Part shown: piece by piece, positions 1 through 64,000 of the stretch
How the letters are laid out: every line of letters starts with the position of its first letter
Numbering within the stretch: the stretch's first letter is position 1
Virus record (IMG/VR): IMGVR_UViG_3300021961_008712
Coordinates: 32,001-96,000 of that record
Length of the DNA: 64,000 nucleotides
DNA from: a virus
Strand: one strand, 5' to 3'
Translations under genes and position numbers: made by a program
The notes under the pieces: generated by a model
What the model saw: the letters and a program-made list of their open reading frames with translations, nothing else
The model's database searches: none
What the model was told of the DNA's origin: nothing

Positions 1-1456
1 GGTACTAGAAAACCAAGCTAAACAAATCGTAGCTGAGGCTAACAACACAAACGTAGGTGGTGCCTCTTTCGCAGCTGGTCAAGGTGAGCAGTGGGCAGGA
101 GTAGCTTTACCACTTGTAAGAAAAGTCTTCGCTCAAATCGTAGCTCAAGACTTCGTATCTGTACAACCAATGAACTTGCCTTCAGGGCTAGTATTCTACT
201 TAGACTTTAAGTACGGTACTGCTACTAACGGTAGAAGTGACGGAGAAAACATGTACGGTAACGTAACTGCAGGTTCTAGCAAGATGGCCGCTGACTTAGA
301 TGTCGCTGGTGGTCTTTACGGAGCTGGACAGTTTGGATATTCAATCAACCAAGCAACAGGTACTGAAGTAGCTGCAACTGTAGGAGCTGCTGCTCTTAAA
401 GATGTTGGATACGATGCTGGTCTTACTTTAGGAAACTATGAGATCGTATCTATTCCTTTATCTTCTATCTCTAACTACGACGTAGAAGGATGTAGAGCAT
501 TCGTAGTATTAGATTCTGGTTCTGCTGCTGGTGTAACTCTTCACAAAGAATTTACTAAAATTTCTGGATCTAACTTGGTATTAGTACAGTCTGCTGCAGG
601 CGGTATCAATAACGGTGACAACGTAAAAGTTGTTTACCACAAACAACCAGTTGATAACGACAGAGGTGACTTCGAAGCTGATTCAAATGCTGCTGTAGAT
701 ACTTCTATCTCTATCCCAGAGATCGACGTTAAATTACAAAGTGAGGCTATCGTTGCTAAGACTAGAAAGTTAAAAGCACAATGGACTCCTGAATTTGCAC
801 AAGATCTTAACGCATATCACTCAATCGATGCTGAGGCTGAACTTACTTCTTTATTAAGCGAGTACATCTCTATGGAAATCGATCTTGAGATCTTAGATAT
901 GTTGATCAACGGTGCAAGAACAACTGAGAAATGGTCTGCAGAAAACAACAAAGTATGGAACGGATCTGCATGGTCTACTTCTACTTCTGATTTCTACAAC
1001 ACTCAAGGTCAGTGGTTCCAAACTTTAGGTACTAAAGTACAAAAAGTATCTAACAAGATTCACCAAAAAACTCTTAGAGGTGGAGCTAATTTCTTAGTAT
1101 GTTCTCCAACAGTTGCTACTATCCTTGAATCAATTCCTGGATATGCTGCTCAAACTGACGGTAACCAAGAGAAATTTGCAATGGGCGTACAGAAAATCGG
1201 TAGCTTAGCTAACAGATTCCAAGTATACAAAAACCCTTACATGACTGAAAACGTTATCCTATTAGGATTTAGAGGTTCTCAGTTCTTGGAAGCAGGTGCT
1301 GTATATGCTCCATATGTACCATTATTAATGACTCCTCTTGTATACGATCCAGAAACCTTCACTCCAAGAAAAGGTTTAATGACTCGTTACGCTAAGAAGA
1401 TGATCAGACCTGAATTCTACGGTAAAATCTTCGTTTCTGACTTAGCTCAGATCTAA
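1..1456 (+). CDS. Major capsid protein, T4 gp23-like (5' end lies before the window)
   Basis: The frame is open from nt 2 (VLENQAKQ...VSVQPMNLPSG). It carries gp23-family motifs VQPM, KTRKLKAQWTPEFAQDL..HSIDAEAEL, YAPYVPL and FTPRKGLMTRY. Confidence 0.95.
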   Translation, partial: VLENQAKQIVAEANNTNVGGASFAAGQGEQWAGVALPLVRKVFAQIVAQDFVSVQPMNLPSGLVFYLDFKYGTATNGRSDGENMYGNVTAGSSKMAADLDVAGGLYGAGQFGYSINQATGTEVAATVGAAALKDVGYDAGLTLGNYEIVSIPLSSISNYDVEGCRAFVVLDSGSAAGVTLHKEFTKISGSNLVLVQSAAGGINNGDNVKVVYHKQPVDNDRGDFEADSNAAVDTSISIPEIDVKLQSEAIVAKTRKLKAQWTPEFAQDLNAYHSIDAEAELTSLLSEYISMEIDLEILDMLINGARTTEKWSAENNKVWNGSAWSTSTSDFYNTQGQWFQTLGTKVQKVSNKIHQKTLRGGANFLVCSPTVATILESIPGYAAQTDGNQEKFAMGVQKIGSLANRFQVYKNPYMTENVILLGFRGSQFLEAGAVYAPYVPLLMTPLVYDPETFTPRKGLMTRYAKKMIRPEFYGKIFVSDLAQI

Positions 1457-1480
1457 GATAACCTTAGGACAGATTAATAA

Positions 1481-1511
1481 AGAGGGCTTGCTTTGCAGGC
1501 CCTTTTTTTTT
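1481..1511 (+). terminator. Rho-independent terminator after capsid gene
   Basis: AGAGGGCTTGC-TTT-GCAGGCCCTTT stem followed by a T tract. Confidence 0.85.
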
Positions 1512-1517
1512 ATCTTC

Positions 1518-1525
1518 TATTTATA
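1518..1525 (+). promoter_or_regulatory. TATTTATA putative late promoter
   Basis: Recurrent intergenic motif upstream of starts (see findings). Confidence 0.65.
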
Positions 1526-1562
1526 AGAAGACAAATAATTGTTCTACATAATACATAACTAT

Positions 1563-2249
1563 ATGAGCAGCAACTCTTATTACGATGAGGTGTTCAAAGA
1601 GAAACGAAGACCTAAAAACCCAGTTAAGTTTAAAGTCCAACTAAACGAAGAACAAAAAAAAGCAAAAGAAAAAATACTATTAAATCCCATAACAGTCCTT
1701 AATGGAATGGCTGGAAGCGGTAAAACGTTATTAGCAGCACAAGTAGCTCTGGATATGTTATTTACAAGACAAGTAAATAAGGTTATTATAACACGTCCTA
1801 CTGTATCTAAAGAAGAAATAGGCTTTCTACCAGGAGATATTAGGGAGAAGATGGACCCTTGGTTAGCACCAATTCATCACAATCTATTCATGTTATATGA
1901 CGAAGCTAAAGTACGAAAGGAAATGGAGCTTGGGAATATAGAAATTGTACCTTTTGCATTTATGAGAGGTAGAACATTCGTAGATTCGTTTGTGATTGTA
2001 GATGAAGCTCAGAATGTTACCCATGATCATATGGAAACTGTTATTGGACGTCTTGGGAAAGGATCTAAAATGGTGATTTGTGGTGATTTAGCGCAAATAG
2101 ACTTAAAAGATAAAAGAGAAACTGGCTTTTCCTTTCTTTCTAGATTAGAAGAACATGTAGAAGGCTTTGTAACTTGCTCATTAGCACATAACCACAGGCA
2201 TGATATAGTTGCTCCTATCCTAGAAGTATACAAAACCTTCAGAAATTAA
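1563..2249 (+). CDS. phoH: PhoH-family ATPase
   Basis: GMAGSGKT Walker A, GFLPGD, MRGRTF, IVDEAQN and GDLAQID. ATG 1563 is preferred over TTG 1539. Confidence 0.93.
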   Translation: MSSNSYYDEVFKEKRRPKNPVKFKVQLNEEQKKAKEKILLNPITVLNGMAGSGKTLLAAQVALDMLFTRQVNKVIITRPTVSKEEIGFLPGDIREKMDPWLAPIHHNLFMLYDEAKVRKEMELGNIEIVPFAFMRGRTFVDSFVIVDEAQNVTHDHMETVIGRLGKGSKMVICGDLAQIDLKDKRETGFSFLSRLEEHVEGFVTCSLAHNHRHDIVAPILEVYKTFRN

Positions 2250-2253
2250 TAGC

Positions 2254-2261
2254 TATTTATA
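2254..2261 (+). promoter_or_regulatory. TATTTATA putative late promoter
   Basis: Motif lies 15 nt before the ATG at 2277. Confidence 0.65.
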
Positions 2262-2276
2262 AGAAAACTATATAAA

Positions 2277-3419
2277 ATGGCCAACGTAAGCATATGGAAC
2301 GGTACTGCTACCTTTAATGTAGGCGATACTCCTTTCGGATTCTACGATTCTGATACTACTTTTCAAGCAGATGCAGTTAAAGTAGCTAGATTTGTAGGAA
2401 CTAGACTTGGTTATCCGCTTATGGATGTAGAGCTTCAACAAGAGCAGATGTATGCTTGTTTTGAAGAAGCTATCACTACATATGGTAACGAAGTATTTCA
2501 ATATAAAATTAGAGAAAATTACTTAAATTTAGAAGGATCGAGAACTGGAAGTTCAATGAATAACCAACTTACCGACCCTACCTTAAATCGTATCATTCAG
2601 ATATCTAAACATTACGGGACCGAAGCAGGAGTAGGTGGAAATGTAACTAGACATACCGGTTCAATAGCTATAAACAGTAATCAGCAGAACTATAATTTAG
2701 ATACTTGGGCATCAGAACAAGGAATAACTGGTGGAATAGAAGTAAGAAAAGTATTTTACGAAGCACCACCAGCTATATTACGCTATTTTGATCCTTATGC
2801 AGGTACTGGTACCGGCGTACAATCGTTAATGACAGCTTTTGATTTCGGAGCTTATTCTCCTGGAGTCAATTTCATGTTAATGCCTACTTCGTACGATATT
2901 TTAAAGACTCAAGCCATAGAATTTAACGATCAAATTCGTAAATCAACTTATTCTTTTGAGATAGTAAACAACGAACTACGATTATTCCCTATACCTAGTG
3001 CTACAGGCAGTTTATTCTTTGAGTATTATAAAGAATCTGATAAAGGACAGATAAATTATGATAATAATCCTGGATATATTACTAACGTAGGTGAAGTTCC
3101 GTACTCTAATCCTAGATATAGCCATATTAATAGCGTTGGACGTCAATGGATATTTAATTATACCTTAGCTTTAGCAAAAGAAGTACTAGGATACATAAGA
3201 GGTAAGTATCAGGTTGTTCCTGTACCCGGTTCTGAAGCTACCCTAAACCAGGAAGCCTTATTAACCGATTCTAGAGCTGAAAAAACAGCACTTTTAACTG
3301 CACTTAGAGAGATGTTAGATCAAACATCACGTGGAAAACAGCTAGAAGCACAAGCAAAAGAAGCAGAAGATGTACAAAATACACTTAAATCAATACCAAT
3401 GACGATTTATATAGGGTAA
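2277..3419 (+). CDS. Neck / head-tail adaptor protein (gp13-like)
   Basis: RLGYPLMDVEL N-terminal motif and C-terminal WIFNYTLALAKEVLGYIRGKY..VPVPG...LN, as in gp13-like adaptors. Located after the capsid gene. Confidence 0.75.
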   Translation: MANVSIWNGTATFNVGDTPFGFYDSDTTFQADAVKVARFVGTRLGYPLMDVELQQEQMYACFEEAITTYGNEVFQYKIRENYLNLEGSRTGSSMNNQLTDPTLNRIIQISKHYGTEAGVGGNVTRHTGSIAINSNQQNYNLDTWASEQGITGGIEVRKVFYEAPPAILRYFDPYAGTGTGVQSLMTAFDFGAYSPGVNFMLMPTSYDILKTQAIEFNDQIRKSTYSFEIVNNELRLFPIPSATGSLFFEYYKESDKGQINYDNNPGYITNVGEVPYSNPRYSHINSVGRQWIFNYTLALAKEVLGYIRGKYQVVPVPGSEATLNQEALLTDSRAEKTALLTALREMLDQTSRGKQLEAQAKEAEDVQNTLKSIPMTIYIG

Positions 3420-3718
3420 TGAAGCTAACAGACATCATATTAGAAATAGAATACAAGTCTTACGAGGCCATGGTACAGGTTACCTATGGAGAAGAGGGTG
3501 CTGAAGGATATGATGATGCTTTACGTGCATTACCCGGTATAACAACTGTAACTAAAGCTAATTCTGATGCAGAAGCTGGTAAAACAACCTATAAGGTTAA
3601 ACTAATAACACAGAAAACCCCAGAAGAGGCGTTTACAGCCTTTAAAACTAATGCTGAAACCAAGTATACTAACGTTATAGCAGTAGAAGTAGGGGCTAAC
3701 ACCATAGAAGAAAAATAA
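3419..3718 (+). CDS. Hypothetical protein (99 aa)
   Basis: TAATG-coupled to both neighbours. Confidence 0.7.
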   Translation: MKLTDIILEIEYKSYEAMVQVTYGEEGAEGYDDALRALPGITTVTKANSDAEAGKTTYKVKLITQKTPEEAFTAFKTNAETKYTNVIAVEVGANTIEEK

Positions 3719-4209
3719 TGCTGTTTGGATCTAATAGAGACTTTGATTTACTGGTTAATATTAACCGTGAACTACTAAAAGATATAGTAGAACAGGAAAT
3801 ATTGTACCATAAACTAAGTTTAGCTGATTTAGAAATTAATTTATATGGTGAATCACTAGAAAAGTCTTATTGGAACGCTATTAAATTATATTGTTTAATA
3901 ACTAGAGGAGATCAAGTAATAGACATAGCAGAATTTGGACCAGATTTAGGTAGACAAGCATCATTTGCTTTTATTAGACAGGATTTAGTTGATAGTAACG
4001 TAGTTCCTGAAGTTGGAGATATAGTAGAATGGCATAATGACTTCTATGAAGTAGATACAGTAAGAGAAAATACTTTATTTTTAGGTAGAGATAACCAGTA
4101 CAACTTATCTAGCTATGCTAGCGGGTATGGTTCATCATTAGCCATTATAGTTGATTGTCATTTGACAAGAGCAGATAGAGTAGGATTAGCAGAAGCAGTA
4201 AATAGATAA
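3718..4209 (+). CDS. Head closure / neck protein (gp14-like)
   Basis: NLYGES and PEVGDIVEW..FYEVD resemble head-closure proteins. Synteny agrees. Confidence 0.7.
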   Translation: MLFGSNRDFDLLVNINRELLKDIVEQEILYHKLSLADLEINLYGESLEKSYWNAIKLYCLITRGDQVIDIAEFGPDLGRQASFAFIRQDLVDSNVVPEVGDIVEWHNDFYEVDTVRENTLFLGRDNQYNLSSYASGYGSSLAIIVDCHLTRADRVGLAEAVNR

Positions 4210-4213
4210 GAAT

Positions 4214-5071
4214 ATGGCAGAAAATACACCTTTACCGAAAAGCCAAGAGCAAATCAGCCAGGATTCTATATCTACATATAAGAATCCCGATACTAATGTT
4301 GAAGTAAATGCAAAAGGAGGTTTAACAGACCTTCAAAATAGAGCTAAGCAAGTATCTAGAGCTGATGATAATGTAAGAAACATAACTATTGGTATAAAAG
4401 ATATAGATGAAGCCATCTACTACTATTTTAACAATGTATTGAAACCTTACGTATTACAAAATGGTAAACAGATTAACGTTCCTTTAGTGTATGGTTCACC
4501 TGAACGTTGGGCTGCCATGCAGAAAGATGGATATTACCGTGATAAAAACGGTAAGATGCAAGCACCTTTAATCGTATTTAGAAGAGATAGTTTAGAAAAG
4601 AATAGAAACCTAGGAAATAAGTTAGATGGTAATAACCCAAACAATTTTGGTATATTTAAAAAGAAATTTTCAAAGAAGAATATATATGACAGATTTGCTG
4701 TACTCAACAACAGACAGTCTATAGATGAATATTATGCTGTAGCAATACCTGATTACGTCAATATTGTTTATACTTGCATAATTTTTACAGATTATGTCGA
4801 GCAGAATAATAAAATAGTAGAAGGAATCAACTTTGCCTCAGATTCATATTGGGGGGACCCAGATAAGTTTAGATTTAGAGCTATGATTAATACCTATACT
4901 ACATCTACCGAAATAGTTCAAGGTAATGACCGTATAGTAAAAACAGAGTTTCAAATAAATTTATTAGGGCATATTATTACAGACGCTATAAATGCACACC
5001 CTCATAACAACAAAAAGTTTTATACCAAGTCAGAATTAAGATTTGGTGCTGAAACAGAGGGCAATCTTTAA
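4214..5071 (+). CDS. Tail completion / sheath terminator (gp15-like)
   Basis: VPLVYGSPERW and P.YV.I.Y motifs. Follows the neck genes. Confidence 0.65.
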   Translation: MAENTPLPKSQEQISQDSISTYKNPDTNVEVNAKGGLTDLQNRAKQVSRADDNVRNITIGIKDIDEAIYYYFNNVLKPYVLQNGKQINVPLVYGSPERWAAMQKDGYYRDKNGKMQAPLIVFRRDSLEKNRNLGNKLDGNNPNNFGIFKKKFSKKNIYDRFAVLNNRQSIDEYYAVAIPDYVNIVYTCIIFTDYVEQNNKIVEGINFASDSYWGDPDKFRFRAMINTYTTSTEIVQGNDRIVKTEFQINLLGHIITDAINAHPHNNKKFYTKSELRFGAETEGNL

Positions 5072-5081
5072 CAGACTGCTC

Positions 5082-5089
5082 TATTTATA
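5082..5089 (+). promoter_or_regulatory. TATTTATA putative late promoter
   Basis: Intergenic, upstream of a structured leader and the 1504-aa gene. Confidence 0.65.
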
Positions 5090-5144
5090 TTAAACGGTGA
5101 AACTTCACCTGGTTCTCCTACTTATAATATTATAACTGAAGTAA

Positions 5145-8100
5145 ATGGCAAAGTTCACCGGTGAAATATCAGGTTCGTTAGCGTTTAAACAGGGCGGGGT
5201 TGTACAAACCCAGATGGTCCCTGGTTTAAACTCGTTAGCGCTTACTGGTTCCTTAAATATCACAGGATCTCAGCTTACTCTGAATGGAAGAAATATCTTA
5301 TTAGAGATAGACGCTCTTTCAGCAGGTTCTGATCCTGATATTGGTACGTTAAGGCTACATTCCGGGTCTATGTTAATTTATACCGGTTCAAATGATGCTA
5401 GAGTACAGAGAATAGAGAACTTAACTGGAAGTATACACCAATTAAATGCTTCAACTAGCTCATATTTCTTAAAAAGTGATTCAGCCAACGTAGTATCCTC
5501 TTCTAATCAGATTATAGAACTAGGATTCAATAGAGATGTAATATCTGGATCACAACAAATTATAGACTTAGGATTTAATAAAAATGTAATATCTGGATCT
5601 CGACAAATTCAAGATTTAGGATTCGTTACTTCTTCTAATATTGCAGATTACGACGATCTTTATAATGTTCCTTCTGGAATTCTTAGTTCTTCTATTCAGC
5701 TAACTACTTTAGGCTTTATAACAGGGTCTAGCTTTTTTGAATTAGACAATATCCCCGTAGATCTAGTATCTAGCTCAGCTCAAATACAATCTTTCCTATT
5801 TGGTACAACTACTAACTTCGGAACAGGAGTAGTTTCTGCTTCTAAATTCTCTGGAGATGGTTCTGGGCTTACAAATATAAGTGTAGGACAAGTAACTTCT
5901 ATAAAAGAAGATTTTGATAATGCATCATCAGTAACTGTTAACCATAATTTTAATAGCCCAAATGTAAATGTAGCAGTATACGACAGTAACGGATTCCAAT
6001 TACTTCCCAGCTCAGTTCAATTAACTGATAATAATACTGCTGTTGTTACATTCGATAGTAATACTTCTGGATATGCTGTAGCATCTCTAGGAGGACATAT
6101 ATTTTCTGGTTCTTCTGCATGGGAAAACTTAACTAACGTACCTTCAGGTATTATTTCTTCTTCTGCTCAAATTTCTGCACTTGGATTTGGAGCTGGAGGA
6201 AGCGGAACACCATCAGGAACTGTATCGTCTTCTGCTCAAATTATAGAATTAGGATTTATAACAGGTAGTACTTATCAAGATTTAGTAAACATACCTGCTA
6301 ATATCATTTCTTCTTCTGCCCAAATTGCTAATTTAGGATTTGGAGGAGGAAATATAGCGCCTTCTGGTACAATATCGTCATCTGCTCAAATTTTAGACTT
6401 AGGATTTGTAACTGGAAGTGATTTTAATACGACATTAAACATACCTGACGGATTAATATCTTCTTCACTGCAAATAGCAGCGTTAGGATACTTAACCTCA
6501 TCACATTCAGATGTAAACGGGCTCAATGCTAAGACAGGTTCTTATGCAACGACTGGTTCAAACAGTTTTGTAGGTACCCAGACAATAACTGGTAATGTAA
6601 TTCCTGGAGTTTCTACTAATGATTTAGGAAGTCAAGCAGCTCCTTGGCAACACTTGTACATTTCTTCTGGGTCTATCAAATTCGTAAACCCAGACGGTAC
6701 AGTACTGTCTTCTTTTAATAATCAATTTGATGGAAATAGGATAATTTCGAATACCGAGCATCCTTTATTTAATTCCTTTAATCCAGGCTCTAGCACTACT
6801 ATAGAAGACTTCTTAAATGCAGTTTTTTATCCAAATACTGCCCCAACTATCTCTACTGGTAATCAAACTATAGCCGAATATACAGCTAATGGAACTTCTA
6901 TAGTAACTTTAGCAGGGTCTGATGCAGAGTCTCAAGCAATAACATTTAGTATTGACGATTCTTATACAGATGGATACGTAATAGTTGATAACGGAGTACT
7001 TAAATTAAATGTACTACCTACCGCAACAGCTTTTAATACAGATAACAGAGGAGATGGAACCTTAGCTCACCCTGTTATAGTAAAAGCAACAGATACAGTA
7101 GGAGCTTCTTCTACTAAAACAATATACATTAGAGTAACACCTAATGAAGCACCAGTATTCAGACATCCTAACGTAGGAAGTAACGCAATATCTTCTTATT
7201 CTGTTTCTAGAAATGAAAATGCTAGTGCAGGAGAAGTAACTAAGATATATTTTACAGATGCAGAAGGCGATAACATCACCATTAACTCGGGATCTGATTT
7301 AAACGGACACTTTAGTATTTCAAAATCATCTAACTATGTAACTATTACTCAAGTAACAGCATCTTTAGATTATGAAAATATTACTCAATATAATATGAGT
7401 ATAACAGCATCTGATTCTCATTACGAGGATGGTGATGATGCAGATTCTTTTATTGCTATACCAATTACTATTAATGTTACCGACAACACTCAACCAACAG
7501 TTAATGATCAAACATTAACCGGAGTAAACGAAAATAGTTCTGATGGAGCATCTGCTGGTACAATAACAGCAACAGACCCAGAAGGAGATACGGTAACATT
7601 TAAAAGTGCAAGATTCCATAGCCAACAATTGGATGGAGTAAATGTACCTACTGGTTCATACGGCGGTACATCTCAAAGTGATCCAACTGAAGATGCATTT
7701 AGTATATCATCAACAGGTACTGTTACTAGAAAAGTAGGAGTATATTTAAACTCTGATCTAGTTAATAAAGCTATATATGAAGTAACAGTTACTGACCCAT
7801 ATAATAACGGTTCAGATAAAGGCTACATATCTATCCCTATAGTAGATGATACCGCTCCTACGATAAGCGGAGATACAACCTTATACGTAATTGAATCCGC
7901 AACAAGTGGTCATGCAATATACGATAACTCGAACGGATTCTCAGGAACTACTTCTAGATTTACAGCTAATCAAACTGTAACTTGGGCAGTGAGCTCTTCA
8001 AATGATTTTGCTATAAGTTCAACTGGATATTTAACTCTTGCTAGAGATATTTCTGGTTCAGCAGATGTTGGAGGAGATCAATTGAGCGGTATAGTTACTG

Positions 8101-9659
8101 CTACTAATACTTTCGGTACATCTGCTACTCAAGCATTTACAGTTAATATAACAGACAACGTTGCACCGACAATTACGTTTACAAATACAAGTGCTAACTT
8201 AAATACTAACAAAGCAATTCCTGGTAATAATTTAGTTACTATGACCTTTGCAGATTTAGTTAACTCTGATGCTGTAGATTTGAATTCATTTTCTGCTTCA
8301 TTTGGCGGTCATGATTTAACTATAGTAGAAAGTGGAGCCTCAAGAATAGTAAGAGCTAATAGTAACTTAGCAGCAGGTACTTATAATGTTACTGCATCAA
8401 TTGCTGACGTGGAAGGATTTGAAACTAGAACTTCTTCTCACGCATTTACAATTGCTCAAGCAGTAGTTGGAACATTGACCACTAACGGTACTTTCTACAT
8501 AATAGAATCAGCTGAGAATGGTGCATTAATTAGAACTAACAGTAACGGTAGAACAGGTACTCAAGCAGATTTAGAAGTTAGCTACTCACCTAATTACGGC
8601 GGTCAAGCAGTTCAAGCTTATACTTCTTCTAATGCTGCAATAGTAGTAGCAAGCGATGGAAACTTAAGTCTAGGACTTGACATCAGTGGCTCTGCAACAG
8701 GTTCAGGAGATACAATTACCTCAAATATAACGTTCCAAGATCAGTATGGCAATGTAGGGTCAGGTAGCATAACAGTCAACGTTGTAACCAATCAAGCACC
8801 CTCAGTAACAGTTAGTGAACAATCAGGACTAGAAACAGATACGATTTCTGGTTCATTAGTAGCTACAATAAGCGTATCAGATGCAGAATCAGATTATCCA
8901 ATTACTTTAGCATTATCTGGAACAGACGCTTCAAGTTTTACTGCAACTTCTAATAACGGAGACGGTACTAGCTGGAATATAGTAGCAAATACAGCTCTAT
9001 CAGCAGGTACATACAACTTTACAGCTACTGCTACAGATGCATTTGGTAAGACGGGAACAGATACAGCAACTATAACTGTAGAACAGTCAGCAGACTATGG
9101 ACTTGTCTATGTATATACATCTACTTATGGTTCAGATGCCGGCTTTGCAGCTAACTACTTAGGAGTAATGGGAGGAGCTACAGTTAATAGCGACACACCA
9201 CCTGAAGTTACTTCCTATACAGCAAATACTTTATCACCATATTATAAATTTAAAGCAGGAGACGTAGGAAGTTCTACTATAAGTTTAGCAGGTGGAGCAA
9301 CAGCAACACTTAGAGCAAGCGGATCTGGCGCAGGATTAGATCAAGTACTAAGTAGTATAGGTTCAATTAGCGCTGCAGAAACAGGACAGGTAATAATCGT
9401 CTATCCATCAGGATCAGATATGACAGTACCTACCTCAGTACAAGAATCATTTAATAGCACAGCAGGTGGTGCTGTACCAGCTATGAATGTAGATGGAAAT
9501 GGATACGGAATCGAATCAGGAGTCATTCACTCTTTAGTATTAGATTCTGCTCATTTAGGATATAGTGAGTGGTTTGTATTTGGACGTAAGTCACAGAATG
9601 CAATAGCAAGCTCATTTAATATAAGATTAGTAAACGCAAGCGGTAGCTTACCGTCATAA
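5145..9659 (+). CDS. Large virion fibre/adhesin with N-terminal SSSAQI repeats and cadherin/Ig-like domains
   Basis: Repeats of NIPSGIISSSAQI..LGF. Cadherin-like motifs LDYE and (D/N)xxP(T/V) linkers (PNTAPTI, PNEAPVF, DNTQPTV, DDTAPTI, DNVAPTI, TNQAPSV). Confidence 0.75.
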   Translation: MAKFTGEISGSLAFKQGGVVQTQMVPGLNSLALTGSLNITGSQLTLNGRNILLEIDALSAGSDPDIGTLRLHSGSMLIYTGSNDARVQRIENLTGSIHQLNASTSSYFLKSDSANVVSSSNQIIELGFNRDVISGSQQIIDLGFNKNVISGSRQIQDLGFVTSSNIADYDDLYNVPSGILSSSIQLTTLGFITGSSFFELDNIPVDLVSSSAQIQSFLFGTTTNFGTGVVSASKFSGDGSGLTNISVGQVTSIKEDFDNASSVTVNHNFNSPNVNVAVYDSNGFQLLPSSVQLTDNNTAVVTFDSNTSGYAVASLGGHIFSGSSAWENLTNVPSGIISSSAQISALGFGAGGSGTPSGTVSSSAQIIELGFITGSTYQDLVNIPANIISSSAQIANLGFGGGNIAPSGTISSSAQILDLGFVTGSDFNTTLNIPDGLISSSLQIAALGYLTSSHSDVNGLNAKTGSYATTGSNSFVGTQTITGNVIPGVSTNDLGSQAAPWQHLYISSGSIKFVNPDGTVLSSFNNQFDGNRIISNTEHPLFNSFNPGSSTTIEDFLNAVFYPNTAPTISTGNQTIAEYTANGTSIVTLAGSDAESQAITFSIDDSYTDGYVIVDNGVLKLNVLPTATAFNTDNRGDGTLAHPVIVKATDTVGASSTKTIYIRVTPNEAPVFRHPNVGSNAISSYSVSRNENASAGEVTKIYFTDAEGDNITINSGSDLNGHFSISKSSNYVTITQVTASLDYENITQYNMSITASDSHYEDGDDADSFIAIPITINVTDNTQPTVNDQTLTGVNENSSDGASAGTITATDPEGDTVTFKSARFHSQQLDGVNVPTGSYGGTSQSDPTEDAFSISSTGTVTRKVGVYLNSDLVNKAIYEVTVTDPYNNGSDKGYISIPIVDDTAPTISGDTTLYVIESATSGHAIYDNSNGFSGTTSRFTANQTVTWAVSSSNDFAISSTGYLTLARDISGSADVGGDQLSGIVTATNTFGTSATQAFTVNITDNVAPTITFTNTSANLNTNKAIPGNNLVTMTFADLVNSDAVDLNSFSASFGGHDLTIVESGASRIVRANSNLAAGTYNVTASIADVEGFETRTSSHAFTIAQAVVGTLTTNGTFYIIESAENGALIRTNSNGRTGTQADLEVSYSPNYGGQAVQAYTSSNAAIVVASDGNLSLGLDISGSATGSGDTITSNITFQDQYGNVGSGSITVNVVTNQAPSVTVSEQSGLETDTISGSLVATISVSDAESDYPITLALSGTDASSFTATSNNGDGTSWNIVANTALSAGTYNFTATATDAFGKTGTDTATITVEQSADYGLVYVYTSTYGSDAGFAANYLGVMGGATVNSDTPPEVTSYTANTLSPYYKFKAGDVGSSTISLAGGATATLRASGSGAGLDQVLSSIGSISAAETGQVIIVYPSGSDMTVPTSVQESFNSTAGGAVPAMNVDGNGYGIESGVIHSLVLDSAHLGYSEWFVFGRKSQNAIASSFNIRLVNASGSLPS

Positions 9660-9669
9660 TAGAGAACAG

Positions 9670-10479
9670 ATGCCATTATTTAGTTCAAAATTAGAATTAA
9701 CATCAGCAGCCTCAGGCTCAGGAGTTGCATTAGCGGACGTAAGGTTTATCCGCGGTGCCTTCAGGACTGTAGCTAATACTGGTGAGCTAAATAACATTCC
9801 CGTCACCCAAGTCGAGGATAAGCAAATCGTATGGGTTGAAGGTTCATCTCAACTTTATCAAGCTTCTGTAACTTTAGCAGACTATGTTAGTAGCTTTGTA
9901 GATACAGTATCATGGTCTACATTTAATGGATTTGGTGGAGGCGGTGGTGCTTCTTCTTTAGGAGAGTTGACAGATGTACAGACTGGTTCACTAGCAAACG
10001 GTCAAGTACTTCAATACAATTCCTCTTTAGGTAAATGGGTTGCTAGTAACGTTTCCGGAACAGGAGATATATCTGCAGTATTTGCAGGTGATGGACTTAT
10101 CGGCGGCGGAACAGCAGGATCTGTTTCTCTTGATGTAAATCCCGGGCAAGGTATAAACCTTAACGGAGGTACAGTTAACTTAGATACAGGATCTGCACAC
10201 TTTATAAACGCAATTAATAATATTGCAACCTCTGGTATTTTTACCCAGACAGGTTCATATTACTCAACAACAAATAACTTACAAATAACAGGTTCTTTAC
10301 AAATAAATTTTACCGGATTAGGAGATGCTCTTAACATAACTTCTGGTTCTACAGAGCTATTTAAATTCGGGAATGATGGAGTTTTACAATTTATAACACA
10401 ATCAATAGCACCTACACCAAAAGCTGGGGGAATTTATTTTGACAATAATGGGCAACTCTGGACCGGAGTAGTAAATTAG
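9670..10479 (+). CDS. Virion fibre-associated structural protein
   Basis: LGELTDV...NGQVLQYNS...KWV and GDISAV.AGDGL.GG fibre-type motifs. Confidence 0.7.
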   Translation: MPLFSSKLELTSAASGSGVALADVRFIRGAFRTVANTGELNNIPVTQVEDKQIVWVEGSSQLYQASVTLADYVSSFVDTVSWSTFNGFGGGGGASSLGELTDVQTGSLANGQVLQYNSSLGKWVASNVSGTGDISAVFAGDGLIGGGTAGSVSLDVNPGQGINLNGGTVNLDTGSAHFINAINNIATSGIFTQTGSYYSTTNNLQITGSLQINFTGLGDALNITSGSTELFKFGNDGVLQFITQSIAPTPKAGGIYFDNNGQLWTGVVN

Positions 10480-10482
10480 TGC

Positions 10483-10490
10483 TATTTATA
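10483..10490 (+). promoter_or_regulatory. TATTTATA putative late promoter
   Basis: Intergenic motif upstream of 10541. Confidence 0.65.
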
Positions 10491-10540
10491 ACAAAGAAAA
10501 AAAAACTTAACTAACAACAAAAACAAAAATTTAGACAATT

Positions 10541-11881
10541 ATGGCAACATGGAAAAAAGTCATCGTCTCGGGAAGTGGTGTTTCCCAACTGTCAAATGAT
10601 GCAAATTATTTGACCACGACTGGAGACGGTTCAGGTTTAACAAACCTTACATTCAGCAATATTAGTAACGCTACAGAAAGCGTAGAAGATATTGTTGGCA
10701 GTCTTATCGTTGGTGGGAACAATATTACTGCAACTTATGATGATGATAACGGGACACTTACAATCGATGCAGATTTATCAGGTGACATTACTAGCATTGT
10801 TGCTGGAAACGGTTTAACTACTCCTGATGGTTCAACTGGAGATGTAACTATCAACGTAGTTGGTGGAGACGGTATCACAGTAAATGCTGATGAAGTAGAA
10901 GTAACTGTAGACGGTTCTACTATCGAATTATCGGCTACTGACGGAACTGGTGCAGTACGAGTTAAAGATGGCGGTATTAGTACTGCTAAATTAGCTGCTG
11001 ACGCAGTAAATGGAGACAAAATTGCTGACGATGCAGTAGATAGCGAGCACATCGCAGACGGTGCAATCGATACAGCTCACTTAGGTGATTTACAAGTAAC
11101 AACAGCTAAAATTGCTGACGATGCAGTAACTGGTGACAAATTAAATAACACTGGAGTAACTGCTAACACTTACGGTAGTACTACTGCAATACCTGTAATC
11201 ACAGTTGACGCACAAGGTCGTTTAACTGCTGCTAGTACAGCTGTAATCGCTACTTCATTTAGTGTAGCTGCTGATGCAGGAACTACTGATACAGTTGCTG
11301 GTGGTGAGACATTAACTTTCGAAGGAGGTTTAGGTGTTACTACAACAGTATCAAATAACAATATTAAAATTGACATCGCCGGCGGAATCGTTTCTGGTTC
11401 TAGCTTCTCTTCTCCTTCTCAAGGTACAGTAAGAGCTACAGTCAACGGCGTACAAACTGATGTTGATTTAGGATTACAGTCTGTTGATTCGCCAAGCTTT
11501 GCAGGTCTTACCGTTAGTGGTGATGCTGTAATTACTGGAGACTTAACAGTACAGGGTACAATGACTACCCTTTCTACTACTAACACTGCAATCAAAGATA
11601 AATTCATCTTATTGAACTCAGGTTCAGCTAACCCAGATGAAGGTGGTCTTGTAATTGATAACGGTAGTGGAACAGGTCCTGCATTCATCTATGATGCTGG
11701 AGATGCTCGTTGGGGAGTTAACATGTCAGTTGATTCTACTTCTGGTACTGCTAACTCTGAAGCATATGCTGCTTTAGTAGTAGATCAGGATAACGTTGCA
11801 CACGATGTAACAGATACAAATTACCATAAAAGAGGTAATATTAAGATTGATTCAAGTGATGACATTTTCATCTACGTCTAA
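10541..11881 (+). CDS. Tail/collar fibre protein
   Basis: KIADDAV repeats, YGSTTAIPVITVDAQGRLT, GDLTVQGT...DKFI.LNSG. N-terminus is MATWKKVIVSGS. Confidence 0.75.
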   Translation: MATWKKVIVSGSGVSQLSNDANYLTTTGDGSGLTNLTFSNISNATESVEDIVGSLIVGGNNITATYDDDNGTLTIDADLSGDITSIVAGNGLTTPDGSTGDVTINVVGGDGITVNADEVEVTVDGSTIELSATDGTGAVRVKDGGISTAKLAADAVNGDKIADDAVDSEHIADGAIDTAHLGDLQVTTAKIADDAVTGDKLNNTGVTANTYGSTTAIPVITVDAQGRLTAASTAVIATSFSVAADAGTTDTVAGGETLTFEGGLGVTTTVSNNNIKIDIAGGIVSGSSFSSPSQGTVRATVNGVQTDVDLGLQSVDSPSFAGLTVSGDAVITGDLTVQGTMTTLSTTNTAIKDKFILLNSGSANPDEGGLVIDNGSGTGPAFIYDAGDARWGVNMSVDSTSGTANSEAYAALVVDQDNVAHDVTDTNYHKRGNIKIDSSDDIFIYV

Positions 11882-11899
11882 ATTACTATAGGAAGAACA

Positions 11900-11932
11900 G
11901 GGGAGGGTTCACCTCCTCCCCCGCTTTTCTTT
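11900..11932 (+). terminator. Probable terminator hairpin
   Basis: GGGGAGG-GTTCA-CCTCC with a C run, followed by T-rich sequence. Confidence 0.55.
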
Positions 11933-11975
11933 AAAGTAACCTAAAACAATATTTTAATATACAAATTAGTACTCA

Positions 11976-13175
11976 ATGGCAACTTGGAAAAAGATAATAG
12001 TTAGTGGTTCGGTAGCAGAATTAAACACACTAACAGTAACAAACAACGTAATTGCAACTGGATTTAGTGGAGATGGTAGTAACATTACAGGTGTAGTTCA
12101 TAACTCGGGAGAAATCGCTTCTGATATCTCCGGCTCATTTACCGCACTTTCAGCCTCTATCGCAACTCGTTTTGACGGGCTAACTTCTGACTACACCGAA
12201 TTAACTAATATCCCAAGTGGAATTGTTTCATCATCTGCACAGATTGATGAATTATTTAACATTGATGGAGTACATTCTGGGTCTGCTCAAGTCGTAGCCA
12301 GCTTAGTAGGAGAAGACATAGTTGCCAATTCGTTCTCTGGCGACGGTTCAAATTTAACCAATCTCACAGTAGACCAAGCAACCACAGTAGCCTCTGCTTT
12401 TACGAATCAAACCTCAGTAGCACTTACTCACGGTTTTGATAGTAAAAATATAACAGTACAGGTATACAATTCTAATGACGAATTAATCTTACCTGCTACC
12501 GTAACATTAACAAGTAATAACGTTGCTACAGTCACCTTTGATAATTCTACATCAGGTAGAATTGTTGTAATGAAAGGTGGACATATCGTTTCTGGTTCAG
12601 TAAACCGCCTAAATGGTGAAGAAGGTTCTTACTACCTAGACTACGATAACTTTACAAACATACCTTCAGGTATTGTTTCTTCATCAGCTCAAATTGACGC
12701 TTTATTTAACATTGACGGACTACTATCTGGTTCTACAGAGGGTGATGCTCAAGGTCAAATTAAATTTAACGGTCAAAACGTTGATGTCAACGGAATGGGT
12801 ACTAACGACTCTCCGACGTTTACTAACTTAGTATTAACTGGAGATTTAACAGTACAAGGAACTACTACATCTATTGAAACTGCAAACCTTCTAGTAGAGG
12901 ATAAATTTATCTTATTAAACTCTGGTTCAGCTAATCCTGACGTAGGAGGTATTATTATAGATGAAGGATCAGGAAATGGTCACGCATTAATATTCAATGC
13001 TAGTTCTGCAAGATTTGGATTTAATGAAGCTCTTGCTCATGATGCAACAACTGCTACACCGAGTGCTTTCGCTGCTGCTGTAGTTGATATCGATGCAGGA
13101 CATTCAGACATCTCTGAATATCAAAAAAATGGAAATATTAAAGTAGATAGTGGGACAATATACATTTACTCTTAA
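11976..13175 (+). CDS. Fibre protein, paralogue of 10541
   Basis: Starts MATWKKIIVSGS. Shares the C-terminal GDLTVQGT..DKFILLNSGSANPD.GG...GNIK.D...IY block. Confidence 0.75.
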   Translation: MATWKKIIVSGSVAELNTLTVTNNVIATGFSGDGSNITGVVHNSGEIASDISGSFTALSASIATRFDGLTSDYTELTNIPSGIVSSSAQIDELFNIDGVHSGSAQVVASLVGEDIVANSFSGDGSNLTNLTVDQATTVASAFTNQTSVALTHGFDSKNITVQVYNSNDELILPATVTLTSNNVATVTFDNSTSGRIVVMKGGHIVSGSVNRLNGEEGSYYLDYDNFTNIPSGIVSSSAQIDALFNIDGLLSGSTEGDAQGQIKFNGQNVDVNGMGTNDSPTFTNLVLTGDLTVQGTTTSIETANLLVEDKFILLNSGSANPDVGGIIIDEGSGNGHALIFNASSARFGFNEALAHDATTATPSAFAAAVVDIDAGHSDISEYQKNGNIKVDSGTIYIYS

Positions 13176-13191
13176 GAAGTTTTTAAAAAAA

Positions 13192-13404
13192 ATGGGTTTA
13201 AATATCAATAAGTTATTAACAGGTAAAGAAGCAGAAGATAAATTACAGAATGACGCACTCCGTCAATCTGCTAATCAAGGATTGACCGAAAGGGAAATAC
13301 AATTCATTCTAGCTAAACTTAGAGAAGCCAATTACAAAGGCGCTGAGTTTGAAACATTCTATGTAATCTTTACGAAACTTTCTAACTTACTTCCTGCAAA
13401 ATAG
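13192..13404 (+). CDS. Small hypothetical protein, possible fibre chaperone
   Basis: ATG 13192 follows an A run. Helical, 70 aa, located among fibre genes. Confidence 0.6.
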   Translation: MGLNINKLLTGKEAEDKLQNDALRQSANQGLTEREIQFILAKLREANYKGAEFETFYVIFTKLSNLLPAK

Positions 13405-13437
13405 TAGGAGGTAATAGTTATTTTTGCTATATTTATA
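13405..13437 (+). promoter_or_regulatory. Overlapping sigma70-like (TAGGAG-N17-TATATT) and TATTTATA promoter motifs
   Basis: Both motif classes are visible. TATTTATA is at 13430-13437. Confidence 0.55.
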
Positions 13438-13444
13438 TAAAAGC

Positions 13445-13494
13445 TATTATCGGCCCGAAAGGGAAGTGGGCTCACTGAGTAACCAACCGTAATA
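13445..13494 (+). ncRNA. Candidate cis-regulatory structured RNA (three-way junction with GAAA tetraloop)
   Basis: GC-rich island in an AT-rich leader. TATTA.CGG pairs with CCGTAATA and encloses CCC-GAAA-GGG and GG-GCTC-ACT-GAGT-AA-CC. Confidence 0.55.
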
Positions 13495-13504
13495 TAAGTT
13501 AAAA

Positions 13505-14065
13505 ATGCCGAATTGGAAAAAACTGATAGTTAGCGGATCAGACGCTAGCTTGAACAATCTTATCGTTAATAATACTGTAACCGCCACAGCGTTTTCTGGC
13601 GACGGTTCAGGATTAACTAATATTACCTCTGAAGTAACAGAAGTAGCAACTATTGCCGATACTTTTACTTCCGTAACAACCAAAACGGTAACACATAACT
13701 TTGGTACGAAAAACGTAATAGCTACAGTCTATAACGACAACGATCAATTAATTATCCCCTCTTCTATAACGACTTCTGACACTAACAATGTCATTATAAC
13801 CTTTGATTCATCAACCTCTGGTAGAGTTGTTGTTGCTAAGGGAGGACACCTTGTATCAGGTTCAGTACAATTATACAAAGAAGCAGTTTCAGGCGATGTC
13901 TCATACACTATTAACCATAATCTAAACGAAGATTTCCCTATAGTACAAGTATACGACACAGATAAAAATCAAGTCATTCCATCCGCAATCACAAGTTCAA
14001 ACGCAGATAATGTAATTATTTCGTTTGATACGTCATTTAATGGAACGGTAGTTGTAAAAAAGTGA
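13505..14065 (+). CDS. Small virion structural protein with two HN(F/L)-VYD beta domains
   Basis: Starts MPNWKKLIVSGS. Tandem THNFG..V.VYN and NHNLN..VQVYD repeats. Confidence 0.7.
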   Translation: MPNWKKLIVSGSDASLNNLIVNNTVTATAFSGDGSGLTNITSEVTEVATIADTFTSVTTKTVTHNFGTKNVIATVYNDNDQLIIPSSITTSDTNNVIITFDSSTSGRVVVAKGGHLVSGSVQLYKEAVSGDVSYTINHNLNEDFPIVQVYDTDKNQVIPSAITSSNADNVIISFDTSFNGTVVVKK

Positions 14066-14104
14066 TATTTATTTTAGAAGAAACATAACAAAAAAATTTA
14101 AAAA

Positions 14105-16891
14105 ATGAGAATTGATAGCCCAATAATGACCAACGCCGTTGCCACCGGCTCATTTAAAGGATCTTTTAGCGGATCATTTGAAGGAGATATTCAAGCCGAT
14201 TCGGTAGCATATGCAAACGTAACAGGTAAACCAACCTTAGTATCTGGTTCAAGTCAAATTGTATTTACTGAGATTGCCCCTAACGGAATTATTTCCGGTT
14301 CAGCATCTGATGCTAGAACTCAACTAGGTGTTGCAATTGGAACAGATGTACAGGCTTACCACCAAAACCTTAACGATATTTCAGGACTAAATGTTTCTGA
14401 TAGTAATTTTATTGTAGGTAATGGATCTGCTTTTGTAGCTGAATCTGGAGCAACTGCAAGAGCGTCATTAGGTTTAGGAGACTTTGCAACTATCAGCTCA
14501 TTAGCATATGCTGATCTAACTAGCATTCCTAGCGGAATCGTTTCTTCTTCCGCTCAAATAGACGAATTATTTAATGTAGATGGATTAATCTCAGGTTCAT
14601 CTCTATCTTCTGCGGCACAAGGTGAAGTAACTCTTACAACAAACGGAGTTGCTGCAACAGCTACAGATTTAGGTCTTCAAACTTCTGACTCTCCTACCTT
14701 CGCTGGTTTAACAGTTAATGGCGCTATCACAGTAACTGGAAACGTAGACGGCAGAGATGTAGCAGCAGATGGTACTAAATTAGATGGTATTGAAGCAAAT
14801 GCTGATGTAACCGATTCTACCAATGTACAAGCAGCTGGCGCGTTAATGGATTCAGAAGTAACTAATCTAGCTCAAGTTAAAGCATTCAACTCAGCTGATT
14901 ACGCAACCGCAGCTCAAGGTACTACAGCAGATGCAGCACTTCCTAAAGCAGGAGGTACGATGACAGGTAACATTACCTTCTCTGGTGCACAGACAGTAGA
15001 TGGTAGAGATTTATCAGCAGACGGTACAAAGTTAGACGGAATTGAAGCAGGTGCAGATGTAACAGATAATGCAAATGTAACTGCTGCAGGTGCATTAATG
15101 GATTCTGAATTAACTTCTTTATCTGGAGTTAAAACACTTACAGTTCCAGACAACACTACAATCTCTACCTTCGGTAAGAGTTTAGTAGACGATGCCGATG
15201 CAGGTGCTGCTAGAACAACTCTAGGAGTAGATGCAGCAGGAACTGATAACTCAACTGATGTTACTTTAGCTGGTACAAGAGACTATATAACAATAGCAGG
15301 TCAAGTTATCACTAGAAATGTAATTGATATTTCTGACGATACTAACCTTGCAGTTTCAGATACAACTGGACAAACAGGTATTAACTTAACATTATCAGGA
15401 GATACTATCTCAGGTGTAGTAAGCGGTTTAACGACTACATCTAACGTAACATTTGGAAGTTTAACTCTTTCCGGTGACTTAACAGTTAACGGTGATACAG
15501 TATCGTTAAATGCTACTAACCTAAGAGTTGAAGATAAATTAATCTCTTTAAATAGAGGTGGATCAACTGCCGCTTCTTCTGATGGTGGTGGATTTTTCTT
15601 GAGTGGATCTAATCAATCATTCACTTGGGATAATGGAAATACAAGATGGGCGTTATCTAATTCTTTATACGTACCTGGTAGTATTACTGTTACAGGAACA
15701 GTAGACGGCAGAGATGTAGCAGCAGATGGGACTAAATTAGACGGTATCGAAGCAGGTGCAACTGGTGATCAGACAGCAGCTGAAATTAGAACTTTAGTTG
15801 AATCAGCTACTGATTCTAATGTATTTACAGATGCTGACCATTCTAAACTTGACGGTATTGCAGCAAGTGCTAACAACTACACTCACCCATCGTATACTGC
15901 AAGAAGTGTTGACACTACAGGTGCTGAAGTATTAGATACATTTACCTCGGACACTAGCGGTCACGTTACTGCTATTACCAAGCGTACAATGACATTAGCA
16001 GACCTTGGATACTCAGGAGCTACGAACGCAGATAACTACTCATCTTGGACTATTAGAGACGGAGATACTACTACCTATACTATTACATCAGGAGACACAT
16101 TACAAATTGCTGCCGGTACAGGTATTACCTCTAACTTTACAGCAGATGATGTACTTACTATTACTAACACTGCCCCTGATCAAACAGTATCGTTAACAGC
16201 AGGATCTAACGTAACTATTACTGGTACTTATCCTAACTTTACAATCGCATCAACTGATACTAATACAGTTTATACTCACCCATCGTATACTGCAAGAAGT
16301 ATTGACACTGCAGGAGCTGAAGTATTAGATGTATTTACATCAGATACTAGCGGACACGTTACAAGCGTCACTAAACGTACAATGACATTAGCAGACCTTG
16401 GATACTCAGGAGCTACTAATGCGAACTATATTACAAATAACAACCAGTTAACTAACGGTGCTGGTTATACCACATATTCTGCTAACCAGACTCTAGACAA
16501 TACATCAAACGTTCACTTTGAAGGTTTAATGGTGGGTCAAACAACAGGAGCAACTGCTAACACTATTCGATGTGTTGGAGATATCGTAGCATACTATTCT
16601 TCTGATGCACAATTTAAAGACAATGTAACTCAATTAGAAGGAGCTCTTGATAAGGTTAAGCAAATTAGAGGTGTAAGCTTCGATTGGAATGATAAGCAAG
16701 ATGTATACGAAGGACATGATATCGGAGTTATCGCCCAAGAAGTAGAAGCAGTATACCCAGAATTAGTACATTACAGAGAGCATAATGACTCTAAAGCAGT
16801 AGATTACGTTAAACTAACTGCTGTATTAATCGAAGCTGTAAAAGAATTATCGGCTAAGGTTGATGCTTTAGAGAGCAAATGCAACTGTTAA
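14105..16891 (+). CDS. Tail fibre with C-terminal intramolecular chaperone (peptidase S74-like)
   Basis: DGTKLDGIEAGA repeats and YTHP repeats. C-terminal SSDAQFKDNV...GVIAQEVEAVYPELV...VDYVKLTAVLIEAVKEL coiled coil. Confidence 0.9.
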   Translation: MRIDSPIMTNAVATGSFKGSFSGSFEGDIQADSVAYANVTGKPTLVSGSSQIVFTEIAPNGIISGSASDARTQLGVAIGTDVQAYHQNLNDISGLNVSDSNFIVGNGSAFVAESGATARASLGLGDFATISSLAYADLTSIPSGIVSSSAQIDELFNVDGLISGSSLSSAAQGEVTLTTNGVAATATDLGLQTSDSPTFAGLTVNGAITVTGNVDGRDVAADGTKLDGIEANADVTDSTNVQAAGALMDSEVTNLAQVKAFNSADYATAAQGTTADAALPKAGGTMTGNITFSGAQTVDGRDLSADGTKLDGIEAGADVTDNANVTAAGALMDSELTSLSGVKTLTVPDNTTISTFGKSLVDDADAGAARTTLGVDAAGTDNSTDVTLAGTRDYITIAGQVITRNVIDISDDTNLAVSDTTGQTGINLTLSGDTISGVVSGLTTTSNVTFGSLTLSGDLTVNGDTVSLNATNLRVEDKLISLNRGGSTAASSDGGGFFLSGSNQSFTWDNGNTRWALSNSLYVPGSITVTGTVDGRDVAADGTKLDGIEAGATGDQTAAEIRTLVESATDSNVFTDADHSKLDGIAASANNYTHPSYTARSVDTTGAEVLDTFTSDTSGHVTAITKRTMTLADLGYSGATNADNYSSWTIRDGDTTTYTITSGDTLQIAAGTGITSNFTADDVLTITNTAPDQTVSLTAGSNVTITGTYPNFTIASTDTNTVYTHPSYTARSIDTAGAEVLDVFTSDTSGHVTSVTKRTMTLADLGYSGATNANYITNNNQLTNGAGYTTYSANQTLDNTSNVHFEGLMVGQTTGATANTIRCVGDIVAYYSSDAQFKDNVTQLEGALDKVKQIRGVSFDWNDKQDVYEGHDIGVIAQEVEAVYPELVHYREHNDSKAVDYVKLTAVLIEAVKELSAKVDALESKCNC
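15881..16416 (+). repeat. 143-bp intragenic direct repeat (15881-16023 and 16274-16416)
   Basis: Both copies start ACTCACCCATCGTATACTGCAAGAAGT and end GACCTTGGATACTCAGGAGCTAC. About 17 mismatches by manual alignment. Confidence 0.9.
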
Positions 16892-16905
16892 AATAAAATA
16901 AAATA

Positions 16906-17454
16906 ATGGGTTTTAAATTAAACGTAGATTTAGAAACAAGTTCTGGACCAACACAAGAAGCGTATATTAGAATTGATAATTACCGCTTCAATAAAGTGAC
17001 AAGTGAGATTGTCTTAACTACTACATCGTGGTTAGATATAGATAAGGCTCATAACTTTAACAGGCAGTATTTAGAAGAGCCGTTAAAGAACGCTGTTGGT
17101 CTAATAGGTGCAGAAGTGTTGTACTATCCTGATGCGGAAAGCGAAGGAGAGGAAATAACAATTCCAAATGTTTTTAAAGCAAACGTTGTAGTAGAACAAG
17201 AAGTAGAGTTTAATACTTACAAAGAGGTAGAAAAACTAGTTCAAGTTCCATATGTTAGTTTCGACTTCAATGGAGACGAGATTACAAAGTATAAAGATGA
17301 GATAGTAGTAGAAAAAGAAATCGCATCTAGTTATAAAGAAGTAAGGAAGGTTATTGATCCAAGCGTTATTAGTAATTTGTATGAATATTCATACGGTGTT
17401 GTAAAACAGAATTTAAAAAAACTGTTTCCAGAAGAAACAATAGAAAAAATTTAA
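16906..17454 (+). CDS. Hypothetical acidic protein, possible fibre assembly factor
   Basis: 182-aa ORF directly after the S74 fibre. Confidence 0.6.
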   Translation: MGFKLNVDLETSSGPTQEAYIRIDNYRFNKVTSEIVLTTTSWLDIDKAHNFNRQYLEEPLKNAVGLIGAEVLYYPDAESEGEEITIPNVFKANVVVEQEVEFNTYKEVEKLVQVPYVSFDFNGDEITKYKDEIVVEKEIASSYKEVRKVIDPSVISNLYEYSYGVVKQNLKKLFPEETIEKI

Positions 17455-17457
17455 AAC

Positions 17458-17940
17458 ATGGCAGTAGCAGCATACTCAACAACTAATATAAGCTGGAGCT
17501 CATTTGATACTTGGTCTACCCAGTACGCTAGTGATAGCAATATCTCATTAGCTACAGTAATGTCAAACCTACAACCTGCAGATTCAGCACCTTACGCAGC
17601 ATCGGAATTACGTTCTAATGCATTTCTTTACGGAACTGTTATTGCAGGAACCGGAGGTACAGTCGCTGTTACTTCAGGATATACAGAAGCTGCTACGTCT
17701 TCTTTTACTCTTAAAAACGTTAACTTTGCTTCAGTTGCATCTGTAACAATTACAGCAACCGCATCATATCCTTATACTTTTCATTCCTTTAGAACTGCTG
17801 CATCTGGCGGTGGTACAGAATTAAGTACTACAGGACAAGGAACTACATCAGGAACTATTACATTAACATCCGGCACTCATACAGGTGTTGGTACATTCTA
17901 CGCTTACTTTACTACAACTCACGTCGACCCAGCTAGTTAA
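17458..17940 (+). CDS. Small Ser/Thr-rich structural protein (fibre tip or adhesin-like)
   Basis: Beta-rich S/T/G/A composition. SNISL...P.AASELR motif typical of proteins following S74 fibres. Confidence 0.55.
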   Translation: MAVAAYSTTNISWSSFDTWSTQYASDSNISLATVMSNLQPADSAPYAASELRSNAFLYGTVIAGTGGTVAVTSGYTEAATSSFTLKNVNFASVASVTITATASYPYTFHSFRTAASGGGTELSTTGQGTTSGTITLTSGTHTGVGTFYAYFTTTHVDPAS

Positions 17941-17959
17941 TAACTAAAAGAAAACGGTT

Positions 17960-18817
17960 TTGAAAGTAATATGGGTTTATGAGAATATTAAGAGAGAACT
18001 ATCTGCATTCAGTAAGTTCAATATCTTAGTTATGCTTGCATCTGCAAGCTTATGGAAAAAGAACCATCCCGAAGACCGTACTGTTCTCTACTGTGATCCC
18101 TTCACATATGACTTCTATAAATCTATAGGAGTTCTTTCTATATATGATGAAGTAGAAATATTAGCTTTTGATAATCAGATTGATAAAAAAACTTTTTGGG
18201 CTAGTTCTAAGCTAGAAGTACTATCAAGACAGACTGAACCCATTATTATAATGGATGGAGATACTTTAGTTTTCAAAAGAGTAAAAGAGTTAATAAACCC
18301 TAATGAGGTGATGGTAAGTAATTTTGAAATAGGAAGAGGCTACTATCCTACTTCAATAGATCCATATATAAGAAAATTATCTTACAGACCAAGATGGAAA
18401 ACTGATTCGGTTAATGTATCATTTCTTCACCTACCAGACCCGGAGTTCACTCAGTATTATGCCAAACTCAGCCTACAGTTAATGGATGAGTTTACAAAAA
18501 TGGAAGCTCCAAATTCCAAATATTTAATTTTTGCAGAACAACTGCTACTTAAACATTTATTAGATAAGCATGATATACCTCATCGAGGTATGTTATCTAC
18601 TGCTTGGGACTGCGATGCATGGGAATGGAGTAAAACAGAACTTAGCGGACTATGGACTATAAAAGATTCTTGGAAGTACTATAACCACTACGGTCCTTTA
18701 AAGCAATGGTACAAAGCAGATGACCCTGGATTTCCTTACAAAAAAGAGATAGATATGTTGCTTAATTGCATTAATTTTCATAAATTAATAGACTTAAGTA
18801 TGATAGAGAAACCATGA
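17960..18817 (+). CDS. Putative nucleotide-sugar transferase (GT-A-like, DxD)
   Basis: FWASSKL...IIMDGDTL, N.SF and AEQ motifs. TTG start. Confidence 0.55.
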   Translation: MKVIWVYENIKRELSAFSKFNILVMLASASLWKKNHPEDRTVLYCDPFTYDFYKSIGVLSIYDEVEILAFDNQIDKKTFWASSKLEVLSRQTEPIIIMDGDTLVFKRVKELINPNEVMVSNFEIGRGYYPTSIDPYIRKLSYRPRWKTDSVNVSFLHLPDPEFTQYYAKLSLQLMDEFTKMEAPNSKYLIFAEQLLLKHLLDKHDIPHRGMLSTAWDCDAWEWSKTELSGLWTIKDSWKYYNHYGPLKQWYKADDPGFPYKKEIDMLLNCINFHKLIDLSMIEKP

Positions 18818-19608
18818 GCATAGTTGATAAGAATTTTGTTTACGATAAGATTACGAATAATCAAGTTTATAAAAAAGCACCAAGTGGTGAGATTATTATT
18901 GACTATGAAAGAGTTAAGTATGCATGGGCACATGGAGCAACACGTTACCACTTAGGAGATGGTCTATTAGTATACTCTATCATTCAATTTATGAGAGCAA
19001 AGAACTGTGTATGTTTAGGCTCTGGAGGAGGCTTTATTCCTCGTATTATGACACAGGCAAGACTAGATCTATATGATCAAGAAATATTTGAAGGTAATTC
19101 AGATTTTAATTGGGGAGATATCGGTGCAACTTTTATCGTAGATGCAGCAAACGGAGTAGGAGGAAACGTAGACTGGCTAGAAGAAGATTCATTTTTCAGA
19201 AACATATTTCATCCTAGAGTTATAAACGATACAACTGAAAATGCATTTTATAATTTTTTCGTAAAAGAGGATATTAAAATTGATTATCTTCATATTGACG
19301 CAGGACATTCGTTTGAGGATGTTAAAAGAGATTTTGAGCTATATAAAAACATATTATCTGATTACGGAGTAATATCAATACACGATACAGATAGGTCTTA
19401 TGAAAAATCCTATATAGTTTCTAAAGATATTAAAGATCAAAATCACCATGATGAATTTGCTTCTGGTCCTGCTGACTTAGTTGACTTACTTAAGAATGAT
19501 CCGAACTTTGAAGTTTTTAACTTTTTCAATAACGGAGCATTAAAAACTAAACCTTCTTCAACAGGATTCACACTAGTTAAGAAATCATTTCCTAACGTAT
19601 CGTTATAA
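18814..19608 (+). CDS. Class I SAM-dependent methyltransferase (Methyltransf_24-like)
   Basis: CLGSGGG and IDYLHIDAGHSFEDVKRDF...G.I.IHD. Confidence 0.8.
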   Translation: MSIVDKNFVYDKITNNQVYKKAPSGEIIIDYERVKYAWAHGATRYHLGDGLLVYSIIQFMRAKNCVCLGSGGGFIPRIMTQARLDLYDQEIFEGNSDFNWGDIGATFIVDAANGVGGNVDWLEEDSFFRNIFHPRVINDTTENAFYNFFVKEDIKIDYLHIDAGHSFEDVKRDFELYKNILSDYGVISIHDTDRSYEKSYIVSKDIKDQNHHDEFASGPADLVDLLKNDPNFEVFNFFNNGALKTKPSSTGFTLVKKSFPNVSL

Positions 19609-20453
19609 TGTTAAATTTAGTTACAGTAGTAGGGAAAAATACTCATATGCTACCGCATATGCTTAACCACTATAAAAATATAGTAGCACCTGAAAACATA
19701 CACGTAGCAGTATATAGACACTCAGACGATGACGGCATCCTAGAGGAAATAGAAGAACTAGGTATTATTCCATTTAGAGTTTATACACACGAAAAATACA
19801 ACTGGGAGAAAGTAACAGACATCTACAATGAAATCAAATCTACCAAGCCAAATGAATGGTGGATAGTATCTGATGATGATGAACTACAAGTATATCCTTA
19901 CGCAGTAGAAGACATAATAGAAGCATGTGAGAGAAACGGTTATGACTTTGTCACAGGTGGGTTCATAGATAGAATAGGTATAGATGGTACTTTTCCTTTT
20001 GTGGACAGAGACACAAATATACACAAAACTTTTCCTTTGGCTTCTTTCTTTAGATATCATATGTCTGGAGCATGTCCTAACAAATGTACCTTAATGAAAG
20101 GTTATCAAAAAGTAACACCAGGACAACACTATGCCCTATTCTCCGATGGTTCAAATAGCTGGGGTAAAAGCCATCCTAGAAGGATGCCGGTGGATGAAGT
20201 ATTTACCCAAGTTCATCATTTTAAATGGGATAAGAGCTGTGTAGATAGAATACAGGAGGTAGCAGAGATTAAAAAAGATTATGCATTTTCAAAAGAGTAT
20301 AACAAAATGTATAGAGCTATTGCTAGAAATGACTGGAAAATAGATATCAATAATTCTTTATACTTAGTTGCTGAACTGAAAGAAAGTTCGTATATTGAGT
20401 ATATGGACTATCCATACTGGGATGAGCTTAGAAATTTAATTATAACTATATGA
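19608..20453 (+). CDS. Glycosyltransferase family 2-like
   Basis: LPHMLNHY, WWIVSDDDEL, GQH and VHHFKW motifs. Confidence 0.7.
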   Translation: MLNLVTVVGKNTHMLPHMLNHYKNIVAPENIHVAVYRHSDDDGILEEIEELGIIPFRVYTHEKYNWEKVTDIYNEIKSTKPNEWWIVSDDDELQVYPYAVEDIIEACERNGYDFVTGGFIDRIGIDGTFPFVDRDTNIHKTFPLASFFRYHMSGACPNKCTLMKGYQKVTPGQHYALFSDGSNSWGKSHPRRMPVDEVFTQVHHFKWDKSCVDRIQEVAEIKKDYAFSKEYNKMYRAIARNDWKIDINNSLYLVAELKESSYIEYMDYPYWDELRNLIITI

Positions 20454-20650
20454 GTGCACAAACAGAAATTAATTTAGATCAAGAAAAACTTCTCATTGAA
20501 GAGAGAAAAGTTAAAGCATTAGAAAAAATTGCTATGTCTTTAGACGCATTAACTGTATGGTTTGAAGAAATAGATAAAGAAGATTGGGATAGTAGAATCC
20601 AATTCTATTTAGCGGAATGGCATAAAAATCTTGTAGAAGGACAAAAATAG
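20450..20650 (+). CDS. Small hypothetical protein
   Basis: ATGA-coupled 66-aa ORF. Confidence 0.6.
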   Translation: MSAQTEINLDQEKLLIEERKVKALEKIAMSLDALTVWFEEIDKEDWDSRIQFYLAEWHKNLVEGQK

Positions 20651-20651
20651 T

Positions 20652-22049
20652 ATGCTAAAGAAACTTGGAGTTATTGTACCGTATAGAAATAGGTATGAGC
20701 ATCTCTTAAAGTTTAAAATGGCTATTCAAGCTAAACTCTATGAAGCTAAAATTCCTTACGAATTAATTGTTGTAGAGCAAGATGATAGCGCTAACTTTAA
20801 TAGAGGTAAGCTACTTAATGTCGGTTTTATTGAAGCAGAAAAGCTAGGGTGTGATTACGTTTGTTTTCATGACGTAGATATGATACCTCAAAAAGTAGAC
20901 TATTCATACTGCGATCATCCTATACACTTAGCTACACAAGATATTCCATTTGATGAATACTTTGGAGGTATTACTATGTTTCCCCTAGATGATTTCAAAA
21001 AAATAAATGGTTTTTCAAATAAATACTGGGGATGGGGTTTTGAAGACGATGACTTGCTTTGGAGATGTAAGATAAAAGGCGTTATGTTAAACTCAATCAA
21101 AGTAACTGATGCTGGTACTAGTGGTGCTGCTTTAAAGTTTAACGGAAACTCTTCTTATGTTAAGCTTCCTAATACCATTCGGACTAGAGGAGATTTTAGT
21201 ATACTTGTGTCGATGGAACCAACAGACATTACTCTTGATCCAAATGCGAGAGAAGATAAGTATGTAGCTTTTGGTATTCCCGGGTTTGACTTTAACATTA
21301 TGTACACCAGCTTTCGTAGATTTGCTGTAGAATTTTTTGATGCAAGAAAACAACACCAGTTTGCATTCTCTAATATTATACCATTAGTTAAAGCTAATTT
21401 ATTTATTACCTATAGTAAAGATAGAAACGAACTTAACTTTTTCCATAATACCAATCTGATAAAAAAAGTAGAGTTAGAAAAACCTCTTTATTTATATATG
21501 AAAGAGGAACATATGTACTTAGGATGCTCAGACCCAAAAAGAAAAGAAGAAAATAACTGGTTTAGAGGAGTTATTAATCAGTTTGCTGCTTGGGATAAAG
21601 AATTAACTTTTGATGAAATTCAAGATATCACAGATAATAATTACTTTGGATTAGCAGATAACTTTAAAAACTATCAATCTGCAGGCAATTTGACTTCTTA
21701 TTATGATGCTAAATTTATTAAGAAATACAAACTAATAGACATGTCCGATACTGCTATAGACGGAGAAATTGTAGACTGTGAATTAGTAGCGTACGACTTA
21801 CCAAAAATGAAAAGAATGTCTATTCCTTATAGAAGAGATAGTAAATATAGAACTCTAAACCACGAACACGAAGGATTCTTAAATACAGGATGGAAAGATA
21901 TTACAACAAGATACAACCAATTAAAGTTTATGAACGAAGTTATGAGAGGGTATGGTATGCCAGAGGAAGATGGTCTTACTACCTGTAAGTACAGGCTATT
22001 ATCTCATTCTAAAGTCGGAAACTTAACACAATTAATAGCACACTTATGA
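20652..22049 (+). CDS. GT7 (beta-1,4-galactosyltransferase-like) with inserted LamG/ConA-like domain
   Basis: VPYRNR, FNRGKLLNVG, FHDVD and GFSNKYWGWGFEDDD. Insert runs from ALKFNG to FRGVINQFAAWDKELT. Confidence 0.88.
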   Translation: MLKKLGVIVPYRNRYEHLLKFKMAIQAKLYEAKIPYELIVVEQDDSANFNRGKLLNVGFIEAEKLGCDYVCFHDVDMIPQKVDYSYCDHPIHLATQDIPFDEYFGGITMFPLDDFKKINGFSNKYWGWGFEDDDLLWRCKIKGVMLNSIKVTDAGTSGAALKFNGNSSYVKLPNTIRTRGDFSILVSMEPTDITLDPNAREDKYVAFGIPGFDFNIMYTSFRRFAVEFFDARKQHQFAFSNIIPLVKANLFITYSKDRNELNFFHNTNLIKKVELEKPLYLYMKEEHMYLGCSDPKRKEENNWFRGVINQFAAWDKELTFDEIQDITDNNYFGLADNFKNYQSAGNLTSYYDAKFIKKYKLIDMSDTAIDGEIVDCELVAYDLPKMKRMSIPYRRDSKYRTLNHEHEGFLNTGWKDITTRYNQLKFMNEVMRGYGMPEEDGLTTCKYRLLSHSKVGNLTQLIAHL

Positions 22050-23461
22050 AATTAGGAGTATGTGTTCCGTACAGAAATAGAGAAGCTCACTTAAATGAGT
22101 TTGTACCGAAAGTAGGGAAGTACTTAAAAAGTCAAGGTATAGACTTTTGTATGTATTTTGCTCATCAGGTAGATGATAAACTTTTTAATAGAGGAGCTAC
22201 CAAAAATATTGCTGCTAAACATGCATTTCAAGACGGATGTGATTATATAGTATGGCATGATATAGATATGATACCTGAAGAAAATGGAGGAGCAGATTAT
22301 AGTTTTCCCACAGAAGGCCCTAGACATATTGCTACTCAGATTTCTCAAATGGATTACCAGCTTAAGTATCATGAATACTTTGGAGGAGCAGTTTTATTCA
22401 GCAAAGAACAAGTACTAGCTACTAATGGGTATTCAAATGACTACTGGGATTGGGGAATGGAAGATGATGATTTATTTTGGAGATGTCAGTTAGAAGGGCT
22501 TACAAATCAGACTTATATAGACAAAAAAATTGAAGGTCAGTATTTTAAAAGATTTGATGGAGATAAATCATTTATAAAAGTTCCATTTCAGAGAGAGATG
22601 AGATCCTTAAATTCTAGATCTCATACACTTTCTGTACTACTCCGTGCTAGGCAACAACCAGAAAAAAATCCTATATTTCTTATTGGAAGTAATAAAAGAA
22701 AGTATGTAGAATATCCTGTTGTTAGAGTGAAAGGGTACGACTACGGAATTGGATTTAACAACTCAAGAACAGTTTCTCTAACCTATTGGAATACATTCCA
22801 TCAACATAACTACATGTGGGTTAAAAGGTACGATGAGCAATGGACTTGGGTAACAGCTGTATTCGATAGTTTTGAAAGAAAATCTCACTTCTACCTGAAC
22901 GGCTCAGAGGTTGATTCTAGAGGAGGTTATGGTACGCATTCACCATTATCGTTTACTGGAAGACTTAAAAATTACGGTACAGAAGATTGGTACATAGGAA
23001 CCTCACCTTCAGAACCAGATGATAGTACAGTTAAGTACTTTAAAGGAGATATTGCAAAAGTATATGCCTGGAAGCGTCCTCTTTCTACAAAAGAAGTGGC
23101 AAATTTACATAATGAACTACCTACTGATGATTTAGTTATTGATCTAGATTTTAACAATCCTAAATCAGAATTTTTTGAATACGGTACAGAAGATAGAAAA
23201 GAAGATATATTAGTACCTAATTCTATTTTACCACATAGAATAGAAGGAAAGTTTAGATGTTTACCTCATCCTGATGAAGGTATAGTAAATGGAAAATTTG
23301 TCAAAGGTGAAACAACTGCTAGAAACGAACAAAGATATGTTCTTCAAATGCAGCAAGAAAAAATAAATTATAAAGAAGACGGTATAAAGCAAGTTCAATA
23401 TGAATTAGTTAGCGAAGAGCTGCTTACTCCTTGGGCTAAAATGATTAATATTAAATTATGA
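22046..23461 (+). CDS. Second GT7 with inserted LamG/ConA-like domain
   Basis: VPYRNR, FNRG, WHDID and GYSNDYWDWGMEDDD. Insert includes FYLNG...FKGDIAKVYAWKRPLS. Confidence 0.88.
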   Translation: MKLGVCVPYRNREAHLNEFVPKVGKYLKSQGIDFCMYFAHQVDDKLFNRGATKNIAAKHAFQDGCDYIVWHDIDMIPEENGGADYSFPTEGPRHIATQISQMDYQLKYHEYFGGAVLFSKEQVLATNGYSNDYWDWGMEDDDLFWRCQLEGLTNQTYIDKKIEGQYFKRFDGDKSFIKVPFQREMRSLNSRSHTLSVLLRARQQPEKNPIFLIGSNKRKYVEYPVVRVKGYDYGIGFNNSRTVSLTYWNTFHQHNYMWVKRYDEQWTWVTAVFDSFERKSHFYLNGSEVDSRGGYGTHSPLSFTGRLKNYGTEDWYIGTSPSEPDDSTVKYFKGDIAKVYAWKRPLSTKEVANLHNELPTDDLVIDLDFNNPKSEFFEYGTEDRKEDILVPNSILPHRIEGKFRCLPHPDEGIVNGKFVKGETTARNEQRYVLQMQQEKINYKEDGIKQVQYELVSEELLTPWAKMINIKL

Positions 23462-24837
23462 CATCTCAAGAAGTAAAAGATAAATTAGATAAGGTAGGTT
23501 GTGGATTCTGTTTAGCAAAATGGACTCAAGTAACTATGCACCTTTCTATGGGAATGACTCATTCTTGTCACCACCCTTCTCCTCACAAAATAGGGTTAAA
23601 CGAGATTAAAAGAAATCCTACTGCGCTTCATAATACAAAGTTTAAAAAACTTAAAAGAAAAGAAATGCTTGAGGGAAAAAAACCTCAAGAGTGTAACTAT
23701 TGCTGGAATGTTGAAGATAATTCTAATTCATTTTCTGATAGAGTATTTAAATCATCAGAACCTTGGTCAATTAAGAGTTACGATGATATAGTAAATTCAC
23801 ATTGGAGAGATGATTTTAATCCTAGGTACGTAGAGGTTGCTTTCTCTAATACTTGTAATTTCAAATGCGCTTACTGTGGTCCTCAATTCTCATCTAAGTG
23901 GGTAGATGAAATAGAAAAACACGGTCCGTATCCCACTTCCACTAATTTTAACGGCATCGAACACCTCAAGGCAAAAAATGAAATGCCTTATAAGCACTCA
24001 GAAGATAATCCTTATCTAGATGCATTTTGGGAATGGTGGCCAAGTTTGTATCGTGATTTGCATACTTTTAGAATTACAGGTGGAGAGCCTCTACTTGCCA
24101 AGGACACTTTTAAAGTTCTAGATTATATTATAGAACAAGAAGAACCTAACACAGAATTAGCATTATCTATAAACTCTAATTTAGGAATACCAGATAACTT
24201 ACTTGATAAATTTATTGCTAAAGCTAAGATATTGTGTGAACAAGATAAGGTGAAAGAGTTAGTAGTCTTTACATCTGTAGAAGCTAAAGGTAAGCAGGCT
24301 GAATATACAAGATTCGGTTTGGAGTATGATAAATTTTGGCAAAACGTAGATAAGATATTAACGGAGCTACCTAAAGTAACGGTTAATATTATGGCTACCT
24401 TTAATGCACTGTCTGTCTTCACATATAGCGATTTAGTCGATAAGGTATTTGAAATGAAGAAAAAACACCACAATGGTAAACGTTATTCCATTTCTGCTGT
24501 ACAATTAGATACTTCGTACTTACGTTGGCCTAATCACCTTTCTGTTCGTATATTAGATGAAGAGCATAAAGAGTATATACTCCAAGCTGCTAAAAAAGCA
24601 CTATACTATGGACAGAGAGAATTTTCTCATAACACATACGGATTTACAAACGTAGAGATACAGAAAATTAAAAGAATATACGACTATGCTAAAGGTCATA
24701 GCGTTACATACGATAAACAAAAAAATATAGATGACTTTATTATATTTGTAGACGAATTAGATAAACGAAGAGGTACAAATTTCTTAGAGACATTCCCTGA
24801 ACTAAAAGAGTTTTATGCTAGAAATAAAAGAGGGTAA
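23458..24837 (+). CDS. Radical SAM enzyme with N-terminal Cys-rich (twitch-like) domain
   Basis: CNFKCAYC and TGGEPL. N-terminal FCLAKW..SCHH..CNYCW. Confidence 0.9.
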   Translation: MTSQEVKDKLDKVGCGFCLAKWTQVTMHLSMGMTHSCHHPSPHKIGLNEIKRNPTALHNTKFKKLKRKEMLEGKKPQECNYCWNVEDNSNSFSDRVFKSSEPWSIKSYDDIVNSHWRDDFNPRYVEVAFSNTCNFKCAYCGPQFSSKWVDEIEKHGPYPTSTNFNGIEHLKAKNEMPYKHSEDNPYLDAFWEWWPSLYRDLHTFRITGGEPLLAKDTFKVLDYIIEQEEPNTELALSINSNLGIPDNLLDKFIAKAKILCEQDKVKELVVFTSVEAKGKQAEYTRFGLEYDKFWQNVDKILTELPKVTVNIMATFNALSVFTYSDLVDKVFEMKKKHHNGKRYSISAVQLDTSYLRWPNHLSVRILDEEHKEYILQAAKKALYYGQREFSHNTYGFTNVEIQKIKRIYDYAKGHSVTYDKQKNIDDFIIFVDELDKRRGTNFLETFPELKEFYARNKRG

Positions 24838-25402
24838 GCCATGGGTCTTTTGGCCAAGCCATATATGCGATACCTTTCCAGAAAAACCTGCAAATAAGGT
24901 TATGACTGGAGATCAGGAATTTGAAGTATATGTAGATTTAAAGTTAAATAAGACTGAGAAAGTAATTGGAACCTTATTTACTCTGCTTCCACATTATACA
25001 GCTATGGATATATATGAAGGCCGTTTACTCTTTACTATGATGAATCAAGATAGAGAAACAACCTATTGGGATTTACCCCAACCTATATATGATGATTTAA
25101 GATTAAGAATATTGTGGAAACATGTCCCAAATAAAACTTTCACAGTATTTATTAATAGTAGACAAGTTCATGAAGTAGACTTAACTGAGAAAGCATTTGC
25201 CACAGAAGACGATCCTCACATAATCTTCGGCGCAGGAAACTTTCCTAAAAATGGCTACAACTTGAACTACACTGATATAGAGTTATACGAATTTAAGGTT
25301 ATGCAAAATAATCAATTACTTTGCCACCATACTTTTGAAGACTTTATATTTGACAAATCAGTAGATATTACTGATAATTGTAATTTTATGAATAAACTGT
25401 AA
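24815..25402 (+). CDS. Hypothetical beta-sandwich (LamG/ConA-like) protein
   Basis: VFIN, IIFGAG and D.TDNCN beta-rich pattern. Confidence 0.45.
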   Translation: MLEIKEGKPWVFWPSHICDTFPEKPANKVMTGDQEFEVYVDLKLNKTEKVIGTLFTLLPHYTAMDIYEGRLLFTMMNQDRETTYWDLPQPIYDDLRLRILWKHVPNKTFTVFINSRQVHEVDLTEKAFATEDDPHIIFGAGNFPKNGYNLNYTDIELYEFKVMQNNQLLCHHTFEDFIFDKSVDITDNCNFMNKL

Positions 25403-26155
25403 ATGAAAAAGTTAATAGTCTGTGGTGATTCGTATATGGCTGCTACGCAGGATCTTCCTGATAGAGCAGATTGCCTAGGTGAAGGACATTTTACTCAAAT
25501 ACTTGCTAAAGAATTAAACTTAGAGTACGACACTTTTGCTAGAGGCGGGTCATCTAACTTTCTTATTTACCTTCAAGTAAAAGAAGCAATTAAACTAAAA
25601 CCAGACCTCATTATGGTAGGGTTTACAGACAGTAATAGAGTAGAGATTTTAAACGCAGAATACTACAATAAGGATTTAGATGGTAATAGTATTGATGTTT
25701 ATCAATTTAACTATCATGAGTACCCTGATTTATCTACTGCATTAAGAAAAGAAAAGTGGAATAATAAACCAAGGTATATTTCTACATCTGTAATTAACGT
25801 AATAGATTTCCCAGAAAATTTTGAAGACAAAGGCAGGCTTTTTAGTGATAATAATTTGAAAATATATAAGGATTATTTTACTTCATTCTGGAGCCCTTCT
25901 ATTCAATCTTTATATAGTAATATATTGATGAATCATACTATAGATTTATTAAATAAGTCTAAGATAGAGTATTATATACTAGGACTAGGAGACCCTACGG
26001 ATGATCGTAGAGATAAAAGGGGAAGTAAAAATCTTAACCCACAAAATCAACCTGGCGGAGGACCCTACAGATGGCATACCACTGCAGAAACTCAAAACAT
26101 ATTAGCAAAAAATTGGATTAACTATTTTAAAGACTTATGGCAGATAAACAACTAG
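25403..26155 (+). CDS. SGNH/GDSL hydrolase-like protein
   Basis: VCGDSY, ARGGSSN and C-terminal WH. Confidence 0.65.
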   Translation: MKKLIVCGDSYMAATQDLPDRADCLGEGHFTQILAKELNLEYDTFARGGSSNFLIYLQVKEAIKLKPDLIMVGFTDSNRVEILNAEYYNKDLDGNSIDVYQFNYHEYPDLSTALRKEKWNNKPRYISTSVINVIDFPENFEDKGRLFSDNNLKIYKDYFTSFWSPSIQSLYSNILMNHTIDLLNKSKIEYYILGLGDPTDDRRDKRGSKNLNPQNQPGGGPYRWHTTAETQNILAKNWINYFKDLWQINN

Positions 26156-27657
26156 TAGAGTGGAGAGATAAACACCTCAATTCGGTAAGTAAAAGCTTTT
26201 GTGCTGCTAAGTGGTATAATGCTTCTTTACACCTAGGCCATGGATTTACTAATTCATGTCATTTACCTCTACCCCACCCTATTGATCTAGAGGAGATTAA
26301 AACTAATCCTTCAGCATTACATAATACTATGTTTAAGAAGAAGATTAGAAAAATGATGCTTGAAGGTACAAGACCTGCTGAATGCTCGTATTGCTGGAAA
26401 GTAGAAGATATAGGTGCAAATTCGATAGGTGATAGGGTATTTAAAAGCCGTATATACTCTGATGAAGATATAGCTAAGTTAGCTGAACTTCCTTGGGATG
26501 CAGATGTAAATCTTAAAACAGTAGAAGTTTCTTTTGATAGAACATGTAACTTTGCTTGCTCATACTGTAATACTGGATACTCTACTACATGGGCTAAAGA
26601 CATAGAAGAGAACGGACCTTATCAAAAATTTAAGACTACATCTGCAGGAGCTTATCATAGTGATGGTTCTTGGGCAGACGTATTTGGTAAAAATAATAAA
26701 GATAATCCATATGTAGATGCATTTATAGAATGGTGGCCAGAACTTGCACCTGAACTACAAGAGTTAAGAGTTACTGGAGGAGAGCCATCTGCATCATTTA
26801 ATTTTTGGAAGTTCTTAGAGAAAATGCAAGAAGTACCTGCACCTAATCTAAGATTAGCTGTTAACTCTAATTTAGGAGTAAATGATAAATTAATTAATAA
26901 GTTAATTGATATGTCTAATACTCTCCCTATTAAAGAGTTTGATCTATATACTTCCTGTGAGGCATTTGGTATTCAAGCAGAATATATTAGACATGGATTA
27001 GTTTGGGACGTATGGAGAAATAACTTAGTACGAATGATTGAAGAAGGAAACTTTAGACAAATTATTTGTATGATGACTATTAATTCTCTATGTCTTTACT
27101 CTATTACTGAATTCATGGATGATATGTTTACCCTTAAAGAGAAGTACGGCATGAATAAACCAGGTATAGATTTAAATATTCTTAGATGGCCTGCTTTTAT
27201 GTCACCACTAAACCTACCAGACTCAGAGAAGAAAAAACTTCATAAGAAATTAGCTGATTGGTATGAGATTAAAAAAGAGCACCCTCTTATGATGGATCAT
27301 GAAAAAGCTCAAATAGAAAGATTAATAGACTATATTGAAGTAGTAGATCAAGGACACGTAACAACAGAAGATGATAAAGAAAAACACTTCCATGATTTTA
27401 AGTCTTTTTACGAACAGCATGATGCAAGAAGAGGTTCTGATTTTAGAAAAGCATTCCCGGACCCAGATTTACTAGAGTGGTATGACTCCATTGAAGTAGA
27501 CCAGTCTATACCAGATGTACCGGTTAATGATGGACGAATTACCCATTTTGAATCAGGTGAATACGAACCAGATAAAAATAAACCAAAAGAGCTACCTCCT
27601 GCTATAAAAGAAAGAAACGAAAAACAAAGTAAAGTAAAATGGCAAAAGCTCCTGTAA
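26137..27657 (+). CDS. Radical SAM enzyme, paralogue of 23458
   Basis: CNFACSYC and TGGEP. N-terminal FCAAKW..SCH..CSYCW. Confidence 0.9.
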   Translation: MADKQLVEWRDKHLNSVSKSFCAAKWYNASLHLGHGFTNSCHLPLPHPIDLEEIKTNPSALHNTMFKKKIRKMMLEGTRPAECSYCWKVEDIGANSIGDRVFKSRIYSDEDIAKLAELPWDADVNLKTVEVSFDRTCNFACSYCNTGYSTTWAKDIEENGPYQKFKTTSAGAYHSDGSWADVFGKNNKDNPYVDAFIEWWPELAPELQELRVTGGEPSASFNFWKFLEKMQEVPAPNLRLAVNSNLGVNDKLINKLIDMSNTLPIKEFDLYTSCEAFGIQAEYIRHGLVWDVWRNNLVRMIEEGNFRQIICMMTINSLCLYSITEFMDDMFTLKEKYGMNKPGIDLNILRWPAFMSPLNLPDSEKKKLHKKLADWYEIKKEHPLMMDHEKAQIERLIDYIEVVDQGHVTTEDDKEKHFHDFKSFYEQHDARRGSDFRKAFPDPDLLEWYDSIEVDQSIPDVPVNDGRITHFESGEYEPDKNKPKELPPAIKERNEKQSKVKWQKLL

Positions 27658-28676
27658 ATTATAACTATATAAGAATACCAGAGCCCTGGGGTGGAGGACA
27701 TACCCCATGGGATACGGGGTTGGGTAATAGATTGTTACACTGGGATGTTGTATATGCTATTAATAAAAGTAATAACTATAAATTTTTTCTAGAGGTAGAA
27801 GCAAGATATTGGCGTGAATTAGAGTTTATAGAACTACCTGGTACTCGTCCGTTGAACATTAATACAGGTACAAATGAGGAGCTTCAAAAACTACTTCACA
27901 AATATGACTTTAATATAAAAAGTCAAAAAATAACCCCACTAAGTCCTCTAGGTGATGATATTTTAGATCAATTTAGTGTTGATGAAGAATATAAACTGGA
28001 ACCAAAAAACTACTATACTTGTTTTGATTGGAAATTTCTTCAACTAACTGAAAAAATAGCAATAGATAACACAGGTTTAAGTAGAATTGCTATTAAAAAT
28101 AAAATACTTTTTAATACAATTAGAAGTATGGGAGTAAATTGTGTAGGAATACATTTACGTAGAGGCGCAGGAGTATTTAAAACACCAGCGCAACTACTAG
28201 AGCTTCCTAAAACAGTACAGAATAATCCATTTTTACAAACACTTCATCCTACTACTATATATAAGTACTGGAATAATAACGTATATGAATCGTTAATAAG
28301 GGAAATCAGGCAAATAGAACCTAATCAAAAATTTTATATAAGCTGTGATTTACAAGTTGGAGAGTATGAATTTTTAAAAGAAAAATTTGGGGATAATATT
28401 AAAACCCGACAAGATGTAATTAGAGATTTACCCGATTCAATTATACAGGGAATAGACTTTACAGATGTAAAAGATGAAAGAAGAATTGCATTAGAGAGTG
28501 TAGTAGATATGATGGTACTTTCATACTGTGATTTTATTGTTGGAGCACAGCACTCAACCTGGCTAGATTCTATTCAAAGAATAAGACAAGTGCCCCACGG
28601 TTTTATCAATCAGTCGAGAGATATACTTTTGAGACATTATAATAAGGCAAAAATAAATTCAAGAGGAGTATTATGA
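27639..28676 (+). CDS. Fucosyltransferase-like (GT11/GT23, NodZ-type)
   Basis: GLGNRL, GIHLRRG, FYISCD and DMMVLSYCDFIVG...STW. Confidence 0.75.
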   Translation: MAKAPVNYNYIRIPEPWGGGHTPWDTGLGNRLLHWDVVYAINKSNNYKFFLEVEARYWRELEFIELPGTRPLNINTGTNEELQKLLHKYDFNIKSQKITPLSPLGDDILDQFSVDEEYKLEPKNYYTCFDWKFLQLTEKIAIDNTGLSRIAIKNKILFNTIRSMGVNCVGIHLRRGAGVFKTPAQLLELPKTVQNNPFLQTLHPTTIYKYWNNNVYESLIREIRQIEPNQKFYISCDLQVGEYEFLKEKFGDNIKTRQDVIRDLPDSIIQGIDFTDVKDERRIALESVVDMMVLSYCDFIVGAQHSTWLDSIQRIRQVPHGFINQSRDILLRHYNKAKINSRGVL

Positions 28677-29275
28677 GTTTTGGAATAGTAGAAAGTTTCG
28701 AAAATAAAGTCGCTGAATTCTTTGGTGCTACTTATGGAGTTGCCGTAGACTGCTGTACTCATGGATTAGAACTTTGTTTAAGGCATACAAAAGCAGATAG
28801 AATACTAGTACCAACACATACATATCTTTCGGTACCTATGTTATCTAATAAGTTAGGTATAGGTAGAATGTGGAAAGAAGAACGGTGGAAAAACTACTAT
28901 AATATAACACATAGAATAATCGATGCAGCAGTCTTATGGGAAGAAGGTTCTTACGTAAAGGGTTCTCTTATGGTTCTAAGCTTTCAATTTAAAAAACATC
29001 TCAGCTTAGGTAGAGGAGGAATGATTTTAACAGACAGTGTAGAAGACTGGTTAGCTTTAAAAGCGATGTCCTACGATGGTCGCTCACCAGAAGACATACC
29101 GTGGGCAGACCAAGAGATAGAGACAATAGGGTACCACTATTACATGACCCCTGAAACTGCATACTCAGGTTTGCAAAAAATGAATAACCCAGAATTTATA
29201 CAAAGAAAGCCCAAAGAATGGAGCTGGGAGGATTATCCAAACATAATGAAGCTAAAAGTATTTAAAGATGGTTAA
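28673..29275 (+). CDS. DegT/DnrJ/EryC1/StrS-family PLP aminotransferase (short, 200 aa)
   Basis: FENKVAEFFG...AVDCCTHGL, IIDAA and SFQFKKHL..GRGGMIL (PLP lysine). Confidence 0.85.
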   Translation: MSFGIVESFENKVAEFFGATYGVAVDCCTHGLELCLRHTKADRILVPTHTYLSVPMLSNKLGIGRMWKEERWKNYYNITHRIIDAAVLWEEGSYVKGSLMVLSFQFKKHLSLGRGGMILTDSVEDWLALKAMSYDGRSPEDIPWADQEIETIGYHYYMTPETAYSGLQKMNNPEFIQRKPKEWSWEDYPNIMKLKVFKDG

Positions 29276-30278
29276 TGTACATAATGAATATAGCAAATTA
29301 AAAGAGGTAATAGTTGGTACTATAGATAATGCTAACATGCCTAAACATGGATTTGATCTTCATGCTATTAATTACGCAGACAAAGATACAATTCCTAGTA
29401 ATGAACTTGGCTTTTTTGATCAAAAAGTGTATGAAGAAACAGCTGAAGACTTAGAAAATCTCGTTAGTATATTGAAAGACTGTGGAGTAGTTGTACATAG
29501 ACCTTCAACTTTAGACACAACAAAAACCGTTTCTAACGGACACTGGACCACAGACCAGTACTATACGTTCTGCCCAAGAGATACTATGACAGTTATAGGA
29601 AATACCATTGTGGAAGCACCTATGACGTTAAGGTCTAGACAATTTGAAACAGATGCTTATAGAGAAATTTTTCACCACTACATGGTAGGTGGGGCAAAGT
29701 GGGTATGTGCACCTAAACCTAGACTCTTAGATAACTGTTACCAAAGAGATGATCTATCTAAACTAACATTAACTAACACAGAACCCGTATTTGATGCTGC
29801 AAATATTTTAAGACATAATAGAGATATTTTGTACCTAGAATCTAATACAGGTAATTTTGCAGGATATTTATGGTTAAAGAATCTACTTGGTGATGAGTAT
29901 AATGTACACTTTTTACAAAACATGTATTCTTACTCTCACATAGATTCAACTATTGCTATTCTTAGAGATGGGTTAGTTTTAGTAAATCCATCTAGAGTAA
30001 ATGAAAAAAACCTCCCTGCATTATTTAAAAACTGGGATGTGATATACTCACCAGAAATGGTAGATATAGGATACCACAAAGTAGAAAGAGCTTCTGTATG
30101 GGTCGGTATTAATTTACTCTCAGTAGATGAAAATACTGTTATAGTAGATAATAGACAAACAGAACTAATAAAGGTGTTAAAAAAATATAAAATAGAAGCA
30201 TTAGATGCAAAAATAAGACACTCTAGAACATTAGGGGGTTCTTTTCACTGCGTTACTTGCGATACAATAAGAGAATGA
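29268..30278 (+). CDS. Amidinotransferase (glycine/inosamine-phosphate amidinotransferase family)
   Basis: NEYSKLKEVIVG, CPRD, FDAAN, HIDS and GGSFHCVTCD (Cys-His-Asp triad). Confidence 0.92.
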   Translation: MVNVHNEYSKLKEVIVGTIDNANMPKHGFDLHAINYADKDTIPSNELGFFDQKVYEETAEDLENLVSILKDCGVVVHRPSTLDTTKTVSNGHWTTDQYYTFCPRDTMTVIGNTIVEAPMTLRSRQFETDAYREIFHHYMVGGAKWVCAPKPRLLDNCYQRDDLSKLTLTNTEPVFDAANILRHNRDILYLESNTGNFAGYLWLKNLLGDEYNVHFLQNMYSYSHIDSTIAILRDGLVLVNPSRVNEKNLPALFKNWDVIYSPEMVDIGYHKVERASVWVGINLLSVDENTVIVDNRQTELIKVLKKYKIEALDAKIRHSRTLGGSFHCVTCDTIRE

Positions 30279-30279
30279 T

Positions 30280-31149
30280 ATGAAGTTTGTTTTAATAGGA
30301 GGAGCAGGTTATATTGGAAGCCAATTAACTGTTGCATTAGATACAAGAGGGCACGAAGTTACAGTTATAGATAATTTTACCTATAATCAGTCTCCTTTCA
30401 TGCCACCAAAGGTAAAAGTAATAAACGATACAGTTGAGAATATAAGAACACATCAAGCAGATATTGCCTCTGCTGATTATGTATTCTTTATGGCATCACC
30501 TAGGTTAAATGAAATTAATGATTTACCTCAACCTTTACCTTTTGTAGATGCTTTAAACGATACAGTAGATTGCTTAGGAGAAAAAACAGAATTAATATTC
30601 TTTAGTAGCTGTTCTGTGTACGGATACAATGCACAGATAGTTGATGAGACATCTCCTACTAAAATTACCTCTCTATATTCCAAACTGAAAGTTGACTCAG
30701 AAAACAATTTAATATATAAAGGAGATAATAGACTTAAAATAATTAGACTATCTACTCTGTACGGACTTTCTAGTGTTTCTAGAAATGACCTACTCATTAA
30801 TAACTTTATCAGAGATATAACATTTAGTAAATTTTTAGAAGTATACGATCCATTAGCTTGGAGACCTAATATATTTTTAGAGGACTTAATAAATATTTTA
30901 ATAGATCTGTCGGAACATAAACGATTTAGGCCTATATTGAATATTGGCTTTAATGAGTTAAATACTACTAAGCAAGATTTAATACTAACATTAGTCTCTA
31001 AAAATAAATTTGATTTTAGTGTAAAATATTACGCCCCACAAGATAGTAGAAGCTATAAAGTTAAATTTGATTTATTAAAAACTCTATTAACTTTTAGTAC
31101 ATATACCTCTTATGAAGATGGTATAAATAAAATACGTGAACAATTATGA
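30280..31149 (+). CDS. NAD-dependent nucleotide-sugar epimerase/dehydratase
   Basis: GGAGYIG, SSCSVYG and YSKLK (YxxxK). Confidence 0.88.
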   Translation: MKFVLIGGAGYIGSQLTVALDTRGHEVTVIDNFTYNQSPFMPPKVKVINDTVENIRTHQADIASADYVFFMASPRLNEINDLPQPLPFVDALNDTVDCLGEKTELIFFSSCSVYGYNAQIVDETSPTKITSLYSKLKVDSENNLIYKGDNRLKIIRLSTLYGLSSVSRNDLLINNFIRDITFSKFLEVYDPLAWRPNIFLEDLINILIDLSEHKRFRPILNIGFNELNTTKQDLILTLVSKNKFDFSVKYYAPQDSRSYKVKFDLLKTLLTFSTYTSYEDGINKIREQL

Positions 31150-32162
31150 AAGGAACAGTTTTAATAACAGGGGTAGCAGGACTTCTAGGAAGTAGATTAG
31201 CTGACCACCTAATAGAAAAATACCCAGACCTTAAAGTCGTAGGTATTGATAATCTATCAGGTGGTTTTATGGAGAATGTAAACAGTAAAGTAAACTTTCA
31301 TAATATAGATTTAGCGGAAGATAATATTAACGGTGTTTTCTCTTGGCATAAACCAGAATATGTTTTTCATTTTGCAGCATACGCAGCAGAAGGACTTTCT
31401 CCTTTTATTAGAACATACAATTACAAGAATAATACAATAGCTACTGCTAAAGTAATAAATGCATGTATTAGAACAGGAGTAAAACGTTTAGTATTTACTT
31501 CTTCTATGGCTGTTTATGGACACGGATGGGAAGGTAAAAGACCTTTTGAGGAAGGTGATATACCTAAACCTATTGATCCTTACGGTATTGCAAAATATGC
31601 TTGTGAAATGGATATACAAGTAGCAGGTGAACAGCACGGATTAGACTGGTGTATAATTAGACCTCATAACGTATATGGAGTTAAACAGAACATTTGGGAT
31701 AAATATAGAAATGTATTAGGTATATGGATGTACCAGTACTTAAATGACCAGCCAATGACGATTTTTGGTGATGGTCAACAAACTAGAGCATTTAGCTATA
31801 TTGACGATTGTTTAGAACCACTAGAAAGAGCTGCAATCAAACCAGAGGCGTCTAAACAGATTATCAATCTTGGAGGTACTAAATTTACTTCAATTAATGA
31901 AGCTAATGCTATTTTAAGAGATGTAATTAAAAACGGTACCGTAGAGTATAGAGAAGGTAGACATGAAGTTAAAGATGCATATCCTACATGGGCTAAGTCT
32001 CAAGAAATTTTAGGCTATGAACACAAGACAGACTTACATACAGGTCTTTATAAAATGTGGGATTGGGCACAAAAACAACCTAAAAGAAGTAGATTCTTTT
32101 GGAATGAATATGAATTAGATAAAGGAATATATAGCTTCTGGAAAAATGAACCTGGTATTTGA
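31146..32162 (+). CDS. NAD-dependent nucleotide-sugar epimerase/dehydratase
   Basis: TGVAGLLG, SSMAVYG, YGIAK, NVYG and GDGQQTRAF. Confidence 0.92.
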   Translation: MKGTVLITGVAGLLGSRLADHLIEKYPDLKVVGIDNLSGGFMENVNSKVNFHNIDLAEDNINGVFSWHKPEYVFHFAAYAAEGLSPFIRTYNYKNNTIATAKVINACIRTGVKRLVFTSSMAVYGHGWEGKRPFEEGDIPKPIDPYGIAKYACEMDIQVAGEQHGLDWCIIRPHNVYGVKQNIWDKYRNVLGIWMYQYLNDQPMTIFGDGQQTRAFSYIDDCLEPLERAAIKPEASKQIINLGGTKFTSINEANAILRDVIKNGTVEYREGRHEVKDAYPTWAKSQEILGYEHKTDLHTGLYKMWDWAQKQPKRSRFFWNEYELDKGIYSFWKNEPGI

Positions 32163-33468
32163 AGATTTAAAATTTCAACTAAACCTCTATAAGGAGGATG
32201 ATAAAATACTAAGCGGTGAAGACCGTGTATGTGTATCTCCATATGCTAATAGAGTAAATATAATGAGAGATAGACAGCATTCTCTCCATCAATTAGATAA
32301 TAAGCTAATATACGAAAATGACATATTTGAAGTTACTAAATACCACGCAGATGATATCCCAGATGGAATATCGTATATTATTCCGGTAGGCGTTCATGAA
32401 TCGCCCCAAAGCTGGGCAGGATATAAAAACGTGAGTTCTATATTCGACCTTATAAGTCCTCTATATTTAAAGCATTTAAGAGAAGGAAGAGCATATATTA
32501 TGTTTGATAGTTCCTTAGAAGGATATCATGATGATGCTTTTTTTGAATTTGCTCATTCTGAATGTAATAGACTTAAAATACCAATAAAGAATATAATTTG
32601 GGTATCTGGAAATTCTATCATAGAAGATAGAGCTTTTGAGTGGAGTAACATGACTGGCAAAGAATGCATTAGAGTTATAGGATATAGTCACTTTCAATAC
32701 GACATTACAGATAACATAGATTTCTTTAATGCAAAGAGACAGTACATACCTACTTGGCAAGACCAGTTTGACTATAAAACAAGAAATTACGAATTAATTA
32801 AAGATTATAATTTTCTAAACCGTAAACCTAGGTCACATAGAATTGCATTTTTCAATATGCTTTTTCACAACGGACACCTAAGTAACGGACTAGTAAGTAT
32901 GAATCCTTGGGAAGGAAATAAGGACTGCTATATAGACGGATGGTATGCTGATCCAATACAGCTTGAACATTCCCTAGAATATACTCCTTTGAGATGGAAC
33001 GGAGAAGATAATATTAGTAATGCTCAAGATAAAATTAATAGGTTAAACGAAACAGCAATGCTTAACTCCTGGTTCACAGTTGTTAGTGAAGCAAGATTTG
33101 ACGACTCAGAAGGGACTATATTTTTATCTGAAAAAACTTTTAAGCCTATAGCCTGTTGTCATCCTTTTGTTATATTAGGTAATAAAGGTAGCTTGAAGGA
33201 ATTGAGAAAATTAGGATTCTACACTTTTGATTTTCTTATTAATGAGACTTATGATGAATTAGATAATATCGAAAGACTAGAAGCAATAGAAAAAATAATC
33301 AATGACTTTAGACATATGGATAACCATTTAGAATGGTTCCAATGGATGAGACCTAGACTAGAATACAACAGACTGGTCTTAAAGTTTAACAGTACAATGA
33401 AACCACCCCCAGGTTTCCATATATTAAATGAATTATGTGGCACTATCATAGAGAAAAACTTAAGTTAA
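32146..33468 (+). CDS. Putative GT-B glycosyltransferase (GT10-like SEK motif), paralogue 1
   Basis: FLNRKPRSHR...VVSE...FLSEKTFKP...HPF...GFYTF..NETYD. Confidence 0.55.
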   Translation: MNLVFEDLKFQLNLYKEDDKILSGEDRVCVSPYANRVNIMRDRQHSLHQLDNKLIYENDIFEVTKYHADDIPDGISYIIPVGVHESPQSWAGYKNVSSIFDLISPLYLKHLREGRAYIMFDSSLEGYHDDAFFEFAHSECNRLKIPIKNIIWVSGNSIIEDRAFEWSNMTGKECIRVIGYSHFQYDITDNIDFFNAKRQYIPTWQDQFDYKTRNYELIKDYNFLNRKPRSHRIAFFNMLFHNGHLSNGLVSMNPWEGNKDCYIDGWYADPIQLEHSLEYTPLRWNGEDNISNAQDKINRLNETAMLNSWFTVVSEARFDDSEGTIFLSEKTFKPIACCHPFVILGNKGSLKELRKLGFYTFDFLINETYDELDNIERLEAIEKIINDFRHMDNHLEWFQWMRPRLEYNRLVLKFNSTMKPPPGFHILNELCGTIIEKNLS

Positions 33469-34376
33469 CTAAAAATTCCAAAGCCCTAATAGTGTTAGGA
33501 GATTCTTTTGTCGAAGGACAAGGAGCGTTGACTGACTATGTATGGGAAAAATACGGCTGGTCTGAAGAAAACTTTAACCGTATAGGATGTGTCAAAGATG
33601 GGACTTGGAATCCTGAGCATGAGTATATTAGAACTGAAGAAATGAATAATGCATTTCCAAGTGTTATATGTCGGAATTATCTGAAAGATTGGACACCGGT
33701 AAATTTAGGATTTAGGGGTAATGGAAACCGAGCTGGAGTAAAAGCACTAACCACATGCTACCCAGATCTCAATTTACATCTTCCTAAAGAAAAAATTGTA
33801 ATATTTCTTGTAGGTCAGTTATGTAGGTTTGATTTTGTTGCTAAAGATTATGATTCACATTCTATGTGGCATACTATTTGGCCTCATGCTGATCCCGTTA
33901 CTGATAATATTGGAATAAAACATTTGTGGAATGGTTACGCTACTGAAATACATAACGATTTAACAGAAATGTTAGAACTTATATTTTTAGTAAAGGAATT
34001 ACAAATGTGGTGTGCATTACATAATGCTAAGTTAGTATTAATTAATTCTTTTGAATACAATTTTGATAAAACTCATTTTCTAAAAGTAGCACAGAGCCAT
34101 AACTACCCTAAGTACGTAAAACTATTAGTTGATGAATTTCCTTGGGACCTAGTAATGAAACATCCTAACGGAAAACGAGCACTAATAGATGAATTATTAG
34201 ATGCAGAAGGAAGATTAGATCTAACTGATAGCCAGCATAAATTTTATTTTTGGGCTAAAGAATATAAAAAAGGTACCCCTAACGGATATTTTACACCATG
34301 TGCTCACCCAACTATTAAAGGGCATGAACTTTATGCAAAACTAATTTACCAACACTTAAAAGAAAACGTACTTTGA
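33435..34376 (+). CDS. SGNH/GDSL hydrolase-like protein
   Basis: VLGDSFVEG, NLG..GNGN and AHPTIKGH. Confidence 0.7.
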   Translation: MWHYHREKLKLTKNSKALIVLGDSFVEGQGALTDYVWEKYGWSEENFNRIGCVKDGTWNPEHEYIRTEEMNNAFPSVICRNYLKDWTPVNLGFRGNGNRAGVKALTTCYPDLNLHLPKEKIVIFLVGQLCRFDFVAKDYDSHSMWHTIWPHADPVTDNIGIKHLWNGYATEIHNDLTEMLELIFLVKELQMWCALHNAKLVLINSFEYNFDKTHFLKVAQSHNYPKYVKLLVDEFPWDLVMKHPNGKRALIDELLDAEGRLDLTDSQHKFYFWAKEYKKGTPNGYFTPCAHPTIKGHELYAKLIYQHLKENVL

Positions 34377-35749
34377 TGGAAACATACCTACCGGTCGGTA
34401 AAGATACATTTAAATGGGAAGACTTTAGACTTACTTTAAGTATGGAAGGGTATGATTCTATTTATGGGGGTCCAAGACCTAATGGAACTTCCCGTACTTG
34501 GTACTATAAAGAGACAGGTAAAATTCAACCTCCATACACATTAGGTAGATGGAACTTTTTTGATGAAGAAGGTAAGTGGTTTCAAAACGATATGCTTCGG
34601 TTACAGCATCAACCGCATGTTATAGATCAACACCACTGTCATTATAAATTTAAAGAAGAATTAAAGGAAGGAGAAGAACACCTTTACATTATTACTGTTT
34701 TTAACCCTCACTATTTTAACATAAATAGAGAACTAGGATTTTCAGTAATTGATGAAAGATACAAAAAAGATGTAATTGAAGGTCGATGTGCTATTGTTAT
34801 ATTCTACCCCTGGGAAGGTTATTCCGGGATGGAAGGTAACAACGACTTTTTAATTGTTGAGGAATGGAGAAAAAAAGCTAAATTCCCTGAAGGATCTGTT
34901 CATTTTTTTACAGGTAATTTAACTGCAAAATATCATCCACATACTAAAGAGAGTGGAACAGTGTTTCATACTTTAAGTACTTTTGATAATTGGAACAGTG
35001 ATACAGCAGATTACCCTTTAATTGGGTTTGAACCAGAAGAGAATAAATACCTTTTTCTTTCCTATAATAGAAACCCACGTCAACCTAGAGTATACTTAGG
35101 GGCAAAATTACACGAAGAAGGTTTATTAGATAAAGGCAAAGTAAGTCTCGGAAAACCAGAGTGGTTAGATTCTAATGTAGGCAATACAATGAGACATGAT
35201 GGTATTCGAGATAAAGACTGGATTTGGCTATCTAAAAATCTTCCTATTGAATTAGGAAAAAATTTACATTTTAACTTAGCTTGTAACGTAACCCATGAAG
35301 ACTATATTAAAACGTTTTGTTCAATAGTAACAGAAACATTAGTCGAACCAGGAACTATTTTTATCTCAGAAAAAACTTGGAAGTGTTTTCAAGTTGGGCA
35401 TCCTTTCTTTTTAGTAGGTAATAGATTTACACTAAACCACCTTAGGAATGAAGGATATCAAACTTTTGGTGAATGGTTTGACGAATCATATGATAATATA
35501 GACGACTATAGATTACGAATTAATTCTATTATAAGTGAGATTAGGAGGTTAGAAAAGTACTCTATTGAAGATTTGAAAACTATTAGGAGTGAAATGAAAG
35601 ACATTTTAGAGTTTAACAAAAAACTACACTATAGACAGTTAGTAGATAAATGGGGCTTCCACCAGTCTAATAAGCCGGTATGGGTACTAAAAGAATTAGA
35701 TAAGATCTATCAAAAACTCGTTAATAGAAACAAAATTGTGTTACTATAA
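34373..35749 (+). CDS. Putative GT-B glycosyltransferase, paralogue 2
   Basis: FLSYNRNPRQPR...IVTET...FISEKTWK...HPF...GYQTF..FDESYD. Confidence 0.55.
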   Translation: MMETYLPVGKDTFKWEDFRLTLSMEGYDSIYGGPRPNGTSRTWYYKETGKIQPPYTLGRWNFFDEEGKWFQNDMLRLQHQPHVIDQHHCHYKFKEELKEGEEHLYIITVFNPHYFNINRELGFSVIDERYKKDVIEGRCAIVIFYPWEGYSGMEGNNDFLIVEEWRKKAKFPEGSVHFFTGNLTAKYHPHTKESGTVFHTLSTFDNWNSDTADYPLIGFEPEENKYLFLSYNRNPRQPRVYLGAKLHEEGLLDKGKVSLGKPEWLDSNVGNTMRHDGIRDKDWIWLSKNLPIELGKNLHFNLACNVTHEDYIKTFCSIVTETLVEPGTIFISEKTWKCFQVGHPFFLVGNRFTLNHLRNEGYQTFGEWFDESYDNIDDYRLRINSIISEIRRLEKYSIEDLKTIRSEMKDILEFNKKLHYRQLVDKWGFHQSNKPVWVLKELDKIYQKLVNRNKIVLL

Positions 35750-37044
35750 TGAAAAAGCAAAAAATACTTCTTAGTGTAGAACCATGGGATAGTATATTAG
35801 GAACTAATAGACCTAATGGTACATCTAGAACATGGAATTATCAAGAGACAGGTACTCCATCTATACTGTATACAATTACTGAGGACTTACTTAATAGCTC
35901 TCCTGATGAAATCTTTCATAATACCACCCTTTTTATGTCCTCAGATGATTTTCATAAAGTAGAAATACATGAAATTGAAAATCAGAAACACCTATATGTT
36001 ATTCGAGTACTTAATCACCAATTTTTTAAACTAAACCTTAATACTGGATTCAGTGTAATATCTCCCAAAGTACTAGTAGACGTAAAAGAAGGAAAAGCAA
36101 GAATAATAATAGAAATGACATCAGAAGGTTTATACTTTTCTCATGCGGGTACTGAATTTTCTGTTATTGAGAGATGGAGAGTTAAAGAAGGATTACCTCC
36201 TCATAGCGTAACTATACTTTCCGGAAATTTGCTTTGTCAAAAAATTGTACAGGAAGCAGATTTAAAATTGAATGCATATCCTATATCTTCTTTTGAAGGG
36301 TTTTTCCCATTGTCTGAAGAAGATAAAGATCCTAATAAAATAGTTGACTATATTCCTTGTAATGATGCAAATATTTTCTTATCTTATAATAGAGCACAAC
36401 GATTACATAGAGCTTATTTAGTAGCTAAATTAAATGAAAATAATTTACTAAATAGAGGATTAATAAGCTATCAGATATCCGAGGCAGATTTTAGTAGATT
36501 AACACCAAATCTATACGATAGAGAAAAATGGAGAAAATTAAAATTATTAGGACCTAAATTTATAGATTCTGATCAACTAGAAAATCTGGCACAAAATACA
36601 AACATATCTCACTACGAAAAAACATTCTTAAGCATAATTACAGAAACAACTATTAACCCAGGATGCATCTTTTTTTCGGAAAAAATATTTAAGCCAATGG
36701 CGTTTGGACATCCTTTTTTACTTTTAGGAAACCCCCACTCTTTGAGTAAGTTAAAAGAAATGGGGTATAAAACGTTTGATACATGGTTCGATGAATCTTA
36801 TGATAATGAAGTAGATGAATTTAAACGTACAGAATTGATTGTAAAAGAAATAATAAAGTTAAAAAATCTTACCCAAGAAAAATTAAGCTCCATTAGGGAG
36901 GAGATGAAAGATGTTTTACTTCATAATAAAAGACACTATCTAGAACAAGCAGCTCTAAAGTTTAAGCATAGATACTACCTTCCTATAGAAGGAGAAATCA
37001 AAAACGAATGGAAAACTCTCTGCGAGGACTCTAAACTAATATGA
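35749..37044 (+). CDS. Putative GT-B glycosyltransferase, paralogue 3
   Basis: FLSYNRAQRLHR...IITET...FFSEKIFKP...HPF...GYKTF..FDESYD. Confidence 0.55.
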   Translation: MKKQKILLSVEPWDSILGTNRPNGTSRTWNYQETGTPSILYTITEDLLNSSPDEIFHNTTLFMSSDDFHKVEIHEIENQKHLYVIRVLNHQFFKLNLNTGFSVISPKVLVDVKEGKARIIIEMTSEGLYFSHAGTEFSVIERWRVKEGLPPHSVTILSGNLLCQKIVQEADLKLNAYPISSFEGFFPLSEEDKDPNKIVDYIPCNDANIFLSYNRAQRLHRAYLVAKLNENNLLNRGLISYQISEADFSRLTPNLYDREKWRKLKLLGPKFIDSDQLENLAQNTNISHYEKTFLSIITETTINPGCIFFSEKIFKPMAFGHPFLLLGNPHSLSKLKEMGYKTFDTWFDESYDNEVDEFKRTELIVKEIIKLKNLTQEKLSSIREEMKDVLLHNKRHYLEQAALKFKHRYYLPIEGEIKNEWKTLCEDSKLI

Positions 37045-38933
37045 AAAACTTATACCTTGTACAAGTAGCCGACAAATATGGTCCAAATAGCTTTCTGCCT
37101 GTAGCGATTAGCTATCAGTGGATGTTTGCTAGTACAAGTAAGTTAGTAAAAGAAAACTTTAGAGTAGCTGATGTACTTATTGAAAAAAAGAATCCACATA
37201 AATATGTTGACTCTATAGTAGACGAACCTCACGTTATAATGCTCAGTTCTTACGTATGGAATTGGGAATATAATAAAGTCTTAGCTAGACTAATTAAAGC
37301 TAAATTCCCAAACTGTCTTGTAGTTACAGGTGGACCTAATGTAGATAAAAGAGATAAAGACTTTTTTACTAACTATCCTATGTTTGATATAGCAGTCATG
37401 GGCGAAGGAGAACAAGCATCAAAAGAGATCTTAAAAAGATATCTCAAAAAAGAATCTTATAAAGGTATTCCTCATGTATTTCCAAAAGGAGGTGAGCTAT
37501 GCCCATTACCTCAAAGAGCTGAAGACTTAAACATAATACCCTCACCTATACTTACAGGCTTTTATGACTGGATAATAGAAAGAGTTGAAGCAGAGCACGG
37601 ACCTCAAATGTGGCAGGTAACTTATGAAACACTAAGAGGTTGTCCCTATAGGTGTTCTTTTTGCGATATCGGAGACTTATACTGGCAAAAGCTAAAACTT
37701 TTTGACCTACCTAGAGTAGAAAAAGAAATAGATTGGATGTCAGATAGAAAAATAGAATATGTAGCAGTTTGCGACTCCAATTGGGGATTAATGCCTAGAG
37801 ATGTTGATATAACAAAGTATGTAATTAAAAAGAAATTAGAAACTGGATTTCCTAAATTCTGGGATGTAACCTGGGCAAAAGCTAACTCAGACAGAATCTA
37901 TGAAATTGCAATGCTTGATAAAAAAGCCGGTACTCGTTTGTTTAAAGGAGTTACTTTTGCTATGCAATCCCTTCATCAAGAGACCTTAGATGCCTCTAGA
38001 AGGTTAAATTTAAAGTATGAGGATGCTTTTGAATACTTAATTAAGTACCGTGAAGCAGATATACCTACTTACTCAGAGTTAATCTGGCCTATGCCTGAAG
38101 AAACTTATGACTCTCTTAAAAGCGGGATACAGAAACTTATTGATATTGGTCAAAAAGATTTCTTAATGGTACACCCACTTGTTTTAACTTTTAATGCTGA
38201 AATGGGACAACCTGCATATAGAGAAAAATACGGGTTATTATTTAAAGAAGTTCCTTTAGATACTTTTTACCTTAGTGTAGAAGATTTAGAAGACTATATC
38301 GTTGAAAAGACATGGGGTGTAATTGGAACTAACACAGCATCCCCACAAGAGGTATATAGAGGTCATTTATTATCCCATCTATTAATAGTTATGTACTATT
38401 ACGGCTGGGGTCATTATCTTCTTGAATATCTTAAATCTAAATATAACATTGATCATGTAGATGTTATAGAAAAAATGTTAGAATACTTTATGGAAACTCC
38501 TAGTTTAATTGGATCTGAATTACAAGAGACTATTAATGGACTAACAGGAGTATTTAATGAACAAAAATTTTGGGGTAGACAGGTTTTAGGCGACGATGAT
38601 GTATTTTGGGAGTACAAAGGAGCGACTAGTATAGTATTTTTTCAAAACAGAGATAAACTAAGTTTAGAACTAAACAATTTCTGTAAAGAAGCCCTTAATA
38701 TAGATGCATCAGACGCTATTAGGCTCAACTTAGATATGTGTCACGATCCTAATCGTAATTATCCTCTTACTAACACATACGAGGAAGATACGGTACTTAA
38801 CTGTTTAAATAGTTATGATAAGACTATAACGATAGACCACTACGACAAAACAGAAATGACAGAAAAAGAGTTTTTTCATACGGCCTATCACTATCAACGT
38901 AAAAATAGATATTGGAGATGTCAAATTTTATAG
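37041..38933 (+). CDS. Cobalamin-dependent (class B) radical SAM enzyme
   Basis: B12-domain motifs SSYVWN, GGPNV and GEGE, then RGCPYRCSFC. Confidence 0.9.
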   Translation: MKNLYLVQVADKYGPNSFLPVAISYQWMFASTSKLVKENFRVADVLIEKKNPHKYVDSIVDEPHVIMLSSYVWNWEYNKVLARLIKAKFPNCLVVTGGPNVDKRDKDFFTNYPMFDIAVMGEGEQASKEILKRYLKKESYKGIPHVFPKGGELCPLPQRAEDLNIIPSPILTGFYDWIIERVEAEHGPQMWQVTYETLRGCPYRCSFCDIGDLYWQKLKLFDLPRVEKEIDWMSDRKIEYVAVCDSNWGLMPRDVDITKYVIKKKLETGFPKFWDVTWAKANSDRIYEIAMLDKKAGTRLFKGVTFAMQSLHQETLDASRRLNLKYEDAFEYLIKYREADIPTYSELIWPMPEETYDSLKSGIQKLIDIGQKDFLMVHPLVLTFNAEMGQPAYREKYGLLFKEVPLDTFYLSVEDLEDYIVEKTWGVIGTNTASPQEVYRGHLLSHLLIVMYYYGWGHYLLEYLKSKYNIDHVDVIEKMLEYFMETPSLIGSELQETINGLTGVFNEQKFWGRQVLGDDDVFWEYKGATSIVFFQNRDKLSLELNNFCKEALNIDASDAIRLNLDMCHDPNRNYPLTNTYEEDTVLNCLNSYDKTITIDHYDKTEMTEKEFFHTAYHYQRKNRYWRCQIL

Positions 38934-38942
38934 ATAAACAAA

Positions 38943-40007
38943 ATGATATACGACTCTAAAGATAGCTTTCTCTATGTAAACGTATGGGAATGGTTAACCC
39001 CAGACGATGTACTAAATTTTATTAATTTACATAAAGTAGATAACCTAGTTTTTGATTCTACTTCTGAACCGTTTTTATTTGACCCCAACAATCGCTTGGA
39101 TGAACTTTTTTTTGATGGATTAAATAATCTCAATTTAAGAAAGTGTAATATATTTACAGGTCATTTTATAGATAATGAAACTATAAACAAATTCCCTAAT
39201 TTAAAATTCAGTACTTTTCCATTCATTTTTCTAAGTAAAACAGCAGCATGCTCACATACTGGTTTTAATTTTCCTCTTTTAACTTTTGATAAAGAGAACA
39301 TAAAAACTTTATTTCATTCCCATATAGGTAGACCTAGAGAGCATAGATGTATGCTTATAGACTACTTAAGTAAGGAAGGTTTATTTGATTACTCTACTAT
39401 GAGCTATGTAATTAATATAAGTGAATATATTGGTTCAAATAACAAGGAACATATAGACGGTTATTTTAAATACAAATATTGGACAGAAACTAAACTTATT
39501 GATAGTAGTGATAAAGGAGTAGAGACTGCTTTTATTGACAATTATGCTAAACCTGGAGAACAGTACATTAATAGCTTATTTGATTTAGTTCAAGAAACCA
39601 GCCCTGATCATATATTCTGGACAGAAAAAACCTGGAAGCCTGTTTTATATGAAAAGCCTTTCATTATTTGGGGAGCACCAAAAATTAATAGTAGATTAAA
39701 AGAGTTTGGATTTAAATTATTTGATTCTGTAGTAGATTATAGTTTTGACGAAATAGAAGACACAGAGGAAAGAGCTAAAGCATTAGTTAGTGAGTTAAAA
39801 AGACTTTCATCCGGTAATTATCAACAAATGTACAGTGATATGAGAGATGTTTGTGAAACAAATAGAAAACAGGCTATAGAGATTATTTATAATGAAAAAT
39901 CTGAGAGACCTATTTTTTCTCAAATAAGCAAACTAACCTCCAGATTTAGTCAACTTATCTTTAATTTTGACGAATTAAATATATGTCAACACCAGATACA
40001 ATTATAA
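38943..40007 (+). CDS. Putative GT-B glycosyltransferase, paralogue 4
   Basis: GRPREHR...LVQET...FWTEKTWKP...KPF...GFKLF..DYSFD. Confidence 0.55.
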   Translation: MIYDSKDSFLYVNVWEWLTPDDVLNFINLHKVDNLVFDSTSEPFLFDPNNRLDELFFDGLNNLNLRKCNIFTGHFIDNETINKFPNLKFSTFPFIFLSKTAACSHTGFNFPLLTFDKENIKTLFHSHIGRPREHRCMLIDYLSKEGLFDYSTMSYVINISEYIGSNNKEHIDGYFKYKYWTETKLIDSSDKGVETAFIDNYAKPGEQYINSLFDLVQETSPDHIFWTEKTWKPVLYEKPFIIWGAPKINSRLKEFGFKLFDSVVDYSFDEIEDTEERAKALVSELKRLSSGNYQQMYSDMRDVCETNRKQAIEIIYNEKSERPIFSQISKLTSRFSQLIFNFDELNICQHQIQL

Positions 40008-40008
40008 G

Positions 40009-41091
40009 ATGTCACCTAAAGTAAGAATAATAAATCAGTGGAGTAATGAGTATAATGTCGCCGACTATCAATGGTGGTACAATGATTTATTAGAGCAAAA
40101 TTACGATGTTCTAATTTTTAACGGACTATGGGAATGGGAATTTTATCATCCTTGGGATCATAAAAACGAATGGAAATATAAATTTGAAAAATTAGTATAC
40201 GAAAGAGGAGTACAAATTTATATACTCCATGGTACAAACGGTCCTATACATAAAGGAAGAGTAAAAACTACTGTACCTGGAGATACTGTTTATATGCACT
40301 TTCCTTTATTTTGGCTATACTGTACAGGGTTTTATGGAAGAGGAGCCGTAGATGATCCTGAAGGACATATCTTAACATATGATCTTGAACATAATAAAAG
40401 ACATTCTCAACCCATCAACCCAGATACATTGTTTATTAGCCTAGTTAATAAAGCACACGACCATCGCTGTTATGGAATGGATCAACTTGCTAGGTATAAG
40501 ATACTTACAAACGGAGTAGCTAAAAATGGAATTATAAATTATAGCTGGCACGATCAGTTAGATCAGAGTAAAGACTACCCATTCGTGTATTGGAAGTACC
40601 AAAAGACCTCTTTATCTGATCCTTATTCTGTGAATTTAGATTCATATATGACTACCCCTGATGAACAATTTAGTTCTGCATTTAATATAGTTTTTGAATC
40701 TCATATGCACGAAACATTTTGGACCGAAAAAACATTTACTGCAATACTACTAGGTAAACCCTTTTTAATTTTAGGCGGGGAAGATATGAATATCGGTCTT
40801 AGTCCTTATGGATTTGAAAAATTTGATGAGGTTATCGATTACAGTATTGATTTAGATCCAAATTATCAATCTAGATACAGTAGATATGCTCAAAACCTAG
40901 CAAATATAAAACAAGAATATTTGGGTAAAGAAAAAGAACTTTATAATCTACTTAAACCAAAAGCAGAACACAATAAGCAACTAATGATTACAATTCTTAA
41001 AGAAAAAAAATTTATACCTCCTGCTATCAAAGAGCTTTTAGAAAGATACAATGTAGCAAATAAAGTGGGAGGATTTGATTTTTTACTTTAA
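40009..41091 (+). CDS. Putative GT-B glycosyltransferase, paralogue 5
   Basis: NKAHDHR...IVFES...FWTEKTF...KPF...GFEKF..DYSID. Confidence 0.55.
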   Translation: MSPKVRIINQWSNEYNVADYQWWYNDLLEQNYDVLIFNGLWEWEFYHPWDHKNEWKYKFEKLVYERGVQIYILHGTNGPIHKGRVKTTVPGDTVYMHFPLFWLYCTGFYGRGAVDDPEGHILTYDLEHNKRHSQPINPDTLFISLVNKAHDHRCYGMDQLARYKILTNGVAKNGIINYSWHDQLDQSKDYPFVYWKYQKTSLSDPYSVNLDSYMTTPDEQFSSAFNIVFESHMHETFWTEKTFTAILLGKPFLILGGEDMNIGLSPYGFEKFDEVIDYSIDLDPNYQSRYSRYAQNLANIKQEYLGKEKELYNLLKPKAEHNKQLMITILKEKKFIPPAIKELLERYNVANKVGGFDFLL

Positions 41092-41096
41092 AAAAG

Positions 41097-41125
41097 TTGT
41101 TTTTTTGATATTTATTTTATATATT
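41097..41125 (+). promoter_or_regulatory. Sigma70-like promoter TTGTTT-N17-TATATT
   Basis: Exact 17-nt spacer, intergenic, upstream of the dehydrogenase. Confidence 0.6.
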
Positions 41126-41149
41126 GTTATTAACTAAAACACAGTTTTC

Positions 41150-42319
41150 ATGAAAATAGGATTTATAGGAGTCGGCAAATTAGGAAAAGACGCAGCCGAA
41201 GTAATGGCAGAAAAACACGACGTATTAGGATACGACGTTGCCGACGTCAAACCAGAAAATTTTCAAATGGTACCTACGATCAAGGATGTATGCCAAGATC
41301 GAGAAATGATTTTCATTGCCGTACCTACTCCACACCACCCAGACTACGATGGTAGATATCCTACTGCTCATTTACCTAACAAAGACTTTAACTATACGAT
41401 AGTAAAAGATGTATTAACAGAAGTAAATAAGCATGTAACTAAGGATCAACTTGTAGTTTTAATTTCAACAGTACTTCCCGGAACAATCCGTAGAGAGTTT
41501 ATTAACTTAATTCCTAACGGTAGATTTATTTATAACCCATACTTAATTGCTATGGGAACAGTAAAGTGGGATATGGTTAATCCTGAAATGGTTATTATTG
41601 GAACTGAGGACGGTTCTATGACCGGTGATGCACAGTTACTTTTAGATTTTTATAGAACATTTATTAAAGAAGGTACTAGATATGAAGTTGGTACTTGGGA
41701 TGAAGCAGAAGGAATTAAAATTTTCTATAATACATTTATCTCTACAAAAGTTGCACTAGTTAATATGATTCAAGACGTTGCTGAAAAATCAGGTAACATG
41801 AATGTAGACGTAGTAGCAGGAGCATTAGAGAGATCAACTTATAGAATCTTAGGACCAGCTTACATGAAAGCAGGAATGGGAGATGGTGGTGGTTGTCACC
41901 CAAGAGATAATATCGCTTTGCGCTATATGGCTGAAAGTCTAGATTTAGGTTATGACTTGTTTGATGCAATTATGAATGCTAGAGAAGTACAAGCTAAAAA
42001 TATGGCTCAAAAGTTAGTTGATATTGCTAACGACAGTAAACTACCTATCATTATTCTAGGCAAAGCATATAAACCAGACGTAGACTATATTGACGGTTCT
42101 TCTTCTATATTAGTCGGTCATTATTGTTCTGAATTGGGTATAGTACCTGAATTTGATCAACCTAATCCGTACAAAGCAGTTTACCTATTAGCACATATGG
42201 GTAAGGATCATGATTATGATTTCCCTGCTGGTTCCGTAGTTGTAGATCCATGGAGAGCGTTTATACCAAAGAACGACTCAATTGATGTAGTGCACTATGG
42301 CAACACCAGAATACAATAG
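41150..42319 (+). CDS. ugd: UDP-glucose/GDP-mannose 6-dehydrogenase
   Basis: GVGKLG, AVPTP, STVLPG, AEGIK..YN, GGGCHPRD and AYKPDVD. Confidence 0.9.
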   Translation: MKIGFIGVGKLGKDAAEVMAEKHDVLGYDVADVKPENFQMVPTIKDVCQDREMIFIAVPTPHHPDYDGRYPTAHLPNKDFNYTIVKDVLTEVNKHVTKDQLVVLISTVLPGTIRREFINLIPNGRFIYNPYLIAMGTVKWDMVNPEMVIIGTEDGSMTGDAQLLLDFYRTFIKEGTRYEVGTWDEAEGIKIFYNTFISTKVALVNMIQDVAEKSGNMNVDVVAGALERSTYRILGPAYMKAGMGDGGGCHPRDNIALRYMAESLDLGYDLFDAIMNAREVQAKNMAQKLVDIANDSKLPIIILGKAYKPDVDYIDGSSSILVGHYCSELGIVPEFDQPNPYKAVYLLAHMGKDHDYDFPAGSVVVDPWRAFIPKNDSIDVVHYGNTRIQ

Positions 42320-43286
42320 GCTTTTTGCAGTAGGATGTAGTTATACTAATTACGCGACTCCTACCTACGCTGACATACTAGGGCTGAATTTCTACAAAAC
42401 AGTCAACATGGGTAAATCAGGCGGAGGTAATAGGTACATATTTAATACACTTTGTTATGTATTTAATGAACTTAAGCCTAAAAAAGGCGACGTAGTAATA
42501 GCCCAATGGTCAGGAATTGCTAGATATGATTCAATTATAGGACAAAGTGTAGATTGGTCTACCCCGGGAAACTTAAATTGGCAAGGTATCTATCCTCTAG
42601 ACGAATTTGTTAAGCCTTGGTTTAATATAGTGGAAAGAGCGTACGAATATGTTAGCTATATTACTGCCATCGCCGCACTCGCCAAACAATCAGAAGCCAC
42701 TTTTATTAATACTAATATGTTTGACCCGTGGCATGGTATGTTTTACGGAGAACCTTTTCAAACAGAAGTATTTAACTCCCAACTCAAGTACATTAATAGA
42801 TACTTTCCAAAAGAATTAATGCAAAGAACTTGTCAAGAGTTAAACTTTCCAACAAGTATCGAAGAATACCAGTGGCAAGTTGGTCCTTTCGCGCAGCCTT
42901 ATTTATTTAATAAGACAGGCCAAGGTATATACGATACTGATCTTCCTGATGGTACTCAAAGAGATACTCACCCTACCACTAAAGGACATCACGAGTACGC
43001 TAAGTATATAGATAAATTATATGAATTAGGATGTAACCATATATATTCTGATGCTGTTACAGCAGTAGTAGATAAAGTACATGCAGATCAAACAGACCCT
43101 ACATTCTCCTTTATAAAATCTAGAAAAGATAAAATGTACGAATCTTCGGCGAAATCAAACGTAAGTTATGACCCACAGTACTTTTACCATAAAGTAAAAG
43201 CCAAGGGTCATTATTTTCAACGCCACCATTCTTTAGATATACATGGATACTCTAATGACCCGGTAAAGAGATGGCTAAAGCAGTAA
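42297..43286 (+). CDS. SGNH hydrolase-like protein
   Basis: AVGCSYT, NMGKSGGGN, QWS..R.D and DTHPT..GH. Confidence 0.65.
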   Translation: MATPEYNRLFAVGCSYTNYATPTYADILGLNFYKTVNMGKSGGGNRYIFNTLCYVFNELKPKKGDVVIAQWSGIARYDSIIGQSVDWSTPGNLNWQGIYPLDEFVKPWFNIVERAYEYVSYITAIAALAKQSEATFINTNMFDPWHGMFYGEPFQTEVFNSQLKYINRYFPKELMQRTCQELNFPTSIEEYQWQVGPFAQPYLFNKTGQGIYDTDLPDGTQRDTHPTTKGHHEYAKYIDKLYELGCNHIYSDAVTAVVDKVHADQTDPTFSFIKSRKDKMYESSAKSNVSYDPQYFYHKVKAKGHYFQRHHSLDIHGYSNDPVKRWLKQ

Positions 43287-43927
43287 TTATTTCTGGACTT
43301 TTAGATAGTCTTTCTGAAAATATTATTCCTATAATCAAGAATAAGGATGTATACGTTCATACCTGGTATAACAAAGAAAATGAACGGTGGATAAACAAAC
43401 TCAATAGATTTAAAAAATACACAACCAATCTGTATATAACTGTTGATGAACCGAAGTATGAATCTAAACTCTTCTCTCATTTCTATTCTACTTGGAAAGC
43501 ATTTAATATTATTCAAGATGCTAGTAAATATAACCTGGTAGTTAAACTTAAACCTAATTTAGAGACAGAGAAGATAGAATACCAAGGTAATATAGAAGAT
43601 TACTTTTATAAAGCATACATATCTAATAGACCTTTATTAAATAACTATACATATAAAGACTGTATGTACGGCAGTATATACTATAAGACTATAGATGAAA
43701 GATTTTTTTCCGGACACCCGTTGGTATTTGAAAAAATATTTCGTATCTTAGAAGAAGAACTAGATATTAAAATGCAAAACATTAATCAGGAACTATCTAC
43801 CAAGTACGGTAACTACGAAGGAAGCCTGTTTTGGACGAAATGGTTTGATAATTTAAATATTCCTATTATTCAAGATACTGATTTAGTTCTACCTAATAAT
43901 ATACGTAGTAAATATGAAACTTACTAA
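43271..43927 (+). CDS. Hypothetical protein, possible glycosyltransferase-like
   Basis: AVIISG...DVYVHTW...Y.LVVKL.P pattern seen in viral glycan clusters. Position in the cluster supports this. Confidence 0.45.
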   Translation: MAKAVIISGLLDSLSENIIPIIKNKDVYVHTWYNKENERWINKLNRFKKYTTNLYITVDEPKYESKLFSHFYSTWKAFNIIQDASKYNLVVKLKPNLETEKIEYQGNIEDYFYKAYISNRPLLNNYTYKDCMYGSIYYKTIDERFFSGHPLVFEKIFRILEEELDIKMQNINQELSTKYGNYEGSLFWTKWFDNLNIPIIQDTDLVLPNNIRSKYETY

Positions 43928-44408
43928 TGAAGAATGTATCCAACTAATACAACAAAGTGAATCTCATGATTGGCATAGAGTAGAAAGAATTTTAACTAAG
44001 TACTTTATTAACTACAACGTCACGTTACCAGAATCTATTATTAGTAAAGTAAAAGAGTACACAAGAAAAGAACTGAACATTGAACTTTTAAACCTCGACT
44101 TCAAAGACTCAGCATTTTTGAAATATACAAAAGGAGACGGTTTCGAAAGACATAATGATAACAGGTCAGATAATCCACAAAATGCAAATAGGGTATATAC
44201 ACTAAACATAAGATTAAATAATGAATACAAAGGTGGAATTTTCTACTTAGATGATAAACCGTACATTAAAGAGGTAGGAGAAATATATTCGTACCGTTCT
44301 ACTATGTTTCATCATGTAAGTGAGGTTTCCGAAGGAACTAGGTATTTACTTGCTCTATTTATTAGAGTAAAAGATTACGATTACGAAAAAGCAAAGCAAA
44401 TTATATAA
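43914..44408 (+). CDS. 2OG-Fe(II) oxygenase (P4H-like)
   Basis: KY..GD.F..HND, L..EYKGG.F and HHVSEV.EGTRY. Confidence 0.88.
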   Translation: MKLTNEECIQLIQQSESHDWHRVERILTKYFINYNVTLPESIISKVKEYTRKELNIELLNLDFKDSAFLKYTKGDGFERHNDNRSDNPQNANRVYTLNIRLNNEYKGGIFYLDDKPYIKEVGEIYSYRSTMFHHVSEVSEGTRYLLALFIRVKDYDYEKAKQII

Positions 44409-44409
44409 A

Positions 44410-44664
44410 ATGGCAAACACTATTAAACTTACAGAACAAGAAATAAGTACACTAAGAAATATTTCCGACAAGTTTACTGCGATGAAAGCAGAATTTGGTA
44501 ATATTTATTTACAGGAAATTAACCTCAAAGAACGTAAAGAAAGAATAGAACTTTTCTATAAGGAATTACAACAAGCTGAGCAAAATATTGCTAAAGAGCT
44601 TCAAGATAAGTACGGTAAAGGAACAGTCAATACAGAAACTGGAGAATTTACTAGCTTAAGTTAA
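44410..44664 (+). CDS. Small coiled-coil protein
   Basis: Heptad pattern. Ends with KYGKGTVNTETGEF. Confidence 0.65.
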   Translation: MANTIKLTEQEISTLRNISDKFTAMKAEFGNIYLQEINLKERKERIELFYKELQQAEQNIAKELQDKYGKGTVNTETGEFTSLS

Positions 44665-44690
44665 GAAATAAATTTATTTAGTTCTTTTAT

Positions 44691-44716
44691 AGGAAGAGGT
44701 TTCGGACCTCTTTCCC
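44691..44716 (+). terminator. Hairpin (AAGAGGT-TTCGG-ACCTCTT) closing the enzyme island
   Basis: Inverted repeat with a UUCG-type loop. Confidence 0.6.
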
Positions 44717-44780
44717 TATTTATAAATGTTGATAGAACAGTTACATAGAAAACGTTTTCGATTAACAGACGATATTTATT
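44717..44780 (+). promoter_or_regulatory. Tandem TATTTAT(A/T) motifs before the tail sheath gene
   Basis: TATTTATA at 44717-44724 and TATTTATT at 44773-44780. Confidence 0.6.
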
Positions 44781-44809
44781 ATAGAACGAATAATCTAATT
44801 TAAGATAAA

Positions 44810-46552
44810 ATGGCAGAATCTTTAATCTCCCCAGGGGTCTTATCAAGAGAGCAAGATAGATCTTTTATTGCACCAGCAGCACTAGAGGCAGGCGCAGCAT
44901 TTATTGGCCCAACAGTACTTGGACCAGTAGAAGAACCAACAGTAGTAACATCATACGGTGATTACCAAAGAAAGTTTGGTGTAACTTTTGCTTCTGGTTC
45001 TAACAAATATGAATTTTTAACTTCCCTAGCAGTTAAGTCTTACTTTGAGCAAGGCGGTAATACAGCATTGATCACCAGAGTAGTAAACGGCTCCTTCTCA
45101 GGTGCTAGTAACACTAACATTGCTGCTAATGACGGCGGAAGCGCTCCTTTTACTTTAAAAACTCTTAGCAAAGGATCACTTCTAAACAACTCTACTGGAG
45201 CTAGCGATCCTGGTTCTTTAAACAGTGACGGTTCATTAGTATCTGGTTCAGAAGACAACATTAGATGGGAGATTGCAAATGTTGACGCTAACGCAGGTAC
45301 TTTCTCTTTAATCGTAAGAAGAGGAGATGACAGTACTAAACAAAAAACTGTATTAGAATCGTTCAATGATTTGAGCCTAGATCCTAACAACGAAGGCTAC
45401 GTTGCCAGAGTAGTTGGAGATCAGTATAAAACTAAATCAACTGATGGAACTTCTACTTATATTTCTACTGTAGGTTCTTATGTTAATAGATCAAGATACA
45501 TCTATGTTAACTCAGTTGATAGACAGACAATTAACTACCTTGCAAACGATGGAGTAAACATAAGAGATAACGCTTATACTGGTTCCCTTCCAGTAGCTAG
45601 CTCAGGTTCGTTCCACGGAGCACAGGGTGATTTATATCAAGCTTCTGCACCTAATAAGCACTTTAGCGCTATTACAAACGGAAACACTCAAGGTCTTGAT
45701 GCAGCAGATTATGCAGATGCTATCTCGATCTTAACTAACCAAGATGAATATGTATTCAATATCGTATCTACTCCTGGTTTGATTTATAACTTTGGAGATC
45801 ACAAAACTCAATTAGATAGCGTAATTTCCTTAGCGTCTTCTAGAGGCGATTGTATCGCAGTAGTAGACCTTTCTCCTTACGGAAGCACAGTATCTAACGC
45901 AGCTGGACATGCTTCTACAGTAAACAGCTCTTATGCAGCTTCTTACTGGCCATGGTTACAAATGGCAAGCTCAACTGGTAAGTTAGAATTTGCTCCTGCT
46001 TCTGTAGTGATTCCTGGAGTATATGCATTTACTGATAGTGCAGCAGCACCTTGGTTTGCACCTGCTGGTTTAACAAGAGGAGGAATTCCTAACGTAATCC
46101 AAGCAGAAAGAAAACTTACAAGATCTCAAAGAGATACTCTATATGCAGCAAACGTTAACCCAATTGCTACATTCCCAGGAAGCGGTATTTCAGTATTTGG
46201 TCAGAAGACTTTACAGAAGAAGAAATCAGCTCTTGATAGAGTTAACGTAAGAAGATTATTAATTGACCTTAAGAAATTCTTAGGTGATCAAGCTAAGTCA
46301 TTAGTATTCGAACAAAATACTATTGCTACTAGAAATAGCTTCTTGGCAGCAGTTAATCCATACTTAGAATCAGTAGTACAGAGACAAGGTCTTTATGCTT
46401 ACAGAGTGGTAATGGACGATACTAATAACACAGCCGATGTAATCGATAGAAACCAATTGATAGGACAAGTATATATTCAGCCAGCTAAAACTGCAGAATT
46501 CATTACCCTTGACTTCGTAATTGAACCAACTGGAGCATCATTCGGCGCATAA
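44810..46552 (+). CDS. Contractile tail sheath protein
   Basis: SPGV..RE.D, YWPW, PWFAPAG..RG, NPI, GQKT, RVNVRRL and P.KTAEFI. Confidence 0.96.
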   Translation: MAESLISPGVLSREQDRSFIAPAALEAGAAFIGPTVLGPVEEPTVVTSYGDYQRKFGVTFASGSNKYEFLTSLAVKSYFEQGGNTALITRVVNGSFSGASNTNIAANDGGSAPFTLKTLSKGSLLNNSTGASDPGSLNSDGSLVSGSEDNIRWEIANVDANAGTFSLIVRRGDDSTKQKTVLESFNDLSLDPNNEGYVARVVGDQYKTKSTDGTSTYISTVGSYVNRSRYIYVNSVDRQTINYLANDGVNIRDNAYTGSLPVASSGSFHGAQGDLYQASAPNKHFSAITNGNTQGLDAADYADAISILTNQDEYVFNIVSTPGLIYNFGDHKTQLDSVISLASSRGDCIAVVDLSPYGSTVSNAAGHASTVNSSYAASYWPWLQMASSTGKLEFAPASVVIPGVYAFTDSAAAPWFAPAGLTRGGIPNVIQAERKLTRSQRDTLYAANVNPIATFPGSGISVFGQKTLQKKKSALDRVNVRRLLIDLKKFLGDQAKSLVFEQNTIATRNSFLAAVNPYLESVVQRQGLYAYRVVMDDTNNTADVIDRNQLIGQVYIQPAKTAEFITLDFVIEPTGASFGA

Positions 46553-46565
46553 ATTTAAACTTGGA

Positions 46566-46577
46566 TATTTATAAATA
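46566..46577 (+). promoter_or_regulatory. TATTTATAAATA palindromic late-promoter site
   Basis: TATTTATA overlapping TATAAATA, 12 nt before the tube ATG. Confidence 0.65.
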
Positions 46578-46589
46578 AACAACAAAGAA

Positions 46590-47075
46590 ATGGCAGTACT
46601 AGATCCTAACGAAATAATGTTTAAAGCCTTCGAACCGAAGGTACAGAACAGATTTGTCATGTATATCGATGCAATTCCATCGTTCATGATTAAAAACGTA
46701 AAAGCTCCTACTTTTACAGACAACGTAATTAAGCTTGATCATATGAACACGTATAGAAAAATACGTGGGAAGAGAGAATGGGCAGAGATGACCATGACTC
46801 TATACGATCCGATCACTCCTTCTGGAGCTCAGGCAGTAATGGAATGGGCTAGATTAGGATACGAATCAGTAACAGGTAGAGCTGGATATTCTGACTTCTA
46901 CAAAAAAGATTTAACTCTTAATATTTTAGGACCTGTAGGGGACGTTATTGGAGAGTGGATCATCAAAGGTGCATTCGTGACTAACGGTGATTTCGGTCAA
47001 TATGACTGGACATCTGATGCAGTAGTTGATTTAGCAATTACTATTAATATGGATTACTGCGTACTTAATTACTAG
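46590..47075 (+). CDS. Tail tube protein (gp19-like)
   Basis: FEPK..NRF, GKREW, YKKD.TL..LGP.G..I.EW...GAF. Directly follows the sheath. Confidence 0.92.
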   Translation: MAVLDPNEIMFKAFEPKVQNRFVMYIDAIPSFMIKNVKAPTFTDNVIKLDHMNTYRKIRGKREWAEMTMTLYDPITPSGAQAVMEWARLGYESVTGRAGYSDFYKKDLTLNILGPVGDVIGEWIIKGAFVTNGDFGQYDWTSDAVVDLAITINMDYCVLNY

Positions 47076-47101
47076 GATCAAAGTACTTAATTATAATAAA
47101 G

Positions 47102-47128
47102 AAAGCCCGCTTGTCGGGCTTTTTTTTT
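47102..47128 (+). terminator. Rho-independent terminator
   Basis: AAAGCCCG-CTTGT-CGGGCTTT followed by a T tract. Confidence 0.85.
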
Positions 47129-47131
47129 ACC

Positions 47132-47800
47132 ATGAAAATACTAATAGAAGGAGATAGCTGGGGTGTTGGCTGTTGGGCAGGTTATGATAATAAAATATAC
47201 CATCCTGGATTAACACAATACCTGAATGAAGAAGGCTACAGTGTAGATAATTGGAGCACTGGAGGGAAAAGAATCTATGAGTTACTAAATCAACCTATAA
47301 ACGAATACGACTACATTTTTGTATTTCTTCCAGACCCTTTAAGAGGTTTTGATGAAGAAGCTTTTAGATTAATTAACACGTATAGAGGAGTACTTAACAC
47401 AGTTATAGACATTCAAAAAAAATATTTTGATATTTGGAATAACTTGAATAAAAAAATTCATATCATAGGATGTGGATTTAAAGCAGAAAAAAGCATTATA
47501 CAGAATTATCAAAATTTAGAAATAGTAGTACCAAGTATGATTGAGTACTTATACCCTGACTTTATACATCCCCCACTTCAACCTGGACCGTGGGTTAACT
47601 GGATTGATAGTAGATTTAGCTTACACGATATTGATAAATTTATCTCAGGTAAAAATGAACATGAAAGAACTACTTCAAAGGAATTCAAAAAATATTTTGC
47701 TCCTGATGGGTACCATATGAACCATTTAGCACATAAACAGTTATTTGAGTATATCCAAAATAATATTTTCAATATTAAGAGAAGTTCAAGAGAAGTTTAA
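47132..47800 (+). CDS. SGNH hydrolase-like protein
   Basis: EGDSWG, N.S.GG and PDGYHMN..AH. ATG 47132 is used because TTG 47111 lies inside the terminator. Confidence 0.65.
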   Translation: MKILIEGDSWGVGCWAGYDNKIYHPGLTQYLNEEGYSVDNWSTGGKRIYELLNQPINEYDYIFVFLPDPLRGFDEEAFRLINTYRGVLNTVIDIQKKYFDIWNNLNKKIHIIGCGFKAEKSIIQNYQNLEIVVPSMIEYLYPDFIHPPLQPGPWVNWIDSRFSLHDIDKFISGKNEHERTTSKEFKKYFAPDGYHMNHLAHKQLFEYIQNNIFNIKRSSREV

Positions 47801-47837
47801 GGAAGTATTACCTATTTATTAATAGATAATATTCCAA

Positions 47838-48059
47838 ATGAAGAAAGCACTGACCACTCTGTTGCTGTTATTCGGAATGATAGCAGTAGCAAACACTACC
47901 GACCCGGTAGGAGAAAAAAACACTCGACACTGCCACTATAAAGCAGAGTATTATGCGATTAGAGCGCAATTACAAGATGGAGACATTACTATTAAAGAAG
48001 CTCAACGTAAATGGAAGAAAGCATTAAAACAACTTAAAAAAGAAGAAGAGGCTAAATAA
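47838..48059 (+). CDS. Small exported protein with signal peptide
   Basis: MKKALTTLLLLFGMIAVA-N signal-like sequence. TATTTATT at 47813 upstream. Confidence 0.65.
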   Translation: MKKALTTLLLLFGMIAVANTTDPVGEKNTRHCHYKAEYYAIRAQLQDGDITIKEAQRKWKKALKQLKKEEEAK

Positions 48060-48072
48060 GCCTCTTTTTTTT
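48046..48072 (+). terminator. Rho-independent terminator
   Basis: AAGAGGCT-AAATA-AGCCTCTT followed by a T tract. Confidence 0.8.
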
Positions 48073-48081
48073 AAAATATAG

Positions 48082-48114
48082 TTGCTTAAAAAAATAAAAG
48101 TTCATATATTTATA
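48082..48114 (+). promoter_or_regulatory. Overlapping TTGCTT-N17-TATATT and TATTTATA promoter motifs
   Basis: Both motif classes are present. Confidence 0.6.
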
Positions 48115-48141
48115 TATAAACTAGTTTACAATTAAATATTT

Positions 48142-48882
48142 ATGGAACCAAAATTTAAAATTCCTACTGAAACGGTAGATCTACCTTCCAAGGGAAAACT
48201 TTACCCTGAAGGACATCCCCTCAAGAGCGGTACTATCGAAATGAAGTACATGACAGCTAAAGAAGAGGATATTCTTACAAATCAAAACTTTATACAGAAA
48301 GGTATAGTTATTGATAAACTACTTCAATCACTTATTGTCACCAAATTTGATTATAATGATCTATTGATTGGTGATAAGAATGCTCTAATGGTCGCAGCAA
48401 GAATTCTTTCTTACGGAAAGGATTACGAATTTGAGTATAAAGGACAGAAGGTAGTAGCAGACTTATCTGAAATAAAAGATAAAGAACTAGATTTTTCTAC
48501 AATTAGTGAGGGACAGCAAGAATTTACTTTTAATTTACCTAAAAGCGGTAATGAAGTAACATTTAAGCTCCTTACTCATGGTGATGATAGAAAAATTGAT
48601 AGAGAAGTAGAAGGACTTAAAAAGATTAGCAGAGATAACGATACTTCCATGTCTACCAGACTTAAATATATTATTACTTCAGTAAATGGAGACAGAGAGC
48701 AATCTACTGTTAGACAGTTTGTCGACCAAGGACTCTTAGCACAAGACGCTAGAGCTCTTAGAGAGGAATATACCAGAGTACAGCCAGATGTTGAATTTAA
48801 AGTGTACCATGTAGACGAAAACGGTGTAGGGGAGGACATCGATGTGCCGGTCACAGTCAACTTTTTTTGGCCTGACGCCTAA
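48142..48882 (+). CDS. Baseplate hub / tail assembly chaperone (gp26-like)
   Basis: LPSKG..YP, MTAKEEDIL, GD.NAL..AARI.SYG and C-terminal FFWP. Lies upstream of the tape measure. Confidence 0.85.
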   Translation: MEPKFKIPTETVDLPSKGKLYPEGHPLKSGTIEMKYMTAKEEDILTNQNFIQKGIVIDKLLQSLIVTKFDYNDLLIGDKNALMVAARILSYGKDYEFEYKGQKVVADLSEIKDKELDFSTISEGQQEFTFNLPKSGNEVTFKLLTHGDDRKIDREVEGLKKISRDNDTSMSTRLKYIITSVNGDREQSTVRQFVDQGLLAQDARALREEYTRVQPDVEFKVYHVDENGVGEDIDVPVTVNFFWPDA

Positions 48883-49126
48883 CGAGGCAGCTGAGTATAG
48901 AGCAGGGCTCTTCTCTCAGATACACGAAATTGTTTTTCATGGTAAAGGCGGCTATGATTTCGGAACCGTGTATAACATGCCAATATGGTTACGAAGATTA
49001 ACCTTTAAGAGAATAGCTGAATTCTATGAAGATCAGAACAAACAGAATAAAGCTCCTTCATCTTCCAATGAAATAGCAAGAGGACCAAATATATCTCCGT
49101 CCTATAGTACAAAGGCTTCTAAATAA
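48863..49126 (+). CDS. Chaperone C-terminal extension (gp51/gpT-like), probably reached by +1 frameshift
   Basis: The +1 frame overlaps the upstream gene at the T7 run. Contains the YNMPIWLRR motif. No convincing independent start. Confidence 0.65.
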   Translation, partial: FFGLTPNEAAEYRAGLFSQIHEIVFHGKGGYDFGTVYNMPIWLRRLTFKRIAEFYEDQNKQNKAPSSSNEIARGPNISPSYSTKASK

Positions 49127-49139
49127 TAGAGGCCTTTAC

Positions 49140-49147
49140 TATTTATA
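49140..49147 (+). promoter_or_regulatory. TATTTATA putative late promoter
   Basis: Follows the AAAGGCTTCT...AGAGGCCTTT hairpin, upstream of the tape measure. Confidence 0.65.
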
Positions 49148-49166
49148 AGAAATAAGACTACTTACC

Positions 49167-52100
49167 ATGGCTGACGAATTTGATATTCCTTCTGGTGACG
49201 CTGCAGGATCTAAAGCTAGAAAAAAGCAATTAGACGACCTGAGAAAGAGTGCGGTCGATGCTCAAGCAGAGATAAAAACTCTAGCCCAAGAATTTAAGGA
49301 ACTAGAAAAAAGCGCTAAAGAAATAGGAGTAAAGCAGTATGTAACTTCTGCGGAAGTAGGCAAGGTATCTAAATTACAAGATGCAATGTCTAAAATGACT
49401 GTTGATACGCTTAAATCTGCATCAGCCCGTAAATCCTTTATGAATGATATCGTTAAAGCAGAACAAGAAGAAGCTGCTTTAATGCAAAAAAGAAAAGCTA
49501 TAGGTCTTGAAATTTCTAAGCTTGAACAAGATGCAGCTAGAAAAGAACAGGAAGCTAGAAATATTATTAAAGAAGCTACTAAAGAGTATCAAGAGGCTTT
49601 AGAGAAAGGAAATAAAAAAGCGATAACATCAGCAGAACAAAAACTTAAAGCTGCTGAAGCACAGGCTAAATATGCTCAATTAGATATTGCAGATAGTAAA
49701 ACAGCAATATCAAACCTCAAAGGTCAAGCTCACTTAGTTGATGAAAGAGTTAAACATCAAAAGGAGAGTATAGAAAAAGCTAAGGAGTTTCACAAAGAAA
49801 TAGATAAAATAAATAAAGCTGGAGGTAAGACCCTACAGGCATTTGCTAAGTTAGGTGAAACGCTTTCGTCAACTTTACCTATACTTGGCGGTGCGTTCAA
49901 TACATTATTTGGTTCACTAGGTAAGGCAGCTGAAATGTATCAAACTGCAGCAGCACAAGGTACAAGTAAATTAGGAGCCGGACTTAAAGCTGCTACTGGA
50001 ATGGTAAAATTACTTTCAGTAGCAATGGCAACAGGCTTTATTAAATTACTATTTGATGGAGCAAAGCTTGCTAGTGAAATAGGGGTAGAGGTAAGAAAGG
50101 GACTAGGAGGTGGAATGATTGATGCCGGAAAATCAATTGCAGCGGTTGGTCAAGCAGCTGGTGCACTTAGTATTCCAATTCAACAAGCAGCTGCTTTCGT
50201 AGGTCAAATGAACGACGCCTTAGGAACCTCAGCTGGATTTTCAGGAAAGATTTTAACTACCTTTGGTACTCTTACTACCAAAATGGGGGTATCTGCCGAA
50301 GCAGCAGCTAATCTATACGGTATGGCTGCTAAGTCAAATCAAGAGTTTGGCGAAATGGTCGAACTTATTGGAGGTACTACTGAAAAATTAAATGCTTCTA
50401 ACAAAGCAGCAATCGCTCCCAAAGCAGTATTCGAAGAGATGGGCAAACTATCTCAAGAAATACTTTTTAACAACAGTAAAAACCCTAACGCGTTAATTAA
50501 AGCAGCATACGGTGCAAGATTAATGGGTATGGAATTAAATAGGGTTGCAGAAGCAGCTGAATCTACTTTAGATTTTGAAGGTTCACTTCAAAAAGAAATG
50601 GAAGCTGAGTTAATTCTAGGAAAACAGTTAAATTTAGATAGATACCGCGCAGCGGCCGCTACTGGAGATACTGTAACTGCTCAAAAAGAATTGTCTAAAG
50701 CTATTGCGGAAAATAAAGATAAATTAAAAGGAAACGTACAGGCACAGAAATTATTTGCTGAGGCTTACGGCGTTTCCAAAGAAGAAGTAGCCAAAGCTGT
50801 CAATATGACAGAAAAGCAACAAAAAATCGCTAAACAAGACGCAGCAAGAAAAGAAGCTAATGACAAGGCTGCTAAAATGAGAGCAGAAGATCTTGGAAAA
50901 GCCCAATTAAAAGTATACCAGACTGTAGCTAAGCTATCTGACAGAATCCAAGCATTTCAAGATGCGATGGCGTTAGGAGCTAAGGCATTTTTTGATGATT
51001 TAAAAGCTGCATTTGATCCTAAAAATATCGGAGCATCTATAGGGAGAATTAAAGACCTAATTGTTAAAACCTTTAGAGATGCATTTAAAGGAGCTAATAA
51101 AGGTATATTAGCTAATGGAGGTATATTAGGTAAACTTTTAGGTGCAGGAGCGATAGCAGGCGGAACGATTACTCTTGGAATTAAAGGACTTAGCGCTTTA
51201 GGCGGTATGTTCAGTAAGATGAGAGGTACTAGAATGATGCCTATGTGGGTTAAAAACGTAGGTGATAAAGCTGCTGGTATGCTCGGCGGCCTGTTTGGTA
51301 GAAAAAAACCACCTCCATTACCAGGAGCCGCCAAAACAACAGGTATGTTTGCTGGTGTTCTTGGGAAGTTTAGTAAAGTAGGAGATAAGTTTGGTAAAGT
51401 AGGAGATACTTTAAAAGATAAACTACTAGGAAAAAAGATAGGAGGACAGTTTATAAAAGGCGGCGGAAGAGCCGCTGCAGGCGCTCGAGCAGGATTTTTT
51501 GGAAAAGGAGGTTTAGGAGCAGGCGCCGCTGGTTTAGGTGCAGGTATAAAACAAAGGCTGGGAGATTCTGTTGGAGGATTGAAAGATAAGCTAAAGGGCG
51601 GCGTTGGTGGTCTATTCGGCGGTAAAAAGAAAGGAGATAAAACTCAAGAAGCAGCAGCAAGTGGAGGAGGAGACGGTAAGTCTGTTATGCCACCAGGAGT
51701 AGATGATAAGAGCGGTGGAATCCTTAAAGGCTTTGCTATGGGGTTAAAAGCATTCGGGTCGGGTGCTGCCCAAATTCTGATAGGTGCAGCTGTATTAGGC
51801 GGTGTTATCATAACATTAGCAGCAGCAATTGGAATTGGCGGATTAATATTAGCCTCCATGATGCCTAAAATCGTCAAAGGAATGAAACCTATTGAAGAAA
51901 TTGATGCTGCTAAAATGACTAAGGGAGGTTTATCCTTAGTTGCTGTTGGAGCTGGTTTTGCTGCTTTAGGAGTTGGTATGGCAGCAATGGCAGTTGGAGG
52001 TTTATTCGGCGCAATTGGAGGTTTATTCGGCGGCGGAGGAGGTCTTGATGAAGAGACCATGAGTAAAATTGAAGATTTTGAAAAGTATAATTTAGATGAT

Positions 52101-53447
52101 AATAAAATCAAGAAAAATGCAGCTGCTGTAGTAGCCTACTCAAAAGGTATGGCTGCATTAGGTGCAGCAGGAATAGCTAGCGCCGTCGGTTCGTTAGGTA
52201 GTATGTTTAGCTCTTTATTTGATGCAGCAGTTGGGAAATCACAGCTAGATAAAGTTAAAGAGTTCGGTTCAATAGAACTACCAGTTGAAGCTATCAAGAA
52301 TAACGCCAATGCTTTAGTAGCGTACATGAAAGGTATGGCTGCATTAGGTGTAGCAGGAGTAGCTAGTGCTCTCGGTTCGTTAGGTAGTATGTTTAGCTCT
52401 TTATTTGATTCAATGGCTGGTAAATCACAGCTAGATAAGGTCAAAGAATTCGGTTCAGTAATACTGCCAACTGAAGCTATCAAGAATAACGCTGAAGCTT
52501 CTGTAGAGTACGCAAAGGCTATGCTAGCACTAGCAGCTTCAGGTGGAGCAGGAATGTTAGGTTCTTTAGGTAACTTAGGAAGTACCTTATTAGACGGTAT
52601 CAATGGTTTCTTTGGTGGAGAAGATCCTCTAACCAAGAACATACGTAAAATGAAGGAGTTTGGTAAAATTCAACTTGACGCCGGTCCAATTAAAGCAAAC
52701 GCAGAAGCAGTGGCTGCTTATGCTACTGCAATGGCTGCCTTGGCAAAAGCTCAAGGAGCAGGAGCATTAGGTTCTTTAGCAGAGGTGGGCAGTGCAGTAT
52801 TTGACGGAATTAAGAGCTTTTTTGGAGGTGGAGATTCCGGTAATGATACTATACCGGTTGATAAAATGATTGAATTTGGTAAGTTGCCACTAGCTCAACA
52901 TGCTGATGCTATTAAGGCAAATGCCGAAACTATTTCTAAATTTGGAACTGCAATGTCGTCAATGGAGGATTTTGATGACTATGCAGATGATATGGAAGAT
53001 GGAATAGATGATGCGATATCTGCAGCTAAGAAGTTGAGTAAGATGAAGGAAATAGATCTTGCAGGGGTTGCTTCATTAAAAAGAGCAGTAACTAAATACT
53101 TAAAACCTTTAGCAGATATAGATTTAGATGGACTACCGGGTAATGCTCGAGCAGCTCAAAGATTTGCCCGTGCTATGGCAACAGGAACTATACAGGCACG
53201 ACTGGAAATAGACACCTTCTTTAAGACAGAAATTGATGTACTTAAAAAAGAAATAGTCGACACCAGCAATAATGAGGTTACCGAACTTAGAAATATGATG
53301 GTAGCGAATGATGATATGCATAAAAAAGAACTAAAGGAATTGAAAGCTCAGTCAATGCTACTTTACAAGTATATTGCACAACCGCAAAATACAACTATTA
53401 GGCTAGATACATTTGATGTGGGAATGGCACTCAGAAATGGCCTATAA
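49167..53447 (+). CDS. Tape measure protein
   Basis: 1426 aa, Ala/Gly/Lys-rich helical, hydrophobic segments and internal repeats. Located after tube and chaperone. Confidence 0.88.
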   Translation: MADEFDIPSGDAAGSKARKKQLDDLRKSAVDAQAEIKTLAQEFKELEKSAKEIGVKQYVTSAEVGKVSKLQDAMSKMTVDTLKSASARKSFMNDIVKAEQEEAALMQKRKAIGLEISKLEQDAARKEQEARNIIKEATKEYQEALEKGNKKAITSAEQKLKAAEAQAKYAQLDIADSKTAISNLKGQAHLVDERVKHQKESIEKAKEFHKEIDKINKAGGKTLQAFAKLGETLSSTLPILGGAFNTLFGSLGKAAEMYQTAAAQGTSKLGAGLKAATGMVKLLSVAMATGFIKLLFDGAKLASEIGVEVRKGLGGGMIDAGKSIAAVGQAAGALSIPIQQAAAFVGQMNDALGTSAGFSGKILTTFGTLTTKMGVSAEAAANLYGMAAKSNQEFGEMVELIGGTTEKLNASNKAAIAPKAVFEEMGKLSQEILFNNSKNPNALIKAAYGARLMGMELNRVAEAAESTLDFEGSLQKEMEAELILGKQLNLDRYRAAAATGDTVTAQKELSKAIAENKDKLKGNVQAQKLFAEAYGVSKEEVAKAVNMTEKQQKIAKQDAARKEANDKAAKMRAEDLGKAQLKVYQTVAKLSDRIQAFQDAMALGAKAFFDDLKAAFDPKNIGASIGRIKDLIVKTFRDAFKGANKGILANGGILGKLLGAGAIAGGTITLGIKGLSALGGMFSKMRGTRMMPMWVKNVGDKAAGMLGGLFGRKKPPPLPGAAKTTGMFAGVLGKFSKVGDKFGKVGDTLKDKLLGKKIGGQFIKGGGRAAAGARAGFFGKGGLGAGAAGLGAGIKQRLGDSVGGLKDKLKGGVGGLFGGKKKGDKTQEAAASGGGDGKSVMPPGVDDKSGGILKGFAMGLKAFGSGAAQILIGAAVLGGVIITLAAAIGIGGLILASMMPKIVKGMKPIEEIDAAKMTKGGLSLVAVGAGFAALGVGMAAMAVGGLFGAIGGLFGGGGGLDEETMSKIEDFEKYNLDDNKIKKNAAAVVAYSKGMAALGAAGIASAVGSLGSMFSSLFDAAVGKSQLDKVKEFGSIELPVEAIKNNANALVAYMKGMAALGVAGVASALGSLGSMFSSLFDSMAGKSQLDKVKEFGSVILPTEAIKNNAEASVEYAKAMLALAASGGAGMLGSLGNLGSTLLDGINGFFGGEDPLTKNIRKMKEFGKIQLDAGPIKANAEAVAAYATAMAALAKAQGAGALGSLAEVGSAVFDGIKSFFGGGDSGNDTIPVDKMIEFGKLPLAQHADAIKANAETISKFGTAMSSMEDFDDYADDMEDGIDDAISAAKKLSKMKEIDLAGVASLKRAVTKYLKPLADIDLDGLPGNARAAQRFARAMATGTIQARLEIDTFFKTEIDVLKKEIVDTSNNEVTELRNMMVANDDMHKKELKELKAQSMLLYKYIAQPQNTTIRLDTFDVGMALRNGL
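52143..52491 (+). repeat. 186-bp (62-aa) tandem repeat in the tape measure gene
   Basis: AAAGGTATGGCTGCATTAGGTG at 52143 and 52329. More diverged units follow. Confidence 0.85.
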
Positions 53448-53454
53448 AACAGAC

Positions 53455-53462
53455 TATTTATA
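53455..53462 (+). promoter_or_regulatory. TATTTATA putative late promoter
   Basis: Intergenic motif upstream of 53493. Confidence 0.65.
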
Positions 53463-53492
53463 ACAAACATTAACCTTAAAACTAAAACAATT

Positions 53493-53717
53493 ATGCCACT
53501 TAAAGACTTAGTAACTCAAAGCACATTATCGTTAAAAGGTGAAACTCCTGCAGTAAGACCTGGAGCAGAAGCTATAAATGATTTACACTTTGTTGGAGGA
53601 AATCACGTACATTCAGATGCTAATAAGCCAATGACTCAGTTAGGAACTGCAGCAGGTACTTTACAAGGATCTAAATTTAATCAGACTACTCCTTACGCAA
53701 ACCCAGAAGTACAATAA
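53493..53717 (+). CDS. Small hypothetical protein
   Basis: 74-aa ORF with an A-rich leader. Confidence 0.6.
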   Translation: MPLKDLVTQSTLSLKGETPAVRPGAEAINDLHFVGGNHVHSDANKPMTQLGTAAGTLQGSKFNQTTPYANPEVQ

Positions 53718-53720
53718 AAA

Positions 53721-55004
53721 ATGGCATTAGTAGACCTTAAAACAGATCTTAAATCTTTAAAGTTCGAATCAGGTTTAAATAATAAACCATTCGTTGTTAA
53801 AGATATAGATGAAGAAGGCGGCGCTAACTCAATGTTAGCCGTACAAGGCATTCTCGCTAGTAAGCGATTGGATGACACTATACGTATGGCTAAATTAGTT
53901 ATAGCAAAACCGGGTCTATCTCATGTCGCAAAACAAGCAATAAACGCTTTTATCAATTCTGCTGATACAAAAGCACAGTACGAAGGTGGAAACTTCAAGT
54001 TAGGAAAAGAACTAATAGATAAAGCTTTAGACTTACTTACTACTGCTGTAACTAATATTGGACAGACTCCTTTAAATGGACTAGGACTACATTTACATAA
54101 AGGTAACTTAGAATTTAAAGGAGATGCATATAGAGATTATACTAAAAGAGAATTTGGAGGAAAAACCTTTGACCACAAAGGTAGGATGATAACACAAGGG
54201 CATTCTACTAATATTGCTGCAGGTGTTAAAAAGACTAAAAAAATACCTTTAAACGAGGTCGGTGATGCAGCAAATCAAGGTAAAATAAACTACAAGCATA
54301 AATCAGCAGATTTTAACACACTTGATGGACTTGGCTCAGAAGGATATGTTCGCAAAACAGTTCCCGGTGGAGATAGTGATAAAATCAAAGATCTAGTTGA
54401 TTTTAAAATATACGTATATGATCAAGGAAATACAGAAGAAGCAGCATTAATACAGTTTAGAGCTTTATTAGATAGCTTTAGTGATAACTTTACTGCTAAC
54501 TGGAACTCAAGTCAGCTTATAGGTAGACCAGAATCTTTTGTTAACTATACTGGATTTGGTAGAAACGTAAGTATTGGATTTAAAATAGCAGCTTTTAGTA
54601 GAGCTGAATTAATGCCTTTATATGCTAAACTTAACTATCTAGTATCCACAACCGCTCCAACTTTCTCAGATGATGGACTCTTCATGAGAGGTACTTTAGT
54701 TAGGATAACTTTAGGAGATTACCTAGATAAAGCATGGGCTAATATAGGTACTATAGGGCTTAACTGGCAAACAAACTATCCTTGGGAAATCAGACTAGAC
54801 GATGGAAAAGAAAAAGACATAATGGTTCTACCCCATGTTCTCGATGTTACTTTATCGGCCGATATTCATCATGATTTTATTCCTCAAACCGGGTATATGC
54901 CGTATATAGGATTAAATAATCAAAAGTTTTTACCTTATGATGGTAAAGGTCCAACTAAAAAAGCAGGAGAATCAATGTCTTCCTTTGACAACATTACAGG
55001 CTAA
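53721..55004 (+). CDS. Baseplate / tube-initiator-like protein
   Basis: FRA.L.SFSD...ANW....IGR.E....Y.GF.R tube-fold motif. Located after the tape measure. Confidence 0.7.
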   Translation: MALVDLKTDLKSLKFESGLNNKPFVVKDIDEEGGANSMLAVQGILASKRLDDTIRMAKLVIAKPGLSHVAKQAINAFINSADTKAQYEGGNFKLGKELIDKALDLLTTAVTNIGQTPLNGLGLHLHKGNLEFKGDAYRDYTKREFGGKTFDHKGRMITQGHSTNIAAGVKKTKKIPLNEVGDAANQGKINYKHKSADFNTLDGLGSEGYVRKTVPGGDSDKIKDLVDFKIYVYDQGNTEEAALIQFRALLDSFSDNFTANWNSSQLIGRPESFVNYTGFGRNVSIGFKIAAFSRAELMPLYAKLNYLVSTTAPTFSDDGLFMRGTLVRITLGDYLDKAWANIGTIGLNWQTNYPWEIRLDDGKEKDIMVLPHVLDVTLSADIHHDFIPQTGYMPYIGLNNQKFLPYDGKGPTKKAGESMSSFDNITG

Positions 55005-55309
55005 TGAACAGATATCAAACAATATTGAAAAATAAAACCGAAGAGGGTAAAAGATATATACAAAATGCTATATATCCGGATATACCTGAATCTGTTGAGG
55101 ATATATATGTTATTACCACTGTAGGAGATAGATACGATACTTTAGCTCAACAGTTCTACAGAGATTCATCTCTCTGGTGGATTATTGCAAGTGCTAATCC
55201 TAGCAACAAAAGCGATAGCCTGGTACCTACCCCAGGATTACAATTAAGAATTCCTGGAAACCATACTAGCATACTTAGAGATTATGAGATTATAAACAAT
55301 AAAAGGTAG
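55004..55309 (+). CDS. LysM-like baseplate wedge protein (gp53 / tail X-like)
   Basis: GDRYDTLAQQFY.DSSLWWIIASAN...G.QLRIP. Confidence 0.85.
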   Translation: MNRYQTILKNKTEEGKRYIQNAIYPDIPESVEDIYVITTVGDRYDTLAQQFYRDSSLWWIIASANPSNKSDSLVPTPGLQLRIPGNHTSILRDYEIINNKR

Positions 55310-55312
55310 GTT

Positions 55313-57442
55313 ATGTCAAATATATTTTTACAACCCTCTTTACCCTCCATTTCTACAATCAATAAAGAGGTAATTCAGCAGTTAAATTATAGAAGCAAAC
55401 TTTATTCTAAGCAGTTTGACCAACCCCATTTTACTCAGCAATTTTTAAATTCTAATAATGCGTGGGTAAGGGTAGTATCTGGAGTTGATCTTGATCAAGA
55501 ACCTGATGCGTGGAAAAAATTTATTCTCCAAGGAGGTACATTAGATCAAGAAGGTGCCAAATTAAGAGCAGGGTTTGATACAACTCGACCTTATGACATT
55601 AGCCCTTCTACATTTTATAATTTTGAAGAAAATGAAGGATTAGTTCCTTCACCAGGTATTACTAGCTTTCAAGTAGTCAATAAAGGCTCTGGAGGATGGT
55701 CTAGAAAAGTTTCTCTTACCATAAAATGCTATTCTAGAGAACAGTTAGCATTTATGGAACAGCTATACATGAGACCAGGGTTTCCTGTTTTTGTTGAATG
55801 GGGACATTCAGTATACCTAGACATTGATGGAAAACCGGTATTTAATCCGGCATTGAGTACTAAAGTACTAGAAGCTAAACCAAAACCATCTGAATTAAAA
55901 GAAGAGGCAGGATCACTAGTTAGTAAGAGTGGGTATAATTATGATTATTTAAGTGGAGTAGTATTTAATTACAATTGGAAGTATGAACCCGGATACTATG
56001 AGCTAGCTGTTGATATTATGGGCGAAGGAGATGCATCTGCGTTAGTTAAGTCTGTGTATGGAACGGGAGGAAAAAAACCAAGTGAAAACCAAGAAGGAGT
56101 CGGAATTGAATTTGATGAAAAATTAATAGCAACTAATCCCCTAAGTGGTATTTTTAAAGCTATCAGTAATTGTGTTAAGCCTAAATTAGATCAAGGATTT
56201 AAACCGTATTTAATTAAAGAAGATAGTTTAAATAAAGCAATAAGGCCTTTTAAGTCTGATATAGATAAAATAGTAGAACAGATCGGTAATGGTTTTAAAC
56301 TTGAAGCGTACTGCTTACCAGTTACTTCAAAAGCATTAGAAGTAGAGTTTGTATATGTAAAATTAAAGTTTTTAATAGGGCTTATAAACTACTACTTTAT
56401 TCCTAAGTTGAACGGAGATTCAGCACCTACTGGTAAATTTACCACAGATGCAGATAGATGTTACTATGTTACATACCCGGATCATTTTAGTGCTGATATT
56501 TCAACTTGTCTTCTACCTCAACAGACCGGAACAGTAGGAATAGACACAAAAGATCTCCCAGGTAAAAGAGAAAAGCTAGCAGGTGATATTTTAGACATTT
56601 ATGTAAATGTAAGTACAGTACACTCCCTGTACAATGAAATGAAATCACAGTCTAACGACACAGAAAAATTTACAATTGATGCATTTTTATCAAATCTTTT
56701 ATCGAAAATTCAAGTATCACTTGGCAATGTTAATAATTTTCAACTATATAATGATTATTACCTAAAAAATGAATTAGGTCCAAGTTCAATTGTAGACATG
56801 GAAGCCGTGCCCGCACCAGAAGGTAATGATCCAGAGAACTACACCTTACCGGTAGCAGGAAAAAATTCTATGGTTTCTAGTTTTAGTATTAACAGTCAGC
56901 TTAGTAAAAATATGATTGATTATATAGCTGCTCAAGCAATAATAACTGGACAGTCTGCAGCAAGAGGCGTTGGGGATTCAATGAGTAGATTCAACTCAGG
57001 AGTGAAAAAAAGATTTATAGAATCTACTGATGATACTAAATCTGGTGATGATGTTACAGCAGAAAAAACATATAGTGAAACTTTAGCTGATTATAAGAAA
57101 ATATGGACAGATATGATGGCTAAGGGCTCTATTGATGAAGATACCTTTACAGCCATGACCGAAGAAGCTAGTTATTACATACAGTATGAATTAGCAAAAG
57201 CAATATCAGAGGAAGGAGAAGACGGAAAAAAGAAAGGACATATCGGAGCAAATCTTTCAATAGAATTACTTGGTATTGGTGGACTTAAAGTTCTTGAATT
57301 TTTTAACATACCTGCTGAACTGTTACCTTATAGTTATAAAGAAGCAGGAGTAGCATTCCAAATTATAAACATATCTCATGATATACAAAATGGTAAATGG
57401 TTAACTAAGATAGAAGCTAGAGCAATAATTTTAGGAAAGTAA
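55313..57442 (+). CDS. Putative baseplate hub protein
   Basis: P.PGITS, LYMRPG..V.VEWG and C-terminal FQI.NISH.I....W.T.I. Synteny agrees. Confidence 0.65.
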   Translation: MSNIFLQPSLPSISTINKEVIQQLNYRSKLYSKQFDQPHFTQQFLNSNNAWVRVVSGVDLDQEPDAWKKFILQGGTLDQEGAKLRAGFDTTRPYDISPSTFYNFEENEGLVPSPGITSFQVVNKGSGGWSRKVSLTIKCYSREQLAFMEQLYMRPGFPVFVEWGHSVYLDIDGKPVFNPALSTKVLEAKPKPSELKEEAGSLVSKSGYNYDYLSGVVFNYNWKYEPGYYELAVDIMGEGDASALVKSVYGTGGKKPSENQEGVGIEFDEKLIATNPLSGIFKAISNCVKPKLDQGFKPYLIKEDSLNKAIRPFKSDIDKIVEQIGNGFKLEAYCLPVTSKALEVEFVYVKLKFLIGLINYYFIPKLNGDSAPTGKFTTDADRCYYVTYPDHFSADISTCLLPQQTGTVGIDTKDLPGKREKLAGDILDIYVNVSTVHSLYNEMKSQSNDTEKFTIDAFLSNLLSKIQVSLGNVNNFQLYNDYYLKNELGPSSIVDMEAVPAPEGNDPENYTLPVAGKNSMVSSFSINSQLSKNMIDYIAAQAIITGQSAARGVGDSMSRFNSGVKKRFIESTDDTKSGDDVTAEKTYSETLADYKKIWTDMMAKGSIDEDTFTAMTEEASYYIQYELAKAISEEGEDGKKKGHIGANLSIELLGIGGLKVLEFFNIPAELLPYSYKEAGVAFQIINISHDIQNGKWLTKIEARAIILGK

Positions 57443-57443
57443 T

Positions 57444-57977
57444 ATGTTTTTACCTAAATCTAAATATAAAGGACCCTTTACCGCCACTGGTGGTGATAAT
57501 GAACTATTGGTTAAAGATACTCTACAGCCATATAGAGGAAAGTATATTGTTACTTACAAAAACCAATACTTTGAAGGCGAAACACCTCAAGAAGCTAAGA
57601 AAGAATTAATCTTTAAAAAAGATTATGAACAATCTCTAAAGCAAGACAATAACCTTAGACCATTAGTAGCCTTCAATGAAGGACCATCAGAAAGCGATTA
57701 TAAAAATAAAAAATATACAAGATATTTTGTAAAAGACTTGCGTAAGGGTAAGATACTGGAGGTTAACCTTAAAGAATTCAACACTGCCAAAGAATACCCA
57801 GCATATTCTGTACTTCAGTTAGTTTGGGATCTATCTAAACCTGCAGATGATACAATGTACAGAGGATATCTATACATCGGTTCTGCTACCAAAAATCAGA
57901 ATACTATAAACGAATCAGAAAAAGTAATGAAAGGTATAAAAAATTACCTAAAAGACCCAAAAGAGTTTGTCCTTTAA
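57444..57977 (+). CDS. Hypothetical (probably baseplate-associated) protein
   Basis: 177-aa ORF closing the tail module. Contains P...DY....Y.RYF.K. Confidence 0.6.
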   Translation: MFLPKSKYKGPFTATGGDNELLVKDTLQPYRGKYIVTYKNQYFEGETPQEAKKELIFKKDYEQSLKQDNNLRPLVAFNEGPSESDYKNKKYTRYFVKDLRKGKILEVNLKEFNTAKEYPAYSVLQLVWDLSKPADDTMYRGYLYIGSATKNQNTINESEKVMKGIKNYLKDPKEFVL

Positions 57978-57994
57978 CTTTTTGTGCGTATATT
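57966..57994 (+). promoter_or_regulatory. Sigma70-like promoter TTTGTC-N17-TATATT
   Basis: At the start of the replication block. Confidence 0.55.
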
Positions 57995-58020
57995 AGTATA
58001 AAGTAAAAGGTTTTACAAAA

Positions 58021-59346
58021 GTGTTTTATATAGTTGAACAAGAAGATAAGTTAGAAAGATTAGAAAGGCTAGTTAGGCTTGGATGTTATGTTGATATAAT
58101 AAAGTCAAATAACAACTACCACTCAAAGCTTTCCTCTTTAGTTGCCGTATATATCAGATTGATAGGTTCAAAGAACGGCTACATCATTCCAATAAATCAT
58201 AGTGAAGGCTTAAACGTAGAAAAAGAACGTGTCTTAGCACTTCTAAGTAAGGCTACTAAACTATATACATTAGATAAGAAAGACTTACTCTACTACTTTA
58301 ATCTACAGGGAGCAACAGATTTATCCTTACTTTATAGCATGGTTAAGTATGACCGGCTAGAATATGTTCGTGAATCTAATAAGATTAATCACTTTTACAA
58401 TAAACATAGGAATTTTTCTGAAGTAAATAAGATTATTCCTATTAGTATTCTATACGGTAATTGTGAAAACATTTACAGTCAGGTAGAAAAAGTAATTGAG
58501 TACGAAGTTCCAAAAGGATTTGAATTTTATAATACAACTGCAACGAATGTTTTTTACCTTTTAGAACAAGATGGATTAGGGGTGTACTATGACGCATTTG
58601 TAAATCTTTTTACTCCTAAAGATCCTTTAAATAATATTAAAGATAATACAGTATATACCTCTTATAATTTATACAATGCTACATCTCGCCCTACTAACGC
58701 TTTCAATTCTGTTAATTTTGCTGCTATTCCAAAAACAGCAGAACACAGAAAATGTTTCCGACCGCAAGGAGATTACTTTGTGGAGTTTGATTTTGATGGC
58801 TATCATCTTAGGCTCTTATCTGAACAGATAGGTTACCCGCTAACTAACGAATCTGCTCATAAACAGTTAGCTAAACTCTATTTTGAAAAAGAAGAGATTA
58901 CTGATGAAGAATATAATCAAGCAAAACAGATTAACTTTCACGCAATTTATGGTAAAATACCCGAAAAGTTTGCTTTTTTAGAAATATTTGAAAAAATTCA
59001 AGGGTATATCGATAGCATATGGAGTGCTTATACTAATGATGGGGTGGTTTACAACCCTATCTCTAATAAGCCTTTTACAAAAGAACTAAAAGACATGCAT
59101 CCGCAGAAATTAATGAACTATATGATGCAATCTTTAGAAACATCACGAAATATTAACATACTAAAAGATGTTCTTAGATATTTAAAAGATAAAAAATCTA
59201 AAGTAGTACTTTATACTTACGATGCATTACTTTTTGACTTTTATAAAGAGGATGGTAAAGACACATTAGACGATATTGAACGAATACTAAGCGAAAACGG
59301 GAAATACCCAGTTAGATTTAAGTATTCACAAAACTTAGTTTTATAG
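58021..59346 (+). CDS. Compact family A DNA polymerase-like protein
   Basis: TSRP, motif A EFDFDGYHLRL, motif B AKQINFHAIYG, NY.MQ and motif C YTYDALLFD. Confidence 0.8.
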   Translation: MFYIVEQEDKLERLERLVRLGCYVDIIKSNNNYHSKLSSLVAVYIRLIGSKNGYIIPINHSEGLNVEKERVLALLSKATKLYTLDKKDLLYYFNLQGATDLSLLYSMVKYDRLEYVRESNKINHFYNKHRNFSEVNKIIPISILYGNCENIYSQVEKVIEYEVPKGFEFYNTTATNVFYLLEQDGLGVYYDAFVNLFTPKDPLNNIKDNTVYTSYNLYNATSRPTNAFNSVNFAAIPKTAEHRKCFRPQGDYFVEFDFDGYHLRLLSEQIGYPLTNESAHKQLAKLYFEKEEITDEEYNQAKQINFHAIYGKIPEKFAFLEIFEKIQGYIDSIWSAYTNDGVVYNPISNKPFTKELKDMHPQKLMNYMMQSLETSRNINILKDVLRYLKDKKSKVVLYTYDALLFDFYKEDGKDTLDDIERILSENGKYPVRFKYSQNLVL

Positions 59347-59369
59347 ATTAATAATATATTTATATGTAA

Positions 59370-59828
59370 ATGAAAACAGTTATAGAAAGTAACCGATTCG
59401 ACTATGATTTCGGGGTAACAAGTTTAAACGAAGATATGAGCAATAAACTATTCTGTACATTCTCTACTACTGATGAGTTAGAGAATACTTTAAATGAGAT
59501 ACAGGAGAGATATAGAATTATTTACAACAAAATATTTGTTTTGTACTCAAAAAGTCAAGACGAATATATCTGCACGTATAATGTAGATTATGTTAATGTT
59601 TCTAATTTTCTAGAAAATACTATATTAGTACACAGAAAAAAAGAGTCCAACACACTTTATACAATCAACGCACTTAATACACTAGTTAAGGAACTTAACA
59701 ACGGCGTCCTTGATAAGGACTTTAAGATTGACTGGAATGACTACAGAAACTGCATACTACTCACAAAAGGACCAGAACTAAAACGAATTAATACAAAACT
59801 TTTTCGTATAGTAGAGTTGGAATCCTGA
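59370..59828 (+). CDS. Hypothetical protein (152 aa)
   Basis: Full-length ORF with TATTTATA at 59357 immediately upstream. Confidence 0.7.
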   Translation: MKTVIESNRFDYDFGVTSLNEDMSNKLFCTFSTTDELENTLNEIQERYRIIYNKIFVLYSKSQDEYICTYNVDYVNVSNFLENTILVHRKKESNTLYTINALNTLVKELNNGVLDKDFKIDWNDYRNCILLTKGPELKRINTKLFRIVELES

Positions 59829-59845
59829 AATAATGTTCTTATATT
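59817..59845 (+). promoter_or_regulatory. Sigma70-like promoter TTGGAA-N17-TATATT
   Basis: Exact 17-nt spacer, upstream of the SSB gene. Confidence 0.6.
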
Positions 59846-59884
59846 ATAGAATAGACATTAACGTTATAATTTAAAATTAGTTAT

Positions 59885-60691
59885 ATGAATTTAGAAGCGA
59901 TCAAGGCTAAGCTAGACGCCTTAAACAACAACGGTCAGCAAAGAGAGAAGACTGACTATTCCGAAATCTTTTGGAAACCCGAACTGGGCAAGCAGACGAT
60001 TAGAATCGTACCATCTGCTTTTGACCCTACTTTTCCTTTCAAAGAGTTAAAATTTCACTACGGTATAGGTAAATACCCTATGGTAGCTTTATCGAATTTC
60101 GGTAAGCAAGATCCTATTGAAGAGTTTGTTAAGGAATTAAGAAAGACCAACGATAAAGACAACTGGTCTCTATCTGGTAAAATTAGTCCTAAGACTAGAA
60201 TCTTTGCTCCTGTAGTAGTTAGAGGAGAAGAAGATAAAGGTGTTAGACTGTGGGGATTCGGTATTACTATCTACAAAGCTCTTCTTGCTTTAGCTGAAGA
60301 CGAAGACGTAGGAGACTACACAGATGTTATCAATGGATGGGACCTAGTAGTTGAAATGACTCAAGGTAGCCCGTACCCTACTACTACAGTACGAATTAAA
60401 CCTAAGCAAACCCCTCTTTCAGATAATAATAACGAAGTTGATAAGTGGTTAAAAGAACAACCTAATCCTGTAGAAGCTTTTACTCAGTATGATTACGAGT
60501 TTATTAAAAAGCAATTACAAAATTATCTATCACCAGGATCTCAAGAAGATGATGCACCTGCTGCAATTCCTGGAGGTATTGATAACGAAAGTAATTCAGC
60601 ACCTGCTCCTGTTTCTAACTTTACTATGGAGACTGCTACTGCTGGGAAAAAGGACACTGTTTCACAATTTGACGACTTATTCAACGAATAA
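59885..60691 (+). CDS. Single-stranded DNA-binding protein (gp32-like)
   Basis: FWKP..G...IRIVP, DPI.E, GVRLW.FG and acidic tail ending FDDLF. Confidence 0.82.
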   Translation: MNLEAIKAKLDALNNNGQQREKTDYSEIFWKPELGKQTIRIVPSAFDPTFPFKELKFHYGIGKYPMVALSNFGKQDPIEEFVKELRKTNDKDNWSLSGKISPKTRIFAPVVVRGEEDKGVRLWGFGITIYKALLALAEDEDVGDYTDVINGWDLVVEMTQGSPYPTTTVRIKPKQTPLSDNNNEVDKWLKEQPNPVEAFTQYDYEFIKKQLQNYLSPGSQEDDAPAAIPGGIDNESNSAPAPVSNFTMETATAGKKDTVSQFDDLFNE

Positions 60692-61764
60692 TGGCTAAGA
60701 AAAAAGAAGAAGTAATAGAGAAGGCAACCGCTGAGGTAAGAAAGTCTTTCAATTTAGGTAATTTTAAGAAGAAAAAAGGATATTCCAATGCTTCTGTAAA
60801 ATTTAAAGAACAAGGATGGATACCTCTCTCTACTGCTTTTCAAGACATAACATCTCTTCCCGGTATTCCCACCGGACACATCACTCTCCTTCGCGGACAT
60901 AGTGATACAGGCAAGACCACTGCCTTGTTAGAAGCTGCGGTGAATGCTCAAAAAATGGGCATTCTCCCAGTCTTCATTATTACTGAGATGAAATGGTCTT
61001 GGGAACATGCTAAAGAGATGGGATTAGAGTTCAACGAAGTAACAGATACTAACGGAACTGTTACTGACTACGAAGGACATTTTCTATATGCTGATAGAGG
61101 TACTTTAAATACTATTGAAGATGTAGCAGTCTATATTGCTGATCTACTAGATGAACAAGCTAAAGGTAACCTACCTTTTGATATGTGTTTCTTCTGGGAT
61201 AGTATTGGATCAGTCCCTTGCGAGCTCTCTGTTAGATCAAATAAGAATAATAATGAGTGGAATGCTGGTGCAATGTCTACTCAATTTGGTAATAACCTAA
61301 ATCAAAAGATTTTATTATCTAGAAAGGAAAATTCTCCCTATACTAATACTATGGTTGCTATCAATAAGGTTTGGACTATGAAGCCTGAATCACCTATGGG
61401 ACAGCCTAAATTACAGAATAAAGGAGGTATGTCGATGTGGTATGATGCTACATTAGTTGTCACCTTCGGTAATATCACTAACCCAGGTACATCTAAGATT
61501 AAGGCTATCAAGAACGGTATGCAAGTAGAATTTGCTAAGCGTACTAACGTTCAAATTGAAAAGAACCATATCGGTGGAGTACAGTCACGAGGAAGAATTG
61601 TAATGACTTCTCATGGCTTTATTGCCGACGATAAACGTGCTATCGATAGATATAAAGATGAGCATAAAGACCACTGGTTGAAGTTAGTTGGAAGTCTTGA
61701 TTTTGATTTAATAGAAGAGGGAGATTTAGAAGAAGATATCATCACTCCAAATCTTCTAGACTAG
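60691..61764 (+). CDS. recA: RecA/UvsX recombinase
   Basis: GIP.G.IT.L.GHSDTGKTT Walker A, FWDS and KGG. Confidence 0.88.
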   Translation: MAKKKEEVIEKATAEVRKSFNLGNFKKKKGYSNASVKFKEQGWIPLSTAFQDITSLPGIPTGHITLLRGHSDTGKTTALLEAAVNAQKMGILPVFIITEMKWSWEHAKEMGLEFNEVTDTNGTVTDYEGHFLYADRGTLNTIEDVAVYIADLLDEQAKGNLPFDMCFFWDSIGSVPCELSVRSNKNNNEWNAGAMSTQFGNNLNQKILLSRKENSPYTNTMVAINKVWTMKPESPMGQPKLQNKGGMSMWYDATLVVTFGNITNPGTSKIKAIKNGMQVEFAKRTNVQIEKNHIGGVQSRGRIVMTSHGFIADDKRAIDRYKDEHKDHWLKLVGSLDFDLIEEGDLEEDIITPNLLD

Positions 61765-62789
61765 TGGACTATAAAAATATACTTAACAATCTTAAAGAAA
61801 CCCCACCGAGAGCATTAAATGACCATATACTGGTAGTAGATGGAATGAACACCTTGATTAGGTCGTTTTCACTGCTCAAAGCGATGAATCCCACAGGTAC
61901 GCATATCGGAGGCCTCGTGGGGTTCCTTCGCTCTTTAGGGTATATGACACGTATTTTTGATCCAACAAGAGTACTTATAATTTGGGACGGAAAAGGAGGC
62001 TCTGGAAACAGACAGAATATAAATCCCGAATATAAAGCTCAAAGGGCAAATGCACGTATTACTCACTGGGGATTATACGATACCAAGGAAGAAGAAACCG
62101 AAGCACTTATCGGTCAGTTATTTAGAGTACAGGATTATCTAGAATGCCTTCCAGTACAGCAGATAGTGATGGATAAGCTTGAAGCAGATGATATAATTGC
62201 CTATATAGCTTTGAGAGCATCAAAAGCCGGCAAAAAGATAACCATAGCTTCTTCAGATAAAGACTTCTTACAATTAGTAGATGAGAATATTCAAGTATAT
62301 GCACCTGTCAAGAAACACGTATATACAAATGCCAACGTAGTTAGTGAGATAGGAGTACATCCTAAAAATTATAATATAGTCAAAGCACTCCTCGGTGATA
62401 GTTCAGACAATTTACCTGGTGTAAAAGGACTAGGAATAAAAACCATATTATCGGAATGGAGCAGTTTTATATACGATCCTAATGCATCACTACAAGACAT
62501 CTGGGACCACTGTGAGACACAGCTAGACACAGAGAAACCCAAGAAAATCTTTGCTAAGATACTACACGATTGGGATAAAATAACAACTAATTTTAAAATG
62601 ATGGATTTACATGATTCTGTTCTTGACGAAGGTGAAATTCAACTTATAGAAGAAGTACTAAGACACCCAGTACCTGCATTACAGACTGGAGCTTTTCTAC
62701 ATTTATTGGATCAAGATAAAATAGAAGGTGTTACTAAAAATACAGATGGCTGGTTAGAAAATTTTAGAGGGTTAACAACAGTGGTATGA
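61764..62789 (+). CDS. 5'-3' exonuclease / T4 RNase H-like flap nuclease
   Basis: DGMN, WDG, YKAQR, EADD, S.DKDFLQL and GD.SDNLPGVKGLG.KT. Confidence 0.92.
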   Translation: MDYKNILNNLKETPPRALNDHILVVDGMNTLIRSFSLLKAMNPTGTHIGGLVGFLRSLGYMTRIFDPTRVLIIWDGKGGSGNRQNINPEYKAQRANARITHWGLYDTKEEETEALIGQLFRVQDYLECLPVQQIVMDKLEADDIIAYIALRASKAGKKITIASSDKDFLQLVDENIQVYAPVKKHVYTNANVVSEIGVHPKNYNIVKALLGDSSDNLPGVKGLGIKTILSEWSSFIYDPNASLQDIWDHCETQLDTEKPKKIFAKILHDWDKITTNFKMMDLHDSVLDEGEIQLIEEVLRHPVPALQTGAFLHLLDQDKIEGVTKNTDGWLENFRGLTTVV

Positions 62790-63202
62790 TTAAAGGAGTT
62801 ATAGCAGGAAATTTTGACGTAATACACCCAGGATATATTGACATGTTTAAACAGATGAAGAATAAATGTTCCTGTTTAATAGTTTTACTGCATACCGATC
62901 CTTCAATTGAACGGCCTCATAAGTTAAAACCTATTCTTTCAGTACAAGAAAGAAAAGATATTCTACTATCATTAAAGTATGTAGACGATGTACTGTGTTA
63001 CACTTATGAAGAGCAGTTGTACGATTTACTTAAAGTAGGAGATTTTGATATAAGGTTTTTAGGAGATGACTATATTAATAAACCATTCACTGGTGATGAT
63101 TTACGACTACCTATTCACTACTTGGATAGAAGTCATGGATGGTCAACAACTAAGTATAAAAAATTAATTGCAGAAAGTTATGAAAAAATTAGTAATAGTT
63201 AG
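62786..63202 (+). CDS. Cytidylyltransferase-like nucleotidyltransferase (TagD/RfaE family)
   Basis: GNFDVIHPGY, ER..L..VD.V, GDDY and R..G.STT. Confidence 0.85.
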   Translation: MIKGVIAGNFDVIHPGYIDMFKQMKNKCSCLIVLLHTDPSIERPHKLKPILSVQERKDILLSLKYVDDVLCYTYEEQLYDLLKVGDFDIRFLGDDYINKPFTGDDLRLPIHYLDRSHGWSTTKYKKLIAESYEKISNS

Positions 63203-63602
63203 CGGGTACTTCAACCCTCTTCATAAAGGTCATTTAGATTTATTTGAAAAAGCTAAAGAACATGGAGACTTACTATGTGTGATTGTAAATAACGATCATC
63301 AAAGAGAGTTAAAGGGTTCAAAGTTTTTTCAAGATGAAAATGAACGAATACGAATTATTAGAGCACTTAAAGACGTAGATATGGCTTGGATATCTGTCGA
63401 TGAAGATAGAACACAGAATAAAACCTTAAAAGTGTTAGCTGGTAAATTTTACGACACCTTAAAGCTTGCCTTTGCCAACGGCGGAGATCAGAACAACGAC
63501 ACTATCCCGGAAAGTGAAATCTGTAAGCAGTTTGGTATAGAACTAATTGACGGATTAGGAGAAAAAATACAATCAAGCAGTTGGTTATTAGGGGAAAAAT
63601 AG
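63180..63602 (+). CDS. Cytidylyltransferase-like nucleotidyltransferase
   Basis: SGYFNPLHKGH, FANGGD and KIQSSS. ATG 63180 is preferred. Confidence 0.88.
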   Translation: MKKLVIVSGYFNPLHKGHLDLFEKAKEHGDLLCVIVNNDHQRELKGSKFFQDENERIRIIRALKDVDMAWISVDEDRTQNKTLKVLAGKFYDTLKLAFANGGDQNNDTIPESEICKQFGIELIDGLGEKIQSSSWLLGEK

Positions 63603-63609
63603 CTATATT
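63581..63609 (+). promoter_or_regulatory. Sigma70-like promoter TTGGTT-N17-TATATT
   Basis: Exact 17-nt spacer, upstream of the final ORF. Confidence 0.6.
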
Positions 63610-63641
63610 AAACATAAGATAAGATACACTAAAAGGTTATT

Positions 63642-64000
63642 ATGACATTAAAAAGTTTGCAGCAATACGGTAAAGGATTCCAACTAAAGGTACTTGGTTC
63701 TTTACTTACAGATAAAAAGTTTTTACTTAATGTTAGAGACGTACTTTATGACCATTACTTCGACGCAGATTCACATAAGTGGATTGTAGGACAGATTATA
63801 AACTACTTTGATAAATACCATACTAATATTACTATGGATGTTCTTAAAGTAGAACTTCAAAAAGTAGAAAATGAAGTATTAGTAGTCGCACTAAAAGAAG
63901 AACTTAGAAACTCTTATCAAGCATCACAAGACGACCTAGAATATGTACAAGAGGAATTTCTAGGCTTCTGTAAAAATCAAGAAATGAAACAAGCTATTCT
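63642..64000 (+). CDS. Replicative helicase (gp41/DnaB-like), N-terminus only
   Basis: Open frame MTLKSLQQYGKGFQLKVLGSLLTDKKFL...FCKNQEMKQAI runs off the window. Resembles phage helicase N-termini; ATPase motifs are not in view. Confidence 0.65.
   Translation, partial: MTLKSLQQYGKGFQLKVLGSLLTDKKFLLNVRDVLYDHYFDADSHKWIVGQIINYFDKYHTNITMDVLKVELQKVENEVLVVALKEELRNSYQASQDDLEYVQEEFLGFCKNQEMKQAI

Follow-up and report, generated by a model that had tools for sequence, protein, structure and literature searches.

Proteoglycans carry their glycosaminoglycan chains at Ser-Gly dipeptides with acidic flanks, often in the form SGxG, with XylT and beta4GalT7 as the enzymes. The chloroviruses make their own capsid glycans independently of host machinery, N-linked at atypical Asn residues. 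The GtfA/GtfB O-GlcNAc transferase of the serine-rich repeat adhesins Fap1, GspB and PsrP is a cytoplasmic GT4 enzyme encoded by two adjacent GT-B genes (about 500 and 440 aa), of which GtfB is non-catalytic; its acceptors are long Ser-x-Ser repeats with small middle residues. The heptosyltransferases Aah and TibC, also cytoplasmic, O-glycosylate many Ser residues of the beta-rich autotransporter adhesins AIDA-I and TibA, in short loops between beta-strands. To our knowledge, glycosylation of virions by a phage's own enzymes has so far been established in mycobacteriophages, and we know of no acceptor rule. In these phages, phage-encoded glycosyltransferases (GTs) glycosylate the virion (Freeman et al. 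2023, Cell Host Microbe 31:1216, as related in PMC12619734 and PMC12801897), and the account in PMC12619734 places the glycans at the C-termini of capsid and tail-tube subunits.

Here we analyzed a 64,000-nucleotide stretch, the window, of a marine T4-like phage (IMG/VR record IMGVR_UViG_3300021961_008712, positions 32,001 to 96,000). In this phage, the tripeptide Ser/Thr-Gly-Ser ([ST]GS) is four to five times too frequent in the outer proteins of the head, neck, sheath and fibres. Judging from sequence comparisons, this excess may mark the attachment points of a sugar coat.

Results

The [ST]GS excess is ordered and local

SGS was the most over-represented tripeptide in the structural set (37 against 7.0 expected from shuffles, z=12), and TGS was also in excess (20 against 6.8), with SSG, GSS, SGG and GGS at or below expectation. 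Taken together, the 57 [ST]GS sites of this set stood against about 14 expected when residues were shuffled inside windows of 100 down to 12 residues (z of about 12), and against 31 under a first-order Markov expectation. An earlier note on this DNA had reported manual counts, every one of which proved exact on the ORF translations, and had named composition as a confounder. The excess is not compositional: it persisted even in 12-residue windows (57 against 14), and the shuffles over 12 to 100 residues exclude local Ser/Gly/Thr patches as its cause.

Across the whole genome we found 109 [ST]GS sites (37 expected), 90 of them in 15 virion-type proteins in which 19 were expected. The suggestion that enzymes lack the tripeptide held for the window, where the other 49 ORFs contained none (6.3 expected), but there was no genome-wide depletion, as the remaining proteome was at expectation (19 against 17.7). 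The 109 sites represent 99 distinct sequence contexts, and therefore few of them are recent repeat copies; only about 10 cluster by their flanks, which rules out such copying as the cause. A motif at the DNA level was also rejected, since the sites use many different 9-mers and ordinary codon usage. The excess is a matter of residue order, holds locally and is under selection at the level of amino acids.

Among the SSS, SAS and TAS variants that had been described as numerous, SSS was enriched solely when preceded by two hydrophobic residues, whereas SAS and TAS were not enriched in the structural set (4 against 6.6 and 4 against 6.3 expected). A hydrophobic residue occupied positions -1/-2 in 54-60% of sites, compared with a background of 30%, and the middle residue of hydrophobic-hydrophobic-[ST]-x-S was G in 40 cases, S in 26 and A in 5. 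The motif is better stated as hydrophobic-hydrophobic-[ST]-[G/S/A]-S, and its sites are isolated tripeptides that do not form long repeats.

Sites are confined to outer virion proteins

Within the window, [ST]GS is confined to outer virion proteins and scattered over unrelated folds (all window features given here are on the + strand). The C-terminal part of the major capsid protein (MCP) (2..1456; Gp23 family, Pfam Gp23 2.7e-69) has two sites where 0.45 are expected, both internal and in a variable region (residues 116 and 132 of the 428-aa reading). Their positions are not conserved: the 54 sites of 34 homologues (21 expected, 2.6x) occupy 24 columns. The gp13-like head-tail adaptor of the neck (2277..3419; PHROG 211) has three TGS (0.28 expected), and its homologues match Pfam Phage_T4_gp13. 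Among 50 of them, site 127 is [ST]GS in 37 and site 90 is TGS in 26, and three conserved columns hold 84 of the 131 sites of the family; T4 gp13 has no [ST]GS. The tail sheath (44810..46552; Pfam sheath domains at residues 297-571) has four sites (0.95 expected), at residues 62, 145, 257 and 265, all N-terminal to the conserved core. Over 18 sheath homologues, 80 sites (16.5 expected, 4.8x) were found in 33 alignment columns.

The 1504-aa fibre-like protein with a cadherin-type domain (5145..9659) contains 25 sites, against 5.6 expected from shuffles, with 15 of them within the first 520 residues. It is built of repeated NIPxG-hh-SSS-xQI..LGF-h-TGS modules and of Ig-like domains that end in GGH-hh-SGS. 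Further sites are found in a 269-aa fibre-associated protein (9670..10479; six, 0.9 expected), a 446-aa tail fibre protein (10541..11881; PHROG 892; three, 1.1 expected), its 399-aa paralogue (11976..13175; six, 1.1 expected), a 186-aa paralogue with the same N-terminus as these two (13505..14065; two) and a 928-aa fibre with a C-terminal S74 intramolecular chaperone (14105..16891; Pfam Peptidase_S74 4.5e-17; six, 2.2 expected). The 446-aa and 399-aa fibres share a MATWKK-hhV-SGS N-terminus and FILLNSGSANPD. In the former, S10-G11-S12 and G361-S362 are invariant across 25 homologues at identities down to 55%, and site 285 exchanges SGS for SAS among homologues. Sites are placed at module boundaries: after the WKK-hhV N-terminal strand, after the Ig-like domains and between the LGF and NIP modules. 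The inner tail served as a negative set: the stretch encoding the tail tube, a hub-like protein and the 1426-aa tape measure (46590..53447; PHROG tail tube, baseplate hub) contained no [ST]GS against about 1.3 expected, and there were none in all ORFs from 46590 to 63602 (2.9 expected).

In a medium-confidence AlphaFold model of the sheath, site 62-64 forms a two-residue hairpin turn between strands 59-62 and 65-68 (pLDDT 65); this strand-loop setting is modelled at one of the four sites, the other three lying in low-confidence segments. The AlphaFold monomer of the 446-aa fibre places SGS 10-12 directly before a helix at 13-27 (pLDDT 59, pTM 0.26), in a poor model that has all three sites in segments below 50 and says little on exposure. 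PDB sequence searches with the fibres gave no usable match.

The glycan island and the motif are distributed independently

A 26-kb glycan island without any [ST]GS site (17960..44408; Pfam and NCBIfam) lies between the fibre and sheath genes, and its place and gene order are kept in 14 related loci. It encodes a DUF6734 protein, a methyltransferase, a GT2-like protein, two GT7-LamG proteins, three radical SAM proteins, a KedN5-type B12 radical SAM C-methyltransferase, a DegT fragment, an amidinotransferase-like protein, two SDRs, a nucleotide-sugar dehydrogenase, a 2OG oxygenase and, by the annotation of the earlier note, five GT10-like proteins. Glycan genes of this phage amount to more than 40 kb, 26 kb of it within the late structural block, and include at least 10 GT-like genes in the island and a second cluster (a GT4-like pair and GT2 genes). 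Two sulfotransferase-like proteins are also encoded.

The earlier note had proposed [ST]GS as the acceptor of the island's initiating transferase and had called for a co-occurrence check of motif and island. We found that 19 island-free loci, in which the sheath gene directly follows the fibres, had an observed-to-expected ratio of 4.0, compared with 3.2 in the 14 island-bearing loci. Moreover, GT7-LamG, DUF6734, the GT2-like 19608 and the GT10-like 34373 were absent from four relatives at least 90% complete and from immuto; GT7-LamG is thus missing in four of the six complete relatives, with an equal excess. Because the excess is equal or higher without the island, an outcome that the earlier note had itself named as a refutation, the link of the motif to the island fails, and by this comparison of loci the island is not the determinant of the motif.

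The phage resembles the proteoglycan system in its Ser-Gly dipeptide and in the presence of a GT7-family domain, the GT7N/GT7C domains of the island being real by Pfam. Unlike proteoglycan sites, however, the phage sites showed no acidic enrichment (D/E within six residues 9.2%, background 11.1%) and had hydrophobic flanks (35% against 30%). Nor was there any SGxG preference, with [DE]..SGxG occurring just 10 times in 8,779 aa, and the motif is independent of the GT7 genes. No island ORF matched the Pfam xylosyltransferase or Branch families, and the SDR at 31146 scored 59.7 bits against the UDP-xylose synthase model (cut-off 294), leaving neither enzyme assignable. The joint presence of GT7 and UDP-glucose dehydrogenase, on which a proteoglycan-like coat had been proposed, was borne out for the GT7 domains; the dehydrogenase at 41150 fell below the cut-off even for the generic nucleotide-sugar dehydrogenase subfamily (146.7 against 189.8). 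With neither the sequence context nor the two xylose enzymes in place, the proposal of such a coat fails.

A conserved GT4-like pair co-occurs with the motif

Outside the window, at genome positions 140,916-143,652, a tandem GT4-like GT-B pair (480 and 430 aa) stands ahead of genes for a 149-aa protein and a small GT2. The two genes are adjacent in 120-121 of 121 loci, and the EX7E motif, intact in both, is invariant (E313/E321 and E293/E301). A PD-(D/E)XK nuclease gene stands beside the pair in 114 of the 121. The relatives returned by IMG/VR scans for the pair were all at least 50% identical, and two distant representatives that we looked up were on short contigs without virion genes. The genome contains no ThyA-type hydroxymethylase, which makes T4-style DNA glucosylation a less than obvious function of the pair.

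Among solved structures, the closest to both proteins is the chlorovirus GT4 B736L of PBCV NY-2A (PDB 3OY2/3OY7; E 1.3e-15, to 3OY2, and 7e-5), with a similarity that spans just the C-terminal nucleotide-sugar half; the candidate sites of the phage are Ser/Thr, in contrast to the Asn of chloroviruses. A marginal PDB match was to Gtf1 (4PQG, E 0.009). Like GtfA/GtfB, the pair consists of adjacent GT-B genes, and [ST]-[G/S/A]-S may correspond to the Ser-x-Ser acceptor of that system. Unlike GtfA/GtfB, both phage proteins keep EX7E, neither matched the NCBIfam GtfA/GtfB models, and the putative acceptors are isolated tripeptides instead of long repeats. The hydrophobic strand flanks of the phage sites resemble the acceptor setting of the autotransporter heptosyltransferases, although these belong to another enzyme family and the loop setting is modelled here at a single sheath site. 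As in the mycobacteriophage system, to the extent that the cited accounts describe it, soluble GTs encoded by the phage would, on the proposed reading, glycosylate its structural proteins within the cytoplasm; unlike in those accounts, the candidate sites here are dispersed and internal, the tail tube is free of them, and the GTs are unrelated to those of mycobacteriophages.

An adjacent pair, 41-72% identical, was present in every one of the six relatives of at least 90% completeness and also in immuto and Mel-JY01; the excess in each of these phages is 3-5x. T4-like controls without comparable excess (T4, 0.7x; Syn33, 1.5x; RHph_I46, 1.7x; CJLB-10) lacked the pair in all four cases, and the same four phages exclude the motif as a general property of phage fibres. 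We dropped immuto as an island-less control, as it has its own glycan cluster and GT pair. In the distant phage RM378 (MCP 37% identical), the tandem pair is present in divergent form; its motif-rich proteins show a 5x excess, and the hydrophobic flanks recur. By contrast, in the 121 kb of its 484-kb genome that the figures cover, the closer relative LR756508 (MCP 50%, sheath 48% identical) carries the first pair gene without the second, and its excess is 1.4x overall, with no site in the neck and the 824-aa sheath. By these identities, the contrast between RM378 and LR756508 runs counter to phylogeny. The phages with excess all fall in one broad MCP clade, and the co-distribution amounts essentially to that clade plus this one informative contrast. 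Across the phages compared, the excess tracks the conserved GT pair, not the island.

Discussion

The earlier view of [ST]GS as a functional tag carried by exposed virion proteins survived every test that we ran, although the mechanism proposed for it failed. We favour, as a nearly even call, the reading that the [ST]-[G/S/A]-S tag is an O-glycosylation acceptor. A broad aquatic T4-like clade would keep and re-create it on outward-facing virion proteins, namely the capsid insertion, the gp13-like neck, the outer sheath domains and the fibres. The Ser/Thr at the end of a beta-strand would be the acceptor and would be modified in the cytoplasm, either ahead of assembly or in its course. The GT4-like pair would be the likeliest initiating enzymes, acting on proteins, and the 26-kb island would make and add clade-specific unusual sugars (C-methylated, aminated) of a variable outer glycan without having a part in attachment. 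We count for the acceptor reading the ordered local excess, the 99 contexts, the turnover of sites in unrelated folds and the confinement to outer proteins, together with the co-distribution of the pair, the four T4-like controls that lack both pair and comparable excess, the contrast of RM378 and LR756508, the missing ThyA-type hydroxymethylase, the chlorovirus B736L relative and the more than 40 kb of glycan genes. Against it, the interchange of G, S and A in mid-motif is something that a strict sequon might not allow, the PD-(D/E)XK neighbour hints at a nucleic-acid context for the pair, and the GT clusters could act on host envelope glycans instead.

The hydrophobic flanks, the invariant fibre N-termini and module junctions and the predicted sheath hairpin also fit a purely structural role, a serious though somewhat doubtful alternative. 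Here, the motif would be left unmodified, as a tight turn, helix N-cap or inter-module junction after a beta-strand in beta-rich trimeric outer proteins, passed on with these proteins and spread as modules were shuffled; that the GT pair occurs in the same phages would be a coincidence at the level of the clade. The hydrophobic residues at -1/-2 in over half of the sites, the sites at module boundaries, the invariant S10-G11-S12 and G361-S362, the modelled turn at sheath 62-64 and fibre SGS ahead of helix 13-27, the three columns that dominate the neck family and the restriction of the excess to one MCP clade speak for this alternative. However, other T4-like phages have these folds but not the motif, LR756508 keeps them (sheath 48% identical) yet has no site in neck or sheath, the 99 contexts and the high positional turnover in sheath and MCP fit it poorly, and exchange of Gly for Ala or Ser is unexpected in a glycine-requiring turn. 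Another modification (phosphorylation, acylation or the action of radical SAM or 2OG-oxygenase enzymes) or a recognition site for an assembly factor would leave a short motif with like signs of selection; the proteins of the phage include three radical SAM proteins of the non-B12 type and a 2OG-Fe(II) oxygenase, besides methyltransferases and the two sulfotransferase-like proteins. We consider this improbable, since the radical SAM and oxygenase genes sit in the island, which does not track the motif, and no conserved kinase or acyltransferase candidate was seen. A proteomic study of marine phages, none of them from this clade, reported phosphorylation and acetylation only (PMC12014285). Least probable is that an island GT7 initiates on [ST]GS and builds a proteoglycan-like Xyl-Gal linker from UDP-GlcA and UDP-Xyl. 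Two GT7N/GT7C-LamG proteins and a nucleotide-sugar dehydrogenase are present, in an island that is syntenic between fibre and sheath genes in 14 relatives, but the excess is at least as high without it, its candidate transferases are missing from four complete relatives and immuto, and acidic or SGxG context and the xylose enzymes are lacking; by these comparisons, the mechanism is already largely refuted.

The acceptor reading can be extended, with slightly more reserve, to a clade-wide code for particle glycosylation, in which the pair would recognize hydrophobic-hydrophobic-[ST]-[G/S/A]-S at the ends of strands in all virion proteins that face outward and interchangeable, lineage-specific islands would build hypervariable outer sugars. 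Since immuto, Mel-JY01 and RM378 are cultured phages of this clade, these proposals are directly testable. If the motif is structural only, it would still be a useful marker of outer virion proteins in the clade. If it is an acceptor, a three-residue code and a conserved enzyme pair would be present in thousands of aquatic phage contigs, virion glycosylation would become predictable from sequence, and the tens of kilobases of sugar genes in these phages would be explained. Such a coat would bear on adsorption, on stability and on how host defences or grazers recognize virion proteins, and its glycans would shield T4-like phages that are among the most abundant in aquatic habitats, phages of Flavobacteriia, Microcystis and Rhodothermus included.

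[ST]GS tripeptides are enriched beyond composition in virion-type proteins

The phage genome comprises 169,750 bp, of which the window covers bases 32,001-96,000 and carries its genes on the + strand throughout. At its 5' end lie genes for a major capsid protein (Gp23 family), PhoH and a gp13-like head-tail adaptor, followed by a block of fibre genes whose products have 1504, 269, 446, 399, 186 and 928 aa, the 928-aa one carrying an S74 chaperone. Next comes a 26-kb glycan gene island (17960-44408), with genes for the tail sheath, tail tube, a hub-like protein, tape measure and replication 3' of it. The nearest cultured phage is the Flavobacterium phage immuto, with 80% DNA identity confined to the capsid gene.

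An earlier note had described Ser/Thr-Gly-Ser ([ST]GS) as dense in virion-type proteins, an observation that we confirmed, reproducing each of its site counts exactly. The enrichment held against shuffled controls, including shuffling within 12-100-residue windows (~14 sites expected, 57 observed), and these local shuffles together with tripeptide permutations ruled out the Ser/Gly/Thr-rich composition that the note had named as a confounder. SGS was the most over-represented tripeptide of all in the structural set (37 versus 7.0 expected, z=12), with TGS found 20 times (6.8 expected), while SSG, GSS, SGG and GGS were none of them above expectation in that set and SG plus GS dipeptides accounted for no more than 31 of the 57 sites. 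SAS and TAS, listed as variants, were not over-represented there. The sites use a range of codons at ordinary frequencies, so it is the peptide and not a DNA word that is under selection. Genome-wide we counted 109 sites (37 expected); 15 virion-type proteins hold 90 of them (19 expected), and the remaining proteins stand at expectation (19 versus 17.7). Since flanking sequence sorts the 109 sites into 99 groups, few are due to recent duplication.

Further matches lie outside the window. A 469-aa protein (genome 127,771-129,180) with no family match has five sites against 0.38 expected, all with hydrophobic flanks, and may be an unrecognised virion protein. Two proteins with signal-peptide or lipoprotein-like N-termini are encoded at genome 133,711-135,941; one, of 500 aa, has a Thr/Ser/Gly/Asn low-complexity stretch that yields five trivial matches.

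The motif has hydrophobic flanks and sits at module boundaries

Hydrophobic residues occupy positions -1 and -2 at 54-60% of sites (background 30%). Among hydrophobic-hydrophobic-[ST]-x-S sequences, x is G in 40 cases, S in 26, A in 5 and any other residue in at most 3, and in the remaining proteome G occurs at x once. Hydrophobic-hydrophobic-[ST]-[G/S/A]-S is therefore a better form of the motif.

Module boundaries are a frequent location: after the N-terminal strand MATWKK-hhV-SGS common to three paralogous fibres (h, hydrophobic), after Ig-like domains (GGH-hh-SGS), inside NIPxG-hh-SSS-xQI..LGF-h-TGS modules, and in FILLNSGSANPD. The Ig-like domain of ~80 aa (PHROG 21918), with the pattern ...VTHNF..KNV.V.VYD....I.P..V......V.V.FD.STSG.VVV.KGGH, is repeated in three fibre proteins (window 5145-9659, 11976-13175 and 13505-14065), and hh-SGS follows every copy. 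S10-G11-S12 and G361-S362 of the 446-aa fibre do not vary among 25 homologues, and site 285 is SGS or SAS in them; the AlphaFold monomer of this fibre was too low in quality for use.

Beyond the fibres, homologues from 79 related IMG/VR loci are enriched 7.4-fold over expectation in the neck adaptor, 4.8-fold in the sheath and 2.6-fold in the capsid. The 80 sites of 18 sheath sequences are spread over 33 alignment columns and the 54 sites of capsid homologues over 24. This spread suggests that a favoured short motif turns over, with the column numbers inflated by poor alignment of variable domains. In a medium-confidence sheath model, all four sites are predicted to lie outside the conserved core, one as a two-residue hairpin turn.

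The excess accompanies a tandem GT4-like gene pair

Outside the window, two tandem genes encode GT4-like GT-B proteins of 480 aa (genome 140,916-142,358) and 430 aa (142,360-143,652). The EX7E motif is invariant in both, and both have the chlorovirus GT4 protein B736L as their closest solved relative. T4-style DNA glucosylation is no obvious role for the two proteins, since a ThyA-type hydroxymethylase is missing from the genome. The module of nuclease, 65-aa gene, the two GT genes, 149-aa gene and GT2 gene is kept in 94-121 of 121 loci. The pair belongs to a second glycan cluster (genome 138,000-157,000) that continues 3' with the 149-aa gene, a 207-aa GT2 with a weak SunS-family match, a TylF-like O-methyltransferase, NeuB (255 bits), a polysaccharide pyruvyl transferase and a CMP-type cytidylyltransferase, and includes three further GT2 genes; by gene content it looks like a nonulosonic-acid pathway. 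Two small proteins (genome 102,143-102,736 and 150,609-151,163) start with h-h-ALPRTGST, resembling a sulfotransferase PAPS-binding loop, and match Pfam Sulfotransfer_3 weakly (E 0.007).

The two genes lie side by side in each of the six relatives that are 90% or more complete, in immuto, in the Microcystis phage Mel-JY01 and in four partial contigs, and the pair is absent from T4, Syn33, CJLB-10 and RHph_I46. The excess splits phages the same way: computed on Ser/Gly/Thr-rich or motif-rich proteins (structural proteins for T4), observed/expected is 4.7 in this phage and 3.2 in Mel-JY01, versus 1.5 in Syn33, 1.7 in RHph_I46 and 0.7 in T4. Sheath homologues in phages with the pair carry 1-9 sites each. 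Because the Mel-JY01 capsid is 51% identical, this split on its own sets one clade against outgroups. The Rhodothermus phage RM378 (capsid identity only 37%) has a tandem pair that is divergent (first gene E 4e-55; second an adjacent 435-aa ORF weakly matching the second GT), and the excess in its rich proteins is 5-fold, with hydrophobic flanks as here. In the 121 kb scanned of the 484-kb uncultured phage LR756508 (capsid 50%, sheath 48% identical), only the first gene was found, the overall excess is 1.4-fold, and the neck and 824-aa sheath have zero sites. On these sequence comparisons, RM378 versus LR756508 is one contrast across the phylogeny in which the excess goes with the pair and not with capsid kinship.

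Sequences distantly similar to the second GT occur elsewhere. Mel-JY01 (PP395634.1, ~5.2-6.0 kb) and the contigs behind L039 and L084 have very large ORFs (1234, 1250 and 752 aa) with a weak GT-B-like segment 26% identical to it, and the Mel-JY01 ORF directly adjoins that phage's most [ST]GS-rich fibre genes. On the metagenome contig of P0265, a distant homologue of the second GT is flanked by a radical SAM/SPASM gene on one side and a DUF6734 gene on the other; both families also occur in the island, so the association of island families with the GT-pair family extends beyond this genome.

Contents of the glycan island

The island is syntenic in 14 related loci. With a KedN5-family B12 radical SAM protein and a fragment of a LegC/PseC-like aminotransferase, it resembles a route to unusual amino and C-methyl sugars. 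The radical SAM protein (window 37041-38933; KedN5 C-methyltransferase family, 207 bits against a cut-off of 700) suggests that the island makes a C-methylated sugar. Directly 5' of the island in all island-bearing loci are two small proteins of 182 and 160 aa (window 16906-17940) with no family match; the 160-aa one is 15% Ser and 19% Thr and has zero [ST]GS.

Possible roles of the motif

The earlier note had suggested that [ST]GS may be the acceptor for the island's initiating transferase and carry a proteoglycan-like coat; this mechanism, with a GT7 enzyme of the island, we found unsupported and regard as very improbable. When co-occurrence was checked, the excess persisted without the island, so the link between the two fails: 19 loci in which the sheath gene directly follows the fibres and no island gene was detected gave an observed/expected ratio of 4.0 (1.34 sites per 100 aa), and island-bearing loci were lower (3.2; 0.84). 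Homologues of GT7-LamG, DUF6734, GT2-like 19608 and GT10-like 34373 are missing from immuto and from four relatives that are 90% or more complete, all of which still show the excess; what the glycan clusters of these phages have in common with the island is limited to generic SDR, DegT and dehydrogenase folds. Acidic residues are not enriched beside the sites, no xylosyltransferase profile matched among island ORFs, and SDR 31146 scores far under the UDP-xylose synthase cut-off. The supposed UDP-Glc dehydrogenase matches only a generic nucleotide-sugar dehydrogenase subfamily, under its cut-off.

A clade-specific structural turn or junction suits the hydrophobic flanks and junction positions and is a plausible, if not the leading, explanation; that the motif is the target of another modification seems unlikely. 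Adjacency of the pair to a PD-(D/E)XK nuclease gene counts against glycosylation. The literature searched yielded no account of such a motif. Mycobacteriophage virion glycosylation is the only established precedent that we saw cited (PMC12619734, PMC12801897), and its sites and enzymes differ from those here. The reading that we tentatively favour, at somewhat short of an even chance, is that [ST]GS is a candidate acceptor tag for phage-encoded O-glycosylation, which the conserved GT4-like pair would begin at the tag and to which the island would add lineage-specific sugars.

Follow-up and report, generated by a model that had tools for sequence, protein, structure and literature searches.

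A predicted glycan synthesis and tailoring cassette between the tail-fibre and tail-sheath genes of an uncultured marine phage

Introduction

Why would an uncultured marine phage carry 26.5 kb of glycan chemistry between its tail-fibre and tail-sheath genes, and to what would the product be attached? The question is raised by positions 17960-44408 of the 64,000-nucleotide stretch analyzed here (hereafter the window; IMG/VR record IMGVR_UViG_3300021961_008712), which an initial annotation interpreted as a near self-contained late pathway that decorates the virion.

Results

Positions 17960-44408 form a single unbroken + strand block, and all window features given below with coordinates lie on that strand. 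Spacing between its ORFs is -34 to +9 nt except at two places, one with a 58-nt gap and the other with an apparent 198-nt gap. The 25 tightly coupled genes initially listed are all present, but the true count is 26, because a 66-aa ORF in the ORF listing (20450..20650) occupies the apparent 198-nt gap, with a 4-nt overlap at the g03 stop and g04 directly next to it. We are highly confident that this block is a phage-encoded cassette for glycan synthesis and tailoring. The enzyme families and gene arrangement are established; the individual reactions, the late timing, and the acceptor are inferred.

The island encodes at least nine soluble glycosyltransferases (two GT7, one NodZ/FUT8-fold, five GT-B, and one weak GT2). 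The two GT7s of the initial annotation, g04 and g05 (20652..23461), are beta4GalT-like paralogues (27% identity) with an inserted LamG/ConA-like domain (LamG_3). They match GT7N and GT7C above the Pfam cut-off, and their family, in which the DVD and WGWGxEDDD motifs are invariant, has a profile that retrieves beta4GalT1/7 at E 1e-45. The gene previously called GT11/23-like, g10 (27639..28676), was borne out by its fold: the AF2 model (pLDDT 87.7) is that of a NodZ/FUT8-fold (GT23/37/65-like) glycosyltransferase, with Foldseek matches to NodZ (E 4e-7), FUT8, AtFUT1, and POFUT1, all at probability 1.0, and with an invariant HxRR (H172, R174, R175) in its family, of which one homologue is a fusion with DegT. 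The five paralogous GT-B-like proteins, namely g15 (32146..33468), g17 and g18 (34373..37044; 36% identity), and the shorter g20 and g21 (38943..41091), were confirmed by blastp, in which g15 matches the other four, by alignment, and by the structural model of g18. No Pfam family was matched by any of 40 members of this large family; every top Foldseek and VIA match of the g18 model (AF2 pLDDT 89.5) was a GT-B glycosyltransferase, with Z up to 12, and some members elsewhere are fused to NDP-sugar epimerase domains. The GT2-like assignment of g03 (19608..20453) is putative, as its Glyco_tranf_2_4 match is weak (E 8e-6) and slightly below the Pfam cut-off (26.6 vs. 27.5 bits). The 'DxD transferase', g01 (17960..18817), is a DUF6734 protein (PF20508, 52 bits), whose Atlas clusters are majority viral.

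These structural matches bear on possible targets other than the virion or the host surface. The T4 beta- and alpha-glucosyltransferases are among the GT-B matches (Z 11.2 and 9.4), and DNA-hypermodifying viral glycosyltransferases are known (Pyle et al. 2024, as cited in PMC12619734). However, dozens of other GT-B enzymes match as well as those of T4, and the genome has no ThyA-type pyrimidine hydroxymethylase. We regard it as highly improbable that the phage hypermodifies its own DNA with glycans. The best matches of the GT-B model also include the protein O-glycosyltransferases GtfA/B, SdgB, SPY, and OGT, g10 also matches POFUT1 and POFUT2, and all island enzymes are soluble, as could be expected if cytoplasmic host or phage proteins were glycosylated to take over the cell or counter its defences rather than to coat the particle. 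We consider this unlikely, given that GT-B enzymes directed at lipids, sugars, and DNA match equally well in statistical terms, that takeover would not require at least nine transferases plus about a dozen tailoring enzymes, and that the transcription signals (see below) are of late type.

Matches in Pfam and NCBIfam confirmed the sugar dehydrogenase, both epimerases, the methyltransferase, and the 2OG oxygenase. These are g22 (41150..42319), a UDP-glucose/NDP-sugar 6-dehydrogenase with UDPG_MGDP_dh N-terminal and central domains (NCBIfam NDP-sugDHase, E 8e-43; 77-84% identity to relatives' versions); g13 and g14 (30280..32162), NAD-dependent SDR epimerase/dehydratases (Pfam Epimerase, E 2e-16 and 5e-46; NCBIfam matches of g14 are GalE, TviC, LegB, and UXS-like); g02 (18814..19608), a class I SAM methyltransferase (Methyltransf_24, E 1.3e-9); and g25 (43914..44408), a prolyl-hydroxylase-like 2OG-Fe(II) oxygenase (2OG-FeII_Oxy_3, E 1.3e-8). 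The DegT protein, g11 (28673..29275), does match Pfam DegT (E 1.6e-15), with LegC and PseC as top NCBIfam matches, but is a truncated, DegT/LegC/PseC-type aminotransferase-like protein of merely 200 aa; it shares 51% identity with ORF305 (195 aa) of cyanophage S-SCSM2R. Similarly, g12 (29268..30278) is a putative pentein-fold amidinotransferase that is weak in Pfam (ADI) but 43% identical to the annotated 'inosamine amidinotransferase' of S-SCSM2R and 27% identical to Campylobacter phage amidinotransferases. No NTP_transferase-type sugar nucleotidyltransferase was found in the island or the rest of the genome; 'near self-contained' was therefore an overstatement, and the pathway presumably relies on host NDP-sugars.

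All three radical SAM enzymes were recovered. The twitch-domain enzymes g06 (23458..24837) and g09 (26137..27657; 40% identity to g06) score well above the cut-off of 170 for NF033640 (N_Twi_rSAM; 344 and 313 bits), with CxxxCxxC at residue 133 of g06, and conserved N-terminal Cys residues plus CxxxCxxC in g09. Our search found no known reaction for any NF033640 member. The third, g19 (37041..38933; Pfam B12-binding and Radical_SAM), is a predicted cobalamin-dependent radical SAM C-methyltransferase that matches TokK (E 1.6e-65 over 440 residues) and CysS (7.6e-42) and reaches 207 bits against the KedN5 subfamily, under its cut-off of 700. It is TokK/CysS/KedN5-like, but the known substrates of TokK and CysS, a carbapenem and an aromatic methoxy group, are not sugars. 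The proteins reported as SGNH carry GxS, G, and DxHP motifs, but these motifs are the sole support for the class; we refer to them as SGNH-like. They are g08 (25403..26155; N-terminal GDS) and g16 (33435..34376; GDS at residues 22-24), both without a Pfam match, and g23 (42297..43286; GCS and DTHP), whose family occurs in 30 of 79 cassette loci and whose profile has a GDSL protein as top PDB match (E 0.1). Family searches gave no match for g07 (24815..25402; 195 aa) or g24 (43271..43927; 218 aa). The former is possibly a free-standing LamG-like domain (hhalign against the LamG portion of the g05 family: probability 56%, E 1e-4), with homologues after g06 homologues in L023, L031, L035, and L051. 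The latter precedes the sheath gene without other cassette genes in L079 and L081 and may be phage backbone rather than a cassette member.

This inventory could also be read as a pathway for a secondary metabolite, a soluble glycoside derived from sugars and resembling an aminoglycoside or a nucleoside, with competitors or host physiology as its target. The amidinotransferase, DegT, twitch radical SAM, and TokK/CysS-type B12 methylase echo aminoglycoside pathways, in which context BtrN is the founding twitch enzyme. The carbamoyltransferases present in 28 of 79 related cassettes add to this resemblance, and such cyanophage genes have been termed 'antibiotic synthesis' genes or a 'secondary metabolite' cluster (PMC12801897, PMC7824862). 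Such a product is nonetheless quite unlikely: the island has no cyclitol- or scaffold-forming enzyme, no exporter was found, at least nine glycosyltransferases far exceed known aminoglycoside pathways, and the five-fold GT-B paralogy suggests a long chain.

Upstream of the island lies a 1504-aa long tail-fibre-like protein (5145..9659) with 35-43% identity to 1600-aa ORFs that adjoin cassettes in L112, L129, and L131, of which the L112 ORF matches PHROG tail-fibre families at E 2e-35. Three fibre genes follow (10541-11881, 11976-13175, and 13505-14065; PHROG tail-fibre and virion-protein matches), with a small ORF (13150-13404) among them; they share an N-terminal ~30 aa, and all three N-termini match the same fibre start of Flavobacterium phage immuto. 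The next gene (14105..16891) encodes a 928-aa fibre/spike with a C-terminal Peptidase_S74 intramolecular chaperone (PF13884, E 4.5e-17). Next come a conserved 182-aa protein (16906..17454), without a match in family searches and with homologues at the same position in L074 and G004, and, immediately before g01, a 160-aa orphan (17458..17940) with 34% Ser/Thr, the top share in the window, and no homologue among 160 loci. Speculatively, this orphan is a candidate glycan acceptor. On the other side, an 84-aa protein (44410..44664; 56 of 80 sheath loci encode a homologue, as does immuto with gp042) immediately precedes the tail sheath gene (44810..46552; Phage_sheath_1 and 1C), whose product is 65% identical to the immuto sheath.

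The promoter-like motif CTATTTATA occurs in 17 copies on the gene strand of the whole genome and in none on the opposite strand, and the seven copies in the window are each intergenic and before structural genes. No copy lies between window positions 10,491 and 44,715, a span with the three fibre genes and the island, which is bracketed by copies at 10482-10490 and, before the sheath gene, at 44716. The reported lack of a terminator between the fibre genes and 17960 was re-examined, and no convincing + strand terminator was found there. The absence of CTATTTATA across this span suggests late read-through transcription of the island together with the structural genes, and a hairpin followed by CTATTTATA (44692..44724) upstream of the sheath gene probably marks the end of the transcription unit. 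In 66 of 73 related loci, TATTTATA precedes the sheath gene at fixed positions, and across the related loci the promoter-like motif is split 124 vs. 5 between strands. The sole true intergenic gap of the island (58 nt; 41092..41149) holds a degenerate promoter-like motif, TATTTATT; in the homologous gap of L083, an exact CTATTTATA precedes the UDP-sugar dehydrogenase gene. The late-promoter reading of the motif has the sequence pattern as its sole basis.

The cultured relative immuto is without the glycan block. Between the fibre and sheath genes of related phages lie mosaic versions of it; content that varies mosaically among close relatives is expected of an exposed, diversifying structure. 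Synteny, proposed earlier as a check, was supported by several relatives, in which a fibre gene with an S74 chaperone, the cassette, and the sheath gene follow one another as here, with homologues of the 928-aa fibre/spike immediately 5' of the cassette (G005, G006, G008, and G004, which is of a different genus with a sheath of 51% identity). In other lineages the cassette adjoins homologues of the 1504-aa fibre protein, and 2 of 10 flanking large ORFs tested there scored as tail fibres. The cassette lies ~100 kb from the sheath gene in jumbo records G001-G003, and in S-SCSM2R a homologous sub-module (short DegT, amidinotransferase, GT, 2OG) sits among non-structural genes. The GT-B family and its partners were detected in >500 viral contigs, and such blocks are common in aquatic phages. 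Across 50,697 GenBank phage records, the GT-B family had 0 matches and the twitch radical SAM matched in one record only.

Discussion

We propose that the cassette is expressed late and that its enzymes, all cytoplasmic, would start from host NDP-sugars. A UDP-hexose would be oxidized to a uronic acid by g22, and the SDR enzymes g13 and g14 would epimerize, dehydrate, or decarboxylate the sugar. Amino and amidino groups could come from the short DegT-like g11 (perhaps with g10) and from g12, methylation (possibly repeated) from g02 and the TokK-like g19, and further redox and acyl editing from the twitch pair g06/g09, the oxygenase g25, and the SGNH-like proteins. The glycosyltransferases would then put together a many-sugar chain, most likely directly on a co-produced phage protein, for which the tail fibres just upstream are the best candidates.

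A virion protein, possibly a fibre, is our tentatively favored acceptor, ahead of the host envelope. It is supported by the lack of TM-like segments in 25 of 25 island proteins and of any polytopic membrane protein (flippase, polymerase, or GtrC-type enzyme candidate) in the whole 170-kb genome, by the motif pattern, the lack of a convincing terminator, and the conserved gene order, as well as by the mosaic content, the epimerase-fused GT-B members, and the Ser/Thr-rich orphan. Capsid and tail-tube glycosylation in mycobacteriophages, as cited in PMC12619734, provides a precedent. Our argument needs to be interpreted with caution, however. In marine T4-like cyanophages, the corresponding site before the sheath gene is hyperplastic and also holds purely metabolic genes (PMC2984593), and thus position alone is weak evidence. 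Further doubt comes from homologous sub-modules distant from structural genes (S-SCSM2R, jumbo phages), from the low share of flanking ORFs scored as fibres, and from the literature on the most similar known clusters, which favors host-surface modification (PMC1079782, PMC7824862). Finally, neither the capsid nor the tail-tube protein is extended at its C-terminus by an acceptor tail relative to its counterpart in the cassette-less immuto, and thus an acceptor of the mycobacteriophage type is missing. The initial interpretation stands for a glycan synthesis and tailoring block in the late structural region, with signals that fit late co-expression, and these doubts fall on its virion destination.

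Host-envelope remodelling is a possible but doubtful alternative. The soluble enzymes would build a foreign oligosaccharide on the host undecaprenyl-phosphate carrier, or on LPS/capsule intermediates, for display by the host export machinery, and superinfection would be blocked or re-adsorption of progeny to debris stopped. Most bacterial O-antigen glycosyltransferases are soluble or peripheral, which the island enzymes match, and at least nine glycosyltransferases with many tailoring enzymes look like an O-unit locus. The genome also has a second cluster, at another site, whose genes (NeuB, CMP-sugar synthetase, pyruvyl transferase, and APS kinase) are all typical of surface polysaccharides. 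The clusters of P-SSM2 (24 genes), S-SCSM1, and S-SCSM2R, the last with the g11 and g12 homologues, have been read in this way (PMC1079782, PMC7824862, PMC12801897). On the other hand, the genome is without an initiating phosphoglycosyl transferase, flippase, polymerase, ligase, or Gtr-type membrane protein, and a foreign unit would need to be accepted by host Wzx and Wzy. The inferred late timing is also ill-suited to superinfection exclusion, and the phage appears strictly lytic and T4-like.

Among known systems, virus-encoded virion glycosylation occurs in chlorovirus PBCV-1 and in mimivirus fibrils. These viruses resemble our phage in their soluble cytoplasmic glycosyltransferases, in genes that adjoin structural genes, and in lineage-specific sugar-tailoring sets, but their glycans have been shown, whereas the glycan of this island is predicted from its genes. 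To our knowledge, its radical-SAM content has no counterpart in known virion-glycosylation systems. Mycobacteriophages Che8, Corndog, and Myrna, which also glycosylate their virions (PMC12619734), share these resemblances but have two glycosyltransferases compared with the far larger enzyme set here, and their type of C-terminal acceptor extension is absent from our capsid and tube.

The cyanomyovirus 'LPS / cell-wall' clusters of P-SSM2, S-SCSM1, and S-SCSM2R comprise 15-24 genes, with NDP-sugar epimerases and several glycosyltransferase families (PMC1079782, PMC7824862, PMC12801897). They too belong to large lytic marine T4-like phages and vary in content among close relatives. In S-SCSM2R, ORF305 (short DegT) and ORF309 (amidinotransferase) adjoin glycosyltransferases, a radical SAM enzyme, and a 164-aa 2OG oxygenase, but this sub-module is not placed between fibre and sheath genes as our island is. 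The host lineage of our phage is of Bacteroidota type. Beyond what these clusters have, its island carries GT7-LamG enzymes, a TokK-like B12 radical SAM enzyme, and SGNH-like proteins, and it is without a sugar kinase or nucleotidyltransferase. With regard to position, the closest parallel is the g15-g18 (sheath) hyperplastic region of cyanomyoviruses, a variable slot directly upstream of the sheath gene (Millard et al. 2009, as cited in PMC2984593) whose position is described as unique to cyanophages (PMC2984593). Both slots lie within the conserved structural module and differ among relatives, from empty or small to filled, but the cyanophage slot holds 4-14 mostly metabolic genes (PMC2984593), whereas here it holds 26 ORFs of glycan chemistry.

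Phage lineage and layout of the structural region

The source record is 169,750 bp long, is rated 100% complete by CheckV, and carries all of its genes on one strand. Its tail sheath shares 65% identity with the sheath of Flavobacterium phage vB_FspM_immuto (genus Immutovirus, 160 kb; hereafter immuto), a cultured relative without the glycan block, with more distant sheath kinship to T4-like cyanophages and pelagiphages. The two sheaths differ in length (580 aa at window 44810-46552 vs. 709 aa in immuto, L001:20001-22130), the extra length of the immuto protein being an insertion of ~120 aa after residue ~107. Gene order in the window runs from capsid, PhoH, and neck through a 1504-aa fibre protein and several fibre genes to the cassette (17960-44408, + strand, genes g01-g25), and then to sheath, tube, baseplate hub, and tape measure. 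Three successive fibre genes (10541-14065) have a common N-terminus of ~30 residues, also matching the start of an immuto fibre gene, and by sequence they look like swappable receptor-binding modules on a common anchor.

The 25 tightly packed open reading frames of the cassette proved to be real, although the initial annotation counted too few: an apparent gap of 198 nt is a 66-aa ORF, and the sole intergenic gap within the cassette is 58 nt long (41092-41149). Most of the enzyme families named at that stage were also recovered by Pfam, NCBIfam, and PDB searches. GC content is 0.31–0.34 across the cassette (18001-44000) vs. 0.35–0.41 in the flanking structural genes, and a megablast comparison of 24 kb of the cassette with GenBank phages returned zero matches.

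Transcription signals

Across the genome, the gene strand carries 17 copies of the motif CTATTTATA and the opposite strand none. Its seven copies in the window (1517, 2253, 5081, 10482, 44716, 49139, and 53454) are all intergenic and precede structural genes, and the stretch after 10482-10490 up to 44716, which contains the cassette, is free of it. The same strand bias was found in 80 related loci (124 vs. 5 copies), and in 66 of 73 loci TATTTATA is placed at about -40 and -100 relative to the start of the sheath gene. The boundary between cassette and sheath is formed by a 10-bp hairpin followed by the motif. We consider CTATTTATA a likely late promoter element of this phage group. A scan for sigma-70 promoters was uninformative, with counts at or below those of shuffled controls. 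Behind the capsid gene (1457-1538) there is also a strong hairpin with a T-run, directly followed by CTATTTATA and then phoH.

It had been claimed that no terminator precedes the cassette, and indeed the + strand lacks a convincing one from 13414 to 44692. We infer that the cassette is transcribed by read-through from the fibre-gene promoters, possibly with an internal start before the UDP-sugar dehydrogenase gene g22; in the closest relative (L083) the gap before the dehydrogenase gene holds an exact motif, and the corresponding gap in the window a degenerate copy.

Glycosyltransferases

Family profiles of the five GT-B paralogues (g15, g17, g18, g20, and g21), of the transferase g10, and of the SGNH-like proteins gave no useful matches to PDB sequences, and their folds therefore needed prediction. 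The five paralogues have no Pfam family, and 0/40 relatives gave a Pfam match. The AlphaFold model of g18 (AF2, 40 sequences; pLDDT 89.5) matched only GT-B glycosyltransferases among solved structures, and did so over the whole chain: the top 50 VIA matches were all GT-B enzymes (Z 12.0–7.3, 265–300 residues aligned), and Foldseek gave 25 matches at E<=1e-3. The five proteins are thus predicted to have the GT-B fold, with two Rossmann-like domains and a full-length match to solved enzymes. Some members of the family are fused to NDP-sugar epimerase domains. As for a GT10 (Glyco_transf_10) identity, there was one Atlas lead at 0.79, and FUT9, FUT11, and HpFucT were among the tied fold matches, but PF00852 matched 0/40 members at E<=0.1.

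The model of g10 (pLDDT 87.7) has the fold of NodZ, FUT8, AtFUT1, and POFUT (Foldseek E 4e-7 for NodZ; probability 1.0 for each of FUT8, AtFUT1, and POFUT1/2), and the HxRR motif (H172, R174, R175) is invariant in 39 sequences. The predicted fold and this motif place g10 in the GT23/37/65/68 fucosyltransferase superfamily; it is given no CAZy family because sequence-level matches were absent. In the window g10 precedes the truncated DegT gene g11 (27639-29275), while a metagenomic g10 homologue (P0222, 591 aa) carries a fused DegT domain. This fusion suggests that g10 and g11 work as a unit.

The paired genes g04 and g05 score 60–70 bits against Pfam GT7, above the cut-offs, and their family profile matches beta4GalT1/7 (E 1e-45) across the first ~155 residues. 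The motifs DVD (D72/D74) and WGWGxEDDD (W134-D142) are invariant, and the beta4GalT-type core is followed by a LamG-like domain and a conserved C-terminal segment. On the family model and both motifs, these proteins can be placed in CAZy GT7 as beta4GalT-like enzymes. The first gene of the cassette, g01, encodes a DUF6734 protein.

Tailoring enzymes and unassigned proteins

Both g06 and g09 belong to the twitch radical SAM family NF033640 (NCBIfam), scoring above its curated cut-off and carrying CxxxCxxC and further conserved Cys residues. The product of g19 is near the cobalamin radical-SAM methylases TokK and CysS and falls below the KedN5 subfamily cut-off; its N-terminal B12-binding domain and radical SAM core mark it as a class B (cobalamin) radical SAM methyltransferase. 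The DegT-like g11 has only 200 aa, a short form that is kept in a 195-aa protein (51% identical) of cyanophage S-SCSM2R. The SGNH assignment of g08, g16, and g23 is a putative one from motifs that can be read in the sequences, where Gly, Ser, and Gly do not vary and DxHP hardly does; Pfam gave no match, and the PDB profile match, to a GDSL protein, reached only E 0.1. Searches of g07, g08, g10, g16, g23, and g24 against NCBIfam and PHROGs returned zero matches, and we found no convincing collagen-like or Pro-rich acceptor repeats in the genome that would suit the 2OG oxygenase (g25).

Proposed pathway and a second glycan cluster

In the pathway that we propose, host NDP-sugars would undergo oxidation to uronic acid, epimerisation/dehydration, amination, amidination, O- and C-methylation, radical-SAM editing, and acyl handling, and a long chain would then be put together by at least nine transferases, all steps taking place in the cytoplasm. 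The idea that this pathway is nearly self-contained has to be abandoned, because the genome lacks an NTP_transferase-type nucleotidyltransferase: a genome search found no PF00483 and no independent match to PF12804. The only sugar nucleotidyltransferase-type enzyme of the genome, a CTP_transf_3 cytidylyltransferase, is encoded in a separate cluster.

This second glycan cluster lies outside the window, downstream of an amidase endolysin (genome 140,900-150,000; L175:7917-16917). It comprises two GT1/GT4-type glycosyltransferases and a GT2, a TylF-like O-methyltransferase, a DUF386/YhcH protein, NeuB (255 bits), a polysaccharide pyruvyl transferase, an APS kinase, and the CTP_transf_3 CMP-sugar cytidylyltransferase. 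Its NeuB has matches in only three GenBank phage records, immuto not among them. Since the best family matches of g11 are LegC and PseC, and g14 (an SDR epimerase) matches LegB, the two clusters may cooperate to make a nonulosonic acid.

The cassette in relatives and its spread

In immuto, the last fibre gene and the sheath gene are separated by ~2.4 kb with five small genes, including a lysozyme, and cassette proteins had zero matches in this interval. We compared 27 uncultured relatives, each with at least 6 kb upstream of the sheath gene, and about half of them carry cassette genes in that position, in differing combinations. Some combine the UDP-sugar dehydrogenase with the GT-B family; a second set has a GT7-LamG gene and, behind it, up to 7–8 divergent twitch radical-SAM paralogues; in others the slot is empty and the neck genes lead directly into the sheath gene. 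Tandem arrays of the twitch enzymes (up to 7–8) with few glycosyltransferases stand upstream of the sheath in four loci (L023, L031, L033, and L035), where the arrayed paralogues are 21–26% identical to g06/g09. We know of no reaction that would explain such arrays.

G004, a complete phage of 179 kb from another genus (sheath 51% identical), has the following order: an S74-chaperone fibre, a small gene, DUF6734, methyltransferase, GT2, two GT7-LamG genes, radical SAM, epimerase, GT-B, SGNH, GT-B, SGNH, dehydrogenase, ~5.7 kb of other genes, 2OG oxygenase, and sheath. Three further records have an S74-type fibre gene 4–6 kb upstream of the first cassette gene seen.

More than 500 IMG/VR loci, with contigs of up to 360 kb, carry the GT-B family, and 13,698 representatives (50%-identity clusters, E<=1e-3) were found in a library of 1.84 billion proteins; no match was obtained in 50,697 GenBank phage records. 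Among 79 GT-B-bearing loci, the family was accompanied by twitch radical SAM in 52, UDP-sugar dehydrogenase in 49, g14-type epimerase in 33, g23-type SGNH-like protein in 30, GT7-LamG in 17, amidinotransferase in 14, short DegT in 13, and B12 radical SAM in 9. The same 79 loci include partners that the window does not have (carbamoyltransferase, 28; GDSL, 22; DUF5672, 18; ThDP E1-like, 15; RmlC, 15; full-length DegT, 12), and many cassettes span the entire 21 kb examined per locus.

For the twitch radical SAM family, the sole match in GenBank phage records was the Ralstonia jumbo phage RsoM2USA, where the annotated neighbours of the homologue are all hypothetical proteins. A scan of bacterial genomes returned 9 MAG contigs, at least two of them with cassette genes. 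Two contigs labelled as Neomarinimicrobiota MAG (L167 and L168; 153 and 335 kb) carry twitch radical SAM, the GT-B family, the short DegT, and the dehydrogenase; they may consist of phage DNA that was binned wrongly.

Proposed acceptor of the glycan

We tentatively propose that the acceptor would be a virion protein, most likely the fibres. This is consistent with the late-type transcription context of the cassette, with a fibre-cassette adjacency that recurs in relatives, though not in all of them, with the mosaic content of the cassettes, and with an orphan protein of 34% Ser/Thr directly 5' of g01 (17458-17940). The enzymes also all appear soluble (0/25 cassette proteins with a TM-like segment in a crude hydropathy scan), and no phage-encoded lipid-carrier machinery was found across the genome. 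However, the slot before the sheath is a known hyperplastic site of cyanomyoviruses that also takes up metabolic genes (PMC2984593), and neither the S-SCSM2R sub-module nor the cassettes of jumbo phages adjoin structural genes. Furthermore, of 10 large flanking ORFs tested in other lineages, only 2 were fibre-like, and capsid and tube are without added C-terminal tails. Modification of the host surface is the published, and likewise proposed, reading of the closest clusters (PMC1079782, PMC7824862, PMC12801897).

Two other candidates were rejected. Surface conversion of the Gtr or Wzy type by phage proteins only would involve an initiating transferase, flippase, polymerase, or GtrA/B/C, none of which was found, and no ORF of the genome has more than four TM-like segments (crude hydropathy scan). 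Glycosylation of DNA is an unlikely function of the cassette, because the genome lacks a ThyA-like hydroxymethylase (PF00303; controls positive).

If the virion does carry the glycan, glycosylation of particles would extend beyond mycobacteriophages and giant viruses and would be a common trait of abundant marine phages, with consequences for adsorption, host range, grazing, particle stickiness, and carbon export. A wider suggestion, which we make tentatively and with more doubt than confidence, is that a long, hypervariable, radical-SAM-edited glycan, maybe with nonulosonic acid, covers the fibres or other virion proteins of many large aquatic phages that infect Gram-negative hosts, and that it is made by a mobile cassette of the GT-B family and twitch radical SAM; such a phage "glycocalyx" would imply radical chemistry on carbohydrates that is new. 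Wherever the glycan ends up, the cassette contains uncharacterised enzymes: a very large GT-B family that lacks a family model, beta4GalT cores of the animal type into which a lectin-like domain is inserted, twitch radical-SAM enzymes in up to 7–8 tandem copies in relatives, and, in a sugar context, an iterative methylase resembling TokK. The question is amenable to testing because two cultured phages, S-SCSM2R and RsoM2USA, carry parts of the cassette.

Comparison with known systems

Phage glycan clusters of the same general kind are already known and have been in the literature since 2005. Like the LPS/cell-wall clusters of P-SSM2-type cyanophages, the cassette combines NDP-sugar epimerase/dehydratases with glycosyltransferases of several families, and its carrier is likewise a lytic, T4-like marine phage. 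At sequence level the correspondence is mixed: g11 and g12 (the amidinotransferase) have counterparts in S-SCSM2R that are 51% and 43% identical, the GT-B family has none in GenBank phages, and the twitch radical SAM has one only in RsoM2USA. Clusters of the cyanophage type are described as activating sugars fully with a kinase and a nucleotidyltransferase of their own (Iyer et al. 2021, PMC7824862), whereas such a pair was not found here. As in mycobacteriophage virion glycosylation, phage glycosyltransferase genes adjoin structural genes; unlike that type, the capsid and tail-tube proteins have no C-terminal acceptor extension, as they align end to end, at equal length, with those of cassette-less immuto. 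The membrane proteins of Wzx/Wzy- or Gtr-type conversion loci were found neither in the cassette nor in the genome (crude hydropathy scan), which sets the cassette apart from these loci. New here are a phage lineage of the Bacteroidota type, the extent of the block and the specific enzymes that it combines, the assignment, by modelled fold, of two transferase families that had no annotation, the evidence from a conserved, putative promoter motif, and the second cluster, which contains NeuB.

Follow-up and report, generated by a model that had tools for sequence, protein, structure and literature searches.

What might a phage build with an aminotransferase and an amidinotransferase that are encoded side by side within its virion structural genes? 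This question is raised by a 64,000-nucleotide stretch of DNA, called the window here, which sits within a 169,750-bp IMG/VR virus record. Its phage origin is confirmed by the major head, tail fibre and tail sheath genes in the window. The source is an uncultured marine phage and kin of Flavobacterium phage immuto, with whose sheath protein the tail sheath shares 65% identity. A sequence-only reading had proposed that four adjacent, mostly overlapping genes with intact catalytic motifs convert a keto sugar into an amino sugar and further into a guanidino sugar. Arrangement and motifs are confirmed by the open reading frames, by family matches and by alignments. The four genes are:

28673..29275, + strand: half-size DegT-family PLP enzyme ("mini-DegT", 200 aa), a putative sugar aminotransferase (Pfam PF01041)
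29268..30278, + strand: StrB1-type L-arginine amidinotransferase (AT, 336 aa; PDB 1bwd, E 2.6e-92)
30280..31149, + strand: SDR1, a divergent extended SDR (289 aa), accessory, candidate sugar C4 oxidoreductase (Pfam Epimerase, E 2e-16)
31146..32162, + strand: SDR2, a GalE-like NDP-sugar 4-epimerase-type SDR (338 aa), accessory (Pfam Epimerase, E 5e-46)

The mini-DegT and AT genes overlap by 8 nt (ATGGTTAA), AT and SDR1 are separated by 1 nt, and SDR1 and SDR2 overlap by 4 nt; the upstream gene (27639-28676) shares 4 nt with the start of the mini-DegT ORF.

The Half-Size DegT Enzyme

The first gene had been read as a DegT aminotransferase. Family and PLP lysine are borne out, while a full two-domain enzyme is not encoded: with 200 aa the protein is half the size of the two-domain fold-type I architecture (~360-400 aa). 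The Pfam model DegT_DnrJ_EryC1 matches with 57.7 bits (cut-off 19.8) in two stretches, covering profile positions 26-78 and ~163-256 of 360, which means that ~30 residues at the N-terminus, ~55 in the interior and the entire C-terminal domain are missing. In full-length DegT enzymes, the N-terminal segment and the C-terminal domain help nucleotide binding. The PLP lysine Lys108 in SFQFKKH and Asp84 in IIDAA are invariant across 25 homologues, as are Thr29, Thr50-Tyr51, Ser103 and GRGG113-116. Lys108 is aligned to the Schiff-base Lys of 7b0m, and the family carries Lys at the catalytic position, not the His of ColD-type dehydratases; an Asp of the Asp84 type contacts the pyridine nitrogen of PLP in DegT/DnrJ/EryC1/StrS aminotransferases. 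The GxNxR segment conserved in DegT enzymes reads GYHYY in the mini-DegT. Its AF2 model (pLDDT 88 overall) resembles the large PLP domain of GDP-perosamine synthase, the top structural match, and of ArnB (TMq 0.63-0.69), and spans this large domain only (TMt 0.36-0.39).

The mini-DegT could be a decayed or non-catalytic remnant, its adjacency to AT being historical and AT lacking a partner amine, and ~45% of the normal DegT length is indeed gone while model confidence falls at Lys107-109. Such decay is very improbable for a protein from a very large phage family with thousands of sequences of ~195-232 aa with 56-85% identity and invariant PLP-site residues, that is modelled with good overall confidence and that is surrounded by conserved partner genes. 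No full-length close relative was found for it, and the rare longer relatives are fusions to methyltransferase domains. To our knowledge, enzyme activity has not been reported for any mini-DegT; from family and active-site residues we infer that it acts as an aminotransferase.

The Amidinotransferase

The second enzyme is an amidinotransferase (pentein fold), as had been read from the sequence, and is of the StrB1 and not of the GATM type. It aligns nearly without gaps to StrB1 (query residues 1-334 to chain residues 3-338 of 1bwd; 312.9 bits, E 2.6e-92), compared to ~1e-57 for HsvA, SxtG and GATM, and the HsvA and SxtG alignments require insertions. The Pfam ADI model reaches 19.6 bits, below its cut-off of 22.8. 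AT has the full set of catalytic and arginine-binding Asp, His and Cys residues: the triad Cys328/His224/Asp176 as well as Asp105 and Asp226 show no variation among 20 homologues and align to those of StrB1. The flap that precedes His224 is short, YSYSH in the phage AT and YASTH in StrB1, instead of the DPNPM of human AGAT (flap described in PMC4887976). AT also lacks an N-terminal extension. In a phylogenetic tree, AT groups with Streptomyces-type sequences and not with the metazoan GATM group (SH-aLRT 95). It forms one 50%-identity cluster whose next relatives reach at most 49%; this clade is tight, has members from viral or metagenome sequence only, and diverges by at least 50% from any cellular sequence.

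Judged from sequence, the similarity to StrB1 leaves the acceptor of AT unfixed, since cellular proteins that are about as close to AT as StrB1 is (43-47% identical) occur in non-sugar contexts, adjoining either an AMP-binding/citrate-synthase fusion or an ATP-grasp ligase together with an MFS pump. These small-molecule contexts of the closest cellular relatives, and the many primary amines used by members of the family (PMC4887976), would fit an auxiliary metabolic enzyme that modifies free amino acids or polyamines to give guanidinoacetate, homoarginine or amidinated polyamines, comparable to GATM, AmtA and HsvA, and that is unrelated to its neighbours. The StrB1-like rather than GATM-like flap and indel pattern, the restriction of the clade to viral and metagenome sequence in glycan islands, and a gene order with mini-DegT that is strict over distant phage lineages including T4-like cyanophages make this quite improbable. 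We infer that L-arginine is the donor and a sugar amine the acceptor of AT.

Linkage of the Amidinotransferase to the Mini-DegT

In every IMG/VR and cyanophage AT locus for which upstream sequence exists (37/37), the mini-DegT gene is located 5' of AT on the same strand. The two genes overlap by 4 nt in 13 of these 37 loci and by 8 nt in the window, and cyanophage-type loci place them 2-5 kb apart. This linkage is one-way: AT goes with mini-DegT, and most mini-DegT loci lack AT. Among the best mini-DegT loci in which a mini-DegT ORF was called (79), AT is present in 8. The other 71 loci show what usually stands beside a mini-DegT, namely GDP-mannose 4,6-dehydratase (Gmd; 58 loci, mostly as the next gene), a hexapeptide-repeat protein (18 loci) or a methyltransferase-like protein (20 loci). 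Since mini-DegT is accompanied there by a dehydratase and an N-acetyl- or N-methyltransferase, an amine-tailoring enzyme is its expected partner, and the position of AT in this usual tailoring slot supports the conversion of a sugar amine into a guanidine. AT is the amine-modifying enzyme adjoining the mini-DegT in a genome in which neither a PglD-like acetyltransferase (PglD_N domain) nor a second DegT gene was found, the mini-DegT being the sole one.

The AT-less loci, with mini-DegT, Gmd and often the hexapeptide-repeat protein, resemble the GDP-perosamine/GDP-N-acetylperosamine pathway (Gmd, Per, PerB). In contrast to that pathway, Gmd is missing from the AT loci (0/37) and from the whole 169,750-bp genome, where a phage Gmd query hit nothing but SDR2, at 23% identity (E 2e-5); moreover, AT replaces the N-acyltransferase and the aminotransferase lacks its C-terminal domain. 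Immuto, the nearest cultured relative, has a mini-DegT (29% identical to that of the window), a PglD-like N-acetyltransferase and an SDR, as in the bacillosamine-type triad of PglF dehydratase, PglE aminotransferase and PglD acetyltransferase; the window has the order mini-DegT, AT, SDRs and no PglD-like gene. The proposed conversion of a keto sugar via an amino sugar to a guanidino sugar is thus partly supported: it gains from the AT/mini-DegT linkage and the amine-tailoring position, but its first part does not stand in the same way, as a clear keto-sugar-making enzyme was not identified and Gmd is missing.

The Two SDR Genes

The two epimerases had been counted as module members and turn out to be accessory, as they are missing from most AT loci and confined to the closest relatives. 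Both exceed the cut-off of Pfam PF01370. SDR1, with the NAD-site motif GGAGYIGS (GxxGxxG) and the catalytic Y133-x3-K137, matches 6vo6 best in the PDB (E 2e-17), followed by UDP-glucuronate decarboxylases, and its homologues are restricted to a few loci (L012, L016, L017, L021 and L022-24). SDR2, with TGVAGLLGS and Y146-x3-K150, has a UDP-glucose 4-epimerase (4zrm, E 2e-47) as its top PDB match, followed by UDP-GlcA and UDP-GlcNAc 4-epimerases, and is present in part of the AT loci only. The absence of these candidate suppliers of a keto sugar from many AT loci is an observation against the pathway. The source of the keto sugar in AT loci may differ from that in Gmd-type loci.

The Conserved Core and Other Possible Acceptors

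The conserved core of the AT loci consists of two N-twitch radical SAMs, a fucosyltransferase-like glycosyltransferase, mini-DegT and AT. Directly upstream of the module the window contains:

23458..27657 (23458-24837 and 26137-27657), + strand: two paralogous N-terminal-twitch radical SAMs with two small ORFs between them (NCBIfam NF033640)
27639..28676, + strand: fucosyltransferase-superfamily-like glycosyltransferase (345 aa; atlas look-alikes, IHLRRG motif)

The glycosyltransferase has no match in Pfam, PHROG or NCBIfam; its atlas look-alikes are FUT8/NodZ/O-FucT/GT11 clusters (score 0.95-0.96, TM 0.58-0.59), which serve as a lead only. A homologue lies 5' of mini-DegT in nearly all AT loci. 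The radical SAMs match NF033640 (N_Twi_rSAM) with E-values of 9e-103 and 3e-93 and carry CxxxCxxC at residues 133 and 137, respectively. The pair is found in every AT locus whose upstream sequence is long enough and is missing from the Gmd-type mini-DegT loci.

Because AT is tied to the N-twitch radical SAMs just as strictly as to the mini-DegT, its acceptor could be a radical SAM product. AT would then still serve the same glycan pathway but would modify some other amine, be it such a product, be it an aminocyclitol, be it a substituent of the glycan that is an amino acid or a peptide, while the mini-DegT amine would be used separately. In many loci, one or two genes (a 230-284 aa protein, sometimes with a B12 radical SAM) lie between mini-DegT and AT, and the top structural matches of the radical SAM are, weakly, the peptide maturases SuiB and SkfB. 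Furthermore, Campylobacter phages (CP220, F379; Firehammervirus) encode an AT close to their tail genes, surrounded by radical SAM genes and a sugar transferase, and have no DegT-like gene. However, the Campylobacter AT is just 27% identical to that of the window and belongs to a separate clade, and the radical SAMs of these phages are unrelated to those of the window by BLAST. The overlapping stop and start codons of mini-DegT and AT in 13 loci and the window, as well as the position of AT in the slot held by N-acetyl- and N-methyltransferases in AT-less loci, also speak against another amine, which we regard as unlikely but worth keeping in mind.

The Glycan Island

The core is embedded in a larger run of genes, which includes two further enzymes of relevance:

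17960..44408, + strand: island for building and tailoring a glycan with soluble proteins, flanked by tail-fibre genes and the tail sheath gene
37041..38933, + strand: cobalamin-dependent radical SAM, KedN5-family-like C-methyltransferase (Pfam B12-binding and Radical_SAM)
41150..42319, + strand: NDP-sugar (UDP-glucose-type) 6-dehydrogenase (Pfam UDPG_MGDP_dh domains; TIGR03026, E 8e-43)

Besides the module genes, the island contains DUF6734, a methyltransferase, a GT2, two GT7-LamG fusions and an unannotated paralogue family. Its genes lie on a single strand with frequent overlaps, promoter- and terminator-like sites are not more frequent in it than expected by chance, and none of the 29 ORFs spanning 16906 to 44664 has a transmembrane segment. 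The cobalamin-dependent enzyme matches NCBIfam NF033712 (E 4e-61), under the family cut-off, and a B12 radical SAM is located between mini-DegT and AT in several AT loci. The 6-dehydrogenase is shared by most AT loci at 64-84% identity.

StrB1, StsC/BtrR-type aminotransferases, twitch radical SAMs and B12 radical SAM methylases are families that recall aminoglycoside pathways, and in Synechococcus phage S-SCSM2R the homologous genes (AHBA_syn, radical SAM, inosamine amidinotransferase) are annotated as "antibiotic synthesis genes", an annotation that carries no experiment (PMC12801897). The mini-DegT and AT of S-SCSM2R are 51% and 43% identical to those of the window and likewise belong to one glycosyltransferase-rich run; they differ in being 2 kb apart and in having a radical SAM of a different, shorter type. 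That the module makes a diffusible secondary metabolite, aminoglycoside-like or other, in place of a glycan component is nevertheless improbable given the many glycosyltransferase-like genes of the island, its exclusively soluble proteins and its place within the virion structural block. Moreover, no cyclitol synthase, kinase, exporter or resistance gene was found among the Pfam-annotated island genes. Of the companions expected in a streptidine-type pathway, the cyclitol dehydrogenase, kinase and phosphatase, none was found among the Pfam- or NCBIfam-annotated island genes, ~12 of its ORFs being unannotated.

A close known parallel in chemistry is the streptidine branch of streptomycin biosynthesis in Streptomyces griseus, in which StsC and then StrB1, the L-arginine:inosamine-phosphate amidinotransferase, represent the same two families in the same order from keto group to amine to guanidine. 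StrB1 and the phage AT align end to end and have catalytic residues and the short flap in common. Unlike the streptidine genes, those of the phage lie in a glycan operon and not in an antibiotic cluster, and the aminotransferase is a one-domain protein of 200 aa. The annotated island genes also differ in lacking a cyclitol-forming enzyme, kinase or phosphatase, and a sugar is more likely than a cyclitol phosphate as the acceptor of the phage AT.

Proposed Pathway and Meaning

We tentatively favour, at somewhat less than even confidence, one co-translated operon of soluble enzymes that would make a decorated sugar chain containing a guanidino sugar. Within it, the mini-DegT/AT pair probably makes a guanidino group, which is positively charged, from the amine of a sugar. 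The mini-DegT would aminate a keto sugar, most probably a nucleotide-linked hexose at its C4 position. AT would take the amidino group from L-arginine onto its Cys328, with ornithine as the released product, and pass it on to the amine of the mini-DegT sugar, yielding the guanidino sugar. A glycosyltransferase of the island, the upstream fucosyltransferase-like enzyme being the first candidate, would attach this sugar to the glycan. The SDRs may act as lineage-specific helpers, SDR2 as a GalE-like 4-epimerase and SDR1 as a divergent oxidoreductase that may provide the keto sugar. That the guanidino residue changes binding to anionic surfaces, as the sequence-only reading had suggested, is speculation. 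The logic of converting a keto group into an amine and then into a guanidine is known; the variant encoded here would place it in a phage glycan operon and assign its amination step to a one-domain aminotransferase.

The Four Genes and Their Phage Setting

The sequence-only reading had placed four adjacent genes with intact catalytic motifs in this region, and ORF calls, Pfam searches and an alignment with StrB1 bear out both their positions and the named motifs:

28673–29275, + strand: half-size DegT-like protein (mini-DegT), 200 aa, Pfam DegT_DnrJ_EryC1 (57.7 bits)
29268–30278, + strand: StrB1-type amidinotransferase (AT), 336 aa, full-length alignment with the StrB1 structure (E 2.6e-92)
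30280–31149, + strand: SDR1, 289 aa, Pfam NAD-dependent epimerase/dehydratase
31146–32162, + strand: SDR2, 338 aa, Pfam NAD-dependent epimerase/dehydratase

The residues Cys328, His224, and Asp176 are present in AT, Lys108 and Asp84 in mini-DegT, and the motifs Y133xxxK137 and Y146xxxK150 in SDR1 and SDR2, respectively. The mini-DegT and AT reading frames overlap by 8 nt (ATGGTTAA), the junction between the gene at 27639–28676 and mini-DegT is an ATGA overlap, and promoters and terminators internal to the island show no excess over chance. The DNA is that of a phage: the window encodes a major head protein, an adaptor, a tail fibre and a tail sheath, and its source is a 169,750-bp IMG/VR record rated complete. 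The tail sheath shares 65% identity with its counterpart in Flavobacterium phage vB_FspM_immuto, and comparison with deposited phages at the DNA level gave two short matches only.

The Amidinotransferase Belongs to the StrB1 Type

AT aligns with StrB1 almost without gaps and scores 313 bits against it, compared with approximately 200 bits against HsvA, SxtG, and human and pig GATM. In human AGAT, a DPNPM flap closes the glycine site (PMC4887976); the five residues preceding the catalytic His are YSYSH in AT and YASTH in StrB1, in place of DPNPM. The AT family comprises approximately 2,200 clusters at 90% identity, every one of 336 aa, which merge into one representative at 50% identity, the next relatives being at most 49% identical. 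In a tree, the phage AT sequences form a clade (SH-aLRT 100) that joins six cellular relatives and further metagenomic clusters, among them the cyanophage type, in one group with SH-aLRT 95. The sister of this group contains a metazoan GATM, and the ATs of Campylobacter phages form a third, distant group. The phylogeny against StrB1 and GATM agrees with the scores in assigning AT to the StrB1 type, apart from metazoan GATM; homology does not determine the acceptor of AT.

The six cellular relatives, 43–47% identical and derived from Streptomyces, Nocardioides, Chloroflexota, Caldilineaceae, and Acidobacteriaceae, were the only ones returned by a pattern scan in which each of 185,579 prokaryotic species was represented by a single genome, and no close cellular copy of AT was found; as the patterns are clade-specific, this is weak evidence on the absence of a cellular origin. 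The Streptomyces relatives (loci L128:4960–9026 and L131:4948–9023) adjoin a fusion of AMP-binding and citrate-synthase domains of approximately 1000 aa, with the AT gene after it, and the relative in an Acidobacteriaceae MAG (L129:5606–9035) follows an MFS transporter and an ATP-grasp ligase. These genes probably belong to uncharacterised guanidino small-molecule pathways.

A DegT Protein Reduced to One Domain

Mini-DegT covers only positions 26–78 and about 163–256 of the 360-position Pfam model, and solved sugar aminotransferases align to it at their residues about 35–100 and 172–256. Missing from the protein, therefore, are some 30 residues at the N-terminus, a strand-helix segment in the interior and all of the C-terminal domain. 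This half size is not the result of decay, since the family is large, with at least 7,972 clusters of 195–232 aa and 56–85% identity, and since at least 590 IMG/VR loci encode a member; the residues of the PLP site are invariant across homologues, and the AlphaFold model is confident (pLDDT 88), its fold superposing on the large PLP domain in GDP-perosamine synthase, ArnB, and AHBA synthase (TMq 0.63–0.69). Longer close relatives are limited to 12 fusions; several of these add a methyltransferase domain, and none has the C-terminal domain of DegT enzymes. We considered whether a small neighbouring gene encodes the C-terminal domain of a split DegT, the candidates being a protein of approximately 138 aa, itself uncharacterised, upstream of mini-DegT in loci that carry a GDP-mannose 4,6-dehydratase (Gmd) and a 164–172-aa protein that many AT loci have after AT. 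No match to a DegT chain or a Pfam family was obtained for either, and the proposal was rejected as unsupported. Mini-DegT is the sole DegT gene in the genome. To judge from its catalytic Lys, which is His in ColD-type dehydratases, transamination is the reaction it most likely catalyses.

One-Way Genomic Linkage of the Amidinotransferase to mini-DegT

Gene contexts were drawn from IMG/VR loci, with a census of 35 loci around AT homologues and three loci of the cyanophage type. Mini-DegT lies upstream of AT on the same strand in all 37 loci for which upstream sequence was available, with a 4-nt overlap in 13, a spacing of 5 nt in three and of 0.7–5.3 kb in the remainder. The dependence runs in one direction: among the best 80 mini-DegT loci (one without a called mini-DegT ORF), AT is present in only eight. 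Of the 71 loci that lack it, 58 carry Gmd, which mostly follows mini-DegT directly (PF16363, E 1e-117; TIGR01472 at 385 bits, just below the 415-bit cut-off). A methyltransferase-like neighbour of mini-DegT, about 179 aa long, is present in 20 and a hexapeptide-repeat protein of about 176 aa in 18. Phage immuto has a PglD-like N-acetyltransferase and an SDR after its mini-DegT. These neighbours indicate that the mini-DegT family has two regular kinds of partner, one making a keto sugar and one tailoring the amine, and in AT loci it is AT that fills the tailoring position. In the mini-DegT tree, the association with AT was altered at least three times within a family of approximately 60%-identical members. 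The one-way dependence of AT on mini-DegT is the best available evidence that AT acts on the amine made by mini-DegT.

The mini-DegT family is very common on marine phage contigs, and in loci L045–L124 (e.g., L073:5043–7605 and L087:5084–7578) its usual place is immediately ahead of Gmd, accompanied by a hexapeptide-repeat or methyltransferase-like protein and, upstream, by the uncharacterised protein of approximately 138 aa. This arrangement looks like a minimal set for GDP-(N-acyl/methyl)perosamine, and a literature search found no paper on it.

Neighbouring Enzymes and the Source of the Keto Sugar

Gmd is absent from every AT locus, and neither Gmd nor a PglD-like acetyltransferase was found in the genome of this phage. 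The recurrent run of AT loci starts with a GT7-LamG fusion, an N-terminal-twitch radical SAM, a small ORF, a second such radical SAM, a homologue of the 27639–28676 gene and mini-DegT, continues, sometimes after a B12 radical SAM and/or a 230–284-aa protein, with AT, and proceeds downstream to an NDP-sugar 6-dehydrogenase, with the tail sheath gene last. In the window, three of these neighbours are as follows:

23458–24837 and 26137–27657: two paralogous N-terminal-twitch radical SAMs of the uncharacterised NF033640 family
27639–28676: putative fucosyltransferase-like protein, 345 aa, with an IHLRRG motif

The four-gene module claimed earlier does not extend to its two epimerases. Only the closest relatives (L012, L016, L017, L021) have both SDR1 and SDR2, a few further loci have SDR2 without SDR1, and many AT loci contain neither, so that the two SDR genes are accessory. 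SDR2 is closest to UDP-hexose and UDP-hexuronate 4-epimerases. SDR1 is divergent, its top solved relative being 6vo6 (E 2e-17), which we take to be Campylobacter jejuni Cj1427, in agreement with the deposit title, followed by UDP-glucuronate decarboxylases. Cj1427 is a GDP-heptose C4-dehydrogenase (PMC10680097). If 6vo6 is Cj1427, SDR1 could be the enzyme that provides this lineage with its keto sugar.

The protein encoded at 27639–28676, whose homologue is conserved directly upstream of mini-DegT in AT loci, matches no Pfam, PHROG, or NCBIfam family, and its atlas look-alikes of the FUT8/NodZ/O-FucT/GT11 kind (score 0.95–0.96) are a lead only. Transferases of the FUT8, NodZ, and O-FucT type use GDP-sugars. 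The pair of N-terminal-twitch radical SAMs is strictly tied to AT loci and absent from Gmd-type loci. A BtrN-like dehydrogenase activity of these radical SAMs was considered as a possible origin of the keto sugar: the structural matches of an N-terminal-twitch radical SAM model (pLDDT 83) were all of a generic radical SAM kind (TM at most 0.32; SuiB, SkfB, anSME, viperin, AprD4), BtrN was not among the top 50, and phmmer found no relative in the PDB, results that speak neither for nor against this origin. A cobalamin-dependent radical SAM at 37041–38933 is nearest to KedN5-family C-methyltransferases, below the family cut-off; its homologue sits between mini-DegT and AT in several related phages, a position that hints at C-methylation of the sugar on which these two enzymes would act.

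The interval 20652–23461 encodes tandem GT7 (beta-1,4-galactosyltransferase-like) enzymes that are conserved at the start of AT-type islands; a LamG/ConA-like lectin domain is part of each. Between 32146 and 41091 lies a series of unannotated proteins, 313–458 aa long and all related to one another (starting at 32146, 33435, 34373, 35749, 38943, and 40009), whose homologues differ in number and order among related phages.

Transmembrane segments are absent from the 29 ORFs between 16906 and 44664, and neither a flippase nor a polymerase gene was recognised among the annotated genes of the island, which suggests cytoplasmic assembly of the glycan, with a soluble molecule as its acceptor. The location among virion genes hints at virion proteins as the target.

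Amidinotransferases in Cultured Phages

Campylobacter phage F379 (L041, record 73818–92867) carries, next to baseplate genes, a distant AT (27% identity) surrounded by a nucleotide-sugar transferase gene and six genes for radical SAMs. This module looks parallel but unrelated. The radical SAMs of the Campylobacter phages are unrelated to those of the window, and a DegT gene is absent; a 173-aa ORF before the AT gene of F379 was considered as a hidden mini-DegT and rejected (hhalign probability 1%). For cyanophage S-SCSM2R, a homologous mini-DegT, a radical SAM and an "inosamine amidinotransferase" have been listed as "antibiotic synthesis genes" without experiments, and its virion proteome contains a second amidinotransferase (PMC12801897). 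Since this phage is cultivable and has homologues of both genes, the proposal set out below is directly testable.

Proposed Role and Significance

The sequence-only reading proposed a route from keto sugar to amino sugar to guanidino sugar for a phage glycan; this is supported in part, by a StrB1-type AT in strict linkage with mini-DegT. The most likely role of AT, at a likelihood that we place a little short of even, is to amidinate the amino group that a minimal aminotransferase would put on a sugar, both enzymes belonging to an operon for a phage glycan. The pair would then be a variant on known streptidine-type logic that recurs in marine phages. A wider proposal is more speculative and on balance rather unlikely: a natural guanidino sugar, for example a 4-guanidino-4-deoxy or 4,6-dideoxy hexose, would be produced by abundant marine phages through a one-domain PLP aminotransferase and a virus-specific StrB1-type AT and, still in the cytoplasm, be attached to something soluble, such as the virion proteins of the phage, resulting in a permanently cationic glycan. 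A phrase search of the literature for guanidino sugars in natural glycans returned nothing relevant, and the papers covered describe no such sugar in a glycan of a cell surface or virion.

If the proposal is true, a fold-type I aminotransferase could function on its large domain alone, which is relevant to enzyme engineering, and guanidino sugars, so far found in antibiotics, would have their first example in a glycan, with a widespread group of ocean phages as its makers. On the virion or host surface, a sugar with a permanent charge might then influence adsorption, aggregation or recognition.
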